Shown here piece by piece: positions 1 through 64,000 of a DNA stretch of 64,000 nucleotides. The position numbers and the translations under genes were made by a program. Numbering within the stretch: position 1 is the first letter of the stretch; the number at the start of each line of letters is the position of its first letter. The DNA comes from Amphiscolops sp. MND2022 (Eukaryota). Location of the stretch: contig OZ076409.1 in the NCBI GenBank assembly GCA_964187785.1, positions 66,962,001 through 67,026,000 of the forward strand. The letters are read 5' to 3'. Below the pieces are notes generated by a model, which ran no database searches, was not told the origin of the DNA, and saw nothing but the letters and a program-made list of their open reading frames with translations.

Positions 1-47
1 CCCCCATCAGACCACAGAGCAGAGCTCACCATGTATGTACCATTTTT

Positions 48-110
48 TGGTGCAGAGGTTATTCGGTTAAGTGGTGAAGTCGAGAGTTCGAGTCCTTGCT
101 TCAGCCACAA
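48..110 (+). repeat. tRNA-derived SINE-like head (Pol III A/B boxes)
   Basis: A-box-like TGGTGCAGAGG (48-58) and B-box GTTCGAGTCC (86-95); no complete cloverleaf. Confidence 0.35.
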
Positions 111-1327
111 ATGTTTTTGTGCTTTTAGTTACTTTTTTAACGTAACATGCAAAACCGGACGAGACTACAGGGTCACATTTTTGGCACTATAGGACTTTTA
201 AATTTCTCATTTTTGTTCTGAAGTTAGGATTTCTCAATATATATCCAGCAATATTTTTTTTCAAAACTACCCGAAATGTTGACGTTAAATCCGAAGGAAC
301 TTGTGTTTCAATAAAGAGGATGTGGAGGTTTAAAAGCATAGCCCAATGTAACTGAATTTTTGACGTTATATCTGAACTATATTGCATTCTGCTCAGGGAT
401 AGGAGGCGCAGCTTTGAAAAGGCGCTCCTATTGTTCCCGACACTCTATGTCCGATCCAATTCTGACACTAAAAGTCGACGCAAAAGTCCATTCTGACAAA
501 GCTTGTAGAGATCAGCTTCAGACCTGTTTCATGGTTGTGTATTTCTGTGAAATTCAATTTAGCCAGTGCTGATACTCTTCATGGACTCCATTTTTACTTA
601 CCGAAAAACCTAATATTGCTTCTGATCATTAAAAGGCGCCCAAGAAGTCAGTAGGCTACCAAAAGTTCACGCGCTACAATTTCGTTTCGATCAAATCGGT
701 TAAAACGAGACGCCATGTTTAAATGCTATTTCTCATCAAACTTTTGAACAGAACAGTCAGATTGAAACCATCAGATTATTATCATGGATTTTCCGGAAAT
801 TATTTCACCATTCACATTGCTCTTTATAGAGCCCATTTCAAACAAATTGACCTCCAACATTGCATTGTTTGCAAACATGAAAATTCGGCGTCAAATTTCA
901 CATGCATTTTGACTTTAGCAGAAATTTTTCCTCGGCCAGTATTGAAATTTAGGATTTTTCCGGTTCCGTCTGACAACTGTGTCAGAACCAATGAAAATAC
1001 CCTCGTTTCGTGACAAAAGACACTGGAAGAAATTTCAAAATTATTTAGCTGATGATTTTTTGCAACAACCAGAAACTTGGTCATCTAAACTGTCAAATTG
1101 AAAAAGTTAGCTTTTCGAGTGTTTGGAGGTAAACCGTTTTTCTAAAAATGTTCTCGCAATGGATTTTTGGCATTGACAAAACAGAGGGAGGAAGCTATGA
1201 GTATTTGTATTGACTTGTGTATGAGACCGATTGAATAAAATATTGGACAAGACACATGCATAGCTAGCGTACAGTTGGTTCTTATCGCTGCAAAGATTAC
1301 GTAATACTATTCAACGCGTTCCAAACA

Positions 1328-2221
1328 ATGACTACACAAACGCTTCAAAAACTAAACTTGCTTGATCTTACTGATGGAAATTCTGTTCGATCTTTATTTC
1401 AAGAATTGATACAACTTATTGATAATCAAAAAGACGAGATTACTAAATTACGAACTGATTATGATGAACTTAAAAACGAAAAGGACGAACTGGGAAAAAG
1501 AATAACGAAAATGGAACGATACTCTTCTTATATGTGTCAAACATTCCATGGTATTCGAGATGGTGGTGAGTACCCGGTACATAAAATTGTGGAAATCATC
1601 AGGTCAGTACATATTCCAATCGAGCCTTGTGATATTGCAGCATGTCATTATCTTCCCGGTGATGGGAGAAACAAACCAATTATCGTTAAATTTCTTTACA
1701 ATCATCAACGTGATAAAGTTTGGGAACAACGTAATTCTTTTTTTGATCCCCAAACAAAGTCAATTATTTATGTCAACGAAAGGCTTGCTGAAAATGATTG
1801 CGACGTTTACAACTACTGTAGAAAAGAAAAACACTTCATAACAGCTACTCACAAAAATCAAGTACGAGTCGAGGTATCGGAACATGATAAAACATGGTAC
1901 CCGGTGGACAGCCGTATACAAGCTGATGCTATTGGGAACAAAATGGTCTCCTCAAGCGAGCTCACTGAGTGGGGCATGGAAAAATATCCCACTAACGAAG
2001 TAAACATGGATGAAAAGAAAACACCGGCCAAACGAAATCGACACGTTGCGTTTAATTCTCCCTCAAACGAGAAACAACATGATCAGAGTGACATGCCGGA
2101 TAAATTATTCAATCTCACTGAGAAACTTTTTACGTTACTGGTAGAGAAACAGTCGCCGCCATCAAAAAAAGCTGCAAACCAAGACGAACGCAACAAAGAA
2201 TCTAATGGAAGCAGTGATTGA
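1328..2221 (+). CDS. LINE ORF1p (coiled coil plus RRM-like domain)
   Basis: Heptad-rich N-terminus (IDNQKDEITKLRTDYDELKNEKDELGKRITKMERYS), then DIAACHYLP..KPIIVKF..IYVNERL motifs typical of ORF1p; directly upstream of ORF2. Confidence 0.85.
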   Translation: MTTQTLQKLNLLDLTDGNSVRSLFQELIQLIDNQKDEITKLRTDYDELKNEKDELGKRITKMERYSSYMCQTFHGIRDGGEYPVHKIVEIIRSVHIPIEPCDIAACHYLPGDGRNKPIIVKFLYNHQRDKVWEQRNSFFDPQTKSIIYVNERLAENDCDVYNYCRKEKHFITATHKNQVRVEVSEHDKTWYPVDSRIQADAIGNKMVSSSELTEWGMEKYPTNEVNMDEKKTPAKRNRHVAFNSPSNEKQHDQSDMPDKLFNLTEKLFTLLVEKQSPPSKKAANQDERNKESNGSSD

Positions 2222-2245
2222 GAATCCTGAAACAAAAATTCTGAA

Positions 2246-5088
2246 ATGTCAGCTTTTTCTTTTCATGATGAAGCACCAAAAAGATCAACCATTTTAGGCC
2301 TAAACGTTCAATCTTTGAGATTCCATCAACCTGACTTAGCTTTGCTTCTCGATACGATGACAAGTAAACCTGACATTAAATTATTAACGGAAACCTGGTT
2401 AACTGAAAATGACCCTATAGATAAGTTGAACATCAAAAGCTATCAACCTTTTGAATCAAAACCTCGAACTTTTTCTAAACGAAGGTCGGGCGGTGTAGGA
2501 GCATATTTTTCAGAGGCATGTGAGTATCAGTCGATCATTTTTGATACTGTTATCGAATGCGCAATATACCAAGTGACATTTTTTGATAAAAAGATGGTTT
2601 TTTGTGTTTTGTATCGACCCGAGACATTCAGACTAGCCAGATTTTTCGAGGAATTGGAGAAACTATTGTATTTCTTAAGTTCAATGAACCAAGAAATTTT
2701 AATCTTCGGAGATTTCAACATCGACACACTGAAAGACCAGAAAGCTCAACGAGATTACAAAAACCTGCTAAGTGCTTATAATCTAGGAATAAGAAATTTC
2801 GAGCCAACACGGGTAACACCGACGTCAAAAACGTGTATCGATCATTTTATTACAACTAATGCAATTGAAACTGAAACTTTGCGAACAACAATAAGCAATA
2901 ATTTCACGGTTTCCGCTCAAGTATCTCATAATTTAGCAAACAAACAACATGATCCACCATGTGCTAAAGTTCGGAATTTGAAAAACCTTAAAGGGGAAAA
3001 GGCACTAAATTTTCTCTTTCTTCTCGATCAAAAGTTGAAAAAACTCCCACAACATATGAATGCAAATGATTACATGGACGCATTGGCAAAAACAATCATG
3101 GGAACAGTAGATAAATTTGCACCTGAAAAGCGTGCTGAGAATAATAAAAAACATTTCAAGGAGACTTGGATCACTAACGAAATCAAAAATGCAATTGTAA
3201 AAAGGATTATTTTGTTCAAAAAATGGTTTCAAAATCCCGCAAAAACGAATCGCGAACGATACAAAAATGCACGTAATAACGTTACCAATTTAATCCGAAA
3301 AGAAAAAGAAACGAAAATTTCAAAAAACTGGGGGAAAATCCAACATCCAAACAAATCTACAAAACCTTGAAAACGAAGAAAAATCAGGCCGAAAACGCAA
3401 ATAATCTCCCTGACGTTGAAATTTTAAATAACTATTTTCTTTCTGTCGGGTCACTTTTGTCCAAAAAAAATCAAGAAACATCTTCAACGTTCCCTATTGA
3501 AATGCAACCAAAGACTATGCTCTTGAGCGAAACTAATGAACAGGAGATTTCCAAGATCTTATGCAAAATGAAAAACAAGAAGAGTGCAGGTTATGATGGA
3601 ATCTCAAACGAAATTTTGAAATGTTGTTCTCCCATCATTGAATGCTATCTTGCAAAAGCCGTAAACAAATGCATAACAGAAGAAATTTTTCCCGAATGTT
3701 TGAAAGTAGCGAAGGTCATTCCTTTGCACAAGCAAGGTGATAAAAAAGAACCAGGAAACTACAGACCTATCAGTTTGTTAAGCCCCTTGAGCAAAGTTTT
3801 TGAATCTGTTCTTAGAAGGATGTTAGGCTTTAGTGAAAAGTGTAAACTCCTATCTTTAAATCAGTTCGGTTTCAGACCTAAAAAGTCATGTATCCACGCG
3901 ATCGCTAAAATTACTGAGTATATCAGAGATTCAATTGATAGAAAGGAAACAGGACAAGCCTGCTTCGTCGATTTGACTAAAGCATTTGACACGATTGATC
4001 ATTCAATTTTATTACGCAAACTGAAAATATATGGTTTCAGAGGAAAAACTTTCAACCTAATTGAAACTTTCTTAACCAACCGATTACAATACATTGACTC
4101 TCTTGATAAGACATCAAAGAAAGGTAAAGTTTTATGTGGTGTTCCACAAGGATCAGTGCTAGGCCCTTTTCTTTTTCTACTGTATATTAATGACCTAAAC
4201 AATGCTTGCACCGAAAGTTCCTTAACAATGTTCGCGGACGACACGACAGTTATCAAAGCAGGTCGTAGAACTGATTCTCTTATCCGCAAAGATGTGAAAG
4301 TAATGACCCATTGTTTCGATGCTAACAAATTGACAATCAATGTCGATAAATGTGAAGCGATTCACTTTGGAAGGGGCATACCTGATGAAGTTCAGATCAA
4401 AGATAACCATTTACATTACAAACCCTGTTGCATATATTTAGGTGTTTACATTGATCCAACGCTGACATTCAGAGACCACATAGTTTATGTTGTGAAAAAA
4501 CTGAATAAATTCTGTGGTTTAATTTACCACGTAAGGCATCTGTATCCTAAAAATTGTTTGCTAATGTTTTACAACGCGTATGCTAAATCGATCATAACAT
4601 ATGGCTTATTAATTTACGGAGCCGCGGCCAAAACTAATCTATCTAGAATTGAGAGTGTGCAAAGAAGAATTCTACGAGCTATTTTTCTCAGAAAACGACA
4701 AAATTCCTTGCAAGAAATACTTGCTGTGAACAAAATCAATACTGTCTACGAGTTTTCCTTGAACGAAGTGGTTTCTGAAGTTTTCAAAGAAATGAGATCT
4801 GATTCTCCATTGAAATTACTAGACTTTGAAAAACTGCCCAAGTCCAACACGACAACAAGATGGAACTCGAAAGGAATTTCCGCTCCAATTGTGTCTCGAA
4901 CTGTAGTCAAGAAAAAATGTTTAGCAAATTCATTAATGAAAGCTTATAATTGGTTGACTGAATTGAACCTAATACCCCCTAACTTGCTAAATTTGAGCCA
5001 AGAGCAATTGAAAAAACATCTAAAACTTGTCAACGACCTATACATCACTGACAATAAAGAGCTTTTTTGTCTTTATTTTTGTGCCTAA
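2246..5088 (+). pseudogene. LINE ORF2 (APE endonuclease + reverse transcriptase) broken by one frameshift near 3305
   Basis: EN motifs LNVQS, LTETWL, GGV, LYRP, GDFN, TCIDH; RT motifs YRPISLL, QFGFR, DLTKAFD, GVPQGSVLGP, FADD, YLG. The alternative frame RNENFKKLGENPTSKQIYKTLK joins the two track ORFs. Confidence 0.9.
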
Positions 5089-5142
5089 AACATTTAACCG
5101 AGCAAGATAGCATGCAAGTTGGTGCTTCTATTATATGCAAAA

Positions 5143-5269
5143 AGGGCACTAGCTCGAAGAGCAATTATGCTCATCTGGTGTCCTAACTGGATAAATTGCA
5201 TGATAGATAATTATTTGTATTATATTGTTTCATGCTATCCAGTTAACTAAACTTCTTCTTCTTCTTCTT
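5143..5269 (+). other. LINE 3' UTR double stem-loop and microsatellite tail
   Basis: AGGGCACTAG/CTGGTGTCCT stem enclosing GAGCA-ATTA-TGCTC; second stem AACTGGATA..GCATGA / TCATGC..TATCCAGTT; (CTT)6. Confidence 0.7.
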
Positions 5270-7184
5270 GGAAAGTTCTCCGAATCATGAGTGAACTAAA
5301 GAATGTAAAACTGCAAAAAACTCAAATTTATCCAATAGGGTACAGCTATTATAGCGTCTTCACCGAAAAATGCTTGGCCAGCAAACACCAAACCATGTAT
5401 GAATTTCAGAAAAAGTTTGTTTTTCCAGGTAAAAAAAACAAGAAATCTTAAGACAACCAGGTGTGGGTACCCCTTTCGTAGCATATTGTATATTCTTAAA
5501 AAGATTCGATTCTTTTAAAGTTTTCAATCCTCAAGACAGATTTTTCTCGCTTCAAATTGTTTCTTTTGTCGAGCTTGGCAAATTTTCCTTCCATTTCCTG
5601 GAGTTCAAAAATTAGCAAATGAAAATTTGCAGTAAGGTGGAAAAAACATGTTTTGAAAATTGGAAGAAACATTTTTTGGAAAATGGGTATGAAGTTATTT
5701 TACTAGCCAAGCCAAGTAATGTAGAAGAAGAGCTGGTATAAAATTGTTCAATCTAGAAAATTTTAGGCATAAATAGATGCTCTAAAGGACGAGGAAATTG
5801 CAAGCTACTGGTTTATTTATTTTGACCAAACCATTCTGAAAGTGAGTGATTTTGGACAATTGAGTATCTGTTTCAAAACGATGATCTCAAATCGCCGATC
5901 AAATTTGTATCAAATCACTTAATTAACCTGGATTATTTAACTAAGGGTATCAAGGCTTTCATCACTAATGATATCGCTGAAGTCGAGAAACCTACTCCTG
6001 TGGTATTTCTTCAATTATACCAAGTACCTTTCTGGTAATGGCTCATTCCAATTGTATTTGCAGATATGAAGTTACCAATAGTATATAATCCCTCGATGGT
6101 CGCGTTTCGGTCAATTTAATGGAAGTATTTTTAGATCACAAGTTTCACCGATACAAATATTCAGATAATTTCAATCAATCACTCATCGTGTCATGAGTTC
6201 AAAAACCTTTGTTTTTATGAATGCTAGCTAATGACGAGAAATGCAGATGCTTTTCATTCGAGATTTATGACCTCATCATATAAGTTTACATATTTGAATC
6301 TGCTCAAGACTCCCGAGGTTCATATTTTGGGGCGACAAACTGAAAACTTCAAGAACTTCGAAGTTTAAATAATGAAAGTCTGAGAAGGTTAATTGTTCTG
6401 CAAACTGATCCCACAAAATTCAAAAATCCATTTCCAAAAAATCAACGTTCGCTTCCAAAACGTTACTGACACGTTTATGGGTCATTCAATCACGCCAGTA
6501 TATTGACGTTTCCAACTGTGACGCAAAACTGACGTTTCTCGTCTGCTGCATTTTCAAGTCAAATGATAGAAATAGGAGAATTCGATTGTTTTAAAATTTA
6601 ATCTGTTTTGCTGATATTTGGCCGAAGATTGACAGCCTAGACGTCTTCTTACCAACCACTGGTTGGAATCGAAACACCTGCGATGGTGCGTCTCTTAGTG
6701 AACCATAAAGGATGGTACGCCAGTTATTGAAATACAAGAGGTTTTGTGTTTTTCAAGGTTTCAGTTCTCAACAGACATTTCATCTGTGTTTTGTTTTGTT
6801 GAATTAATTATTACCACGATAAGAAAGAAAGAACAATTTTTGGCGATGGCGATGCAAAATTTGAAGCGACAAAAGAGAATCAGAAAAAAGCGATGAAAAA
6901 ATGGAAGGAATAGAAGAAAGGAAAAACTTATTTATTTTATAAGTTGTTTAGCATATATATGACGTTTTAGAAAATTTGCAATCAAAAAGCTGCAAGCATT
7001 TTTCTGAATTGATTCACCCGAAGTCGGAGCTCTGGGACGAAATTATCGGTAGTCGATTGAACCCGAAAATGTTACCGACAAAAAAGGTATGTCTTTCCTT
7101 TAAGTTTTCCACTGCAGCGAGTTGAAATAATAGAGGTTTGGACTATGGAAAAACGTTTTGTATTTCCTTTTAGATAAATGATGT

Positions 7185-7592
7185 CAGGGTTGGCAAAAAT
7201 GAAATATAAACATAAAAAACATTCACGAAAAAAACATGTTTTAAACAAATGAAAAAACATGTTTTTTTCGATTTTTCATCCTTATGTATTTATTTTATAA
7301 ATGTTTGCTGTTGCTTCGTGGAAGTGGAGAATATTTTCAGATTGTTGAAACTATTTGACATTTTAAGACCTGGCACTAAGATACCAGATAGAAGACAATA
7401 GCTACGGGACGCTGCGATCACGTCTCGGCGTGGACAAAGCACGAAAACTATCATTTTTATTTAAACAACTAAATAAAAAATGATTTGGAAGAAAAATTGA
7501 AAAAAAAACAGTTTTTCGGAGAAAAACATGTTTTTTTCAAAAAAAAATTAAAAACAGTTTTATTGGGAAAAAACAATGTTTTCCCATCCTTG
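7185..7592. mobile_element. hAT-type MITE
   Basis: Imperfect TIRs CAGGGTTGGCAAAA / TTTTCCCATCCTTG; 8-bp TSD AATGATGT/CATGATGT (7/8); similar copy at 26717-27082. Confidence 0.8.
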
Positions 7593-8350
7593 CATGATGT
7601 ATAACTCAATATCAATCAGACATTTGCGAAACCACAAAAATCAATCGACGATCAGTTTTCTATTGGCGTTTATTTTCAGATATTCTAGAGCTATCAAAAA
7701 TATTCACAACCGGAGTTCATTTGAGAAACAAGAATTGGAGAATTTATTGTACATTTAGGAAAAGCTACCGAATTTACTACGTTACGACTTAAAAAGTCAT
7801 GTGTTTAATCGAAAGTCATTTAAACCCAGATGAAAGCCTATTAATAAATTTGCACAAGCTTTCCAAGCATTGATTCATTTTAGATACAGTTAAATCTTTG
7901 TAACCTTAATCTATTGGTTGAGAAACGAGCTGCCAATCAATCCATTCAAGTAAATTGTCGGTCATGCGCAGCCGCGTTTTTAATTTTTCGGTCATTAGGA
8001 ATGTCCTTTTTCCCCACTCTGGATATGCATGGCACGATTTCGTTTTTTTTTCAATAGTGTAATTTCAATTTTTCATGGGAGTTAAATCTTTCTAGTGGAC
8101 GCATTCTGTAATTTGTTTCCGAAAATTCTGAGTACTAGTTTTTTCACTAATTTCTCGTAATTTTCAAATCTGAAAAATATCAATAGGTGTTAAAACTTTA
8201 CCACGATAGATCATGTTCTCAGGCAAAGATTGTCACCAAGTTTGATCTGGCATTCCGCGAAAACAGGAGAGTGCTTTTGAAGAGTTCCTAGTTGGTGATT
8301 TAGACTGAACAAAAAACCGAACGCTGAGTCATGAATCACTGAAATAGTTA

Positions 8351-9183
8351 CCCGGGTTTCCCGACCAGGCCGATCATAATCTGACCATATTATGGCACCA
8401 TACAAATCATACAAATTTCCTTACTATGATCGGCCTGGAATCATATATGGTCCAGAGTATGATCGGGCGGCCTGGAATCATAAAGTTTTGTTCCAAACGC
8501 GGGTTAACGTGACATGTGACCCAAACAAAAGTTTTCAAAAATTGAGAACAGCCAGCTTTATAGGCTGAGAGCAATAGAGCCACATTCGACCTTTTGTATC
8601 TGTGAAGGATACATTGCAGGTCAGAACTCTGTTAATCTCTAAGCGGAGTTAAAGACAAACTATAGTCACTCAATTTGTTCTCAGCCACTCCTTAGTTAAC
8701 AACTAACTCTTTTGTTATAGCAGTACCCACTTTGCAGTGTGATCTTCGATTATTTCCAGAAAAAATACTAATAATTCAGCAAAAGCTGCCAAAAATTGAT
8801 GATTGTTTTCAATTTGGTGATTGTATTGGACCTTTGGTTGAGGAATAGCTTGTAATTTCATCAGTGTATACGTTAATTGACTACATTATCCTAATTTTCT
8901 TTTTATGGTTCTAGGCTGACCATACCCTGGGCCATAAAGGTTTATGGTTCCAGGCTGATCATAGAATGAACCATATATGGCCCAAAATATGGTCAGGCTG
9001 GAACCATAAACTTTGCTTTATTATGGAACATGGCGTATCATAGACTGGACCATATATGTCCAGAAAATGGTAAGTGTGGAACCACAAGCTTTTATAGTCC
9101 AGAGTATGATCAGCCTGGAATCATACTGTGAGTATGATGGCAGAGTATGATTGACCTGTTCTTGTATGGGAGGGAAACCCGGG
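8351..9183. mobile_element. Non-autonomous TIR DNA transposon, CMC/EnSpm-like
   Basis: Perfect 12-bp TIR CCCGGGTTTCCC/GGGAAACCCGGG flanked by TA on both sides; many subterminal TATGATC..CTGGAATCATA / TATGGT..ACCATA units in both orientations. Confidence 0.75.
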
Positions 9184-9838
9184 TATCGAAGTTCGAAATA
9201 CTTTCCATGCTTCACTGTAGCCCAAAAGAGGGCTTGAGCAAATTACCTGAGAATGCAAGCAATTTTGTCTGAAAAATTCAGGTGAAAATTCCTGAAATAT
9301 TGAATAAACGTGCCTGAAAAACTCAGTATGGACCGCACGAATTAATGAGTTCTTTTTGTATTTGCACATTAGGTAATTTAGCAATTGATACGGGTGTAAT
9401 TAGACTAACAGAGGTGAATTTCCATGGTATGATAACTGAAATGCAATGGCAAAAATGTTTCAGAAGAACCCGGGACCAGCCCAAGTCAGTGCCATATCTA
9501 ATGCTCAAAAGTAGCAAAAGGACCTCAAAGTGTCAAACTATTTTCTTCTACAGTACCCGAAAAACCTAAAAGTTGGACCGAATTGATGCGCGAGGGGGAC
9601 CCTTTGAGATTTTTCATCCATTGTGTCGCCAATTATAAAAAAAATTGAAACGGGGAAAATATATTTTTTCAAAGAAAGTATCACAATGCACTGAAAGGGG
9701 GACCCTTTGGGATTTTTCAACATCCTTTCCGTCGCAAAACTCCAAAAAAACTAACGGGGTTTTTTGGCGAATTGTTTCAAAAAAAATCACACAATACCGA
9801 AAAAACTGAAATGGGGAACCCTTTAGTCTCGCCCGGTA

Positions 9839-10327
9839 CAGGGTTGTTAATTTGTAAGCTATTTATCATAAATAACAAACTAACATGTTAAAAACGAAAA
9901 TAACAGAATATATTGTTAATTATTTTATTCAAAAAATAATAACAAATTTTCCTATTTTGCATTCAATTGTTTGCACCATTTTCTTTGCCTGTGGTTGGCC
10001 GTCGGCAGTGCATTTAATCAAGTGAGATTTCAATCTTTCTGGATTGTTCACCACAGTTTCCTTGCATTTTTTACATTTTGCGCGCAGCACTCCATCAACT
10101 CTCACTTCATTGAAGGAACCCCAAACTTCATTCTTACGGCGACCCATAACAAAACCTGAAAACATATGTTAGTATAGACAAACGAATGCTGAACATAGGA
10201 CACGAACACAAAACAACGAAACAATGGAAATGTTAGAATTTTATTGTTAAACATGTTTAAAAAAATGATAAACACGTGTTATTTATAACCCTATTAAATA
10301 ACATGTTATTTATAATTAACATCCTTG
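9839..10327 (-). mobile_element. Internally deleted hAT DNA transposon
   Basis: Perfect 8-bp TSD GCCCGGTA (9831-9838, 10328-10335); TIRs CAGGGTTGTTAATT / AATTAACATCCTTG. Confidence 0.9.
9929..10147 (-). pseudogene. N-terminal BED zinc finger of a hAT transposase (truncated)
   Basis: MGRRKNEVWGSF...AKCKKC...NPERLKSHLIKC fits W-x2-F...C-x2-C...L-x2-H-x3-C. Confidence 0.8.
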
Positions 10328-13300
10328 GCCCGGTATTGTATGTTACGCGGAAAAAAAAACTTTTTTGGTTCAGTTCCCCGGGCCAACGGGTACAGTTTGC
10401 GCCTTCCTTCAAATTTTGTAGAACTTTTGTTACAACTTTTTCAGGTGTATCGAAAAAAAACACTGACGAAAAAGCATGACTATAGTCGACTCTTTTCTTA
10501 AGAAAAGCGCCGACTAAAAAAGGGTGGTTTTATTCTGCTGGCACCAGAAAGAAGTATAAATTCTGGTCATAGGAAGTTTTTTGTAAATTGAATGGCCTAC
10601 TGCTATAGGAAACCGCGGCTACTTTGGCAACGAAACCTCAGCTAAACTTGTGAACCCAAATGTCTCAAAGCATTTTCAGACTATTTAGATCATGTTTCTC
10701 ATTTTCCCCCTGATACACCTTGTTTCGGATCCCCTTAAACGAAAGCGCATTTCATTCTTGAAAGAAAACTTTCACGAATGGACGAATTTTATATGGGTAC
10801 CAATTTTTAGATGATTGTCTCTACAGCTGTGTTGACACTTCCATCAAAAAACGACCCTATTATTTGATTCTAGTAACAAAAAGAGGGAAAACGCCCGCCT
10901 GGAACAAGCTAACAAGTATCTTATTTTAACGCAAATTTTCTTCACTATAAAATTAAATGGGCAACTTTTAACTGCAAATCAATGCAAAAGATAGGGGTAC
11001 CCAGGTACGTCGACATCAGTTATCTTATTGGACCAAAATTTCAACTCAAACGATGTCGAATATAATGGTATTTGAACCATGTTTCTTATGACCCTCGCGG
11101 CCGTTGGGGGGAAAAAGAAACATGGTCCGACAATAATACCACCGCTGTTTTTACAGGATTTTCCAGACACACTCCCTCATTTTTGGCTCAAGTACTGATC
11201 ATGAATGATAGATCAGCGTAAAAGTTTGAGTATTTTGATTGGGACCTTCTCTCTCCCGCCAGACGTTTTGAAAATTAAATTTTTACTTCATTTTAACGAC
11301 GTCACAGAAGTTCATCCAAAAAGCTACTAATTTATGACAACTTTTTTATATATTCAAATTAATGCATGCGTGGCGGGATAAGCCCCTTCGATTGCAATGT
11401 TTATGTAGCCGTAGATCGTTAATTAATATCGAACATCTCTCAACATACGTTTTGTTTCGGATTCGGTCAAAAAATTTAAAATCATCGCCTTGATTTTAAA
11501 AATCTGATTAAATTACTACAGAGCCCATCGGTTTTTTTCCATTCTATGTGAAGAATTTCAAAGAAAAGTTTTTCAAAACAAAGCGTAACAAAAACAGAAA
11601 GTAAAAACCGAATTGACCTGATATATGTTATATACTTCTTGAAAGTTTCTCAGCAGAGTGAATATGCAGAGAAAAGGCGTCATTGGTAGAAATTGGTGAT
11701 TACAAAGAAAAATGCTCAATATTATGCAATTTTGATTGGTATATCTATTTTTGTCCACACATCTACGTTTAATTCAGGCTTATAGTAGACGCAAGACATA
11801 TACCTAGACGCAACATCCAAATGCTAAATACCAAAATACCAATAATTTTTAACACTAATATTTCTCATTTTGACTTGAGATTCGACGGTTTTAACAGCTA
11901 GAAAGATTTGGCGAATATTACGAACGAAATTTCTCAAATTTCCGATACAATTCTTGATTTCTATCTAAAATTCCGTCAATGATAGAATAATTTTCACCAA
12001 CGAAAATGTAATTTCATTTTGCCGGATCTCTTATCTGGTGTGTGGTACAGAACATGGATCAGCGGAGTTGCGGAGTTTTTTCAACACAGACGTACGACTT
12101 ATAAGCCAACAGCTTTTCGGTCGGCAGTGAATTTCTCCAGAGATACATGCACATGTATTGTTGCTAGGCAGAAATAAGACAACGGAATTTTGAAACCGAT
12201 TGCACTAGCTTTCTATTCGGATTTGAAATTGCTCTAAGTTGAAAAATATGGTTGCAAATATGGTTGCAAAACTTCTATTGAAGAAAAATTTATATCGATT
12301 CAATAACGCAGAGGATTTGTTGTACAGAATAGCTCCAGGCAAAGTAATTAATTATTCGTTTGATATTATCACTATAGTTCCAACTTTTCATTCATCAAAC
12401 TTCAATGAAAATTATCAAAGCAGATTTGTAAAATACGAATTTCTCTGTCGTAAATTTGTTCCTCAGCTGAAAGAGAAGCATTTTCAAAAAGCTGAAAAAG
12501 CACATGAATTAAGTCGAAACTAAAGCAATCTACGGAAAACAATTGAACAGTCAAGCCATTACCCCGACAAGAATGATTATTTTGAGGCTGGCATTGTCGA
12601 TCAGTGTTGAAACCAGTGACTTTAATGGAACACCAATCAGATAATTATCGTCGGCTTTTTGACTTGTCGATTCAAAGGTTTGTCAACTTAATGCGCACGT
12701 TCTGAAATATATCATCCGTTGATTTTTCCATGTTTTCTGTAGATATTAGGCTGAAAAATCAACCAATTTGTTTGAAATAAGGACCACATTTTGTGCTAAT
12801 TAACTTGTCCTAACGTGCGCATTTGATGTGTGAAGAAACAATCGGCTATTTTGTCCCATTTTGAAAGTCGGATGTTCTTGTCTCGTTCCCCGTTTAGATG
12901 AACGGAATTCAAAATATTGTACGCATGTTCTACTCGCCAGCAGATTTTCAAAAGCAAATTACACTTTTTCCAGCTCTTCATTTGTGACCGGTTCGTGTGT
13001 TTTAAACTTTGAACCCTAATTTCGTCTCTATAGTAGATACGTTTTGCGTTCTTCATCAAAAATGGACAAATTGATCGGTTATTTGATCTTAAAATTTCAG
13101 CTTTGATATTTTTCTGACGAAACTACTGGAAAAACATCAGAAATAAATCAGCGAGAAACGATTTCACATCTGGTGGAAGCACACTTCGAGCTTTATTTTG
13201 TCATTTTTTGAAGGCCGGAAAATTTTACTACGCGATTCTTTAGTCGGCGCTTTATCCTTTTAAGGAAAAATGAAAAATGCCCGACTATAGCAGTGACCTT

Positions 13301-13870
13301 TTTTTTCTTCAGACTACAATCCTCACACTGATCGGTCCATTGTTTAGAAACAATCCTGAAACCACATAAGGCCAAGTCCGGCCGAGGCAAACGTAGTCCA
13401 AAGGTTCCCCCTTTCATTTTTTACTTTTCAAGGTAACTACAAAACCGGACGGGACTAAAAGAGTCCTCCCTTTCGATTTTTTTTCGGCTGTCGCAGGCTG
13501 CCGCCTGTGACGGCACGAAAATTACAACGACCTCAATCGGACAGGAAACAGCAACAGGTATCATCCCAATCTATTAAACTTAAATCGATAAGTGAAAACG
13601 TGAACCTTTTGTGTCAATGTTCCATTTTTTGCACAATTTTGTATTTGACAATGCTACTCATTTCATTTTACTTTATAAGGATTAGTCTGTTAAGGCTCAC
13701 AATCAAAGAATCCAAGCTGAATATTTTGATGTATAACAGTGCAATTATATACTCAAAGTAACTGAAGCTAGAATGTAAGCAAGTGTACGCTGTATCGGAA
13801 ACGAGTTCAAGTGGACGAAACTCCGATTCCGGAGATGTCACTTGAGCTCGTTATATCAGCCAATCAAATC

Positions 13871-14384
13871 GCTTCATTTGTAATACTAGTATAGTTTTCA
13901 TTTAGTAATGGCCGAATAAGGCCAATTGACTTAATATAGTTGCCTTTGATTAGTAATTTGGTCAAATGGCCGGTTCCAGCTATTTTGTGAAAAGTGATGT
14001 TGCGATACCAATTATGTTTGTAATTACCCAGTATTACTGTAATTGTGCTTCTTGTACTAAATAGTCGCCCTTGTGCAGTATTAGTTGCTAAATAAGCTAG
14101 ATTGGGAATTAATTGTCGGCTTAGGCCGCTTCATTTGTAATACTAGTATAGTTTTCATTTAGTAATGGCCGAATAAGGCCAATTGACTTAATATAGTTGC
14201 CTTTGATTAGTACTTTGGTCAAATGGCCGGTTCCAGCTATTTTGTGAAAAGTGATGTTGCGATACCAATTATGTTTGTAATTACCCAGTATTACTGTAAT
14301 TGTGCTTCTTGTACTAAATAATCGCCCTTGTGCAGTATTAGTTGCTAAATAAGCTAGATTGGGAATTAATTGTCGGCTTAGGCC
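13871..14384. repeat. Two-copy 257-bp tandem duplication inside the solo LTR
   Basis: Units 13871-14127 and 14128-14384; two substitutions seen. Confidence 0.95.
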
Positions 14385-14961
14385 ATTTACCTACTTTTCT
14401 CTGTTGCTAGTTTAATATTATGGATTTGGCCAATCCCGGCCGTATTACGAAAATACCTTTGTTCCAATCTTCCTATGATAAAATGCGTTGTGCTGAAGTG
14501 TTTCATAAACTTATGCATGTGATATCGTGTTTTCACTCCTTGATAAATTCAGCAGTATTCGGGTGGCGGCACGCGTCAAAATTGCTTTCTGATGTTGTAT
14601 GCACTAAATACCAATGATGGCGAGTGATATTTGTTGACACTCTGTTTCTAATATTTTCACTAATAATTTGTTTGAAGTTGCGGTTTGGATTAAATACCTC
14701 TTAGAATGTTGCTTGTTGATGAACTTCTCGAAATACGTAAAATATCGGGAAAACACCATAAAGTCATGTATCGTATCATCTAAATCTTGACTAGAGAATG
14801 TAAAGAATGCGTGTGTCATCCCCTCAGGGTATATATTCAGATATCTTGCCTGAGGCGGACACTTATCAAATTTGCTTGTTTTAGTAAAGATACTTCTCAA
14901 AACGGTTACACCGTTAATTTTCTGACTTAGATAACTCATTATTTAACACGGATTCTTCTCA

Positions 14962-15526
14962 ATGCCTACTACTAGAAAACAAAAGAAGGCCAGAAAGTCA
15001 AGGGAACTTGAAATCCTCTCAGATATCAAAATTCTCGACGTTATGTTAGGAGAATCTCAACGGGATGAGTAGAGAGGAAAATTTAGATAGCAATTCAGCT
15101 AGAAGGCCTGAAAGTGCCACTAGTGACAGTCTTAGAAATGAGGAAGAGAAATCATATCTAAATCAAAGGAATGCTAGTTCAGGGATCAATGCCGATTACG
15201 GCCGGAACTCAGTTGATGCTAGCTCTCACGCTGAGATCAATAGACTGTCGAGCGAATTGAATTCCAGATTATCTAGGGAGATGGACGAGGTGATGAACAG
15301 TGTCAGTGTTCAAATACAAAGAGGCAAAAACGATGCAATTAGTAATCAAGTTTGCCCCAGATTCAAAATGCCATTATGGCTGGTTCAGGACACGTGACCA
15401 GAAAATGATGGGACGTTCCGACCGAGAGACCGGAAACAAATCCTGAAGTTCTGCGAAATGTAGGTACTAGAGATAACTCAAGAAGTGAGAATGTCCAACA
15501 TCTGCGCAATCACAATGATTACGACA
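14962..15526 (+). pseudogene. Frameshifted ORF start (probable gag N-terminus) within the solo LTR
   Basis: MPTTRKQKKARKSRELEILSDIKILDVMLGE / SREENLDS...EINRLSSELNSRLSREMDEVMNSVSVQIQR / IQNAIMAGSGHVTRK*WDVPTERPE...YD runs to the LTR end; two frameshifts and one stop. Confidence 0.55.
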
Positions 15527-16309
15527 TCGGCACTGTGCGACATTTTTCGAAAAAAAGTTCAAAAATTTCAAGTTTTTCTTTCAAAAAAATGTTTTGCGCT
15601 TCTTGAGCCTTAGATATAGCGCCGACTTTAGACGTTCTCGTCTTGTTTGAATTAGAAAAAGAGTGTTATAGCCCTTCGGGTTTTTGGCAATGTAGAATTT
15701 TTTGGTAAAATTTTCATTTCAGAAAAAAGTTCCCACTTTATTTTTTCCGAAAAGAAGCACAAAAGCTTTGGTTTTCTGATGTTCCCGCAGAGTGCAAAAA
15801 TCAAAAAGACCTCTTAACCCCAAAGATTCCCCATTCCGGCTTTTTTCGGTACTGTGAAAATGAAAATTCATTCGAAAGGAAATCCTTGACGCTTTGAATT
15901 TGTTTTTCTATTTTTGAGCATTCAGAGGGACGCCGGTGTAGTCCATCCCCGGTTTGTTCCAGTTTCTTTACGCATTCTGGGACACTATTCAAAAATATTT
16001 TTGTTTGGTTGTGATTACCCACGGAGTACGACAATTGAGGAGTTCTTATCACACTCTTTAGGGAAGAAATCTGGTTTCTTACTTGTCTTGAAGAGTGCTC
16101 AAAATGTTTTGAAAAGCTGGAATCTATGTTTTGACAATTTTTTTTAGGTTTGGGCACTTTTTTTCAGTCGGCCCTTTCAAAGAAAAGTGCCCAACTCTTT
16201 CAGTGGGTTTTTTTTATATTTACTTCGTCCAAAACAAAAAGAAAAACCGACGTCCAGAACTTTGAAAACATACTGAGGACACCCCTCGGGGCATAATCAA
16301 TTGGATTTG

Positions 16310-16833
16310 ATTCATTTGGGTAGGAATCATTCAGGTAGTTTCCGACTCTTTTAGGTAGTTTTTTCCTACGCAAATGAATCCTACCCAAATGAATTTGCCC
16401 ACTCGGATCGAAAAATGAACATGTCATATCAAGCACCCCTCGGATATATGCCCATTTCGTCTAGTGCCCCGCGGCCCCTCAGGGCCGCTAATGCTCCCAT
16501 CTAGCTAAGCAAGGTCAACCAGGAGCAAAAACTTAGCGGGAACGGAGATCGCGAAGCGATCGCAGAGGGAGCTGGTCTTTGCGACGGCGAGCGGGAGCGT
16601 GCATACACCGCATATGCCCCACATCATATTTCGCGATTAGAGACCGCCATTTTGAAATCTGAAATCAGAAATACAACTTTTTGTTTTAAGTTAGTTCTCT
16701 CGTTGTTGTAATAAAGTTCCTCTCGGACGTTTTCTTAATTTTAGAAGGACGACTCAATTGGGTAGGAAAAAAACTACCCAAATGATCTTACCCCAAAATC
16801 CTACCCAAATGATTCCTACCCAAGTGAGTTGGC
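16310..16833. mobile_element. Foldback-like MITE with long TIRs made of ~15-bp units
   Basis: (ATTTGGGTAGGAATC)-like units at 16310-16395 are mirrored at 16750-16830; GC-rich core. Confidence 0.65.
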
Positions 16834-16844
16834 TAATTTTTTGA

Positions 16845-18496
16845 CACTAAGAGATGTTTTTGAAAATTTTCGGATTGCACCAAAGGGTCTCCTTAATTTG
16901 TGTCAATATTTTGCAACAGAATGGAGGTTTAAAAATTCCGAAAGGTCTCCCTTTTACATTTTTCGGCACTGTGACACTATCAAAGACCTCATTTTTTAAC
17001 ATTTTCCGAAATTTTTTCAAACGCTCCAAAGGGTTCCCCTTCAATTTTTTTCATATCTTGCAACAAACTGGAGCTTCAAAATGCCCAAAGGGTCCCCTTT
17101 TACAATTTTGAAAACTTTTCGCTTTGTGAGCCTTGAGTATAGCGCCGACTTTGGCCGTTCCCGGCTTGTTTTGGATAAATTGGTGAATTCTCGTCAGCAA
17201 TGAAGAGAGTTGCAGCAACCATCTACACACACCCGAGATGCCACGTAATATGGCTACTTTTGAGTCTAAACAACTCCCAAAAAACTGGGCTTTATGCTTT
17301 TTTGACAACATTGCTAGCAGAAGTCTCGAAAGTGACAATAGATACTTCAGAAGTGGTTCCACATGTGTTGGAGTAATCATTTTCGTGTATTTTGCATTTC
17401 TTAATTCTCATTTTTTGTCGGCATTTTCGCAGAAAAAGCAGACAACAGTAATGACTTCTTTTAAAACTGACGAACTGACAGATTTATAAATTTCTATAAG
17501 CTCATATTAACTTGAATCTTCTAACTGCCACTTGGCATAGAGGTTAACTCGGATGTTTTAAGGTCCGAGAAACAGGAGTTCATGGGTTCAAGTCTCGCAT
17601 TGAACCATTTTTGTTTGCAAAAGTAGAGGGGAGACCAGCGGGTCCCCGTTTGGGAGTTTTTCTGCACAATGCAAACTTTTTCCTAAAGTTTTTTGAATCG
17701 AAGTGCCCCTTTGATTTTCAGCGGAAACAAAGCCTTTTGCAAGCATAGAGGGTAACCGTAATTTTGTTCGGCACAATGCGATTTACCGAAGGCTAAAAAA
17801 TTCTGAAAAACACTTTTTTTTGGAAAATTTTTCTCGAAACTGTTGTTAAAATTTAACTTCTTTTTCATCTAAGTGTTCTGTGAGAAAAACTCTTTTGCGA
17901 GTCCTAAGGGTAACCTCTTTGATCATTTTGTGGTTTCAGGGGGACTGATGACAGTTTTCTCAATAATTTTCTGGCACCGCGGCTTTTTTCTGAAATTTTT
18001 TTCAATTGTTTGAATGGTACAAGTTTCACTTTATTGAATGTTTTCGGCCTGAAAAAGCGTTTGGCGTGCTTAAAGCTCCCTTTTTGGCACTATGAAGTTT
18101 TTGTCCGAAGAAATTATCACAAAAATGTCTTGAAAAAACTTTGATTTTTGATGTTTGCAGTTGGGAAGAAGCGTTTTTCAATCTCATAGCGTGTCTCTTT
18201 GGTTATTTTCCAGCACCGTAAATTTCTCACAATTTGATAAATTTTATAAATTTCTCACAATTGTGATTCTGCATGTTTAAAAAACCTTACGAGGAGTTTT
18301 CGGTTGAGCAAGATGGGTTTTTGCAGCTTCAAGTTGGGGAAAATGTGGTTTTCGAGTCTAATGCGTATCCCTTCGGTTATTTTTTGGCCCTCTAAAACTG
18401 ATGAAATTCTAACAATAGTGTCCATTTGCATATTTAAAAAACGTCACTTTTTGTGAACCTTGAGTGGGGCACCGACTTGAGCAGTTCCGGATTGTT
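16845..18496 (+). repeat. Cluster of dispersed repeat family copies
   Basis: CCAAAGGGTC(C/T)CC units, TTTTCGGCACTGTGA, and terminal GCGCCGACTT..GTTC..CTTGTT motifs at ~17128-17170 and ~18456-18496. Confidence 0.6.
17530..17606 (+). repeat. tRNA-derived SINE-like head
   Basis: TGGCATAGAGG (A-box-like) and GGTTCAAGTC (B-box-like); resembles 48-110. Confidence 0.35.
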
Positions 18497-21410
18497 CTTC
18501 AATCTTTTGTCGTGCGGTTTTTTGATAAAAACTAAAGGAAATCATTTCTTTCGCTTTCCAGTTTTACCAGTTTTACATATGCAAACTGAAGACGGTTGAA
18601 GCAAGAATGTACACAGAACAATAGATTAGTGAGCTACATTTGAGATGAGAATGTTTCAAAAAATGTTGGTCGCGTGCTTTTTTGACAGGGGACATTTAAT
18701 TTTTTTGAAGTTTGCTTGGATGTTTGCTGCTTATTTTATGCAAGTTCCTGAAAAGTTTCGAGACGATGCTGTGCCCCCCCCCCCCCAGTTTTAAGTTTCG
18801 CGAGCTTTGCGCTGAACACCTTTGAGCCTATGTTTTAAGTTCATAGAAAAATGATATTAGGAATTTTTCGTGTATTTCACCTTGAAATTATCAAAAATGC
18901 AACAAATGGCTACAACAGAAATTTCCAGAATCTTCCCACTTGCTGATTTCATCTTTTATTTGCTTGTTCGTGATTTTTTAGATAACGTTCGTCTCGAACT
19001 TTTTTCACAAACAGAATTTAAAATTTTCATCACTGTCGAGAGTATGTGAGTGACTGATCACGTTTTCACTGATGAGATTTTTACCGGACACCGTATGAAG
19101 CGAAAAAAAATCAAGTTTGGTAACGGATAGGTTTTTCCACTTTTCGAATACTTTCATTGCATGTCAAACAACTCCTGCAAAAGAATAGTTTCATTCCCAG
19201 CTTGAAGCAAAATTCTTCATCGAAAATTCTCTCGAGCCTCTTCTTTTTAAGTTTTAAATATGTATTTTTCTCTCTAAGCTGTTGTGGGCGCATTATGGAG
19301 CCGAAAAAAAAACGACGAAGTTTTCATTCTTGGAGAGCGCGATTTTGAAGCCGATTTAATGACATACCTAAGATGTTTAAAAGTTAAAACTTAAGGGTTA
19401 GGATATTTTTCAGGCTTTTCCCTAGCAGACGTGAAAATATTTTTGATCAAGTTCTAGATACTCAATAGGGAAAAAACTTACATGAAGCTCACTGTCTCTC
19501 AAACTTCATATGGAATTCCAAAATTTTAACTTCGATAGGTTGACTCAGTAAAATAATGTAATAACACATAATGATTCATAGAAGCTCGCCATAATTTGCA
19601 ATGTTAAATCATGGCCGGGTCGCCCATTCAGAAAACGGAGCCGGAAGAAAACAAACCTGAAATTTGTGCGAAAATTGACTTAAAAGGGAGAATAGTCCCA
19701 CAAGTTAAGCTTAGCAATAATCAAAATAAACCAAATTTTCGACTGAGCGGTCTAATGATTTTGCGGTCTGTTTGATTTGAGTCATGCCAGTTTTTGAGCT
19801 GAATCAACGAAATGCAATGTCTTTCAGAAATTTGGCAGCTTTGCAGATTGAAAACTAATTCCCGATAAACAGTTTTGAATGAGAGAAACCGAGCAACAAT
19901 GTTAATAAACAGAATCCTGTTCGAAACCCAATCAATGGAAAAATGTGGAAATGTCTCTTCAAAGCTATTCTGACAATTTACTTTGAATGATAATTGAATA
20001 AAATGATTTGATTGTACTGTATGCATTCCGTAACGTCACGTTTTTGGGTTCACGTTGACAAATTGACGTTATGCAGGAAAATTAATAGATTGGACAAAAT
20101 ACTTTAGAGCCAAACACCAAAAACACAATTTAATACAGGAACAACATACTAGTATAGTGAACCTTTATTACACTAAACGCGGGAGCGAAGCGAGGTGGAA
20201 CGACGTGCCATTTCTGACGAGCGAATGGTTTTGATGAAGACGATCTGGAGGAACGTCAAGTGTTCCGAAAGAAGGAAGGCTTAGTTATATACAATCAATA
20301 TAATTACTCTAAATTTATATTCCATGAAATGCTCCATTGTTAAATTAGCTTATTCGTCTAATTCTGTCTTGTCGATGAATTAGTTTAACACATCATTAAT
20401 CAAGTCAGTGGTTTTTTGCCCCTGTGGCATTTTGCACCGCAACCATTTTCCTAATGGGAAGTCATTTCTAATGTGAACTTTTGAATGATTTTGTCAACAA
20501 ATTTTGTCTTTGATTGCAAAAATTGTTCTGGAGTTTTGGGCTTACCAAAGGCATTACTCTAAGGAGACCAAATATTTTTCAAAATAAATGGTATCAGACA
20601 CGATACACTACTCTAATTAAGGTGTCAAAGATAGTAACGTAGCTTTAGAAGCGACTAACTTCCAGCAGAAGATCTAAATTTCTAACAAAAAGAGTTGGAA
20701 TTGATTGTGGAAATACCCAGACTGGCTTTATTGAGTACAAACAATTTTTGTCTGCTATTATGTATGTATGCTTACATAATTGTTACGTAACTCACTCCCT
20801 AGTCTGGTGTGGGAAAACAATTGCGGGAACCAAAAAGTAGGGTTTTCCCAATAACTGTTTTCCCGGTTTATAAGTCCAACTTCCATAAAAATCGCCAACT
20901 GCTGGCGTTTTATAACAACATCAAAACGCAAAACAGCCAAGCGTCTATAATTAACTTCCTTCTTTTATCGGCAGAGTTGACTAGACTGGCTTTGGGAGAA
21001 TAACGTTTAGACAATTCTAGTGCCTATTCCGAATCACTTGACCGTATCAGCAGAAGATTGAATGATGAAGTTGCCGGTTTTGGGCGTATTGAGAAAACGA
21101 ATAAACTTCCCGAACAAAAATTCACGAAATCCAAAAATTTTTGCAGTAACTGGATCGTTCAAGGTATCTGATGATAAAAATGGCATAATTATTTTGCTGA
21201 GATAATTATAAAAATTATATCAAGCATTAGGGCTACTAAGCATCTGCTACCAAGATACAAAGGTACATAGGTATACGGATCGTTTTTATTGTACATATAC
21301 CATTACGAATTGTTTGGATGTCCGGACACTCGCTACTAGGACATATATGATGATTGCTACTAAGCTTCTTGCTACTAATTGGGAAGATTCATGAAAAAAA
21401 TCTCAATTTA

Positions 21411-21419
21411 AATAATAAT

Positions 21420-21454
<35 letters not shown>
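21411..21454. repeat. (TAA)n microsatellite, possibly the tail of a decayed LINE
   Basis: Direct observation of the repeat; the LINE origin is inference. Confidence 0.8.
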
Positions 21455-21455
<1 letters not shown>

Positions 21456-22262
21456 TATAATTTCTTCTATGGCATTAACGACCGAGAATTTTGGAGCCAT
21501 AGAGAGTCTCCGAGCCAGTTTACCCTTGGCCATAGGAAGTTTTGGCATTTTGCCCCTTTAGGAATTGTCCACGATAGCGGCAGTATTACCAATTTAACTA
21601 CCTAGCAAAAGTAAGAGTGCATGCATATGCGCAGTTCGCTGCGATCAGCGTAACAAAGGAATAACGAAAAAGTAATTACACTCGCTATGGCAGGTGGTGT
21701 CAAAGGTAGTCAGCCCATGTACATTCGTTCAACGGGGTTCTGACATCATTTCATTACTCTGTAAAACTGTTTCTGTTATCCTGATGAAATAACAGTTGTT
21801 TATTTAAACAATTTCAAACGTTTTGAAACAAATTCGATCGAAATTGTGATTCCATCATAGTTACTAACAGCAGTAGCATTACTTCCTATAGGACTTCCCA
21901 TGGCAAAAACACTTAGATTGAGTATACTGATAACAAAATGGATACAAAATCGTTAACCAAGATGGTTTAGATGACAAGTTTTATCGTAATGAGTTCAACG
22001 TGGAAATTACATTGCATTTGACACCACCAATTATTGCGACAAAGCAAGCAAACGAACATTTTACACCCTCGAAAACATAATATCAACAACTCGAACAAAG
22101 ACGTTGAAACATAATTTTGTGTTTTTGGTGCAAAATCCGCTACAAATCCTCAAAAAGAAATCATTGAAAACGCTTCCTCAGAAATGAAGGCGCCTCTGTT
22201 TGAAAAACCAGACTAATACCTGAGCCCGATTAGACGTTATTCTTGAGTAATGATCTTTTCCG

Positions 22263-22667
22263 TGATCAATTTTGTATTAGACTACCCTTGGAATTAGCGA
22301 AAAATCTGAACAAACTTTGACGTTTGTTTTCTAGAAGTTGTCGCAGGCAAACTACTAATTTGACTATGGGATGAATTCATCAATTGAAGCGCTTCATTAC
22401 TGCATCAAAGGCGCTTTTAATTGCTAGACCTATATGGAAAAAAATCGCGTTTTGGTTTTTATACTGATCAATTTTTTATTAGACTCCCCGTGGCAATAAC
22501 TACAAAGCTGAACAATCTTCGATGCTTGATTTCCATAAGTTGCGGCAAGCAAACTACTGAGTGAACTGTGTGATAAAATTCTCAATTGAGCAGCTTCTTT
22601 TCTACATCAATAGTTCCCTTTATTTGCTAAAACTTCCACGAATACATCAGCTTTTTGGTTTTTATAA
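22263..22667. repeat. Diverged two-copy ~202-bp tandem repeat
   Basis: TGATCAATTTT.TATTAGACT..CC.TGG at 22263 and 22465, colinear through TTTTGGTTTTTATA. Confidence 0.8.
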
Positions 22668-25600
22668 TAGAATCATTTCAATCCAAAATTTCGCAAAAAA
22701 CGCCGGTATTCAAATTTTTTCAACTCAGTAAGGTGCAATGTTTTCAAACAAGACGTCACACATGCATCTGAGAAATCAGATATTCAATTCGAAGCGCGTC
22801 GAGAGATCTACATCCTGAATGTTTTTAATTCCAAAAAATCTTAGAAGAAGTCAGTCATTTTCACTAGAAATCAAAAAAGGACGAAAAAAATTTAAAACAC
22901 AGACTTACAACAGAAACCAATTTCTAGGCGTGTTTAAACTAACTTATACACCTTGTACCACCCTCCCCATTCAACAAAACTACCAAATTCCAGTGAAACG
23001 AGCCTGAAATCGCATAATCAGATAGAACAGTTTTGCCATCACTCCGCTCAAATGAGCATTAAATTCATCAAAAGTTTCAATACGGTTCATTGAAAACCCT
23101 AAAAACAAAATTGGGATATCATTGCGTTAACACTTTTCGAACTCACAAAAGCAGATAATGGAGAAAAAGTGTCACATTTTTACTTGATTGCTAAAATTGC
23201 AGTTCAGATTTTTATAAGCAATTATCATAAAGCTAGTGCTATTCTCGTCAATTACAGATTTTCAAAAAGTTCTGATATAATTTGGACAGAATTATATTTG
23301 GATATTTTAGTTTGTAGCTTTCACTGAAGTTTCAGCAATCAATTTGAAAATAAAAGATGAGTTGAGTAGTTGGAAATTGACCTCCTTTGCCAACAAAATT
23401 CTTATAGTAACTTCATTTTATCCAACGGAAGTCTAATAATAAACCGATAATTATTTTCTTACATCAAGAGTCTAGTAATATTTCTTGCTACATATGCGAA
23501 ATCAAGCTTGTACGGCCAACACACGATTAGAATAGAGTTAAAGGAAGTTACTTTCAGTGATAGATCGCTTAGCCAATGAGAGTTGAGCTCGATATGGCAT
23601 TCCAATTTTGTTTACAATCCGCGTCCGACAGTTCCGCTTGCGATACATTGCGAGTCTAATAGTTCACAAAAGGTACATCGAAAATGTTTGGGCGTCTGAA
23701 AACCGTTTCAAAACGTAATGACTCGAACAGAAAAATATGAAAAGTTGTTCTTGCTATTGGCGAAAGCGTTTTCGAGTATTTGTAGTAATTTGTTATTGCT
23801 CCGTTGCGGTCTTTGACATACTCAAAAGTTCACTGGAACCATAGAGAGTATTTGTGCGGCTATTGAGAGTAGTATTGTTATCGATTTTTTTTGCCATAGA
23901 GAGTAGTATAAATATAATAATAATAATAATAAAAACATACCCAGGTCTACAGTCCAAGACTTTTCATCCATGATTCATGGGTCCGCAATGTGAAAAATCA
24001 TTCCATGATCGTGGATTAAGGGCTGTGGAAAACTTGAATTTTGAGAGCGGAGAGATTTTTCCACAAACCTAACTCTATCAGAAAGAGCTTTATTTGGCGA
24101 GTTTGGCTTTGTTGTGCTGAACGGACTAGTTTGGCTAGTTTTCGTTCCAGTTTGCACTTCGGCTAAGCACGATTGATCAAGAAACATTTAGCGATATTAA
24201 CATTGGTTTTTTGATTAACATTAGTGATAATGAAAACGATTCTTTATGAAGACCAACCACGCATGGCAGAACTGACTAAGATTCAGATCCACAAGGCAAC
24301 CACTCAATACTCCAATTCCATGGGAAGCAAAGTACCTCTAACTATTTCACTCAGACTTCAGCGTTCGCTGGCGACAATTGCTAGTGTTATTCAGAACAAA
24401 CATTTTGTCTTCACGACACTCAACTTGCTACCAGCCTACTAACTCGGTTGTGGTCACTGAAGGAATCCCTATTCCTCCCCAAGTATAATTGTTGTTAATC
24501 GCACGTGTTTTCGGTGATCTAATCATTACATTTCAATCAACTTGGAATCTACACTACTGATAGTTGGCATCTTGAGTTTGCATGTAGTCACCCTCATGTT
24601 TACATCATCTTCCTACGGTATAGGGAACGCCTCTATCAAACATAGCTATACTTTGACTAAACGTTTGTTTCCGTCAATGACAAAAAATTAAACAACTTGT
24701 CCGAATTCACTTACCATAATAATTCAAGTCTCGGAAGATAGCTCTGAACGAGCAACGATCATTCAATGACCTCCACTTACTTATACCATATTCTCACCGT
24801 GTGGGGGATACTTCGCATCATTTTGTGGGCGGCTCAGCGCGAATCGTCTCGCCTATTTGAAATGCCTCAATTATCACGCAAATTACGCTGACTTACAAGT
24901 TTTTATTCAGGTGTTGTAAATTAAGGGTTCGCCCGCGAAAGATGACGTTGAGGCCCGCCTGTGACTTTGAACCTTCGCCGTGTGATTTACCGTTCCTATA
25001 TGCCAGGATATAAGGTCACATGGTTAATGGTCTCCGAATTTCATGATTTGCGTGCCGTTTGCTTACTTACGGCAGCTACCCTCGTAGTTCAATTCAGGAT
25101 AACCATCGAATGCAAACAAAATTGCGATTCCTTTTCAGGTATTACAAACCACATGCCCCTTTTTGCCCGGGCCCCCGCAGAAGGTCCCGCGTTCCTTAAA
25201 TACTTAATACTCATCGCGCAAAGGACCGAAAAATGTAAAATTTGTGTTTCTTAATCACTGTGGGTAGGTGAGTAGCTTGGATATGTTCCATGATTGTGGG
25301 GTTAACTGAAGATTTACTTGACTTTCGAGTTTTTCAGAGGTCTGGGTCGCCCCTAGACCTGTCGTAGGACTACAAAACTAAACGCAAATGACCTAATAGT
25401 TTATGGACATCCATTCCTTATATAACACCACTCATTTCGAGTGTCTTAGAACGTTTTCTTTTAAATTTAAAACTTAGTAAATCTTGGTTAGGTGATCAAC
25501 ACTTTTTGAATTTTAATTTTTAGAAATATTGATATCACTCTTGGTTTATATTTAGAAATCGTCTCCTAAGTTGGGCACCACGTTTGTCAACTAAGCCTTA

Positions 25601-26716
25601 AGAAAACTCGCTATGGTTACCAATGCGGCTCTCTAGAAACGTGATAAACCTAGTTCTACCTTTAGTCTGCGCTTCGCGCAAAAACAATGGGATTTTAACA
25701 AAGGCGCCAAATGTAAAAATACGAAAACCATTATGCTATGGGTGATTATGGATGAAAAACTATGATGCTATGTATGTATGATCGGCGACGGCAAACCATG
25801 ATGCCATGACTGATAAGTGGTAAATGCCCGCTCTTTTAACCTTGAAGAAAGCCTAAACATTCTATTTGCTGGTAATAGTGATGCTCTTAAATACCACTTC
25901 TTGTGAACTGAAAGTTGTAGTTTTCTGTCTGAAAGTTAAAGATAATATAGTAAATTGCAAACTCAATTCAGTTTCAAAAAGTTTTATAGATATTTTTTGT
26001 TGCTTCCTGATATTTCCGCAGGAAACTTTCTCGTAAGCAAATTTGTTTCCAGGTGAATGCTCTTGATTTTTTTTGCCGGAATAAATTAGTTATCACAGAC
26101 TTGCTAAAAACTTATATGGATAACAAAACATGTACTTTCCTTTCATCTTCATGGATGAATCATGGGTTTAGGTCAAAGCCATGGTCATCAAAGATCAGCC
26201 ATGATTCGAATGCAATGAAATTCACCATGGATAATAAGTCATGATTTTATTGCAATAAAAAGCACTAAAGTTGATTATCCATGACTCGTATGTAATGCCG
26301 AAAAAAGTTATGATCAAGGATGAAAGCCATGAGGGTCAGCGTACGTTATCTGTTATAGTAGTTAGTATTGAAACTCTTTGGGGGCGCGAAGAAGAATTAA
26401 GGAATATATCCCTCAATACTTCTTTCCGCCAAAAATAGTTTCAATTATAACTTTTAGAAATTGCGTGGGCAGTTTGATGCTATGTTCTAATGCTTCCGGC
26501 AGCAGTTACATTTGGTTAAATGTTCGCTGTTATATGCCCGCTTCTATGAAAATTTCAGCTAGAAATTTTAAAATTAAAATGAAAATAAAATTTCTAATGG
26601 ATATGGAATTTTTTCTTCAGTTCAATTCCGTTGGCTATTTAATTTTCATTCATATTCAACCGTTTCAATTCAAACAGTTCCGTCATATTTAAAAAGGAAA
26701 CAGATAACGAACGTCT

Positions 26717-27082
26717 CAGGGTTGGCAAGTTTTAAAAAAAAACGTTTTAAACACAGCGAAAAAAAACATGGTTAAAACACGTGAAAAGAACAGATGTTTT
26801 TCGTTTGTTTGTAGTTGTACTAGAATGCCATCGATGATGCTTCATGAGAACAATCTGGTTTCGGCGGTACCAAATTCTGCCGGATTGGAGCGACACGTTT
26901 CGTCAATGGGGATGAGTTACGGGACCCGTCTAGGCTCGAAAGCTGTGTTTTTGTATAAACAACTGAATAAGTTATGTGATCTGAAAAATTGGGAAAAACA
27001 TTTTTCGGAAAAAAACATGTTTCTTTTCAAAAAAAAACAAAAGAACTTCAATTCTAAAAAAAAACAATTTTCTCAATCCTTG
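26717..27082. mobile_element. hAT-type MITE, same family as 7185-7592
   Basis: CAGGGTTGGCAA...TCAATCCTTG ends; shared internal TACGGGAC and AAACAACT.AATAA..TTTTTCGGA.AAAAACATGTTT; no TSD recovered. Confidence 0.65.
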
Positions 27083-27849
27083 TAGGTCCAAAAATCAATA
27101 TCTTAAGATTGCTAATGAACATGACTTGGCTTCAGACGTTATTCCTCAGAGTATAATTAGAGGATACAATTTTTCAAACAAAGAAAAAGTTAGTTATGGT
27201 CCATCACTTATGGACATACCACCTTGGTGAAAACTCTCTTGGGGGATCGATTGTTTGTAAGAAGGGAGTAAGGAATGTATGTAAACCTTATAAGCTGCTA
27301 GAAAGGCAAAATAATGAAATGTGTAAAAACTGCTGTTTAAGTTCTGAAGTTTTTCTTGTGGCAAGAAGTTTGAATTTCAAGACTGCTGAAACACGAAGTT
27401 GAATAGTTTTGTATGAACTTAGCCTTTCATCTTCTGTCCAGGTTTCACCGATCATTGATTATTAATTGAAAAACAAGTGCCTGTAGCCAATTATAGATCT
27501 GCTGGCAGTAAATTATTAATTAGGTAAATTGTAACAGTAATATGATGTAACAGCAATCAAATGAATTCAAAATAAACTGTATATTTATTGTTTATGTGAA
27601 CAATAATAGCTACTGCGGACAGTGATCGCAAAGTACTAAAAACACCGAAAGTCACGAAAAAGTGGCCGAACCTTTTACTTTCGAGAAAAAAATAGAAACG
27701 AAAGTAAAGACGGAGCAAATTTGGCTTCTCGATTGGGACCAGCGCGTGTGATTGCAGATTACATATCACACATTACAGAATGCGGTTTGAATTCCATTTA
27801 AGGGACTTTTTTGTTTGATAAAAAAACGAATTTAATATTAATAAACGAA

Positions 27850-28445
27850 AAGCAATTATATCAGTCCTGCATAATTTCTATTCTACTATATGCCTCACCA
27901 TGTTGGTGTGCTTCTATTGAAGGCCTTAGAAAATTGGAAAAATTTAACAGTAGAGCTGTGAAATGGGTGTTTCGTTCAAATGATTATGTATCCTCTCTTG
28001 TATCACTAAAGCTGTTGCCAATTTGTTTCCAGGTACAACGAATCGACATTTTACTACTATGGAAAATCATCAACAAGAGAGTGATTATTCCGCATGATTT
28101 CACCTACAAATCCAGCTGTACACGATCTGGCACTCTAAAACTATTTGAACTCAAACATAACCATAAATTCAAAACGAACGATGGCTTCTTCCCCCGTTCA
28201 AAACGCGCTTCTAATGAACTTATTAGATTAGGTGTTATCAACTTTGAAATGCCTTATTGCCTTTTTGTTAAGCGTCTCGATGCCTACTTTGAAAATAAAT
28301 TGCAGTCTTTTAGCTTGAATAACTCTTGCTCGTTCTATATAAAATGTTTTTGTAAGACTTGCCGTTCATAATCATTCATAATCATTACTATTGTAATTCC
28401 TTAATTGTGAATTGAGTCTTTTAATAATAATAATAATAATAATAA
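27850..28445 (+). mobile_element. 5'-truncated LINE (C-terminus of ORF2, short 3' UTR and (TAA)8 tail)
   Basis: LYQSCIISILLYASPCW...KLEKFNSRAVKW...LKLLP...FFPRS...N motifs of the post-RT region of CR1/L2-group ORF2; stop at 28371; TAA tail 28422-28445. Confidence 0.85.
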
Positions 28446-29408
28446 ATGACAAAATGACGTCGCCTGGTCTTTTTGTAGTTTGGAATCATCCTGTGAACTT
28501 GTAAGAAACATCGATGAAGACCACAGATGCAGATGTTTAAGTGTCTGCGATAGGCTTCATATGTATATGTATTGTATCATATTGTATATGTGGGTGTTTT
28601 ATCTACAAATGGCGATGAAATTACAAAAGCGGTCGGAGTCTCAAGTGTGACTTATCTGACCAATTATTTGCCGAACCGAGCAGTGGGGTCTTTGATCTGG
28701 TCTGTTTATTCTGGCGGCAACTTCAAACATCTCCTCAGGTGGGGAACCTCCAAATTCAAACCGGACACCCAACAATTCGACCACATTATAACCTATTCTT
28801 ATAACTTATTACAACTTCTCTTCTCACGAAATCAATCGATGTGCGTCCATTGTGGACTTCAGTGGACATGCATGCCCATTAAGGATTCTTACATGTTAGA
28901 TTTCCTCAAATGGTGTTGATGTAAGCCCGCGATGATAGTTGTTACTTAACAATAAAGAGACCACCCCTGATGTTATTTAGCCATTATTGCCATTATATAA
29001 CCATCCCCTGATGTGGCCCCAATTGGTTTACAAACTATAAATACGACGAACACAGCGCAAATAATATAATACGGGTGTTAAGAGCTAAACTATTGTAACT
29101 TTCCATTTCAAAATTTTCAAACAAACATATTTATAAACTAGATAAAAATCTGAGAAACGTTTAATTTTACCATTTTTCAAAAATCACAGCTGTTTTTGAG
29201 ATATTCTATTTTGAGATTTGACTTATGTTGCTTTTTCTGGAATCACTACAGTACAAAACAACATACAAATTATCTGGGGCTAACATACAATCTAAAAATG
29301 GACGTATTTGTAGAGGCCACTTATAAGCTAAAAAAATCTCTGTGTAAATCGTACCTTTATCAACGCGACATCTTGACGTATCAAAAATTTCACAAGGAGC
29401 AAATATAC

Positions 29409-29645
29409 CATTTGTATAAGTTGGTTGAGCTGTCTTATAAATCCGGCTGCTTGTGAATTGTAAATTGCAAATACAGTTGGTGCCTTATAGCAGGTCGAAT
29501 ACCCAGAAAGTGTTCCCAGAAAGTTGGATAAAAACCAGCTACTCTGGCAAGTCTGGACTGAAGCACCGCCTCGGGACCAGATCATTTCAAGTTGGTCGGG
29601 AGAAATTTCAATATTACCATAACATAAAGAGTACAAAGAAAGCAT
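29409..29645 (-). CDS. Candidate internal exon of an unidentified host gene
   Basis: 237-nt open frame bounded by acceptor TTTTAAACGCAG and donor GTATAT; the other two frames are closed; no recognised domain. Confidence 0.25.
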
Positions 29646-32005
29646 CTGCGTTTAAAACTGCAATGAAATGTCGCCGCTTATATCACTTGAAGGGCCGCGC
29701 CGCTTAAATGCGATGAAATTTGTCATGCTCAATTGTTTCCTCTCAATTCATTCGAACCGGAAGAATATTTGTGTTCTAGAATTCTTCTCATGTTCTTCAG
29801 CTAGCAAGCCGATTACGTAACATAATTTGACCAACGGCTGCGGCGGAATATCTAGATATTTTTCTTTGATCCGACAACAAAGCAAAGAAGATCTTGTATG
29901 TCGAAACACTAACATTTGAACAGTGGTCAATGTCCATTCAATTTGCTAACATGAAAGAAAAGGAAAACCTGTTTTCGGACTGAACGAAATGTCAGGAAAG
30001 TCGCTTTTGTTTCAAGTAAAAACAGACTTCAAATTCTGCCCTGTAAATTGCGCAACTTCAAGCAGGAAGTAGAACAGCAGACATAAGTTGTTTCCATATA
30101 GGGAAATTTCAGGTTTGGAATTTGTAAGGTTGTGAATCTTCGCAGTTATGACAACTTCCAACTTGGCAAGGACTCCTTAACTAGATAATTATTTATAAAC
30201 AGTCGGTAAAATAAGTCTGAGATTTCCAGCTGCAAGCAATTGTAGAACCTAAATGCCAATTGGAGATTGAAGGAAGAAACAGAGCTGAAACTAAACGAGA
30301 AACAAAAAGTCTGGAAAAGAAACAAAGTGGAATGTTTTTCAAAAAGAACCTCCAATTTTTGGACTGGAAAAATGAAAGCTAATTGGAAAAGTATGGCCGA
30401 GGAATAAATGTGTTTTGGTTATGAATTTGTATTGCTTGAATAAAATACAAAAATCAGAGACAACGTCGTTTTCAAAAATCTTTGAAAAGGCTCTGGTTAT
30501 ACGGAAGACGATACTGAAAAATCCCTGAATGCGAACAGAAATTACGGGGAGGCACTTTGGTCCTTATATAGGTAATCGGGTTTGTTCCATCTGATAAACA
30601 ATTTACACTGGGTCTCACAGGTGAAAAAAATGAACTGTACCAATGACAGCCCACAGTTTCATGTCTAGTTTCGTAGTTTTTGAGAACTTAGAGGATCCCT
30701 TTGAATGTTTACAGCCCAACTTGAAGAAAGTCCACAAAATGGATTTTAAAAATCGTGCCTTTTATGCACACAGGGAAACGCCGACTGAAACCGACAGAAT
30801 TTTTTCAACTATTCATTATTTAAGGAAAACTTTTAAACAAGTTTCGAACGTTTTTGTCGGTATAAATTATCACAGATTTCAATGGCTTTTTAACATTTTT
30901 AAGTAGAGAAATCTGGATTTATTTTCTAACAATTTGTGCAAATTTTGTAGGGTATGTACTATGCTCGAGCTCTAAAAATATGCTTTTGCTAAAGTAATTC
31001 AGGGTGGAAAACATCCCGGTGCTATTGTTGAAATTGGAAATTGTTAGTGTTAGACTATCATTTTGCAAACAATAGGAGGAAATTTCGTGGTATTTCTGTT
31101 TAAAAAATTAACAACGTCTACTAATAGACACCTAATTCAAATATCTAAGTGTTATTTGTTGGAATGAGACTATCAGAAAAAAACATTTGAATCCAGCCTT
31201 GAGAGGAAACATATACTCAGCAAATAACTGAAGAAGACTGGGCAACGGGGGTTTTCCGCCTCGATATTTTTAGCTACACACTTTCTAAACTTTCACAAAG
31301 AAATCGAAATGTGTAGAAATAATGTGAATAAATATCTGTGATAATGGATGACACTCTGTGAGTACGCCCTGACAGAGTTCCAGTGAATACTGAATTAACA
31401 ACCGGTTTTAGTTTTAGAGAAGCGCACTATTTCCTCAAATTAAAAAAAAATTAAAATCAAAGATAGTAGTTCTTTCACAATAAATAATAGTTATTGTTAA
31501 AAGTAGTGTTGTAGCTGTGTTCTGACGAAGAACTGATGTTGGATAAAATAGTCCGTTGACAACACTGTATTGCATCTAGAACATATGTAAATGGTAATTT
31601 ATCTTTCTACCTTGATAAAGTTCTATTTGTAAATATGCATCAAAAATGTATCATCAACCTGCTCTTTTTAGGTTATGTTGAAGATCAGATTCGAGAGTTT
31701 AGCTCACTTTCTCACAGGTAGGTTCAATATGAAATGATCCACTTACGATTTTTAAAGAGCAAGACGATTTTTACGACGATGAAATTTTTCATAATCTTAC
31801 AAATCAAGAAATTCTGAACTTCTGTTGCAATGTTCCTTCTTCGGTATTGAACACTACACTCATATTTTTTATAACCAAAACGCTATAAGCAACGTACGTA
31901 GGCTACAACTGTTTAAAAATTAAGCAATTTCAAAGCAATCCTATAGGCTAGAAAAATGATTGTGTCTATCTCATATGTGTGCTCTAGAACACCCGATTAT
32001 ACGCC

Positions 32006-32073
32006 GTCCCAGTGACACATTTGGTTAATGCGCATACCTGTGACATCGGGGGTCGCGAGTTCGAGTCCCGGAC
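32006..32073 (+). repeat. tRNA-like pseudogene or SINE head
   Basis: GTCC...GGAC ends, TGGTTAA D-loop-like motif, B-box GTTCGAGTCC (32059-32068); anticodon arm irregular. Confidence 0.4.
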
Positions 32074-35000
32074 TGTTCAAACTTTGAGCAATTCCAATAA
32101 GGTACCTTGTTTTCATCTGAGGTTGAAACAGATTGTTATTCATCAAATCTTTTAAACCGAGTCAACGATATGGGATCGAAAGAAGATATACTTGTTTTCG
32201 GCTTATTCTAACAATACGATTGTGAAGTTTTTAATTAGTTTGACAGGTTTATTCCATCATTTCGAAATGAATCGTATAACATTTTCCATCCCCATTCCGA
32301 CCTTCCTTGATTACATGTTTGAGGGTCCGGGTAATCGCATGGAGTCTACAGGCTCTTGGATGCCTATGGAATATGTGGTTCACTTTTCTCGGTTCCAATG
32401 TTATTCTGTAACAATTAACACTGTTTTACCCTTGATGTATTTTTTTCACCTCAAAAAGTCCAGTATGTGGTAGGTATCTCACAGTATAAATTCGGTTGTT
32501 TAGTTTTTCTATACAAGATCTTTCTGGGTAACTGAGAAATCTCACACGATGGTCGTTCTCTTTCTCCAGACTCAGCCTCTCATTGCTCTAGTGTACCGTG
32601 TCATAATTCTTCAGTACTTTTTTTCTTTTTTCATTTTTTTTGCAAAATTTCGCCGCCATCATCATCATTGTCTTCACTACCTTAATAGTGATTTCTCCTG
32701 TTCTGCCTTATCGAGAGCAGTCCGTGCAAGATGTGGACCGCAACTTGACCTTATTTCGTATACTCCCTAGTCGAGAAAGCTTGAACTTTTCACATGCTGC
32801 ATGGAAGCAAGCAGGCTAATTTTTTTTTTACAAAACATGGAAAATTCCGGGAGCCTGTACGAAAACATTTTGTAGTATTACAATGCAGCCTCCACTATTC
32901 GAATTAAAACTGAAAACATTTCTACATCTTTACCACCGCGATCACTTTGTTTTCACGCGTAAGTTTCTCAAGTAAGTACCTTATGTAAGCACCGTTAGTC
33001 AATTAGCACGCTGAATTTGACGCTACTTTGAAACTTATAATGCGACTGACATTTATTTGCATTGAAACGGCGGTAAAATTGATGAAGGTCTCAGCTGCTT
33101 TCAAAATTAGAATTGCGTCTTAATGAAACCTGCAAAACTTTGCGGCGCAGAATTGGCGCCAAATTTAAGATGCATCTTATAGGCAGCTTGATATAATTAA
33201 GTCGAATCAGTGAAGTTTTCATGCATGGACGTTTCTTTGAGAATTATATAAAACCATTGAAAATTTCAGTCTGACACAACCATTGAGGTAAAAAGTGTAA
33301 AAGTTTAATACATTCAATCAACTAATCGAGACCCTTATTTAGCAAGGGGATAGTTTCAGCCCTTAACTATTGCACCATAAATTCAAAAATTGCTCAAAAG
33401 TACCGTAAACAAAGTTTACTGTGCGTAGAAATAAAGCTTTAAAAAGCTGTGAAATTTAAATTCTCTATGAATAGTTGAAATTATGTTTCTGAAACATTTT
33501 CTAAAACCATATTGAAGTCAATGATAACAATAATTACACAATTAACTATAATGATTAAGATAAGTGTTCTCAAAACAAAATGATTCATTTAGGATTGCTA
33601 AGAGACCGTCTAAAATGCGCCAAGTTTTTAAAGAACCTAATCACCGAACTTTCTGACGACGAAGTTTCTGATTATCAAATAAATAGACTACGTATTTTGT
33701 TTTCAGCGAAAACATTCCACCAATTTTAACCCCTTTCAAATCATCGATACCTGATTTTTTTCCGTGCTTTTTTGGGCAATGCCAAAATTTTTTTGGGTGG
33801 TTACGAAATATAAAAACTGTATATGAAAAAAAAGGAAAAGCCATACTTTCTTTATTTTTTCCAATAGTGGCGCAAATTTCCGATGAAAACGATGGATAAT
33901 GACTACTGCAGCTGAACCATTTTCAAAGCTAATGAACTTCAATCATGAAAATGACAAAAATATCATGTTTTCTCGAATTTATTTCTCTCTCAATATTTCT
34001 CTCAATAAATTTTGCTGTTTTTATCACTCGCTCACGAAGAGCGAGCTATTTTAGAGAAAAAGCGTCTAAAAATATGATGATGGATTTCACGAACAAGAAT
34101 TACTTGAGTATCGAATTGGCTGTGTAATAAATAAATTTGCGATACAATTAGGTGTTCTTTCTATCCGTGTTCCACTTTGAAAAGCAATGAGAAAACGAAC
34201 CTTGAAAAAATTTTTTGGGAGATCGGCGAAAATTGACCATGCAAGTCTTATACAGTTTAATTTCCAAAATCGACTTTGCAGACGTTTATACGAGCGTAAA
34301 AAATAATCAAATTGATGAAACTAAAAATTGATTTTATTTATAGAATCTATAAAATTGTCATTCTCAAGTAAAATTTATATTTTTAGAAACGCCAACCAAA
34401 ATCCAAATCAAATTCCAACAAATGATTTAAACTTTTTTAAGAGAAAAAATTAACCTTGAAGAAAGTATACTAAGATACCTTGAAGAAAGATTATAATCTC
34501 GATACTCGATTCGCGTTGATTAAAGTTATATGTTGGAGGCAATATTTTGAAGCAAATTTAGAGAAAAGGTGTTGAAAATAATCTAAAGGAAGCAATCGAT
34601 ACTGGTTTGGAAAAACAACTGTGCCCCGCCTCTGCAGACAAAATAAAAACAGTCGAAAATTTATTCTCTGAAATCAACACCTACCGTTGTCAAAATAAAC
34701 ACTGACTTCTTTATGAAATCTTTCTCATCTCGTAAGAAAATAAAATGCCATTCGAATTTATTTAGCTCTTCAAAGAAACAACGTTTTTCAGAATTGCAAA
34801 AAAGTGTGGTGAAATATTTGGTCAATTTTGGGAGTGTGATTCACGTCTAGTTTATTTGGGTTGTCGCAATAGCTTCTCCCCAGAGACTTTCAGTCAACAC
34901 GGCATGAAAAAAATTGCAATCATCTTAGATTAAAACTAAACACATTGCTAGTACTTCAAAGTGCAGTTAGGGGGAAGTTAAGAACGATTGTTGAATGGTA

Positions 35001-35517
35001 AAAAAGATTCCGGCCAACCATCCAATTCCCAGCATTCCACTATATTCCCAAAAGCTGAATCATCGTCTTTACCATCTAACTACACATCAAAGAATTCTAA
35101 AGTGAAATTAACAATGTCTCAACTTGAAAGTCCGCTTTCTTTTTAGTGTTTCCTCAAAACTCCCTTTTTAGTGTTTTTTGACGATGCTAGATAAAAAGTC
35201 TCCTAATTTGCCTAATTTTTTGCAAAATTTGGCGGCAAAATGTTGAAGATGTTTAGAGACTAGGGATGTTTCTGAGCCGTAAGTCTCGACAGGTTTATAA
35301 CATCGGGCAAAAGAAAATCAGGATTTATTGATTCATTTTGAGTTCTACAGTAAATGAAACCGATTGTCCTCAGAAACGACAGAATTAGCTGAAAATAATG
35401 GAATGACCGCAATACTCCAGTTATTCCATTTTCATTATGACGACTATATTTTACATTGAACATGATGTACATTGTTTAACCTCAAATAAAAAATCAAACG
35501 TAAGTTTTACGAAAAAA

Positions 35518-36272
35518 TGTAACGTCCGGCAGTCGGCGTTGCAGAAGTTTTTGAAAATTTCGATCAAAAATTCGAAATGTGCGACATCAAACAAGCACAT
35601 TCAAGATGGCCGACCCGGCAGGTACGAAAACCGCAGAGGAAGCAAAAATAAAGGCAAAACACCACAAGAAAGACCCAACCCACCACCCAGGAACGAGAAT
35701 GTCCGAGATGTCATCACCCAGAAGGCGTGAGAATCGGGAATTCGGCCATCTGACAGCAAAAGGACAGGGTTTTGGCAGAAAAGTGCCAAATGAGACCATT
35801 GTGCCCCGAAGATGAGGAATGATGCCAGAGGCAGGAAGCCGATGATCGCCACCGAACTGTAACTGTATACTTTATTGGGGCCTATCCCCACCTACTTTGA
35901 CTGTTTATAGCGTATTTGGATAATGTTTGACCTACTAGGGCCTCATTTTAGTCCTTATTCACTCAATATACTGTATTTCAGCTAGACACCTTTTTGGACC
36001 TCGGAAGTATGTGGGAAGTCGTAGGAACGTGCTAGAAACCTTAGGATACGTTTTTACAGGCTTGTGGGGCGTGTCCGGACTTTGAGAGTGCCGGCACGTC
36101 GCCTCGGAGCTCTAACTAGAGGAGCCTCCTTAGACGTTAGAAAAGTCCCCCTTGGAGACCATTTTGGGATCAAAAACTAGTGTCTAGGTATGTAGTAAGA
36201 CAACGGTCTCCTGTTTAAGCATCCTAGGCATTGTCCCTCTTCCTAGATGTGCGCCGCTAGCCGGACGTTACA
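35518..36272 (+). repeat. 5' LTR of the non-autonomous element
   Basis: 13-bp perfect terminal inverted repeat TGTAACGTCCGGC...GCCGGACGTTACA. Confidence 0.97.
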
Positions 36273-36288
36273 TCTGGAATAGTTTTTA

Positions 36289-36306
36289 TGGCGACCACAG
36301 AGGGAT
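36289..36306 (+). promoter_or_regulatory. Primer binding site (probably tRNA-Arg)
   Basis: TGGCGACCACAGAGGGAT; TGG complements the tRNA CCA end; identical to 45717-45734; tRNA identity recalled from the ...GTGGTCG-CCA end of Arg tRNAs. Confidence 0.85.
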
Positions 36307-36899
36307 ATTTTTCAAGGATAATTTTCCTTACCGCGTCCTGCGAGGAGCAACTCCTGCTTTCCGGCCCTGAAAGGTCCGGATCTAGGAGAAGCTTTTGGGA
36401 GAGTCCTAGATTGTTTTTACTGCTTTATTCTAGCCCTTTGGGCCTTGTATTAGTGTTTTTCCTGCGTTTCCTGCATGTTTCCGAGGTCCCTAACCTGAAA
36501 AAGACAGTTTGAAACGGTGTACCCCCTTGTACCTTATCTGTACTCATTAAAAAAGCTATTCCGGCTTATCCGGAACGTGTTTTAACGGGTCTTCCAGCTT
36601 CTTTTCAGCTAATTAGCAATGTACAGGGACTGCGAGGACGGTTTGTGAAGACCCGAGCTAGCTGAGTGCAGGACTGCAGGTGCTTCACGTCATAGCCTCT
36701 TCCTCCCCACCTGGTGCCGATTCACCGAAGACAGCTGGGTTATTTCGTTCCCTTTACGTTTTCTAGCCCCAAATTAGTATTCCCAGGCCTGTTTTTGCAT
36801 AAACTAACTGAGAAAAATGCCCATTGGGTATTCCGATTGTTTTCTGAAAAAATATAGCGAGCTAGCCATAACACCCTATATAGCTCTAGTTTCGATTTG

Positions 36900-37560
36900 G
36901 TTACTTTTAAAAGTCGAAATTTTTCAGAAGATAGTAGGACCAATGGGAATACAATAAAAACGTTCTATTAGACCTATCAGGTCAGGAACAGAAAAATTTG
37001 TTTAGCTAAATTGTCTAAAACACCGAAAACTTTAGCGATTTTTGTTTGAAAACGTCAACTTTGGACTTTGAGACGAAAAATGGTGAGGGCGAAGCCCTGT
37101 TCGTTTTTCTCAGAGCATTGCGAGCCACCTAAAATTCTTTTTCCCGAGCCAGATATTAGAAAACGTTATCGTCAAGCAGTTTTTTGAGGCCCTCCAATGA
37201 AATATTGAATAAGTTACCAGCCAATTTTAATTTTCATACAATAGCCACTTATTGGTCATCATTAGTTACAAAAGCCAAAATTTTTCAGAAGAGGGTACGG
37301 CCAGTGGCAATACAATAAAAACGTTCCACTAGACCTATCTGGCTAGGAACAAAACTTTTTAACCCGCTAATTTACTTGAAAACAAAAAAAAATTAGCGAT
37401 TTTTGTTTGTGAAGACCCAAAATTGGCCTAACGGACCAAATGTGGTGAGGGCGAAGCCTTGAGCGTTTGTTCCAAAGCTTTCAGAGCTGCCCAAAAACAT
37501 TGTTCCCGAGCTTGGTGGTACAAAACACTACTGCCAAGACGTTTTTTTACCCTTCCCCAA
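36900..37560. repeat. Diverged ~361-bp direct repeat in the non-autonomous element interior
   Basis: ACAATAAAAACGTT..TAGACCTATC..AGGAACA..TTAGCGATTTTTGTTTG..TGGTGAGGGCGAAGCC..TTCCCGAGC at offset ~361. Confidence 0.9.
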
Positions 37561-40249
37561 TATAAATTAAAAGTTTAACCGTTGACATTCTATTGTTATA
37601 CATAGACCTGAGTAGAGGACCCCATAGACCTGAGAGTTATAACATCAAAACTAATAATTGAAACAATCCCAGTCCCATGAATAAAGTTATTACACCTTAT
37701 TACGTTACGTTTAGAGCTATCCCGAACATCTGAGAACCGAAGAATAAAAAGTTCCTAGGGAAAATACGTGTTTTTCATAGGTGTTCCCAGAGTGTCCAAG
37801 GTGTAACCTAAAATCAATTTTGAGAGACCTTATTTGGAACCTGCCAGGTTTCGCTCGCCTATTTTCTGTTAGTAGAGAGTACTAGATTACTAACGCCGAA
37901 AACCGCGAGTGATTCCAACCAGTGGTTGTTGAGAAATAGCCCAAAACGTGCTATTTTTGCGACATTATCGGAACATTGAAATAGTGTTTCAAAGAAAGGT
38001 CGAAATCTCTCCTAGCAGGAGTAGCCCAAAACGAATTGCACCATCGTGTAGACCGCAATAAGTTACGTTAGTGGTGTAATTTTCGTAGCGCTACTGTTAC
38101 TAGTGATCGAGAAATCTTAGCCGCAGTTTTGCTCAAAAATGATCCGAAAATGTCGAAAAAATTGAATTTTAGTTGAGCATAGTGCAATACCTCGCAGGTA
38201 CCCCAACACTAAAATTCTTGCATTTTCGTGCACACGGCACTGGATCACGACGATTTGTGCAATTTGAGCAGCTGGCTACTAGCCAAAGCTGAGAAATTGA
38301 CATTTTTGCGATTTTTGACCCGAAAAAGTGGTACCTCTGGTACATCAAGGTTTTGTCACTTCATATCGCCAGATGTTGATCAAGGCACCTCGCCCCTCTG
38401 TTTTTCTGTTACGTAGGCAAAAGTTACGCTCGCATGCAAAATTTCAGGTGGCTGGGACGCCTCGAAGGCGAGTCTGACCACTTTTTGTGAATTTCACGAC
38501 ATAGTCAAATTTTCAGTGAACATTGTTAAGTGGCCCTGACACCCACAGGGTCAATTTTGACGCAATCGGAGGTTCATTCCCCACGATTCAACCAGTGTAT
38601 TAGACGGTGTGAAATTTTCAAGTCGCTAGCAGCGCTACAAGTGATTTTCACCTTCCCCGGAGGTGCATGTTGACGAAAAAATTGTTGATTTTGGTCATTT
38701 TTGCAAAAAATCACATAGTTTTTGTCAATGTACGTGCCAGTGAGGGCCAAGGCGAGCCCATTAGCATATCTGGCGCCCTCAGGACGTCTTCTTGAATCAC
38801 TTTGATTAGTGCTAAGCTGACCCTAAGATCTCGGGTCTCTGAGAAAACCGATCTATGAGACATGGAGGTGAAAAACCGAAAATGGAAATTCGCCTCCCGG
38901 CTGCTATCAAAGTCACTTGAGTGCAATCTGTTCATTGAGATTACGCATACTCAGTGCCCCATGGGCCCTACAGGTGCTGGAGCGCGTTTATAGGCACTTT
39001 TAGAAGTTTAGACTTTGTACGCAGTGCGTCTCAAAACAGGACAACAAGTGCAGTAGCGACTACCATAGTCGAAAAAGAACGCTTTTTCTGATCGTACTAC
39101 GATCGTAAGGCAAAAAACCACTTCAAACTCAGTGTCTCTCCTCCTACTCACCCCCAAGGTCTACCCGTAGTCCCTAATTACATTTTTGTTATCACTTATG
39201 CTCTCCAGAAACATGGCAACATGAGTGACAAGCGGACATTTCAGACAATCTAACATCTGTAGCCAAGCAGACTTCTCAAATAATCAGTGTTCGTTGCTCA
39301 ATTCATGCCTATGGCGTACTTTGGTGCTCGGTACCACAGTTGCGTGAACCATGTCGATGTGAAAACACCGGACCAGAGATTGGCCCGGGGAGTACCCGTA
39401 CTCACCCGAGAGGAGTCAACACCAAGCTTGATGAAACACCTAGAGCTTCGAAGCTCTGAGAACTGCTTGGCCAGCGGCGGTGCTTTTAGAACCCGAATGA
39501 TTGTTCTGGAACTTGTTTTTAATGCTGAAGACTGTTTTCATGATCTATCATGCCTGATTTTTGACTTTTATTGGTTCTGCTCTATCATCGTTAGTGACAT
39601 TGTCCCCTCTTGAGAAGTAGTTTGTTTCCATCTCTTGCATATACACTGGTGCTTGTACTACCTAGGCAATAACTTTAACTGGGCGTACACTGCTGACACA
39701 ATAGATTGAATAGTTCCTCACTTTTGGTGATATTTTTGATTTTTTGAGGCCTGTTTCACCATTGGTGCTAGTTATTGTGCAGTTTCTGTTGGCCATGAAC
39801 TTTGCAAGACCACAGCTGTTACTTTTATTTTTCGCTTTTCAAGTGCTATCGTGCTTTTTATAAAACCTAACCTATCAGGCGGACCCCAGGTCAGTGCCAA
39901 ACCTATTGTGATGAGTGCTTTTTATGCAGATGCAATAAGGTGCTAGAAATTTTGAAATCTTGGTGCGAAATTAAAAGTTTGAATTTGTTTTGAATATAAG
40001 GCTAAGTGTCTAAAGTTGCTAATATTTTTCCAGTGCAAGAACCCGTTGTTGGTGTGGAATCCAAGGAAACCTGCTAGGCTGGCAAAAACTCATGTTTTTG
40101 GGCAATAACGTGTTTTTGGGCAACGACTTCCATTTAGATTCCTGAAGTACCATGTTGCAACAGTATCACTGGATCACTGGATGGTGGCAACCAAGATGTG
40201 AACGTCCTCTCTCGTTTGTCGAGGACGACAAACTACGGCCCGGGGAGGA

Positions 40250-41004
40250 TGTAACGTCCGGCAGTCGGCGTTGCAGAAGTTTTTGAAAATTTCGATCAAA
40301 AATTCGAAATGTGCGACATCAAACAAGCACATTCAAGATGGCCGACCCGGCAGGTACGAAAACCGCAGAGGAAGCAAAAATAAAGGCAAAACACCACAAG
40401 AAAGACCCAACCCACCACCCAGGAACGAGAATGTCCGAGATGTCATCACCCAGAAGGCGTGAGAATCAGGAATTCGGCCATCTGACAGCAAAAGGACAGG
40501 GTTTTGGCAGAAAAGTGCCAAATGAGACCATTGTGCCCCGAAGATGAGGAATGATGCCAGAGGCAGGAAGCCGATGATCGCCACCGAACTGTAACTGTAT
40601 ACTTTATTGGGGCCTATCCCCACCTACTTTGACTGTTTATAGCGTATTTGGATAATGTTTGACCTACTAGGGCCTCATTTTAGTCCTTATTCACTCAATA
40701 TACTGTATTTCAGCTAGACACCTTTTTGGACCTCGGAAGTATGTGGGAAGTCGTAGGAACGTGCTAGAAACCTTAGGATACGTTTTTACAGGCTTGTGGG
40801 GCGTGTCCGGACTTTGAGAGTGCCGGCACGTCGCCTCGGAGCTCTAACTAGAGGAGCCTCCTTAGACGTTAGAAAAGTCCCCCTTGGAGACCATTTTGGG
40901 ATCAAAAACTAGTGTCTAGGTATGTAGTAAGACAACGGTCTCCTGTTTAAGCATCCTAGGCATTGTCCCTCTTCCTAGATGTGCGCCGCTAGCCGGACGT
41001 TACA
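40250..41004 (+). repeat. 3' LTR of the non-autonomous element
   Basis: Copy of 35518-36272, preceded by hairpin GTTTGTCG-AGGA-CGACAAAC and PPT GGGGAGGA. Confidence 0.97.
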
Positions 41005-41352
41005 AAAAGTATTGAACAGTTCGAAAACGCCCACAAAAATTTTAAATTGAATTTTCTACAACTAAAAAATTCTACAACTAAGAAATTGAACCAAAAATGG
41101 GTCTAGGTCGATCTTTAATCGTCTGAATGTGACGATTTCAAAAACTGATTAAGCTAGTGAGTTGGTGGCTCGGCCAATCGAATATCTAACAAATTTACAG
41201 GCAAAAACCCAAGTCAAAGAGCCAAAAGCCATGCGTCATTCAGACTTGATTCGATTCTAAAAATGGATATGGAAATATATATATTTCGTCATTTTTCCAA
41301 CGATGTCTTTTCTATGAATATAGCCTGGGAAATTGTCAGAAGAGTTGAAAAC

Positions 41353-44187
41353 TGTTATGTTTGGGGTAATCTCTCAGCTGCATATCTTTACCAGGCATGA
41401 AAGTGCCCCGGAAAAAGCTTTATATTTCGAATTATTGAATTCCGTAATTTTTTGTGGCGAACTTACGGGCGGTTTTGAAGTGTAACGGCTACTGTGGCAT
41501 TAGTCCATTTGAAGGTCATAGAGGTCATGTAATTTTATATATTGACACGACCCTTATATGTTGTTACGTAACATACCTGCCAAAGATACTGAAATCTATA
41601 GTGGTACTATATACGAACACATGAAATTTTGATTAGCTACAATACAATATTACATTCCCATTCTTATTCTACTTAACCTATTCAACATGGTGCAGTCAGA
41701 CTGAGTCAAAAGAACGAAAACAACTTAGCAGAAATAACGAGCAGAACCTCCTGAAGTGACGAAATGGGAGAAAAGAAAGGGAGGACAACAACACACCAGA
41801 AGATAACATTGCGAATATTCGAGAAGAAAGCCATGCAAGAAGCGAGACTATGGTGGAGACGATTCATTCAAAATGTCCAGATGACACCGAAAATCGATCT
41901 GAACATGATGACGACGGACAAGGAAATTATAGAACAATACAGAGACGAAATGGAAATAAAAATAAAAGATATTTTTATTTGGGTTCTAGGAGAAAAAGCC
42001 GCAACTGAAATGACAAAAACGTTTAGAGACAACGATCCGAACAAAATGATTAACAATTAACTGTATTCAGTATTCCACCTCCACTTCATACCAGAACGAA
42101 ACAAGTTTCATAGCCGGGCAAACGTTGTCGAAATCTATAGTACGAGAACCGAATGAAACAGGGGAGGATGTTTGGACAAAAACATTACAAACGGAGAAAA
42201 ACTGCGAATTCGACACCGTTGTATCAGTTGAGCTCATTGCATGGAAGTTCTCATCACTGACCGCAAGATCAACGGGCGACTATGAACTCAAGAAGAAACG
42301 GAACAGCAACACGACTATCGAAACGAATATCGATCTAATATATGAATATATGTATGACCGCTTAAATGACTCAAAGAACTCAAACCATGGAAGCAATGTA
42401 ACACACGTCCAAAAAAGGGCACAAAAGAGAAAATCGTCAAAAAAAGTCCGGAAACGACAAAAAACAAAAAAAAACGACCGGAGTACCAGAAGCCAAAGTA
42501 CAAGGACATTCGGTGCGGACAATGTGGAACACCAAACTGGTCCAGATAGCACATATGCCCAGCTAGAACGGCGGGATGTAAATACAGAAAGAAGCGGCAT
42601 TATGAAAAAGTGTGAGACACCCAGAGACAATTCATTACGTGGATAAGGCATCATCACCTGCTGATGATTGTAACTGGGATTACAACAAGATACAGAGTAT
42701 AAACAGCAACAACAAGAAAAGGAGCTACTTTGACGCAACGTTATTAGTCAGTAACGCACCAAGAAAATTCATAATAGAGCGCGTGTATATAAGAGAGCGC
42801 ACCAGTTATGCTAATACCACAACGCCTATTCAATGTCATTTCAGAAGTGAAAAAGTTTAACATCAATTATCATGACGTAAACGACAACAAGATGCAATTT
42901 ATTGGTCAAACAATAGCAACGGTGAAAACGACCAACACAACGCTTCAACTAATGTTGCTAATTACCACAGCCATTAAAAAACACCGCTAATGGTACTGGA
43001 TTGGAAGAAACGGCTCGGAATAGCACTTAATGCAACAATGGACTGTATCAAAATACATAACATGAAAATGGACGATACTAAAAAAAATCCTGAAGCTGAA
43101 AAACGAATTCAAGGATTTATTCTACAACAACACCTAAATAAAATATCTGTCAGTAAATTAAATCTGAAAGAAGACGCAAACATAATACAACAAAAAGGAA
43201 GACCTATACCAACCCACCTGCAAGATCAAGTAGTAGAAGAAATTGAACGACTAACAAAAATTGGCTACTTGAAAAAACAACAGAAATATACGAAGATTGC
43301 TTTGTGAGCCCAGTAGTGATTACGATAAAGAAAGGCAAATCAGTGAAAATTCCATTAAGTTCAGAAAAAATAATCACTAAATGAATAAAAAGAAAAGCCA
43401 AGATGCCGATCAAGAGAGAGAAAATATCAAGAATAATACGCAAAATATCTGAAAAAAGGCGAAATCTGGATAACAAAATTAGACTTTCATGACGCCTACG
43501 GTCAAAACAAACTAAATGAAGAAACAAGAAACCTATGTATATTCACCGTTACAGGAGGAGAATATACAGGATACTACCGTTTCCTAAATGGGTTTTACGT
43601 ACCGCCAGATTTACCAACATGTTTCCAAGAACGAAAAGACAAATTACTAAAATTCAAACAACCAGCTTGGCTAGACGACATTGTTGTTGTGACCAAAGGA
43701 ACAGTAGAAAAACAAGAGATGGAAGTAAAAGAAACCATGAAGAAATTGGAAGATGCTGGATACAGATTACACCCAAAAATGAGATTTTTCGAGAGGGAAG
43801 CAGAGTGTGTCGGACACCGAATAGACCAAGATGATATCAGACCATTACAAGACAAATTGGAAGCAATAACAAAAATAAACATACAAAAAATGACGAAGAG
43901 CCATAATCTTTCTTAGGAGCAATACCTCCTCATCAAAATCCTTTCAGCGCAAGGAGATATACTCAAAAAACTTTTCAAAGAACAATAAAATGGATCTTCT
44001 GGACAAAAGAGCACACTGCAGCGTTCAATAATCTGAAAAAATTGATAACGGAATTGCCATGCCTAGCAGGCCCATATAGTCAAAAATCCTAACGACATAT
44101 GCAAGCACAAAGGGATTTGGAGCAACGATTTGGCAAAATAAGAATGGAAACAATCGGATTTCCAAGCAGATTTCTATCGAATACCAA
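41353..44187 (+). mobile_element. Decayed Ty3/Gypsy element (putative 5' LTR 41353-41687, PBS, fragmented gag-pol) running into the assembly gap
   Basis: TGTT...AACA followed by TGGTGCAGTC; remnants EARLWWRRFIQ (gag), CGQC..W..H.CPA knuckle, QQKGRPIP.HLQ, VSPVVIT.KK, DFHDAYGQ and WLDDIVVVT (RT), IGFPSRFL (RNase H); many stops and frameshifts. Confidence 0.85.
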
Positions 44188-44387
44188 NNNNNNNNNNNNN
44201 NNNNNNNNNNNNNNNNNNNNNNNNNNNNNNNNNNNNNNNNNNNNNNNNNNNNNNNNNNNNNNNNNNNNNNNNNNNNNNNNNNNNNNNNNNNNNNNNNNNN
44301 NNNNNNNNNNNNNNNNNNNNNNNNNNNNNNNNNNNNNNNNNNNNNNNNNNNNNNNNNNNNNNNNNNNNNNNNNNNNNNNNNNNNNNN
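44188..44387. other. Assembly gap (200 N)
   Basis: Direct observation. Confidence 1.
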
Positions 44388-44507
44388 TATTTAATGGTTA
44401 TTTGTGTTGATAGCCTCATTTGCATCTGCTGGAGATTTGTCTGAACTTTTGGTAATTAATTATGGCTTCAAACGTTTTTTTTAATGAAAAACAAATCTTT
44501 TTAGATT

Positions 44508-44645
44508 TTATTCCGTATTTTAGGCGTTATTCTCGTTTTTTAAAAGTCTTTTTCTTTTGCGTTTCGATTTAAGGTCTTATTCCGTTAGGTCGTATTCCGT
44601 TTTGAAATTTTAGGTGTTATTCCTTAGGTCTTAATCCCGGTCACC
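44508..44645. repeat. ~15-bp unit array (TTAGGTCTTATTCCG-like) ending in CCCGGTCACC; probable MITE terminus
   Basis: Five to six degenerate units; no partner end is visible (possibly in the gap). Confidence 0.5.
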
Positions 44646-44987
44646 AGTTTTGACAATTGCCTTTGGAAAGCGTACTTTGATAATGTACTTTTGCTAGGGA
44701 TTGAATTTATCAATTTTTGCAATAAATAACTCCAATTCTCGATTGATATGGCCAGTTACCATCTATTGCATTGATCCTTTTTTCTCAGAACAATTAATTG
44801 CAGGTCCCGTTGCGTCGAAAACGCAGTTCTTATAATTTATGCATTTCACTTTTTCGAACGGTAATTTTAGTTTCAACTATTTTACCATTGAACGTGCTTC
44901 CATCTGAGTCTACTTCCAATTGGAAGAAGATAGAAATTTGAAGAAAACAAACAATTAAAGACTGGAGCATAATTTCGACATAGTTAC

Positions 44988-45701
44988 TGTAACGGCAACT
45001 GCCCATGTCAAAATTTTCGAAGCAAAAATTCGTTCAAATCTGACGTGGCACTCAAACATGCTCCAGACGAAAGACCTGTCAGAAAAGCAGAAAAAAATCA
45101 GAAATCGCCCCCCGCGAGAGACGACGAGAAGAGAAGACGTAGAAAGCAGTCCCTAGAACACGGTGATGTGCCCATCTTTGGCGTTTACACTACGTAGGTA
45201 ACAGAAACCGGTGTTCCAGATGCTCGCCTGAAGATCCTGCGGTGTCCGGTGCGGTGACGAGCGCTAGCGCTGGGAAGCCATGGTCGATTCGCTCCTGTTA
45301 AATAACTCGAACTTGTGATATTGTTATGTCTATTGTGCTTTCCTTGTTGTAGTAGATTGATATGCTCGAGAGCTGCCCATTTACATCTATGGTTACCCCT
45401 TTTTGATGTCGATTTTATCAGATTCTCCAATACTATGGCTCAACATCCTCCTGTTTTCAGTCCCTTTTTTAAAGGCTAATTGAGCAGTGGTCTTGAGACA
45501 TGCAAGATGCCCGTTACTTTTAGCAGTTACAGACTAGGACCAGGCCAGAGAGTTTCCAACAAGACGGTTCCCCCACCTTGGGACTGGCTCCTTCGGAGGG
45601 AAAATGAGCTAGGGCCGCGGAGATCTAAGTCCCGGATTATATTCGCTGTTCTAGTTCCTCCACTCTACGTTGCGGTTCAAGCGCCAGCGCTTATCGTTAC
45701 A
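44988..45701 (+). repeat. 5' LTR (714 bp)
   Basis: Matches 63167-63881 except GCAG-AAAAAAA-TCAG versus GCAG-ATCAGAAA-TCAG. Confidence 0.97.
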
Positions 45702-45716
45702 TAGAACCTCATTTTT

Positions 45717-45734
45717 TGGCGACCACAGAGGGAT
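45717..45734 (+). promoter_or_regulatory. Primer binding site (probably tRNA-Arg)
   Basis: TGGCGACCACAGAGGGAT, 15 nt downstream of the LTR end. Confidence 0.85.
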
Positions 45735-46909
45735 CGTCTTGGGAAGCTTTCCCTAGCGGTTTTTAAAAGATCTGGCCCCCTGGTATTCAGCGCCAAGCCC
45801 GTTTCGACTCTGGAAAAGGAGAGAGAAGCAGAGTTTTACCCTTTTTTAGTCGTGTGACATTCTACTGGAACTGGGAGAGGCGTTGAACCAGAGAAAACCC
45901 GAAAAAATCACGTTTTCAGGTGCGAAAATGGTATTTTTAGGTATTCTGGAAGGAAATCGATATTTTGTGTGATGTGTTGTGTGCCCATCAGAGGGTATCT
46001 TTTTGCAGGTGCTGAGGACCGTAGCACGTGGCTACGGGTGTTTAACAGGTTTTGCAAGCTATTTTCAGCCATTTTATGCCATGCAAGAAGGTAACTGGTG
46101 GATGGCTGACCATGAACCAGCGAGGCGAAGGGGAAGTCAAATTGTGTGTTGCCTACTTTCTACTCCCATTTCTCGTGGAGACGTCCTAGAGGTATGGTTT
46201 TTGGTGGACAGCAAGTGCAATTGCAGACGATGCTAATGGTCCAAACCGCGTGTCTCTATCTGGTCTGGATGTGGAGAAAAAGCGTGGTGAAGGTGCACCC
46301 CCTGTGACCGGACGCGTCGCTCAAATGGCTCATGGTCGGTGAAATTTTTGAAAATGCACCTTTTTCGACGGGGAATCGTTGGTGCAGGTCAGTAATGTTT
46401 TATTGTAGATGTAACGACACCCTACGAAGTGCTTTTCTGCAAAAAAGATAGCACTTGCGTGAAAAAACCCTGATTTTGCGTTTTTTCGTGTTTTTCGTGG
46501 TTTTGAGCACTTGTGCTCAGCGGAACCAGGAAAACTTCGTGAAAAGTGTTGTAAAAAGCAGCTGCAAGGCTCGAGAAAGCTAGTACGAGGCACAGAAGGC
46601 CGTAATTTTGCCTTTGGTTGTGATAAAAGTGCCGATCTAGCAACAGAAAATTGCAAAAAAATGGAATTTTGACCAAAAAGGCACCCAGAAACACAGGCGT
46701 ACACTTGTGTAGAAGTGTGAAAAAGCAGTGTACGGTGTTTTGTCAAGCGTAGTAAACCCACAGGACACTAACTGTAACTTTTACAGCGGATTCAGGCAGC
46801 CTGGGGCTGACACGGTGCAAAAAACCGGTAATTTAAGGTGCTTTTAGGCATAAAAAGTGCATTGTCTGAAAGTCTTGAGAGTGAAACTTAGTGGACCAGA
46901 GCGAGTCTG

Positions 46910-47720
46910 AACGCTCTTATTTTCTGTTGTCGCAATAAAAATAACGCATTGTGGTGAAAACCGCGTGCAAAAACTCCTTTTCAGTGTCGAGAAAAGTCGA
47001 TAAACCTAGAATTTCAGTTAGTTTCAGGAGTGTCCTAGCACACAATAAAAACCCCCTGGGCACTCTGTCTTTTTGTTAATCAGGAGCTTTCGTGCTCTCG
47101 TTTTCTGTTTCTATAGTAAAAACCACGCATTGTAGTGAAAACCGCATGCAAAAAATCCTTTCCAGTGCTGAGAAAAGTGGAAAAACGCACCGAATTTGAT
47201 CAATTTTCCACAAAACCGGACCGTCTCTGAGCTAGGGTCGGGTCATCGATTCCTGAACCCTAGCCAAAAAGTGGTTGCATTTTCGTAACCACCACAAAAA
47301 TTAACGTTGGTGCCGAAAATTTGGTGGGCGTATCGGTCACCAAAGTCGAGAAAAGCTCTCTGACGTTTCGACCTCAGAGAAGCGTAAAAGGACCGAAAAA
47401 ATCCAAAACTGCAGGACTGTCAGTGCCTTATACCTAACGGGCACAACCAATTGGGGGCTTATCCCAGTGCTACGGATAGTGGGGCAACACGTTGGTCCCA
47501 TTGTACCCGCCGTATCACTTTCTGAGGTGATCCTCTTCGTCAATTTGTGAAAAAAGTCGTCAAAAACAGTGTTTTTTCGTGTACAACGTACATAGTGGGT
47601 CGAAACCTCAAATAAGCGCTTGCGCTTCAATTCGACCATATCAGTGGCATTGTAGGTGCCCACTGGCATAGACTACTACGTTTGGTGCCAATCTGTGTGA
47701 TACTTGTCGAGAAAATAGGA
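46910..47720. repeat. ~180-bp phased degenerate repeats in the 2.7-kb 5' leader
   Basis: Clear pair at 46920/47101 (offset 181); G(T/C)(C/T)GAGAAAA at 46986, 47167, 47345, 47706. Confidence 0.75.
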
Positions 47721-48406
47721 AAAACGCGGCGCCCAAAAAGGTGTGCAAAAAGGTAGTTTTTTTTAAATTTTTCCAAGTAACCCGGGTACCTTAGCCGACG
47801 GGTGGGGCCCTATTGCAGCTCACCATCGTAACTTGTACTAGTTCCTACGTTGTTGCAGAGAATTTGAGCTGGGTAGCTTTTTCCAGTGGACCGCAATCTG
47901 GAAAAAGACGTGAAAAACAGTGTATCTCGGTACATAGTGGTACCGCACGTCTGTACCTAGGTGAAACTGTGTAGAAGGGGTGCAGCTCAATTCTGTGTTT
48001 ATTTTCGTAAACCTACGCGTACCTAAGATCTGCTGGTCAATTTTGGGCTTGATACAGCGCTTCCAGCGCACACACGAGCCTCTTGAGTGTTGTTGTGCGA
48101 TTTTTGGAAAATCCAGAAATTCTTTGAAATTCTTCCTGTGAGTGACCGGAGGCTTTTGGCCCCAAACTAGATCGATTTTCTGACCCAGTGTGCTTGTGGG
48201 AAAGTGCTGTGCGAATTTGAGCAGCCTACGAGCCTTAAAACGTATTTCGAGAAATTTGGGACGTTGCGAAACAGTCAAATTTCTTAAGTCCACACCGAGA
48301 CGAGCCTAGAGCTAACCGCGACTCGACAAATCCCACGTTCTTCGAGACTTCTATAAAGGCTACATCCGAATCGTTGACACCTGCTCTGCCATTGGCATCG
48401 TGTGTA

Positions 48407-51400
48407 ATGGTCCTACCAGGCCTGGAAAAGCTTGACATGAGTTCGCAGTCATGGGTGACCATAGGATCCACAATGGACGGTTCGCATTTTTCAGACGAAA
48501 TGTCTGACGAAGTCACTATCGAGCAACAACGCAAGGAGGAATTGGCCGCCATGGTCCCTCCCTCTGAGGGTTCCGTTGCATCTGGAAGCTCTCGTCGAAC
48601 CGAACAATGGGTCGAAGAAACCTGTCGTGAAAGAGCCAATGAAGCAGAAGAGGAGTGGCCCAACTCAAACGTGACCAACGAACTTGCAGCTGAGGAAGGG
48701 TGCTCTCGCGCACCCCTAGGGGAAAAGATGAGCTCCCGCCTACAGATCACGGTGGATGAGGATCTTACCTACTCGGAGAACACGAGTGGTGCGAGACCGC
48801 AAGGGTCTGGAGTCACTCGAAGTAACACTAGAGTTTGTGCCTATGGCAAACACAAGAAAGTGCGACCACCCATGATAAATGTAGGTGAACGTCAAGTTGA
48901 AGTGCCTCGTAAGAGGAGCGTGGCAGGTTCAGTGGCATCGTCCCAACGATCTTCGGTGTACAAAGCCGCAATATTGGAAGCCCAAGCCGAGACCCAACGT
49001 GCCTTAGCTGAACTGGCTAGCACTCGTGCTGGGTGCAATGACCAACATCGTGCCATCGCAGAAAATATGAGAACGTTGCAGACAACGATGCGAGAAGGAT
49101 TGCAGGTCAGTGATCAACTGCGAACCGCGCAGAACACGCAGAGTGCTCGCGTAGATGCACTAGGCTACAGAATGGGTGAGATGAATGACCTCTTGATGGC
49201 CCGTGAACTTCGTGTGGAAACCCAGATCAATGATTTGAGTAACCAAATGCACACTGTGCTCAATGCTATCAACATCATGAGGCGCGAAAGGTCCCTCCCA
49301 CGACAATCTGGTGCCACTGAAGGTGTGCCGATCGCGGATTCAATTAAGATTCCGGAATCATCGCACCAGGGTCAGGCAACAAAACCAGAAGTGGCGAGCG
49401 CATTGAAGCCTAGCACCTCCAAGTCGACGACGCCTGAAACCCGAACCAAGGATCCTGTACCCATCATGGCTGCTGTGGAGCGTAAACCTGCACGGGTGCA
49501 GGTAAGAGGGCCCCACGACTCCTCGTCGATGAGTCAAATAACATCCTCCGTAGTTCGAAGTGCCACCCGAGACCAAGGTGTGGACCCGATGTCACCTATC
49601 TATCTAGATACTTCTACCGAAGTTGATTTATCCTGTACTAAGGCCACACTAGGGTCCCAGACTGATGGAGCTGCGTATGCGACGGCCCCTACCATGGTTT
49701 CTGGAACGGACTCCCTGTATCTGACCGCCGACTGGACAGCCGAGGACGGAATGCCCTCGGGCGCTCCTTGCGCGAGTAGCACTCGCAGGAAAGAAGACGT
49801 GACGAACCTCTCAGTGCGAGCTACGCATGGCAGTGACGACGGTACTGATGAAGTGGCACCCAAGGAAGGAGAGGCTGAAGTCATCTCTCCCGAGCAATTG
49901 AGGTTCACTGCCGCCATCTCCAAAGCAATGTCCAAAGAGCTAGCACCGTTGCTTGCGGGACGTGACCTGGCTCAAACCAAACCCAGCGTGTATCGAGGCT
50001 CTAAGGACGGGTCTATTGATGGCTGGATCTTAGTGATGCAGCGATACTTGAAAAGAGTCCAAACCAAGATCTCGGCCGAAGATCGGGCCTGGAGCATTAT
50101 CGGTCACCTCGAGGGTGAGGCTCGCAACTACATCATCAACAAGGCTGAGTCTGAACGTGACACCCCCGAGAAGGTGTTTGAGTTGCTATCTAGCCGATTT
50201 GGCGCGGGAGGAAATCGTATGCAGGTGCGGCAGACCTTCCAAAGCCGCGTCCAACAAGAAAAAGGGGACTGGATGCAGTACTTAGACGCTTTAGAGGGTC
50301 TCAGGAGCCAAGGATTCCCGCAAGAAAGTATCATTACCAAACGTTATGAAATCTTGCAACGCTTCATGGAAGGTGTGCGAGATCCAGTGTTGAGGCGTGA
50401 ACTTGCCATAGTATACGCCTCGGAGACTTTTCTTACCGAACCCCCTACCGTGGAGTCCTTGCGATTTACCACACGTCAATTGCAACGAAATCGTCCCAGA
50501 CCCACCCAACCTCAACAACCCTATGATCCCAGATTAGCCATGAGGTCTAGACCTCATCCTTTCGCACCACTGCCGCCGAACAAGATGGTTATGCCGCAGG
50601 GCGTCCTGCCACCTCCGGCGCCACCCCAAAATGTCCCAGCTCCCGCTGTCCCAGCGCCCGCCCGAGCGCCGGTAGGTGCTTGTTTCCACTGTGGGCAAAA
50701 CGGACATTTTGCTCGCGAGTGCCCCAATCGTGACCAAGCCCGAAAACCAATGACTGCCTCCGAACCAGAGGGCGTAAAGGTGACCACGGAAGACACGACC
50801 GATGGTATCCTTGAAGGTCATCCGGGGATCTATCAATGCACGAGCTGTGGACTTTTCGATCAGGCGGAAGTGCAATGTGGTGAGCACTCCCATGCGCCGA
50901 AACCCAATGACGAGTTGGCCTACAATCGATGGGCTGAGGTCGAATCAGCTGGCATCGCCGCGCACACCGTACCTTTGGAAGATGACCGTGTGTTGATGCT
51001 ACATCCAGCGGAACCGCCTGCGTTCCACACTCCGATGACATTCACTTGTGGTGCTAAGCAAATTCAGACCTGCTTGGAACCCACGACGTTCGATCCGCAA
51101 GGACGGACGCTGATTTCAATTCACCTGTTGCTGGCAGCTGAGCAAATACGTAGGCCGACGCTAACTCTGGCGAAGCTATGGGTCGAATTGTCTATCCTCT
51201 ACAAACGAAACGAGTTGCCTCGACCGAAAGAATGGTACGCTCCGGGAGAGTCTGCGACTCTGACAACATATTCCCCAGTGCCAGTCTGCGCTTCAATGGA
51301 TGGAGTGGATATGAAATTCGAAGCCTGTGTGGTGGTGGATGTATTTCCCCCTGGCATTTGTCTGGGTCCCCAGGAGCTCAAATGCTATAACATCAATCAT

Positions 51401-54400
51401 CAGGAGCCCACCGGCGAAGCGCGTATAGATGAGCGTGCGTCGCTCGTGGTCTCTTTCGTGGTGCCTCATGCAGCACCTATTCCGCTGCGAGGACTGGTGG
51501 ACACTGGCTCGGGCGTCTCCATACTGACGTTTTCCGCCTTCAACAGAGTGGCAGCTCGAACTGGAACGGTACTTAAACCCTACCAAGTTGACCTGTACGC
51601 AGCCAACGGGAAGACAATAAAGACCTACGGCCTCGCAGAACACATCCATTTCCAGCTGGGAGGATACGAACTTGAAACGAACTTTGTGGTGGTAGATGAC
51701 GCAATGGGTGTGGAAGACTTCCTACTTGGCCGGAACTTTCTTCGCTCCTACCAGGTGTTAGTGGATCTAACATCTATGAAGATTGTGGTGCGAGCACCAG
51801 TGAAGCCTGTGTGGCATCATGCTCACGCACAGGTAGGTGACACTTCAATAGCTACTCCAGTCGTTTTGGACAGTGACTTGGTCCTGCAACCTTTCGAACG
51901 AGCGGTGGCTAGAGCCAAGCTCGTCACCAACACACTAGAGCCGCTGATTTTTCAAAGCGTAGCGCTCAATGCCTCTTTGTCTGACACTACGTTGCACAAT
52001 GTCGTCTTTTTAGAGGACAGCGTGGCCACTGTCAGTGAGACAGGAACACTCTTTGTGAGCCTGATAAATCTCACCAGCAACCCTCAACGCATGCGGTGTG
52101 GTGTACAACTGGGCACCGTAGTACCCATAACGGTAGTATACCAAGCAGTACCTCAATGTTTGGACTCTCCCACTACAACCCGCACAAAAACTGACGCCGA
52201 CGACAGTCGTGCAAATTTTGTTCATAAAATTTATAGTGAAGTGAATCTATCCACTGCTTCTGAGTTAACCTCTTCTTCAGAATTTGAGTTTTTGTCCTCT
52301 ACTGACCCTAGCGAGGCAGGACTATCGGAGCGCGAGATTCGCAAGCGAACGGACCCAGAGCTAATGGCTCCGATTCCTGGGCCGGAATCTCAGCTCAAGG
52401 CGGTCAAGGATTTATGGGGCGCTAGCGCCTGCGAGTCTCTCCGTAACCTCCTCGATGAATTCGATGAGCTATTCATGAAACACAAAGCGGACATCGGTCG
52501 GTGCACTATCGCTAAGCACACCGTGGAGGTGGAACCAGGGGCTGTACCGCATCGTGAAGGTGCTCGCCGGATGTCCCCTGAGAAGGCCGAACGTGCCAAT
52601 CAGGAGGTACGGAACCTCTTAGCTCTGGGAATGATACAGCCCTCGCTGTCCCCTTGGGCGAGCGGCATTGTAATGGTGAAAAAGAAAAACGGGGAGTTGC
52701 GCTTTTGCTGCGACTTCCGCCCGTTAAATGAGGTAACCATTAAGGATGCTTATCCCTTGCCCCGCATTGATGAAAGCCTGGCACGGCTAGGCAAGGCGAA
52801 GATCTATACCAGCATAGACCTTGCTTGGGCCTTTTGGCAAATTCCTGTGCGAAAGGCGGATCGCCACAAAACCGCTTTTGCTTGTGAACTAGGACTTTTT
52901 GAGTGGCGGCGAATGCCATTTGGTATGTGCAATGCATCTGCCACGTTTCAGCGGTCAATAGCGCGTGCGCTAAGGAATATTGTCAATCGTGAGGGCAGCA
53001 TGGTCATGGCCTACATTGATGATATCGTGATTGCCACAGAGACTGTGGAAGACCATATGGTACGCCTACGTGAAGTCTTTGAATGCCTCCGTGAAGCCGG
53101 TTTCAAAATGCGCGTGGCCAAATGCGATTTCATGAAATCGGAGATCAAGTATTTGGGACGAGTGGTTTCCGCAGAAGGAGTAAAGCCCGACCCGAAAGCC
53201 GTCGTCAAGTTGCGCGATTGGGAAATTCCCCGTAACAAGACGGAGATGCAGAGTTTCCTTGGATTCGCCAACTATTACCGCGAATTCATCCCTTGGCACG
53301 CTAAGCTGGTTGCACCCCTGCACGCCGTCACTGGACTGAATGCCACCTTCGCCTGGGGTCCTGAGCAACAAACCGCATTCAATGAGATCAAAAAAGCCCT
53401 AATCGAGGCAACTGCGCTCGCGCAGCCTGATTCCGAAGGAGAGTTTGTGTTGGACACTGACGCTAGTGCTGTCGCCATTTCTGGTATCCTGCACCAGTGG
53501 CAAGGTCCTCCGGGTGAACGACGCCTGAGACCGATAGTTTACGGTAGCAAGAAGCTCACCACCACACAAGCCAAATACGGAGCTCCCAAACTTGAAATGT
53601 TCGCCGCCTACTATTTCATAGTGAAAAACCACAGCTATCTATGTCCCCGGAAATTCACCCTGCGGGTGGACAACCAAGCTTTGTCCTGGTTGAAAACCTA
53701 CTCCACGGATCAAGCGCTAATCGGCCGATGGATTATGACCCTGGAGAAGTATCACTTTCGCGTGGAACACCGCCCGAGAACTCAACATCGAAACGCCGAT
53801 GGCTTGAGCAAACGAACCAACGAGTACCGATGCCGCGAGAAACAGCTTGCACAGCAGCCAGCTGCGGGCGAACGCTGGAATTTTCTTTCAGCTGACGAAT
53901 TTGATAAACTACCTGTTGCCCCATGGTTCGACCTTCAGGGTCGAGTCATCCCGAATCATCCCGAGCTACCTGCGCACCTGCAGAACTTGGAGCCTAAGGC
54001 TCCCAACCAATTGCTACGCGTGCTTCGCCGCACCAAACGAGCGAGCAGGAGGGACAGACAAGCAAAAGCATTCGCAGCCCCCTTGCCGCCTCCGCCTTCC
54101 CTTGCTCTGCAACCGCACGAGGATGCCTATCCAGACTACCCTGAGGACTGGATTGATGTGACTGATGAAGCACGCGAAGATTATCTATTACCGACGCATG
54201 CCGTAAATGTACCCTCACGTACCGTCTATGCCATTGCTGGGGCGAATCCTGTTGCGCTGCAGGGTACTCCCTCGGGTGTACGCGACTCAATTTTGGCTCT
54301 TAAAGACATCAACACTGAACTTCACGAACATGCTCACACCGTGCATGGTATCAAAGATTTGATTCTAGCCCAAAATCGTGATGTTCATGTGCTAGCACTC

Positions 54401-57400
54401 AAAAAGTTGGTGCTAAACGAACCCATCGATCATGACGTGTTTCCCGAGAACGTGCGTGAGTTCGCACGCAACTACTACCGTCAAAAGAAAACTCTCCTGT
54501 TTATTAACAAGAATGGTGTGCTTTGCGTACGATACCCTCCCAACCAACGTCCTCTGCACGAACGTCCGTGCATGATCGTCATGCCTCAACTGTACCAGCA
54601 TGAGATTTTATTCCGCGCGCATGACGCCATGGGACATCAAGGTATCTCCAAAGTGGTGGCTCGGATTCAAGAACGTCACACATGGCCTGGTATTCGGCGC
54701 AGCGTGGGCCGTTACGTTGGCCAATGCCTCACCTGTCAACAAGTTCGAGATAAGCCTGGTGACGTCCGATTCCACCTAAAGAACATCCAGAGCGGATACT
54801 TCAACGAATTGGTCCAATATGATCATCTGAAGATCTGCCCCTCAGACAGTAATAACACTGGCATCTTGGTCATAATTGACCATTTCTCCAAGTTCGCGGA
54901 AGCAGTGCCCTGTAGTCATCACGACTACGACGCTGTGACTACCTCTCGGTTGCTGTTACAAAAGTGGTTCGCCCGTCATGGCACACCCACTAGAATGCAG
55001 TCTGACAATGCCCCAAATTTGACTGCTGAGGTGTCCAACGAATTCCTAAAAGCAGCCCACGTTACCAAAGTAACCTCTACGGCTAGCCATCCGAGAACCC
55101 AAGGCTTGGTGGAGCGTCAAAATCGGACGCTGTTAACCCTACTGCGAGTTTTTTGCTCCCGCCGTATGCGCGACTGGGACCAATGTCTTGATGAGGTCAT
55201 AGGCGCCTACAACTCTACGAGGCACGCCACCACTGGCTTCTCACCCTACATGCTGACCCGTGGTGTAGAGAAGGCCATCCCTCTCACGTTCTTGTATCCC
55301 GAATTTGCAGCCAAATCATTCGAGTCGCATGAGGCGTATGTCGATCATGTATTGGCTCGCCAGCAGGAAATACATGACTTGGTACGGCGTAACACGCACC
55401 AAGCCCAATTGCGTCAAAAGTTGAAGTACGACCGTGCTATACAAGCGCGAGCTTACCAAGTAGGCGAGCTCGTCTGGGTATTTTGCCGCTACGTACCGCA
55501 AAAGGGTTCCCCGAAATTGATGCGTGCTTGGCGAGGCCCGCACAAGGTTGTACAAATCTTTCAGGACGGTCGTGTCTATGTGCTAGACACAGGTCAAAAG
55601 GTTCATTTTGAGCGTCTTAAACCGCACCACAGTGGCCCACTTGAACTTGCTACTGCACACACGGACAGTGGTGAGGTGGTGGTCCTTATGGACCCCGAAC
55701 CTGAACGTTCCGTCGACGTAGTTGATGACGACAAGTCTCTATCGTCGTATAAACCCGAACAACTACTTTCAGAAGCGTCCGATGCATCTTTGCCCTCACG
55801 TCGACGTCACTGGATGGACACTCGACTACGCACGAAACTTCGCGCAGGCGGCTCCCGCCCGCATTATCAGCAATTTGACTATTCCACCTCAGGTACAGAC
55901 GACGAACTATCCGATGCCATGTTGCCGATACCTCCAGTTGACGAGGATCTAGTGGAGCCTGCGGCTCCTCCGACTGCGTTGGATCAGTCGATATCCCCTG
56001 CCCGTGTACTACCTCAACTGTTCTCTGACCATGAGCGCGTGCGCTCACCGTCTCCACAGATATCCTCCTCCGAAAAAGAAACATCGTTACCAGGAACCTC
56101 AGCATCCTTGTTGACGAATCCCTCGCTAACCAATTTTCTTAGCAACTATCCCATATGGCCGACCGCCCCTCCGATTCCTCTCAAATCTGCCAGCAACGAC
56201 AGCAACGTTCAGCCCGATCTGCCTGAAGCTCCCGAGATTTCGCCAGGAGCGGGGACCGCTCCTTCTTTTAAAAGGGGGAGGGGGAGACCACCCAAGGCAC
56301 AGAAGAAACGGCTGATCCGAGCGAAGGCAAGGACGAGGAAGAAAGAAACACCGAGAAATGCCGAAACCGAAACTGCGATCCAGGCCGAAACGGAAGCTCC
56401 CAGAACTGCAGAGACGCTAACAGAGGCATCTGCAACTGCTCTTAGGTATCAACTAAGGAGTAAACGGCAGCCGCGCTACAAGTGTGGAACCTGCGGGCTG
56501 CGAGATTGTGTCTGCCTATTAGCTGTGAATGAGAACCGGAGGGTTCCCATTGGAGCCCGGGGAGTTCCTCCGGAAGAGAGAGAAAACTTGGTGTACCGCC
56601 TCACGGTGCGGGCCGAGAAAACCTACTCAGCTGTAGAGCGGTCTGGAGACCACCCTGTGGACACTATCCTGGAGAAGTTGTCACTGCCCGGGGTAGCGAA
56701 GGCCCCTTGTCCGAGGTTTAAGGAGTGGACTAGCGATGGAAAGGGCCTGGAGTTTACCCTGTCCACGGTGTTGCCCCCTGTGCCCAGCAATATTGCGTTT
56801 GGGCCATTCAATTTTGAAAGGGAACCTGTGCAGATGGTCCGATGCATCACTGCCGACTTGTTATGCGACAAGTATGGAGTCCAGGTGGAACCAGGAGGGG
56901 TATACAGCCCGGCTCCTCACTGGTGGCTGCTGGTAACAGCTCCACGAGTGGAGGCGATGGTGGAACCGTTGAATCTGTTATCCTGTCTAGAGAGTCTGAG
57001 GACCCTCACCACTGTGGACTTAATACTTTGCTTCCATATCATAGACTGGTACCGAGGCAAGATGAAGTTCGCGTGGTGGCTGGAATTAATAATCACATGT
57101 TTCGCCACCTATCCCAGAATTCGACTATTAGACGAGTGGACTCACACCTTCGAGATCCCCTTGTTCCCCAAAGCCGCCCTGGGAACTTTAGATGTGTGGG
57201 TAAAGGCCGGCAGCGACAATCGGGCGATGCCCCGCTCAGTATGGCAAGACCTGGCTGCAGTCCAAGGGCGTACCCCTCACGTGTGTCTGCCCTCCGATAA
57301 TGGTCCCGGACGAGAGATTGTTTACCCGGGAGCCCTGTATCCGAATTCAGCCGAACACGTCTCTTACGATGAATCCGATTTCTTGCAGGCCGAGGGCGAC

Positions 57401-57817
57401 ATAGTGTTAGCATGCCCTGCTGACCTAAAGACCAACTCTGCCGCCCTGCGATATGTGCTGCGGGAGTGCGGCATAGAAGATGTATTTGCCTTACGACCTA
57501 AAGTGGGCGAGATTCTCACTATCCCGCCTGATGTGAACCCCAACCCTAACCAAAGTATTCACCTGTTAATAGTCCGTGCTAACCAGCGCGCACCGCTGCT
57601 GACAGATGACTACTTGCGTTGCATGACGTACTTGATACAGCGCCTGATAGATAAAGGATCCACACGGGTCCACTTACCCATTCTGGACCCCGAGAGACCG
57701 GCTTTCTCGTTGGTCAATCTGTACCATACTCTAACGAACATGTTCGAGGGTACTGGTATTCACGTGGTTTTGCATAGCCGCGTATATGTATCAATATTAA
57801 CTATAGGGCTGAAGTAG
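48407..57817 (+). CDS. gag-pol: Gag-Pol polyprotein (~3,136 aa from the first ATG) with a C-terminal extension ending in a macrodomain
   Basis: Capsid-like region ~49980-50460; CCHC CFHCGQNGHFAREC 50681-50722; protease LVDTGS (D at 51500); RT YIDD at 53012; RNase H LDTDAS ~53450; IN HHCC ~54620-54740 plus D,D,E (IIDHFSK, QSDNA, LVERQN); GPY/F-like WRGPHKV; AT-hook 56270-56296. Confidence 0.97.
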   Translation: MVLPGLEKLDMSSQSWVTIGSTMDGSHFSDEMSDEVTIEQQRKEELAAMVPPSEGSVASGSSRRTEQWVEETCRERANEAEEEWPNSNVTNELAAEEGCSRAPLGEKMSSRLQITVDEDLTYSENTSGARPQGSGVTRSNTRVCAYGKHKKVRPPMINVGERQVEVPRKRSVAGSVASSQRSSVYKAAILEAQAETQRALAELASTRAGCNDQHRAIAENMRTLQTTMREGLQVSDQLRTAQNTQSARVDALGYRMGEMNDLLMARELRVETQINDLSNQMHTVLNAINIMRRERSLPRQSGATEGVPIADSIKIPESSHQGQATKPEVASALKPSTSKSTTPETRTKDPVPIMAAVERKPARVQVRGPHDSSSMSQITSSVVRSATRDQGVDPMSPIYLDTSTEVDLSCTKATLGSQTDGAAYATAPTMVSGTDSLYLTADWTAEDGMPSGAPCASSTRRKEDVTNLSVRATHGSDDGTDEVAPKEGEAEVISPEQLRFTAAISKAMSKELAPLLAGRDLAQTKPSVYRGSKDGSIDGWILVMQRYLKRVQTKISAEDRAWSIIGHLEGEARNYIINKAESERDTPEKVFELLSSRFGAGGNRMQVRQTFQSRVQQEKGDWMQYLDALEGLRSQGFPQESIITKRYEILQRFMEGVRDPVLRRELAIVYASETFLTEPPTVESLRFTTRQLQRNRPRPTQPQQPYDPRLAMRSRPHPFAPLPPNKMVMPQGVLPPPAPPQNVPAPAVPAPARAPVGACFHCGQNGHFARECPNRDQARKPMTASEPEGVKVTTEDTTDGILEGHPGIYQCTSCGLFDQAEVQCGEHSHAPKPNDELAYNRWAEVESAGIAAHTVPLEDDRVLMLHPAEPPAFHTPMTFTCGAKQIQTCLEPTTFDPQGRTLISIHLLLAAEQIRRPTLTLAKLWVELSILYKRNELPRPKEWYAPGESATLTTYSPVPVCASMDGVDMKFEACVVVDVFPPGICLGPQELKCYNINHQEPTGEARIDERASLVVSFVVPHAAPIPLRGLVDTGSGVSILTFSAFNRVAARTGTVLKPYQVDLYAANGKTIKTYGLAEHIHFQLGGYELETNFVVVDDAMGVEDFLLGRNFLRSYQVLVDLTSMKIVVRAPVKPVWHHAHAQVGDTSIATPVVLDSDLVLQPFERAVARAKLVTNTLEPLIFQSVALNASLSDTTLHNVVFLEDSVATVSETGTLFVSLINLTSNPQRMRCGVQLGTVVPITVVYQAVPQCLDSPTTTRTKTDADDSRANFVHKIYSEVNLSTASELTSSSEFEFLSSTDPSEAGLSEREIRKRTDPELMAPIPGPESQLKAVKDLWGASACESLRNLLDEFDELFMKHKADIGRCTIAKHTVEVEPGAVPHREGARRMSPEKAERANQEVRNLLALGMIQPSLSPWASGIVMVKKKNGELRFCCDFRPLNEVTIKDAYPLPRIDESLARLGKAKIYTSIDLAWAFWQIPVRKADRHKTAFACELGLFEWRRMPFGMCNASATFQRSIARALRNIVNREGSMVMAYIDDIVIATETVEDHMVRLREVFECLREAGFKMRVAKCDFMKSEIKYLGRVVSAEGVKPDPKAVVKLRDWEIPRNKTEMQSFLGFANYYREFIPWHAKLVAPLHAVTGLNATFAWGPEQQTAFNEIKKALIEATALAQPDSEGEFVLDTDASAVAISGILHQWQGPPGERRLRPIVYGSKKLTTTQAKYGAPKLEMFAAYYFIVKNHSYLCPRKFTLRVDNQALSWLKTYSTDQALIGRWIMTLEKYHFRVEHRPRTQHRNADGLSKRTNEYRCREKQLAQQPAAGERWNFLSADEFDKLPVAPWFDLQGRVIPNHPELPAHLQNLEPKAPNQLLRVLRRTKRASRRDRQAKAFAAPLPPPPSLALQPHEDAYPDYPEDWIDVTDEAREDYLLPTHAVNVPSRTVYAIAGANPVALQGTPSGVRDSILALKDINTELHEHAHTVHGIKDLILAQNRDVHVLALKKLVLNEPIDHDVFPENVREFARNYYRQKKTLLFINKNGVLCVRYPPNQRPLHERPCMIVMPQLYQHEILFRAHDAMGHQGISKVVARIQERHTWPGIRRSVGRYVGQCLTCQQVRDKPGDVRFHLKNIQSGYFNELVQYDHLKICPSDSNNTGILVIIDHFSKFAEAVPCSHHDYDAVTTSRLLLQKWFARHGTPTRMQSDNAPNLTAEVSNEFLKAAHVTKVTSTASHPRTQGLVERQNRTLLTLLRVFCSRRMRDWDQCLDEVIGAYNSTRHATTGFSPYMLTRGVEKAIPLTFLYPEFAAKSFESHEAYVDHVLARQQEIHDLVRRNTHQAQLRQKLKYDRAIQARAYQVGELVWVFCRYVPQKGSPKLMRAWRGPHKVVQIFQDGRVYVLDTGQKVHFERLKPHHSGPLELATAHTDSGEVVVLMDPEPERSVDVVDDDKSLSSYKPEQLLSEASDASLPSRRRHWMDTRLRTKLRAGGSRPHYQQFDYSTSGTDDELSDAMLPIPPVDEDLVEPAAPPTALDQSISPARVLPQLFSDHERVRSPSPQISSSEKETSLPGTSASLLTNPSLTNFLSNYPIWPTAPPIPLKSASNDSNVQPDLPEAPEISPGAGTAPSFKRGRGRPPKAQKKRLIRAKARTRKKETPRNAETETAIQAETEAPRTAETLTEASATALRYQLRSKRQPRYKCGTCGLRDCVCLLAVNENRRVPIGARGVPPEERENLVYRLTVRAEKTYSAVERSGDHPVDTILEKLSLPGVAKAPCPRFKEWTSDGKGLEFTLSTVLPPVPSNIAFGPFNFEREPVQMVRCITADLLCDKYGVQVEPGGVYSPAPHWWLLVTAPRVEAMVEPLNLLSCLESLRTLTTVDLILCFHIIDWYRGKMKFAWWLELIITCFATYPRIRLLDEWTHTFEIPLFPKAALGTLDVWVKAGSDNRAMPRSVWQDLAAVQGRTPHVCLPSDNGPGREIVYPGALYPNSAEHVSYDESDFLQAEGDIVLACPADLKTNSAALRYVLRECGIEDVFALRPKVGEILTIPPDVNPNPNQSIHLLIVRANQRAPLLTDDYLRCMTYLIQRLIDKGSTRVHLPILDPERPAFSLVNLYHTLTNMFEGTGIHVVLHSRVYVSILTIGLK
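57356..57817 (+). other. TARG1/OARD1 (Poa1p)-like macrodomain at the Pol C-terminus
   Basis: VSYDESDFL..DIVLACPADLK..CGIEDVFALRPKVGEILTI..IHLLIVR..KGSTRVHLPIL..MFEGTGIHVVLH aligns by eye with the OARD1-type pattern (YVKGDLF..LAHCISED..GEVAVL..IYYLITK..GVTDLSMPRIGCG..VFEATDIKITVY). Confidence 0.75.
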
Positions 57818-58112
57818 CCTTATCATTTTAGTTGTCCCCATTTTTCCTTTGCCCTCAGTTCTTGTAACAATTCTTGTAACAACCTTGGAAGAGTCTTGAA
57901 ATGCTCTCGAGATGTTAATTTGTCATGTTGTTCACTCAAAGGTTTTGTTCTAGTTCGTTAGTTAGTTAGAGTTAAATTTTAAGTTTGTAGTGGCCCCCTT
58001 ACGGAGCCGATTTTGCCTGGCTGCAATTGAAGGACGAACCGACCCACGGCTCGTTCCAGAGAGAACTTGTCCCTGTAAGTCTAACAGTGGTCCTTTTTAG
58101 ACCTATGCATTA

Positions 58113-61100
58113 ATGGCCCATTGCCCAAACAATTCAGCGCCTGCAACAGGGTCTAATAGTGCAAGGCCCCAGGAATCTGCGCGAGCGCAGAGGGTCAATC
58201 AGGCCCAATATGTCGAAGAAAGGCTGCGGGACGGTCTTTCGCCAGTAGCCGTAGCTGGGGTGGCTGCCCTACTGACCCAGCTTGAATCGATGCAAATGCT
58301 GCCAAATGCATCTTTGTCAATCACTACGGAGGTGGCAGGCTATCGTCGCACCTTGACGTGCACCAACAATGCCTGGGATGGGCACGACCTGACTCACCAG
58401 TTCTTGGACGAAAGATCAATCGCAGTGCATGGCCCCAGCCAGGGCACCAGATTCGAACAAGAAGCATCACTGCGTATGATCCCCGTCAACGTCCCATCGC
58501 TGCCTTCCATTTCGGCACCAAATCCAGTGCAGACGACGCCGCATTCTAGCTCGATTGCTTATGGGGCACCATATGGAACCCGGGCAACGACGACGCAAAA
58601 CATTACCAATCAACCAGCCTCAAGTCGGGAGCCCTCGGGGTCCCAACTGCCATCAGTGCCTAATCTAAATCTGATCGGACGGAGTGCCAGCGAGCAAGCG
58701 GTGATTGTGGCCCTGCAGGCTGTCGCCAACTACCCCAACTCCTCTGACTTCGTTCGTGCAGTTGAGCAAAGGATTCCCGGATTGGCACATTACTTGCAAG
58801 CCGCAGCTCAGCCCTCGGGCTGTGTCACCCCACCCACCACCCTAGCCGAAGCTGTGTCTATGGAAGCAGAAACTACGGCTGGACCAAGCACCGGCGCCAT
58901 AACCTATCCCCGTGAGGAAACTGGACGGAAGCGACTTACTGAGGAAAACATCGTCGCTACACGCCATGATTCCGTGACCGACAGTCCGACCAGTCGTCCC
59001 CCTCCGGACAAGCGAGCAGATGTACCCCACCAGTCGCAAATGAAAAGTGTAGTGGTCGTGAGGCCTCCATATCGCGTCGGCCACCTAGGCGTAGGCGCGC
59101 CTCAAATGTCCCTGGAAGAGGCCATCAACCGCTACGGCAGTGTGGATGCGAATCCTGAAACGAATCCTGTGCCCTTGGGCACAGGCTCTGCCAACATGTC
59201 CCTGGAGGTGCCCGAGACAGTCGAAGAGACCAGTCCTCCCGCCTTTCTTCCCCCGTCCGATGATGTATCCGGCTCCGTGGTAACTAGCGATAGCAAACGC
59301 ATCTGGATGGCGGCAGAGTGTTTGCACCCGAACACATGTGCGATTAGAAGGAGAGCACCGCCGTCGGACGCCGAGCAAAGAGAGGTGAGCAGAATCACCA
59401 TTGCGGCTCAAATAACTCGATCGCTACGTGCCCGTGATGCGGACCTAAGTGAGCAAGCCTGGGAACAGCGTGCTCGAGAGCAACTGCCCGCCACACCCAA
59501 CAACTACATGGCTCGCCTGCAGCATGACCTCACCGAGCAATTTCCCGCTAGGTACATATTGCACGAAGGAGAAACCTGGGAAGCAAACGCCCGCTACGCT
59601 CGCAATATCAGGTCAATGAAGCCCCTCTTGAAAGCAGCTCTGCAGCGTGCGCGCTATTGTGTGGCAGTAGATTCGACACTCAAGAGTGATCTGCCCATCG
59701 ATAACCTTCTGCCCGATGTGCTGGTGTTAACAATGCCACTCTCCCGCTTCGCCGAGGTCGCAGAGATGGTCGCGGTTATGTACGACCCAAACCTGAGAGG
59801 GTCCCTAAGAGAGCCGCCCCCGCGACGTGTAGTCTCCACCAACTTGATCGACCACATGGCTTGTGAAGGACTGCTACACAACCTGGATGCCCTCATGGCA
59901 GATACCCGTAGACCTGGGAATGTGGCGACCTTAGTAAACGTGGTTGCAGACGCAATGGAGCGTGCAGCAGGGATCCTTCGGGGTCGTCTGGGAGCGCTCG
60001 CGCTCTTCACATCCCCGCCGGGATTCATGTATTGGCAACGAAGCTTGCAGCAATTTGTGTACATCTTGTCTGAGGTATGTAAGGCGCGCCGAATCGAGTT
60101 TGCTATTTGTGCGCCAAACCTCCGGGTTGATCGCGGAGACCTACGCCCCGATGCATTGTCATACCCCGCCTTCTTTGCTGCCGTATCAAGAGTGCTAATC
60201 ACTGTGGAACGCTCGGGAAATGCACAACTGACTATCGACGACGCCGTACTGTTCGACCATGGAATGTGTATGGGGCGAATGGCCTTCGACTTGGACGGGA
60301 ATCGCGTCATGCGAGCATCTAACATGAGTGAGCGAGAGGCCGTTCGACGCTACAACTGGTTGGTGCGGAAGGACAAAGAAATTCCCGTACGAGCAGAGCT
60401 GGCAGAGCTCGTGAAGGAAATTGAAACCTGGCCTGCCACACGCACGGTCGAAAGGACCATTCCCCAAATTCGGTTTGCCGCGGGAATAGAGCCTGTCAAG
60501 TTGCCCGTGGGCATGAGGTACGTCGTGGCTATAGAGGCGACTAACTTGAAGACTGAAGTAGATGCCGCCGGAATAACGTATGCCGAATGGTATCAGTCCA
60601 GATTCGTGGACAGGACCTTGGCCGAGGTAGCTCAAGAGCTTAACTGTCCCTTGGAAGCCTTTTGTACCAGTCTCGGACTAGGCTGGAACATTGACGTAAT
60701 AGCCTCTGAGTACTTGCTCACCAATGTGCAGACTGACAAATTGTTGGAAACCATCGGCGAAACTACTGTAGGAGAGATGTTAGCGCTCGCGCTAACCATG
60801 GGCCCGACGAAGTTTGTGGCAGGTCCCCTGGCTATGTTAGTCGAGTTGGTAGTATCCAGTGATCTAGTCACCTTTTACAGCTACCTGATCCTCGCGCAGG
60901 GACAGCTACGCAGCCTAACTCGATGGGGCCACCTCCTAAATTCCAAGGACCAGCAAGATTATGTCACCCAGCTGGAACGCATGCGTGCGTCCCTCCAACA
61001 TTGGTTGTATTCCACCCTAGTGTTCGCCTCTGGCTTGTTCGTAGGCGTGGATCAATCGCAACCCCTCCACCATTCCGAGCGTCAACTCCCTGCGGAAACG

Positions 61101-61298
61101 GCGGGATTCCCCATGCCTCAGCAAATCGCCGATTTGACTCTGGCCGAAGTGGAGGACTTCGTGGCCGTTATGGCTTCCGTCCTGGCTCCAATCTTCGGTG
61201 CGGTCGGTGTGTGCCGGTATCCCACCAAACCATTGGCGAGAGCAGTACAGTGCATATGGTCTCCTCCTGCACCTATCTCCAAGGACGCCCCCCACTGA
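58113..61298 (+). CDS. Extra ORF2 in the env position (1061 aa): low-complexity N-half, SGNH/GDSL-esterase-like domain (~59652-60200), hydrophobic C-terminal helices
   Basis: Long intact ORF between pol and the 3' LTR; SGNH-like blocks CVAVDSTLK, LTMPLSRF, RVVSTNLIDH, LFTSPPG, EVCKARRIEF, GDLRPDALSY. Confidence 0.8.
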   Translation: MAHCPNNSAPATGSNSARPQESARAQRVNQAQYVEERLRDGLSPVAVAGVAALLTQLESMQMLPNASLSITTEVAGYRRTLTCTNNAWDGHDLTHQFLDERSIAVHGPSQGTRFEQEASLRMIPVNVPSLPSISAPNPVQTTPHSSSIAYGAPYGTRATTTQNITNQPASSREPSGSQLPSVPNLNLIGRSASEQAVIVALQAVANYPNSSDFVRAVEQRIPGLAHYLQAAAQPSGCVTPPTTLAEAVSMEAETTAGPSTGAITYPREETGRKRLTEENIVATRHDSVTDSPTSRPPPDKRADVPHQSQMKSVVVVRPPYRVGHLGVGAPQMSLEEAINRYGSVDANPETNPVPLGTGSANMSLEVPETVEETSPPAFLPPSDDVSGSVVTSDSKRIWMAAECLHPNTCAIRRRAPPSDAEQREVSRITIAAQITRSLRARDADLSEQAWEQRAREQLPATPNNYMARLQHDLTEQFPARYILHEGETWEANARYARNIRSMKPLLKAALQRARYCVAVDSTLKSDLPIDNLLPDVLVLTMPLSRFAEVAEMVAVMYDPNLRGSLREPPPRRVVSTNLIDHMACEGLLHNLDALMADTRRPGNVATLVNVVADAMERAAGILRGRLGALALFTSPPGFMYWQRSLQQFVYILSEVCKARRIEFAICAPNLRVDRGDLRPDALSYPAFFAAVSRVLITVERSGNAQLTIDDAVLFDHGMCMGRMAFDLDGNRVMRASNMSEREAVRRYNWLVRKDKEIPVRAELAELVKEIETWPATRTVERTIPQIRFAAGIEPVKLPVGMRYVVAIEATNLKTEVDAAGITYAEWYQSRFVDRTLAEVAQELNCPLEAFCTSLGLGWNIDVIASEYLLTNVQTDKLLETIGETTVGEMLALALTMGPTKFVAGPLAMLVELVVSSDLVTFYSYLILAQGQLRSLTRWGHLLNSKDQQDYVTQLERMRASLQHWLYSTLVFASGLFVGVDQSQPLHHSERQLPAETAGFPMPQQIADLTLAEVEDFVAVMASVLAPIFGAVGVCRYPTKPLARAVQCIWSPPAPISKDAPH

Positions 61299-62392
61299 CC
61301 TATCAGCGAATCGTGCAGGCTGTATTGAGTGGCGAGATGCCGCATGGGTACACCACCTTGAAGTCGGAGAAACAGCTGGAAGAGAATTTGATGGGTCTAT
61401 TGCGTGCCCGCACACGAAAGGCGTGCCCTTTGCCACGAGAATACGGCCCAGTCAACTGGTACTCCGCGCCTCTCAGCCTGAATGGAGTCCCCTTTAGATT
61501 CCCTTGGTCGCAGGAGTTCATACGCAAGGTGATCCGTGCCAGCACTAGTGCTGGTCCACCAATAGATCCCCTGTACGCCTTCAAATGCATCACCTTCCCA
61601 AATCACTATTGGAAGGAGCCACTGGGATGGCCCAGAGCAAAACCCGTTGGTCGCGCCCCTGAAGCTTTCAATCGACAAATCCAGTATATGGAATTGGCTC
61701 AGATCCCAAACTGGATAGAAGGAGCAGCTCAGACTCGTCAGAGGAATCTGCAAAGTCGCGTAACTCCGTTCCCTAGAAAAGCTGCCTGGCGACCGCAGGC
61801 CAAGATGACAATGTCAGGGGATATGTCCATCGTCCAACACGATGAGATCAATTCCGTGCTAGGCCCCGAAGCCCGCGCAGAGTGGGAAGGACATTGCTTG
61901 GAGCTGGAGATTGCCAGCTTCCCAAAATGGAAGCGAGCTTGCGAGCTCTGGAGTCAGCCTGGCTGGGTCTCCAAACGAATATCCTTGGCCGTGGAGAGTA
62001 GAGCTGAACTCGAGAGACAACAGGCGTTCGCGCCTGCCATGCTGGCACCCACAATGGCCATGTCACTAAGTCAGCCCATCGACCGGCCCGTGACTCTGGA
62101 TTTGCCCACTCATATTCTGCAGCCAGAGCCTGTGAGTCCACCATCGACACAGGCCAGTCCTCAGTCATCGCAACCCCAAACCGGAGAACACGCCGCTGAA
62201 CTGACCCCTAACACTATCCTGGTGCCGCCGATCGCCGATTTAACGCTCCCAGAAGACCTATCAGACTCGGAAACAGTAGTTACTGTGGTTCCTGCTCAAC
62301 GTAGAGCGTCAGTTGCGTCGGAAGATGCCAGCAATCCAGGAACTCCCGATGATGCCATAAAGAATCGAGCTCGACGCAGCTCAGCCCAATAA
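60923..62392 (+). CDS. Extra ORF3, in the -1 frame overlapping the ORF2 end; probably the C-terminal part of one ORF2/3 protein
   Basis: 489-codon open frame; protein-like sequence from ~61256 (MVSSCTYLQGRPPLTYQRIVQAVLSGEMP). Confidence 0.65.
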   Translation: MGPPPKFQGPARLCHPAGTHACVPPTLVVFHPSVRLWLVRRRGSIATPPPFRASTPCGNGGIPHASANRRFDSGRSGGLRGRYGFRPGSNLRCGRCVPVSHQTIGESSTVHMVSSCTYLQGRPPLTYQRIVQAVLSGEMPHGYTTLKSEKQLEENLMGLLRARTRKACPLPREYGPVNWYSAPLSLNGVPFRFPWSQEFIRKVIRASTSAGPPIDPLYAFKCITFPNHYWKEPLGWPRAKPVGRAPEAFNRQIQYMELAQIPNWIEGAAQTRQRNLQSRVTPFPRKAAWRPQAKMTMSGDMSIVQHDEINSVLGPEARAEWEGHCLELEIASFPKWKRACELWSQPGWVSKRISLAVESRAELERQQAFAPAMLAPTMAMSLSQPIDRPVTLDLPTHILQPEPVSPPSTQASPQSSQPQTGEHAAELTPNTILVPPIADLTLPEDLSDSETVVTVVPAQRRASVASEDASNPGTPDDAIKNRARRSSAQ

Positions 62393-63127
62393 ACCCTGCC
62401 GCCAATGGGAGCGTTCGCGCTCCCTATAGACTCTAAACTCTGCCGAAACTGTGCCTTCAAACTTATCGCTTTAACCGGTGCTACCCGTACATGGTGCAAT
62501 TTTTTGTTCATAGTTATTACTTAGTTACTGTACTGTTAGTAATGCGCTGGGTGTACGGCCAATAGAGTGCGCCTGCCCCAGCTGCTTCGCCTACGAAAGT
62601 AAAAAAGAATCTATTACCAAAGAAAAACTGTTATTTCTGTTGCGCACCGTTCGCGGTGTTTTTGAGTTGCCATAGTCAAGAAAAAGTCTTAGCCTTTTAG
62701 TTACGATTTTTGCCGTTTTTCCTTGTGTTTTGGTGTTCAAGCATCTTCTATCGACTGTCTAAGGAGTAGCCGAAACGGCGCCCTCCCAAAACAAGTTTTA
62801 CGTTGTCCGAAATTGACCGAAAACTGTAAATGTCAAGTTGCATAAAAAAGGAGATTGTAGCTGACCTTGGTCGCAAAAGATTTTTTTAGCGAAAACTGCT
62901 TGCCCAAACGAGTTTTAACCGACTGAAAACCTTAGCTCTCGAGCTGGTGCTAAAACCTCGTTTGCATTTTTGTACAAATACCCAGGCAGTAAAGTTTTCC
63001 TTGAAAAAAAACCGCGAAATTTGACAAAAATAGTTGCTGAAAAACAAGGACTCGTCCTTGTCCCCTGTGGTGTGGATGATGGTTCCCAGCAGTCACTGCG
63101 ATGCCGTTTCCAGACGAGGCCAGATGC

Positions 63128-63166
63128 CGCTTGCCAGGGACGACAAGCCAGAAGCCCGGGGAGTGA
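63128..63166 (+). promoter_or_regulatory. Pre-PPT hairpin and polypurine tract
   Basis: GCTTGCCAGGGACGACAAGC..GCCCGGGGAGTGA immediately before the 3' LTR; homologous to 40214-40249. Confidence 0.75.
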
Positions 63167-63881
63167 TGTAACGGCAACTGCCCATGTCAAAATTTTCGAA
63201 GCAAAAATTCGTTCAAATCTGACGTGGCACTCAAACATGCTCCAGACGAAAGACCTGTCAGAAAAGCAGATCAGAAATCAGAAATCGCCCCCCGCGAGAG
63301 ACGACGAGAAGAGAAGACGTAGAAAGCAGTCCCTAGAACACGGTGATGTGCCCATCTTTGGCGTTTACACTACGTAGGTAACAGAAACCGGTGTTCCAGA
63401 TGCTCGCCTGAAGATCCTGCGGTGTCCGGTGCGGTGACGAGCGCTAGCGCTGGGAAGCCATGGTCGATTCGCTCCTGTTAAATAACTCGAACTTGTGATA
63501 TTGTTATGTCTATTGTGCTTTCCTTGTTGTAGTAGATTGATATGCTCGAGAGCTGCCCATTTACATCTATGGTTACCCCTTTTTGATGTCGATTTTATCA
63601 GATTCTCCAATACTATGGCTCAACATCCTCCTGTTTTCAGTCCCTTTTTTAAAGGCTAATTGAGCAGTGGTCTTGAGACATGCAAGATGCCCGTTACTTT
63701 TAGCAGTTACAGACTAGGACCAGGCCAGAGAGTTTCCAACAAGACGGTTCCCCCACCTTGGGACTGGCTCCTTCGGAGGGAAAATGAGCTAGGGCCGCGG
63801 AGATCTAAGTCCCGGATTATATTCGCTGTTCTAGTTCCTCCACTCTACGTTGCGGTTCAAGCGCCAGCGCTTATCGTTACA
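63167..63881 (+). repeat. 3' LTR (715 bp)
   Basis: Near-identical to 44988-45701. Confidence 0.97.
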
Positions 63882-64000
63882 TAGTGTTTATTTTTTTTTT
63901 CTAAAACATACAAAAGCTGTGATTTAATTGTGTCATAGCAACAAAAAAGTTTTTTGTTGCCGCGTTATGTCCTTTTCTTCCAATAACTCCGAAAAGCGCA

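What the first reader, a model, noticed from the sequence alone, without database searches (positions are those of the whole stretch)
35518..41004. Non-coding LTR element that looks like a parasite of the giant element's machinery
Seen: identical 18-nt PBS, the same TGTAACG...CGTTACA termini, similar U3 start (AAAATTT(T)CGA..CAAAAATTCG), similar long LTR-PBS spacer, the same GGACGACAA hairpin plus GCCCGGGGAG PPT, and homologous interior blocks (e.g. ~38022-38090 versus ~47260-47330). The LTR bodies are otherwise diverged and there is no gag/pol. The LTRs differ at one seen position, so it moved recently. Inference: an autonomous/non-autonomous pair; the shared blocks would map the cis signals for packaging, priming and integration. 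The 200-N gap between them makes their proximity uncertain.
Basis: partly seen in the sequence, partly recalled or inferred. Interest (0 to 1): 0.7.

Follow-up and report, generated by a model that had tools for sequence, protein, structure and literature searches.

The report
Hitch-hiking retrotransposon with second priming site
This is a real, recently moved, multi-copy jumping gene that has lost its own enzymes, most likely descends from a sister family rather than from the giant element next to it, and has kept one tiny scrap of the old enzyme gene that carries an exact second copy of its DNA-priming signal.

Summary
The 5,487-bp element is real: 755-bp LTRs with one mismatch, a 4-bp target duplication, and a PBS, termini and PPT shared with the 18.9-kb Ty3/gypsy neighbour. 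It belongs to an old multi-copy family: 72 clusters, 136 sequences.

The neighbour (family A) is probably not its parent. The element keeps a 72-nt pol relic that matches a sister lineage, C2b, at 18 of 24 residues and A at 8 of 24; 69 of 70 relatives are closest to C2b. One clade-C pol record also runs into an LTR of the small type (28 of 32 residues).

The relic ends in an exact copy of the 3' PPT (11 nt). The giant has its own copy (12 nt) at the same place in pol; 0 of 300 shuffles reach either. The encoded ARG is kept in 110 of 116 polyproteins inside a variable stretch; the six exceptions are family B.

Best reading: a LARD-type deletion derivative mobilised by clade C, carrying a candidate central PPT. 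Priming is inferred, not shown. Help from A is not excluded, and no DNA of clade C could be read.

The parts
35514..35517 (+). Left target-site duplication AAAA (right copy 41005-41008)
   Evidence: low-complexity, so a weak TSD on its own
35518..36272 (+). 5' LTR of the small element, 755 bp
36273..36288 (+). 16-nt spacer between LTR and PBS
36289..36306 (+). Primer binding site, identical to the giant's; its complement ends in CCA (tRNA-Arg-like: recalled, not tested)
   Evidence: no tRNA gene in the window
36307..39290 (+). Leader-like non-coding region, partly colinear with the giant's 5' UTR; 42% GC
36901..37547 (+). Internal direct duplication (36901-37185 / 37262-37547, 72.5%)
38022..38162 (+). 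Block homologous to giant 47261-47402; alignable sequence also about 37850-37950 vs 47090-47190
39284..39613 (+). 109-codon open frame; relatives mostly about 130-136 aa; probably not a functional gene
39323..39394 (+). Pol relic: post-integrase segment of a clade-C polyprotein, closest to C2b; 39290-39400 is 53% GC like pol
39382..39392 (+). Internal exact 11-nt copy of the element's 3' PPT (candidate central PPT)
39395..40213 (+). 3' non-coding region, no detectable homology to the giant's 3' UTR
40214..40233 (+). Predicted 8-bp hairpin holding GGACGACAA, inside a longer stem that pairs the PPT
40237..40249 (+). 3' polypurine tract
40250..41004 (+). 3' LTR of the small element
44188..44387 (.). 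200-N assembly gap between the two elements
44988..63881 (+). Giant Ty3/gypsy element (family A), 18,894 bp; LTRs 44988-45701 and 63167-63881; PBS 45717-45734; no TSD
48239..57817 (+). Giant gag-pol frame, 3,192 codons: zinc knuckle, protease, RT, RNase H, integrase, long C-terminal extension
56554..56565 (+). Giant's internal exact 12-nt copy of its 3' PPT, in frame in pol, homologous to 39382
58101..62392 (+). Giant's two extra overlapping frames (1,065 and 509 codons), no Pfam match; absent from the small element
63153..63166 (+). Giant's 3' polypurine tract

Best explanation
A non-autonomous (LARD-type) Ty3/gypsy retrotransposon made long ago by internal deletions of a clade-C element, closest to lineage C2b, a sister group of the neighbouring giant. 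It kept LTRs, PBS, a 3-kb leader, a pol scrap of about 70-100 nt, a 3' region and the PPT, and spread as a family. Its RNA is packaged and copied in trans, most likely by intact clade-C elements: tRNA priming at the PBS, plus-strand priming at the 3' PPT, integration with a 4-bp duplication. The pol scrap ends in an exact copy of the PPT, most simply a central PPT of these long elements. Shown: anatomy, youth of this copy, multi-copy family, origin of the scrap, the duplicated motif. Inferred: trans-mobilisation, the helper's identity, priming at the internal site.
For: LTR identity 754 of 755 and TSD. 72 clusters / 136 sequences related to the internal frame, 57-88% identical; those inspected are colinear with this non-coding layout, not with pol. 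24 contigs of run X1 lie on 24 of 30 bins, at 95-99% (8), 90-95% (4) and under 90% (12). Relic: 18 of 24 residues to C2b, 13 to C1/C2a/C2c, 8 to A, 5 to B; 69 of 70 relatives closest to C2b, 1 tied. It is the only significant hit of a clade-C profile on six frames of the interior (E 1.7e-6; next 0.36). P0143 is 94-95% identical to C1 for 451 aa, then 28 of 32 identical to a frame in mid-LTR of the small element. Clade C has many polyproteins of 2,900 aa or more (44 of 55 C2a, 15 of 26 C2b among those fetched). Shared contig lengths place A, C and small-family records in one assembly (149489; 1080286; 476480 and 310302). Internal motif: 11 and 12 nt, 0 of 300 shuffles each; 4 matches in the window vs 0.05 expected; beyond the cysteine motif only ARG is invariant across A and four C lineages, and these three codons have about 1% chance under the giant's codon usage.
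Against: No clade-C DNA was read, so its LTR, PBS, PPT and the codons under ARG are unseen. The LTR link rests on 1 of 278 proteins; it involves C1, not C2b, and could be an inserted small element later truncated; no control fusion with the giant's LTR was found in the same set. Family B, closer to A than C is, lacks ARG at that place (6 of 6); family D could not be aligned there. In the small family the motif residues are no more conserved than their neighbours (ARG plus V/A/D/E/G in 51 of 70), so selection on it is not shown. It lies only 855 nt before the 3' PPT in a 5.5-kb element, where a second primer gains little. The purine run is short. Ancestry does not prove who mobilises it today.
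Confidence: 0.62

Rival explanations
1. One reading: whatever its ancestry, the small element is now mobilised by the giant's family A, or by any clade member, because PBS, LTR ends and PPT are interchangeable.
For: Identical PBS, 7-nt termini, 10-nt PPT core, U3 start and leader block. Family A looks recently active: RT-integrase 99-100% identical in three records, cluster of 448 sequences. Wheat non-autonomous families use partners with minimal homology and can switch helpers (PMC9744471, passages).
Against: LTR bodies and 3' regions are not locally alignable; the relic is 8 of 24 to A; closer, intact families exist; adjacency crosses an N gap and the giant lacks a TSD.
Confidence: 0.2
2. 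The internal PPT copy works only in the parents. In the small element it marks the founding deletion breakpoint, because a plus-strand start or flap is a recombination hotspot, and it has been carried along neutrally since.
For: Homology to pol stops at about the motif. No excess conservation among copies. Ty1 auto-integration occurs near the central PPT (PMC7197481, passages).
Against: The young copy still has a perfect 11-nt match, and the base before the motif agrees with each element's own 3' PPT (G in both small sites, A in both giant sites; two elements only). Changes after insertion hit all sites, so the conservation test has little power.
Confidence: 0.3
3. The motif is not a primer: ARG is kept as protein, or the 10-mer is another signal (packaging, RNA processing), and its match to the PPT is incidental or a relic of an old duplication.
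For: Family B lacks it. No central PPT is known for Ty3 (PMC5371799, passages); Arabidopsis ATGP3 had few if any.
Against: Exact identity to the 3' PPT in both elements; exact codon choice about 1% by chance.
Confidence: 0.2
4. The element is semi-autonomous and encodes a small protein of about 130 aa.
For: 36 of 72 cluster representatives are exactly 130 or 136 aa; 24 end in the same six residues.
Against: The search returns only copies with an open frame. This young copy and whole subfamilies (the P0262 cluster, 12 members) are frameshifted or truncated. No Pfam match. A profile search of 1.84 billion representatives gave 16 hits, no outside family among those inspected.
Confidence: 0.08

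Closest known systems
LARDs / long non-coding non-autonomous LTR retrotransposons (sugar beet survey, bioRxiv 10.64898/2026.03.01.708851; passages read)
   Same: Over 4 kb, paired LTRs, PBS and PPT, no enzymes, multi-copy, traceable to a parent by a coding remnant (43 of 115 beet families keep remnants).
   Different: Host not identified and not compared with plants; LTRs short relative to the interior; the only remnant is a 72-nt scrap ending in a second PPT, not a gag, protease or RT piece.
Wheat RLG_Wilma / Sabrina / WHAM and RLC_Angela autonomous-non-autonomous systems (PMC9744471; passages read)
   Same: Partners share PBS and LTR termini with little other homology; several helper lineages coexist.
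   Different: There the partner was fixed by population data (subfamilies, ages); here those tests could not be run, and a pol relic points to a family other than the neighbour.
Central PPT of HIV-1, Ty1 and Arabidopsis EVADE (PMC7197481; passages read)
   Same: Internal PPT-like tract inside pol, at or after integrase, at 61% of the giant's length.
   Different: Those are lentivirus and copia cases with mapped priming; Ty3 has none known (PMC5371799). Here it is sequence evidence only, and it survives in a non-coding derivative, much as lentiviral vectors keep the cPPT (recalled).
Giant Ty3/gypsy elements Ogre and Burro (PMC6431247; passages read)
   Same: Long polyprotein and accessory ORFs of unknown function in the 18.9-kb neighbour.
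   Different: Below that review's 20-kb internal threshold; no Burro-type accessory domains by Pfam; not compared with reference sequences.
Mouse ETn/MusD (search listing only; details recalled)
   Same: Non-coding element of similar size mobilised by a related autonomous family and keeping a short piece of it.
   Different: Endogenous retrovirus system; no sequence relationship tested.

Membership tests
LARD-type non-autonomous LTR retrotransposon | Paired LTRs, TSD, PBS, PPT | tested here: met
LARD-type non-autonomous LTR retrotransposon | Longer than 4 kb | tested here: met
   5,487 bp; threshold
LARD-type non-autonomous LTR retrotransposon | No gag/pol coding capacity | tested here: met
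   Longest frame 109 codons; one 24-codon pol relic only
LARD-type non-autonomous LTR retrotransposon | Multi-copy family with a shared internal layout | tested here: met
   full-length copies could not be counted
LARD-type non-autonomous LTR retrotransposon | Conserved internal RNA structure (recalled from the barley definition) | not testable with these tools
   No DNA of other copies; Rfam gave no match at gathering level in 35000-64000
Non-autonomous partner of the giant (family A), criteria of PMC9744471 | Same PBS | tested here: met
   18 of 18 nt
Non-autonomous partner of the giant (family A), criteria of PMC9744471 | Conserved LTR termini | tested here: met
   7 nt at each end; the motif also occurs elsewhere in the window
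Non-autonomous partner of the giant (family A), criteria of PMC9744471 | Shared promoter / LTR sequence | tested here: inconclusive
   U3 start z 3.2; body local z 0.3, global above 100 of 100 shuffles
Non-autonomous partner of the giant (family A), criteria of PMC9744471 | Parallel subfamilies and matching insertion ages | not testable with these tools
   No genome held
Deletion derivative of family A | Retained internal sequence closest to A | tested here: not met
   Relic 8 of 24 to A, 18 of 24 to C2b; 0 of 70 relatives closest to A
Derivative / partner of clade C | Coding relic closest to clade C | tested here: met
Derivative / partner of clade C | LTR shared with clade C | tested here: inconclusive
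   One chimeric protein, P0143, of 278
Derivative / partner of clade C | PBS and PPT shared with clade C | not testable with these tools
   No clade-C DNA obtained
Central polypurine tract | Internal copy of the 3' PPT in pol | tested here: met
Central polypurine tract | Conserved across the autonomous lineages | tested here: inconclusive
   Protein trace in A and C (110 of 116), absent in B (6 of 6), D not alignable
Central polypurine tract | Primes plus-strand DNA, leaves a flap | not testable with these tools
   Needs cDNA intermediates
Ty3/gypsy (giant) | Domain order protease-RT-RNase H-integrase | tested here: met
   named clade not assigned, no reference sequences in the tree

The most novel reading that the evidence does not exclude
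These very long Ty3/gypsy elements use a central polypurine tract hidden in the pol frame after integrase, and the 5.5-kb parasite has been pared down by selection to the cis signals of its helper, keeping that central tract as its only piece of pol: a natural equivalent of a lentiviral vector backbone. The variable nine codons just upstream, which differ sharply between lineages that are 94% identical overall and match C2b in the parasite, would then be a helper-specificity or recombination module.
Probability: 0.3. Interest if true: 0.7.

Novelty: new variant of a known kind. Interest (0 to 1): 0.47.

Why it matters
Non-autonomous LTR elements are well known, so the element alone is a new member of a familiar class. 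Two things lift it. First, it shows that shared PBS, termini and PPT plus adjacency can name the wrong partner when several sister giants coexist. Second, it exposes a candidate central PPT in a Ty3/gypsy lineage; Ty3 has none known (PMC5371799). How 19-kb elements finish plus-strand synthesis is an open constraint on element size (RT processivity and packaging are named as limits in PMC6431247), and this motif gives one exact site to test. Searches for a non-autonomous element keeping an internal PPT returned 7 and 2 papers; none of their titles or abstract starts describes one. The library lacks most subscription papers, and I read no supplements.

Tried and rejected
No whole genome is held, so copies, ages and clade-C LTRs could not be read. 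A strict pattern found nothing in prokaryote genomes; P0143 found no relative in viral contigs. No RNA holder listed. Run X1 did not cover 6 of 30 bins, among them the 5' flank; not used as evidence. No longer or pol-fused form of the 130-aa frame (weak by the tool's own note). Rfam: one chance-level match inside the giant. No tRNA gene. Atlas blank for the giant's second frame. tblastx between the two elements gave only weak hits, best E 0.022. Shifting the giant's right end by 0-16 nt did not produce a TSD. The tree is the quick version and has no named clade references. A search on long LTR-PBS spacers gave no paper on the point in its listing. Earlier findings: nothing by sequence or place; four unrelated by words. 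My guess that the host is an acoel-like marine invertebrate is from memory and base composition and was not tested; it is not used. Rejected: single-copy derivative; derivative of the giant; shared hairpin.
Full report
Observation. The window holds a 5,487-bp element at 35518-41004 with two 755-bp LTRs that differ at one position and a 4-bp AAAA duplication. After a 200-N gap lies an 18,894-bp element at 44988-63881, whose 3,192-codon frame has the Ty3/gypsy order protease, RT, RNase H, integrase. Both have TGTAACG...CGTTACA ends, the same 18-nt PBS after a 16- or 15-nt spacer, and GCCCGGGGAG before the 3' LTR. The LTR bodies match only in a global alignment, and the 3' regions not at all. The hairpin before the PPT is predicted only for the small element. 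The giant has no target duplication, and its two LTRs differ in one short tract, so this copy may be a recombinant or a mis-join.

It is a family. No genome was held, so I counted through gene calls. The 109-codon frame at 39284-39613 has 72 clusters of relatives holding 136 sequences, 57-88% identical. A profile search added 12 new, more distant records among 16 hits. The 21 records checked against the window are colinear with the small element's own layout; one (P0385) jumps from the relic to near the PPT, a further deletion. In run X1, 24 short contigs lie on 24 of 30 bins, 8 at 95-99%, 4 at 90-95% and 12 under 90%. The counts are indirect: they miss copies without an open frame and may include haplotype duplicates or fragments. 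The frame is probably not a gene. It is frameshifted in this young copy and in whole subfamilies, and has no Pfam match.

The giant is one of several. Its RT-integrase region finds, in unnamed ENA assemblies, its own family A (99-100%), family B (80-82%), clade C (63-64%) and family D (52-55%), with cluster sizes 448, 1,094, 633 and over 2,300. A quick tree groups A with B, C as their sister and D outside. Shared contig lengths put A, C and small-family records in one assembly; that they come from the window's species is an inference from the 99-100% matches.

Ancestry points to clade C. Bases 39323-39394 translate to a piece of the post-integrase extension. It is the only significant hit of a clade-C profile on the interior (E 1.7e-6), and it has pol-like GC, 53% against 41-42% around it. 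It matches C2b at 18 of 24 residues, other C lineages at 13, A at 8 and B at 5; of 70 relatives spanning it, 69 are closest to C2b and one ties. Older copies resemble the cysteine motif further upstream. Separately, P0143 is a C1 pol fragment (94-95%) whose last 32 residues match a frame in the middle of the small LTR at 28 positions. That suggests a deletion into its own LTR or a template switch with a co-packaged RNA, but an insertion followed by deletion is also possible. It is 1 of 278 pol-type proteins, and none was fused to the giant's LTR.

The internal PPT copy. GCCCGGGGAG occurs four times in the window, against 0.05 expected: before each 3' LTR and once inside each element. The internal sites are homologous; both encode ARG at the end of the relic. 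Each matches its own 3' PPT over 11 nt (small) or 12 nt (giant), reached by 0 of 300 shuffles each. The two tests are not independent, since the sites share descent. Across A and four C lineages, about 44-49% identical overall, ARG is the only invariant run beyond the cysteine motif, and the codons used have about 1% chance given ARG. ARG followed by V or A is present in 110 of 116 polyproteins spanning the region; the six exceptions are all family B, which counts against a clade-wide need. Within the small family the motif is kept in 51 of 70 and no better than its neighbours; that test is weak because inserted copies decay everywhere.

Mechanism. Shown: anatomy, recent insertion, family status, clade-C origin of the relic, the duplicated motif. 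From established LTR-element biology: an element without enzymes needs Gag and Pol in trans, primes minus strand at the PBS and plus strand at the PPT. Inferred: clade C supplies them (about 0.6-0.65; A or any clade member about 0.2). Also inferred: the internal site primes a second plus strand in the long parents (about 0.55), as central PPTs do in HIV-1, Ty1 and EVADE (PMC7197481, passages), though none is known in Ty3 (PMC5371799, passages). Whether the small element needs it (about 0.3) or merely broke there (about 0.3) is open; the site lies 855 nt before the 3' PPT in the small element and 6,599 nt before it in the giant.

Comparison. By size and content it is a LARD-type element as defined in the sugar beet survey (bioRxiv 10.64898/2026.03.01.708851, passages). 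Against the partner criteria of the wheat study (PMC9744471, passages), A meets PBS and termini, is inconclusive on LTR sequence and untestable on ages; it fails as direct parent. PMC6431247 (passages) sets the context for giant elements. Searches listed no paper on a non-autonomous element whose sole pol relic is an internal PPT; I saw listings only for most of these and no supplements. The tRNA identity of the PBS and the ETn and lentiviral-vector analogies are recalled. The host was not identified.

Verdict. A real, young copy of an old non-autonomous family. The class is known; the candidate central PPT kept in the parasite is the new and testable part. Interest 0.47; 0.7 if internal priming and its selective retention are shown.

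Noticed in passing
window 44983-44987 and 63882-63886; LTR tract near 45090 / 63270: The giant has no target-site duplication and its LTRs differ in a single tract (an A run vs an extra ATCAGAA unit), which suggests a recombinant of two copies or an assembly join. Both LTR ends are followed by TAG.
   Followed up: partly
window 58101-62392: Two extra overlapping frames in the giant (1,065 and 509 codons) with no Pfam or Atlas match; the first is 22% and 30% identical to parts of P0180 and P0307. The overlap suggests a frameshift. A family-D record (P0068) has a weak GDSL-lipase match; not linked to this frame here.
   Followed up: partly
window 36273-36288 and 45702-45716: LTR-to-PBS spacers of 16 and 15 nt imply that the right cDNA end must lose far more than the usual two bases before integration, or that priming is offset.
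   Followed up: no
clade-C polyproteins, nine residues before the conserved D/N-K/N-RLARG stretch: A hypervariable patch differs sharply between lineages that are 89-94% identical overall; it may be a recombination module next to the internal PPT copy.
   Followed up: partly
window 40195-40258: In the small element the 3' PPT is predicted to pair with an upstream complementary tract in a long hairpin (z -2.6).
   Followed up: partly
window 41481-44187: A decayed, A-rich third Ty3/gypsy-like element with an RT remnant runs into the N gap; it also begins TGTAACG.
   Followed up: no
window 1268-5088: LINE-like element with endonuclease and RT frames.
   Followed up: no
window 13870-14384: Tandem duplication of about 258 bp at 99% identity, possibly recent or an assembly artefact.
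   Followed up: no
window 36901-37547 and 46913-47186: Each element has its own diverged duplication in the leader (72% and 81%); the giant's unit resembles single-copy sequence near 37850 in the small element.
   Followed up: partly

Follow-up and report, generated by a model that had tools for sequence, protein, structure and literature searches.

The stretch of DNA that was analysed (the window, 64,000 nucleotides) contains an LTR retrotransposon that spans positions 44988-63881, a length of 18,894 bp. It belongs to a family of elements designated A; three further families of the same genome, B, C and D, are described below. The features of the window element are as follows.

44985..44987, +, left target-site triplet TAC, one mismatch against the right triplet
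44988..45701, +, 5' LTR, 714 bp, TGTAAC...GTTACA
45702..45716, +, 15-nt spacer from the LTR end to the primer-binding site
45717..45736, +, putative primer-binding site, starting TGGCGACCAC, assigned by where it lies and by its initial TGG
45737..48406, +, long leader; contains an internal repeat of 93 nt at 46913/47094, and parts are conserved in C and D
48239..57817, +, ORF1, single-frame Gag-Pol; 3,192 codons between stops, 3,136 when counted from the first ATG (48407)
50012..50407, +, capsid-like Gag core; weak PNMA match (E 0.2), 55-74% identity across families
50678..50728, +, zinc knuckle CX2CX4HX4C (PF00098, E 4e-6), found in A, B1 and D
50972..51412, +, conserved domain upstream of the protease; lacks DTG and, as a lead only, may be a retropepsin in degenerate form
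51422..51808, +, aspartic protease with DTG
51806..52168, +, segment of the protease-RT interval marked by its conservation; possibly dUTPase-like
52676..53752, +, reverse transcriptase plus RNase H, closest among solved structures to Ty3
54584..55648, +, integrase with HHCC, DDE core and WRGPH (55535-55543)
56267..56293, +, KRGRGRPPK, which we take to be an AT-hook-like motif; RGRP repeats at the equivalent place in B, C and D
56483..56515, +, cluster of four cysteines, CxxCxxxxCxC, conserved throughout A-D
56771..57172, +, degenerate repeat resembling a macrodomain, the first in the tail; score 25.3, against a maximum of 17.0 among 30 shuffles
57356..57781, +, macrodomain of TARG1/OARD1 type in which the catalytic loop is replaced
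57835..57858, +, pyrimidine tract ending CAG just past the ORF1 stop, where an ORF2 mRNA could have its splice acceptor
58101..62392, +, ORF2; here two overlapping frames (58101-61298 and 60863-62392) with the frame break in the overlap
59571..60227, +, SGNH-fold domain; Ser kept, Arg at the block-V His position
63150..63166, +, short polypurine-tract-like stretch preceding the 3' LTR; CCCGGGGAG core common to A-D
63167..63881, +, 3' LTR, 715 bp
63882..63884, +, right target-site triplet TAG, flanking the 3' LTR

The two LTRs differ at a single spot, by 2 mismatches plus 1 gap column. An initial annotation of this DNA had described a giant, young Ty3/Gypsy element with near-identical LTRs, and our analysis confirmed the boundaries, the LTRs and the conserved accessory modules, as well as a leader of ~2.7 kb (45702-48406). 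LTR ends are TG..CA in 44/44 pairs from families A-D, with LTR lengths of 711-774 bp and interiors of 13-18 kb (17.5 kb in the window element). A domain search of the window element gave the pol order PR-RT-RH-IN with the Gag CCHC upstream, and RH adjoins RT directly with no tether domain between them. Against the few references in the PDB, RT-RH-IN matched Ty3 best (E 1e-102), followed by caulimovirus (3e-47) and foamy virus (8e-39), and RT-RH is nearer to Ty3 than to retroviral, caulimoviral, BEL or Copia types. The GPY/F motif in the integrase is a hallmark of Ty3/Gypsy (PMC12440569), and the GPY/F-type motif WRGPH, with His in place of Tyr or Phe, is invariant in 5/5 integrase sequences. 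The element resembles Ty3/Gypsy in its TG..CA LTRs, PBS/PPT layout, CCHC knuckle, PR-RT-RH-IN order and GPY/F-type motif, and is unlike ordinary members in its 3-bp target-site duplication, its primer site 15-16 nt inside, its size (15-19 kb across the families), its macrodomain tail and its SGNH-containing ORF2. We place it within Ty3/Gypsy (Metaviridae) as a variant with an unusual duplication length.

ORF1 runs without a stop or a gag/pol frameshift in the window, as had been stated, but this is nothing special, since the ordinary 6-kb Gypsy of the genome does likewise. The proposed 'tandem protease' fared less well. The domain upstream of the active protease matched it with a profile probability of 10% (5 sequences), deeper profiles scored 13.2, within the range of shuffles (up to 17.9), and PDB and Pfam searches with this domain returned nothing. 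Neither DTG nor DSG was found in it, and E-P/S-T stands at the presumed catalytic place. The ESM Atlas gave a lead toward retropepsins (0.87-0.89); as a lead only, the domain may be a degenerate retropepsin.

Copies, families and selection

Family A comprises 18 full copies (the window copy and 17 others), 16 of which have identical frames and a length of 18,879-18,903 bp; two contain additional inserts (20.3 and 22.6 kb). Families B, C and D share the layout of A, with element sizes of 15-19 kb, and a tree built from the elements of this genome has the form (B,(D,(A,C))). The families are high-copy, with at least 150 scored matches (150/150 among those listed). The accessory modules keep their reading frame and remain conserved between families, at identities as low as 28-40%; pN/pS is 0.14-0.49 in all 14 segments (0.24-0.48 in the accessory segments). 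LTR pairs of family A carry 0-3 substitutions each, 26 over 18 pairs, and 15/17 copies differ from a single reference copy by no more than 0.7%. ORF1 is open in 5/18 family-A copies and both frames are open in 2/18. Of the earlier descriptions 'recently inserted' and 'still active', the near-identical LTRs bear out the recency; the activity claim goes beyond it.

Contrary to the initial annotation, the window copy is not intact: a single indel breaks the ORF2 frame. The two downstream frames had been read as separate ORFs, one of them SGNH-like, a reading we rejected because ORF2 is a single frame of 1,430-1,431 codons in 10/17 other family-A copies; they are pieces of one ORF2. The same layout recurs in the 18 copies of A and in B, C and D, in agreement with a lineage defined by conserved modules, except that ORF2 is optional across families, being present in A, D and long B and absent from C and short B. 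Both subfamilies that lack it, C and short B, are young and numerous. ORF2 is old and has been lost repeatedly among families.

A search for relatives by integrase found none in metagenome, viral or prokaryote collections, and none of the protein matches obtained carried a descriptive name. Distant ORF2 relatives (25-30% identity) lie on short contigs, including a piece on one 816-bp contig (L158), and other hosts are therefore suggested for the lineage.

Target-site duplication and primer spacing

The length of the target-site duplication mirrors the geometry of the integrase-DNA complex. Retroviruses and LTR elements have 4-6 bp, which for Ty3/Gypsy is a typical trait and not a taxonomic criterion. 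Across the four families, we found a 3-bp duplication at 39/44 LTR pairs and duplications of 4-7 bp at 0/44, where the chance level for a 3-bp match is 1.8% (34/1,892 non-cognate pairs). The 3-bp duplication also occurs in 2/2 resolved long-B copies, bringing the total to 41/46 resolved pairs, none of 4 bp or more. One long-B copy with an unresolved left end was left out of this count, and one family-D pair (L116/L117) was scored as a miss though it is mis-paired, the primer spacer following its right LTR. A control Gypsy in the same genome displays a 5-bp duplication in 7/8 insertions, which rules out that host repair imposes the 3-bp length. Since 3 bp departs from the 4-6 bp usual in the class, an unusual integrase is suggested. 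The duplication, absent from the initial annotation, is the best diagnostic of the giant lineage.

Mismatched triplets flank 4/18 family-A copies, including the window copy, far above the age-based expectation. In a genome search for the empty site of the window copy, the left flank had no full match elsewhere, and because no empty site was found the stagger is read from the flanks alone. Target sites show a mild A/T bias only, at positions 3-4 from the centre. Among the papers searched, the 3-bp signature is reported for Troyka only, and no such Gypsy is described.

The primer spacer is 15-16 nt in families A-D and 0 in the control Gypsy; this gap between LTR and primer site had been missed earlier. 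A search for the priming tRNA gene gave 12 near-matches, 6 of which were scanned and proved not to be tRNAs.

Integrase tail and ORF2

The ~730 aa placed by the initial annotation after the integrase GPY/F region are present, as are the AT-hook it named, represented by KRGRGRPPK, and the macrodomain, which is of TARG1 type. A structure search placed the macrodomain model closest to TARG1/DarG; against TARG1, Foldseek gave E 4e-8 and VIA a Z of 14.6-15.5, with an rmsd of 2.5-3.0 over ~134 residues. Mean pLDDT of the accessory-domain models is 62 and 64, a moderate confidence. Catalysis by TARG1 involves a Lys and an Asp, with a GCGLD loop. In our alignment, DPERP stands at the position of this loop and the catalytic Lys position is Arg in 28/30 rows. 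Mapped in this way, from alignments and presumed residue roles (as for the SGNH domain below), the macrodomain seems to be without its catalytic residues. It is probably duplicated within the tail. The domain is like TARG1/OARD1 and DarG in fold, and differs from them in being fused after an integrase, apparently in tandem, with the catalytic loop replaced. Macro ORFs are reported in fish endogenous retroviruses, a precedent for macrodomain capture by a retroelement (PMC4977317).

The ~1,400 extra codons in the env position, for which an SGNH-like fold had been proposed, were supported by the fold search. The best VIA match of the ORF2 model had a Z of 10.2 (rmsd 3.7, 178 aligned), and the 50 matches listed were all SGNH/GDSL-type, some of them entries that we take to be of SGNH fold. 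Foldseek returned no match to the model at E<=0.001 in PDB or viral models, and ESM Atlas yielded no usable match. No fusion protein appeared among the matches from the fold searches, which barely covered residues ~240-860, partly modelled at low confidence, and the helical part, searched within a larger model, had no known fold among the matches listed. The block-I Asp and Ser are kept in 33/34 and 32/34 rows, respectively, and an NxxDH motif near the Ser is almost invariant. The block-V His position, which we assigned by the DxxH motif and not by superposition, is Arg in 42/49 rows and His in at most one. The SGNH domain seems, on these residues, to be without a complete catalytic set. One hydrophobic 19-mer (KD 2.28) occurs in ORF2 of family A only, and no hydrophobic segment above KD 1.9 common to the four ORF2 proteins was found.

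Two known systems resemble parts of this architecture. Vesta ORF3 of bdelloid rotifers is reported to be a GDSL/SGNH ORF of ~1.3 kb with intact catalytic residues, likewise in the env position and gained or lost among families (PMC5408684); here, in contrast, the SGNH fold makes up a single domain within a protein of ~1,430 aa, and Arg stands in place of the His. Burro/GYPSM1 of planarians (>30 kb) shares the giant size and a single huge polyprotein with accessory domains, whereas none of the BIR, ankyrin, MATH, BCL2-like and in-frame env homologies given in the Burro review was found in the window element by Pfam, and the words macrodomain, SGNH, AT-hook and TSD are absent from that review (PMC6431247).

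Proposed mechanism and alternatives

We consider it likely that these elements are an autonomous Ty3/Gypsy lineage of at least four recent families, with an integrase of 3-bp stagger. An ~18-kb RNA would give a single polyprotein, processed by the DTG protease. Priming by a tRNA 15-16 nt inside would leave an unusually long U5 extension on the cDNA, which the integrase would have to trim to the terminal CA; the 3-bp duplication would then result from strand transfer at a stagger of 3 bp, followed by gap repair. For the 730-aa tail, which occupies the place of the chromodomain in chromoviruses, we lean slightly toward a module for chromatin or host-factor binding and tethering that is not an enzyme. 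Our favoured reading of ORF2, at about even odds, is a non-envelope accessory protein made from a spliced RNA, its SGNH domain a pseudo-esterase for RNA or lipid binding; the protein would be dispensable in cis and might be supplied in trans. By a narrow preference, the families would represent a lineage of giant Gypsy elements at clade level, as yet undescribed, with a GPY/F integrase, a 3-bp stagger independent of Troyka (which would be the smallest among LTR elements with TG..CA ends), processing of 15-16 nt at the cDNA end and a duplicated pseudo-macrodomain tether, reaching other hosts.

Macrodomains of RNA viruses erase or sequester host ADP-ribose signals. The accessory modules here could be active in the same sense, with an ORF2 esterase serving membrane passage or cell-to-cell spread, which would suit the TARG1/DarG and SGNH folds and the env position of ORF2; additionally, with the Ser and the nearby NxxDH almost invariant, another His could serve, and the esterases of Vesta are reported to retain their catalytic residues (PMC5408684). 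We regard active modules as unlikely, given the DPERP at the TARG1 glycine-loop and Asp position, the Arg at the SGNH His position, the success of C and short B without ORF2, and the want of a hydrophobic segment shared by the four ORF2 proteins. It is similarly doubtful that Repbase, Dfam or a genome repeat library already contains this family with its architecture and 3-bp duplication: any repeat annotation of the genome would collect families of such copy number, but the literature searched gave no such Gypsy, the protein matches are without descriptive names, and a 2025 Repbase-based paper keeps 3-bp duplications unique to Troyka among LTR elements (PMC12440569).

An ordinary stagger of 4-5 bp, trimmed to 3 bp during repair, perhaps together with removal of the long U5 flap, would fit the co-occurrence of long primer spacer and short duplication in all four families and the imperfect junctions of 4/18 A copies. 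We judge it very unlikely, as the duplication is exactly 3 bp in 41/46 resolved pairs and the same host repair leaves the control family with 5 bp. Troyka and the Kuafuorterviruses are taken here as one group. A Troyka relative, or a Troyka-derived integrase, is suggested by the 3-bp duplication and by the mostly single Gag-Pol frame (PMC12440569; for Kuafuorterviruses, PMC11673190). Troyka elements are described with CG..CG ends, LTRs of 100-400 bp, interiors of 1.5-7.7 kb, a CX2CX8-10HX4C knuckle and no GPY/F (PMC12440569), whereas the present lineage has TG..CA ends, LTRs of 711-774 bp (715 bp in the window), interiors of 13-18 kb, CX2CX4HX4C and a GPY/F-type motif. Membership in Troyka is ruled out by description on these five features, and we hold any such derivation to be highly improbable. 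Least probable of all, to the point of being negligible, is an origin of the extra ORFs in nested insertions or mis-assembly, a danger that the initial annotation had itself raised. A 200-N gap lies ~600 bp left of the window element and two copies carry extra inserts, but 17 further copies exclude this origin: they and families B, C and D keep the layout, 16/18 copies agree in length and frames, and the modules remain in frame down to 28-40% identity.

A second 3-bp lineage, independent of Troyka and with ordinary TG..CA ends, offers a natural comparison for the integrase features that set the stagger, and it weakens 3 bp as a Troyka-only marker. Structural LTR finders usually demand duplications of 4-6 bp by default, and a family of hundreds of 15-19 kb copies could be mis-annotated by them; if the clade-level reading is true, finders restricted to 4-6 bp would overlook the lineage in other hosts or misplace its ends. 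The lineage adds a further case of very long LTR genomes, and presents an accessory ORF that selection maintains although successful subfamilies have lost it repeatedly.

Anatomy, copies and age of the giant element

The Ty3/Gypsy element in the window, a member of family A, has the following features.

44988-63881: giant Ty3/Gypsy element
Outer ends of the element: LTRs of 714 and 715 bp, ends TGTAAC...GTTACA
48239-57817: ORF1, stop-free, 3,192 codons (3,136 counted from the first ATG)

The initial annotation described near-identical LTRs and a stop-free Gag-Pol, and both observations hold: the two LTRs are identical apart from 2 substitutions and a single gap column, all at one spot, and ORF1 is open throughout. 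Pfam places CCHC, protease, RT, RNase H and integrase domains in Gypsy order within ORF1, and among solved structures Ty3 is the closest relative (E 1e-102). In 10 of the other 17 copies, the two overlapping frames 3' of ORF1 (1,065 and 509 codons), originally read as separate ORFs, form one ORF2 of 1,430-1,431 codons. The window ORF2 carries one frame-breaking indel, with no homopolymer run adjoining it, so that the first description of the element as intact does not hold; the break could conceivably be a sequencing error. About 600 bp to the left of the element, the assembly has a gap of ~200 N (window ~44190-44390). Elsewhere in the window, three consecutive frames of 317, 379 and 602 codons with frameshifts (1268-5088) resemble, by eye, the ORF1, endonuclease and RT of a non-LTR (LINE) element, and a 257-bp unit occurs in two near-identical tandem copies (13870-14384).

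A genome search with the LTR gave 2,242 candidates, of which 40 were scored and were all 98-100% identical. We analysed 17 of the paired copies which, with the window copy, make up 18 family-A copies. Sixteen measure 18,879-18,903 bp; the other two are longer, with inserts 5' of ORF1 of about 1.4 and 3.7 kb (L063-L065, L066-L068). LTR pairs differ by 0-3 substitutions per copy (26 summed, about 0.2%), in a sample that leans young because it was chosen as the best LTR matches. The 30 best matches (L001-L030) include no solo LTR, each having a primer spacer or purine tract. ORF1 is open in 5/18 copies and both frames in 2/18. Counting distinct single-base changes against one reference copy, with two more divergent copies contributing many, pN/pS was 0.14-0.49 across all 14 segments (0.30-0.38 in the putative macrodomain repeats, 0.24-0.48 in ORF2).

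Target-site duplication and priming

Flanks were compared for 44 LTR pairs from four related families of this lineage in the same genome (18 A, 12 B, 2 C and 12 D). An exact 3-bp duplication was present in 39 pairs and one of 4-7 bp in none, against a chance level of 34 3-bp matches in 1,892 non-cognate flank pairs. Beyond these, two copies of the long form of family B have 3 bp, and the left end of a third is unresolved. Shifting the LTR ends cannot produce a longer duplication, since the primer spacer and purine tract fix their inner sides. Five pairs lack the exact duplication: one D copy that was mis-paired, and four A copies, among them the window copy, where TAC (44985-44987) faces TAG (63882-63884). 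Mismatched triplets thus occur in 4/18 family-A copies compared with 0/25 correctly paired B, C and D copies, far above expectation from 0.2% LTR divergence. No empty allele was found when the window copy's left flank was searched, there being no full match elsewhere.

As a control we used an ordinary 6-kb Gypsy family of the same genome. Eight intact copies (L159-L166) each have a single ORF of 1,764-1,795 codons and LTRs of ~200 bp; their duplications measure 5 bp, exact in 7 and with one mismatch in the eighth, and the primer site abuts the LTR with no spacer. A decayed remnant of this AT-rich family, unrelated to the element, occupies window 42050-44190. In families A-D a putative primer site starting with TGG lies 15-16 nt inside the LTR end; a search for the priming tRNA found no matching gene.

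Based on the element's anatomy, we propose standard Gypsy replication with three departures. Strand transfer would occur with a 3-bp stagger, a step well supported by the flanks. Because the primer site is set in from the LTR end, the U5 end would bear a 15-16 nt extension to be removed by integrase. The third departure concerns the accessory modules.

Accessory modules and the history of ORF2

The end of the integrase tail (ORF1 residues 2751-3192) was modelled from 36 sequences with a mean pLDDT of 62. The macrodomain proposed there gains support from structure and sequence, with TARG1 the best match both by model (Foldseek E 4e-8; VIA Z 14.6-15.5, rmsd 2.5-3.0 over ~134 residues) and by profile (E 8e-4). 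The domain 5' of it shows an identical order of elements, and the two align over 100 columns (score 25.3 vs at most 17.0 in 30 shuffles; probability only 15%); a tandem macrodomain pair is therefore likely. The catalytic GCGLD loop of TARG1 aligns to DPERP, each position of which is conserved in 24-28 of 29 rows. Some insect Gypsy polyproteins also have annotated TARG1-like domains, and the macrodomain by itself may therefore not be new.

For ORF2, residues 471-1330 of a natural copy were modelled from 68 sequences (pLDDT 64). The suggested SGNH-like fold was recovered by VIA at model residues 21-239: the 50 rows listed are SGNH/GDSL hydrolases or entries we take to be SGNH, among them the Oskar OSK domain (Z 7.8), while Foldseek gave nothing at E<=0.001. 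The Ser is retained; at the presumed position of the His, 42/49 rows have Arg. Of the claimed tandem protease, what stands is a conserved domain preceding the protease; it lacks DTG, and its likeness to retropepsins is only a lead (two comparisons for, three without support).

We propose that the integrase-tail module would be a non-catalytic tether and that ORF2 would be optional, non-catalytic and made from spliced RNA, the splicing being suggested by a pyrimidine tract just after the ORF1 stop in families A and D. The main rival holds that these modules are active counter-defence enzymes.

Homologues of the integrase tail, down to 38% identity, map back to the same genome as families B, C and D, each with at least 150 matches (150/150 scored). 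Among the copies sampled, ORF2 is missing from short B (14.8-15.4 kb) and C (15.8 kb); D (19.2 kb) has one of 1,491 codons, and long B (about 19.2 kb) one of 1,441-1,442 codons, 28% identical to that of A. The RT-RH-IN tree, rooted on the control family, is (B,(D,(A,C))) with starred support; long B is absent from it, and over Pol the ORF1s of long and short B are 83-92% identical. It follows from this topology and the distribution of ORF2 that the frame is old within the lineage and has been lost at least twice. ORF2 relatives of 25-30% identity on short contigs suggest that the lineage may reach other hosts. A distant relative (L158:3-815) lies on an 816-bp contig binned under a bacterial genome, probably as eukaryotic carry-over.

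A 1.4-kb leader block is 91% identical between C (L091-L092) and A (window 46900-48300) despite LTRs that mostly do not align, making recombination between these families likely. Family-C matches are spaced ~14 kb apart at G000:C1:34054611-34111291, and a second interior follows one family-D LTR (L116/L117); tandem arrays with common LTRs are possible in both families.

Relation to known elements

Troyka makes 3-bp duplications, other LTR retrotransposons 4-6 (PMC12440569). Its defining features are CG..CG ends, a zinc finger of the long type, absence of GPY/F, short LTRs and an interior <7.7 kb (PMC12440569); the element shares the duplication but none of these features, and identity with Troyka is rejected. 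Giant size with module capture has precedent in Burro (PMC6431247); the Vesta elements of bdelloids carry SGNH ORFs (PMC5408684), and fish retroviruses provide a precedent for macro ORFs (PMC4977317). Such an element is not described in the accessible portions of PMC11673190, PMC6338049, PMC7290377, PMC6238403 or bioRxiv 2021.11.30.470311. The literature searched, mostly titles and abstracts and outside Repbase Reports, Dfam, GyDB and subscription journals, contained neither a TG..CA Gypsy with 3-bp duplications nor a Gypsy with a macrodomain 3' of integrase.

This is a real, young, multi-family lineage of giant Ty3/Gypsy elements, Gypsy-like in its working and distinct from Troyka, and its interest rests mainly on the 3-bp duplication.

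Follow-up and report, generated by a model that had tools for sequence, protein, structure and literature searches.

What is the domain that closes the Gag-Pol protein of a retrotransposon in Amphiscolops sp. MND2022, and what might it do for the element that carries it? The window analysed here (the whole stretch of DNA, 64,000 nucleotides of contig OZ076409.1) contains a copy of this element, and an original prediction, made from the letters of the window, proposed that the last ~150 amino acids of Pol are a TARG1-like macrodomain.

The element and its neighbours

The host of the terminal domain is an LTR retrotransposon of 18.9 kb (Table 1), whose two LTRs are one gap and two mismatches apart in the window copy. 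Its place in Ty3/Gypsy (Metaviridae) is given by the LTRs and by the order protease–RT–RNase H–integrase; indeed Pfam detects zf-CCHC, protease, reverse transcriptase (RT), RNase H and integrase within the Gag-Pol frame in the Gypsy order. The Ty3/Gypsy traits of TG..CA ends, a CX2CX4HX4C knuckle and a GPY/F motif are also present, the last of these reading GPH (55529-55549) and aligning with the GPY of another Gypsy element. No Pfam Chromo match was obtained in Gag-Pol, which ends in a macro fold instead, so that the element is not classed as a chromovirus. The domain had been likened in its position to the chromodomain of chromoviruses: it is indeed an extra domain C-terminal to the integrase, but the analogy is a loose one, as the domain starts ~600 aa downstream of the GPY/F-like motif and closes a tail of ~740 aa. 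A leader of 2.5 kb (45702-48238) separates the 5′ LTR from gag and holds no long forward-strand ORF.

Table 1. Features of the window copy of the element (positions in the window).
Feature	Position	Strand	Basis
5′ LTR, 714 bp, TG...CA ends	44988..45701	+	LTR pair comparison
Primer-binding-site-like TGG stretch, 15 nt past the 5′ LTR	45717..45734	+	Sequence
Gag-Pol open frame, 3192 aa stop to stop, first Met 48407	48239..57817	+	ORF list, Pfam
Gag zinc knuckle CX2CX4HX4C	50681..50722	+	Pfam zf-CCHC, E 4e-6
Reverse transcriptase and RNase H, aa 1480-1838	52676..53752	+	Pfam RVT_1, RT_RNaseH
Integrase: zinc finger, core, GPY/F-like motif	54569..55588	+	Pfam Integrase_H2C2, rve
AT-hook-like RGRP motif within Pro/Ser-rich linker	56270..56296	+	Invariant columns, no profile match
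Cys motif CxxCxxxxCxC, likely metal-binding	56477..56515	+	Four invariant Cys
Conserved beta-rich pre-domain, no fold assigned	56582..56785	+	Model; 19/69 positions invariant
M1, likely first macro-like repeat, more degenerate, without GxG loop	56786..57133	+	hhalign, model
Helical connector M1-M2	57134..57343	+	Model; 12/63 positions invariant
M2, TARG1-class macrodomain, altered pocket	57344..57781	+	Profile, Foldseek, VIA-align
Accessory ORF, no known family, two overlapping frames (58101-61298, 60863-62392)	58101..62392	+	ORF list
3′ LTR, purine-rich tract just before	63167..63881	+	LTR pair comparison

Downstream of Gag-Pol lies an accessory ORF that is broken in the window copy by a frameshift near 61.2-61.3 kb, and a relative of which forms a single frame of 1400 aa at another locus (L136; 27% identity). 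It has no match in Pfam or the PDB, and an SGNH-like look noted by eye was not supported by Pfam or by a two-sequence profile searched against the PDB. Three of the five sister elements examined have too little room for it, yet they keep the terminal module; elements that retain the module can do without the ORF. At locus L148 a different ORF (701 aa from position 6555, with a hydrophobic start), which is possibly envelope-like, follows the pol of an element of the L065 type. Elsewhere in the window there is a 5.5-kb non-autonomous LTR element inserted in an A-run (35517-41004), which has almost no Pol left and LTRs ~78% like those of the family termed B below, as well as a LINE-like element (1268-5088) whose ORF1 and endonuclease/RT, on inspection by eye, lie in split frames, and a 257-bp tandem duplication of 99% identity (13870-14383).

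Fold and pocket of the terminal module

The terminal domain (M2) was delimited as 153 aa (57356-57814), in frame and closing the 3192-aa Gag-Pol frame; its fold begins about four codons earlier, at 57344, and ends near 57781. Sequence searches with few members did not reveal its nature. Pfam assigned no family to the terminal 153 aa or to the terminal 465 aa despite the macro fold, phmmer with the single sequence returned one unrelated PDB match (E 1.1), and a 26-sequence profile returned none, with no macro family found by Pfam among its 26 members. A 97-sequence profile gave five PDB matches at E≤10, all of them human TARG1/C6orf130 (best E 0.0055). The C-terminal 455 aa of Gag-Pol, modelled with AlphaFold2 (pLDDT 81.9, pTM 0.59), matched TARG1 in Foldseek (4j5s; E 5.1e-9, TM 0.82, rmsd 2.3), and VIA-align placed M2 on TARG1 (4j5r) with Z 17.0 and an rmsd of 2.1 over 136 residues, followed by DarG (Z 14.3) and Poa1p (Z 12.8). 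TARG1 also ranked first (Z 15.9) in an unbiased structure search of 48,161 chains, a viral structure library likewise returned macrodomain proteins as matches to the model, and an atlas search placed M2 in a macro cluster at 0.90. A model built from the single sequence (pLDDT 62.9) again had TARG1 at the top in Foldseek, but with E 0.009 and Z <6. HMM-HMM comparison of M2 with the intact TARG1-like domains of other Gypsy elements in this genome gave 96% (E 1e-9). Identity between M2 and human TARG1 is 13%. With a macro alpha/beta/alpha fold nearest to TARG1, DarG and Poa1p, M2 falls within the TARG1/ALC1 class, and the proposal that the last ~150 aa of Gag-Pol adopt a TARG1-class macrodomain fold is almost certainly right.

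The same cannot be said of the enzyme. It had been noted that the catalytic residues and the Gly-rich loop look altered, on the strength of the motifs LIVR (57566-57577) and PILDPERP (57677-57700), and this is borne out among aligned relatives: the position of TARG1 Lys84 is Arg in 51/59 and Lys in one, that of Asp125 is Pro in 31/43, the diphosphate-loop positions Gly121 and Gly123 are Asp in 41/46 and Glu in 36/45, respectively, and Gly43 of loop 1 is Ala in 54/61. Catalytic Lys84, Asp125 and the Gly-rich loops, by which a TARG1 hydrolase is recognized, are thus all replaced in M2. The register between TARG1 and M2 is ungapped through the loop in the profile match, the structural alignment ends at 444 versus 152, and native TARG1 numbering was derived from the one offset that fits Lys84, Gly123 and Asp125 together.

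Lys84 and Asp125 constitute the catalytic dyad of TARG1, and SCO6735 lacks the equivalents of both and yet is active (PMC9411070). Loss of the dyad alone therefore proves nothing, and the prediction of inactivity for M2 rests on the Gly loop, for which a direct precedent is described: the G123E variant of TARG1 is folded and more stable, but ADP-ribose binding and hydrolysis are both abolished (PMC5928194). The pocket of M2 is probably dead, and loss of ADP-ribose binding is predicted with it; the suggestion that M2 may be a pseudo-enzyme is upheld as a prediction by the TARG1-class fold combined with altered catalytic residues. Hydrolase activity of M2, whether by a diverged mechanism or on some other substrate, would be in keeping with SCO6735 and with the polar residues D3062, R3113, D3150, E3152 and R3153, which are invariant in 7/7 family representatives; such activity is nevertheless quite improbable, given that TARG1 loses its activity on substitution of Gly123 and that M2 is under weaker selection than RT and integrase. 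Two residues lining the former pocket, the conserved Arg and the Asp of a CxxD motif, could accommodate a ligand of another kind.

M2 is the end of a conserved folded module of ~400 aa, which is preceded by an AT-hook-like RGRP motif and by a Cys motif. The RGRGRP/RGRP columns and the four Cys of CxxCxxxxCxC are invariant in 7/7 representatives, the latter lying in a region of low pLDDT in the model. Within the module, the segment M1 has an order of strands and helices similar to that of M2 in the model; hhalign of M1 against M2 gave 83% (E 9e-6), against intact macrodomains only 3% (E 0.005-0.013), and two flanking control regions gave E 0.28-0.91 in the same comparison. In the whole-model search, model residues 113-228 (M1) aligned to the macro-like N-domains of LAP aminopeptidases (Z 6.3-6.6), and PARP14 macro 1+2 aligned across residues 111-446; the atlas search with M1 gave no usable match. 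A tree joins M1 with M2 and sets the two apart from the intact TARG1-like domains (95/93), a grouping that carries a warning of long-branch attraction. On these comparisons M1 is likely, though unproven, to be a second and more degenerate macro-like repeat, with moderate support. Across the seven representatives 47/122 positions of M1 and 46/153 of the terminal domain are invariant.

Constraint, insertion sites and target-site duplications

The window family is young and abundant, with 3460 first-look candidates; the 150 of these that were scored share 97-100% identity, and many have an open frame of ~3190 aa. Sister families with frames of 2999-3245 aa reside in the same genome. In every family checked, integrase and module share one reading frame, and the module closes the open frame in 20/20 fetched copies (chosen for long open frames). 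Identity to the window copy is 79-100% for RT in the 18 copies holding RT and 39-99% for M2. Relatives in the protein collection stand at 30-50%, and the best matches in the assembly to two of them (P0082 and P0059) reach only 36% and 45%. A module-free sister lineage was not found, integrase matches dropping from 67% to 26-28% identity.

Absence from related copies or neutral evolution would have spoken against a functional domain, and neither was found. Across 12 pairs, dN/dS for M2 is mostly 0.04-0.21: six pairs with dS 0.6-1.0 give 0.07-0.13 and four pairs of near-saturated dS give 0.04-0.21, whilst one very close pair with few changes gives 0.47 and one further pair has no usable dS. The corresponding values are 0.03-0.13 for M1 (10 pairs with usable dS), 0.00-0.03 for RT (0.15 in the close pair) and 0.13-0.30 for the linker (0.54 in the close pair). 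Among 29 near-identical copies, shared variants in M1 comprise 15 synonymous and 5 replacement changes versus 8 and 9 for singletons; in M2 the counts are 12:1 for shared and 13:1 for singleton variants, and are biased because copies were picked by M2 score. The module is under purifying selection. That the domain is a neutrally decaying passenger would account for its faster divergence than RT (39-51% versus 79-96% identity in the two most distant open-frame families), but is largely refuted by dN/dS far below 1, by the invariant positions of the terminal domain and by the M1 variant counts, and is hardly credible.

The original prediction also held that the domain might be a reader that tethers integration to particular chromatin, or a decoy. 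Placement was tested for the 147/150 and 140/147 listed copies that lie on the 13 large contigs. Neither the share per chromosome, nor the distance from the ends, nor clustering below the megabase scale departed from uniform among these top-scoring copies, apart from a nominal p=0.03 in one of eight tests; flank GC is 37% and 36%, like that of the non-element part of the window. The copies show no megabase-scale clustering, and chromatin steering is therefore unsupported, by a test that is coarse, confined to top-scoring copies and blind to bias at the level of genes or marks. A module that still reads ADP-ribose or poly(ADP-ribose), tethering integration to ADP-ribosylated chromatin or soaking up PARP signals, might be expected from the retained macro fold, from the tandem macrodomains of PARP14 and PARP9, from the basic residue kept in the place of Lys84 and from the ability of G123E TARG1 to bind RNA still, through surface patches (PMC5928194). 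Both diphosphate-loop Gly positions of M2 are acidic, however, M1 lacks loop 1, M2 is net acidic (13 K+R, 18 D+E) and the copies are unclustered; since G123E is a binding-dead mutant of TARG1, an ADP-ribose reader or decoy is unlikely.

Insertion does leave an unusual footprint. In family A an exact 3-bp duplication flanks 35/42 resolved LTR pairs, with seven lacking one and one more pair unresolved; in family B the count is 12/13, and in family C 8/10, with one 4-bp case and one without. For families A and B together this amounts to 47/55 pairs, where shuffled pairings give 2.7% by chance, whilst 4-bp matches occur only in two homopolymer cases and matches of 5 or 6 bp in none. The flanking triplets of the window copy itself agree at only 2/3 bases. 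A duplication of 4-6 bp is typical of Ty3/Gypsy, though not a defining trait, and the module-bearing families depart from it; all three have ordinary TG..CA ends. It was considered that misplaced LTR ends might hide a 4-bp duplication, and this was rejected, as the bases adjoining the triplet are unbiased. At five junction pairs without a perfect duplication (L127, L139, L173, L181 and L191-L192) the two LTR-adjacent bases are the element's own, equal to the bases just inside the LTR boundary on the purine-tract or primer side, as if a 2-nt overhang were sometimes kept during repair.

The DxG region of the integrase core is linked to target binding. In the window element this region (55001-55021) reads D-N-A where DxG is usual, with a two-residue insertion upstream, and these changes may account for the short cut spacing. 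Target-site duplications range overall from 3 to 6 bp, and their length reflects target bending (PMC10045372). The module itself might accordingly be an accessory of the integration complex whose bending or positioning of the target DNA sets the stagger at 3 bp: duplications of that length occur in 3/3 module-bearing families tested, four distant Gypsy elements lacking M1-M2 give 5, 5, 5 and ~4 bp (a further control element, L065, yielded no LTR pair), and a weak palindrome surrounds the triplet, with A in 30/47 cases at -4 and T in 25/47 at +4. Such a role is unlikely, as the integrase core itself differs, no module-free sister lineage is available for comparison, and Troyka elements, which have a short Pol, make 3-bp duplications where other LTR retrotransposons make 4-6 bp (Kojima 2025, PMC12440569). 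Moreover all the module-bearing families form one clade, so the association between module and duplication length counts as a single evolutionary observation. Duplication length has been treated as a conserved class trait. With its TG..CA ends and 3-bp duplications, this Gypsy clade would allow the determinants of integrase cut spacing to be tested; elements of this kind would be expected to escape annotation filters set to 4-6 bp.

Proposed role and relation to known systems

We favour, with a probability of roughly 0.6, the reading that M2 is a non-catalytic binding module closing the Gag-Pol of a young Ty3/Gypsy element, which neither binds nor removes ADP-ribose. A functional TARG1-like domain would first have been acquired by an ancestor, a step that other Gypsy lineages of this genome have also taken; the domain would then probably have been duplicated to give M1 and M2, and its pocket remodelled into a new conserved surface comprising D-P-E-R, the Arg in the place of Lys84 and C-P-A-D. 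The tail (AT-hook-like motif, Cys motif and M1-M2) may remain attached to integrase or be released by the protease, and could help transposition by gripping target DNA together with a protein partner, while scarcely favouring any region. Because M2 is net acidic, its partner is more likely a protein than a nucleic acid. On this account a retrotransposon would have kept the fold of a captured enzyme although the pocket is lost, in a domain to which Pfam is blind. A bolder and rather doubtful extension is that this is a second LTR lineage with a 3-bp stagger, independent of Troyka, which arose because a captured hydrolase was duplicated, disabled and made into an arm of the integration complex; if so, one genome would hold a series from working TARG1 domains at three Pol positions to a tandem pseudo-enzyme reshaping integration geometry.

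Within the literature covered (Repbase, CDD and supplements lay outside its scope), no TARG1-like or (tandem) pseudo-macrodomain in Gypsy Pol and no 3-bp TG..CA Gypsy element was found described, and the passages covered from PMC5408684 and PMC9040795 hold nothing on macro domains. The capture of chromatin readers by transposons is well known (bioRxiv 2021.11.30.470311), and chromoviruses resemble the window element in that an extra folded domain ends Gypsy Pol (PMC12440569, bioRxiv 2021.11.30.470311); the window element differs in having no chromodomain, a long tail and no detected regional clustering. Coronavirus SUD-N/M are not known to bind ADP-ribose. They are, like the module, tandem macro folds within a polyprotein (PMC7729036), but are of unrelated origin and match the model only at Z 6.4-6.8. 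Troyka shares the 3-bp duplication with the window families and is described as having CG..CG ends, a CX2CX8-10HX4C knuckle, no GPF/Y motif and LTRs of 100-400 bp (PMC12440569), none of which traits the window element shows. Macro domains in LTR retroelements are already known, fish epsilon-like endogenous retroviruses carrying macro-domain ORFs (Basta et al. 2009, via PMC4977317); by that account these are Retroviridae, in which the macro domain is an additional ORF.

DarG and Poa1p belong to the same macrodomain class as M2, and human TARG1/OARD1/C6orf130 (4j5r, 4j5s) has the same fold and is its top match in both profile and structure comparison; M2 differs in its replaced Lys84, Asp125 and Gly loop, its fusion to Pol and its likely tandem arrangement. 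The closest counterparts in context reside in the same genome. A genome search with Pfam Macro gave 24 matches, and the 20 loci read comprise three host-gene-like cases and 17 Gypsy Pol proteins (L054-L070), in which the TARG1-like domain lies at one of three Pol positions: after integrase, between RNase H and integrase, or between protease and RT. These lineages, with RT only 23-34% identical to that of the window element, share with it a TARG1-class domain in Gypsy Pol, in some cases also after integrase, but differ in having single domains, most of which keep the TK and GCG-D motifs, and in their 4-5-bp duplications (four elements). Judged by their motifs, the intact domains are candidate active ADP-ribose erasers; they hint at a PARP-type defence acting on transposons, and would provide, alongside the altered M2, natural controls within one genome for the role of ADP-ribose-erasing domains in transposons.
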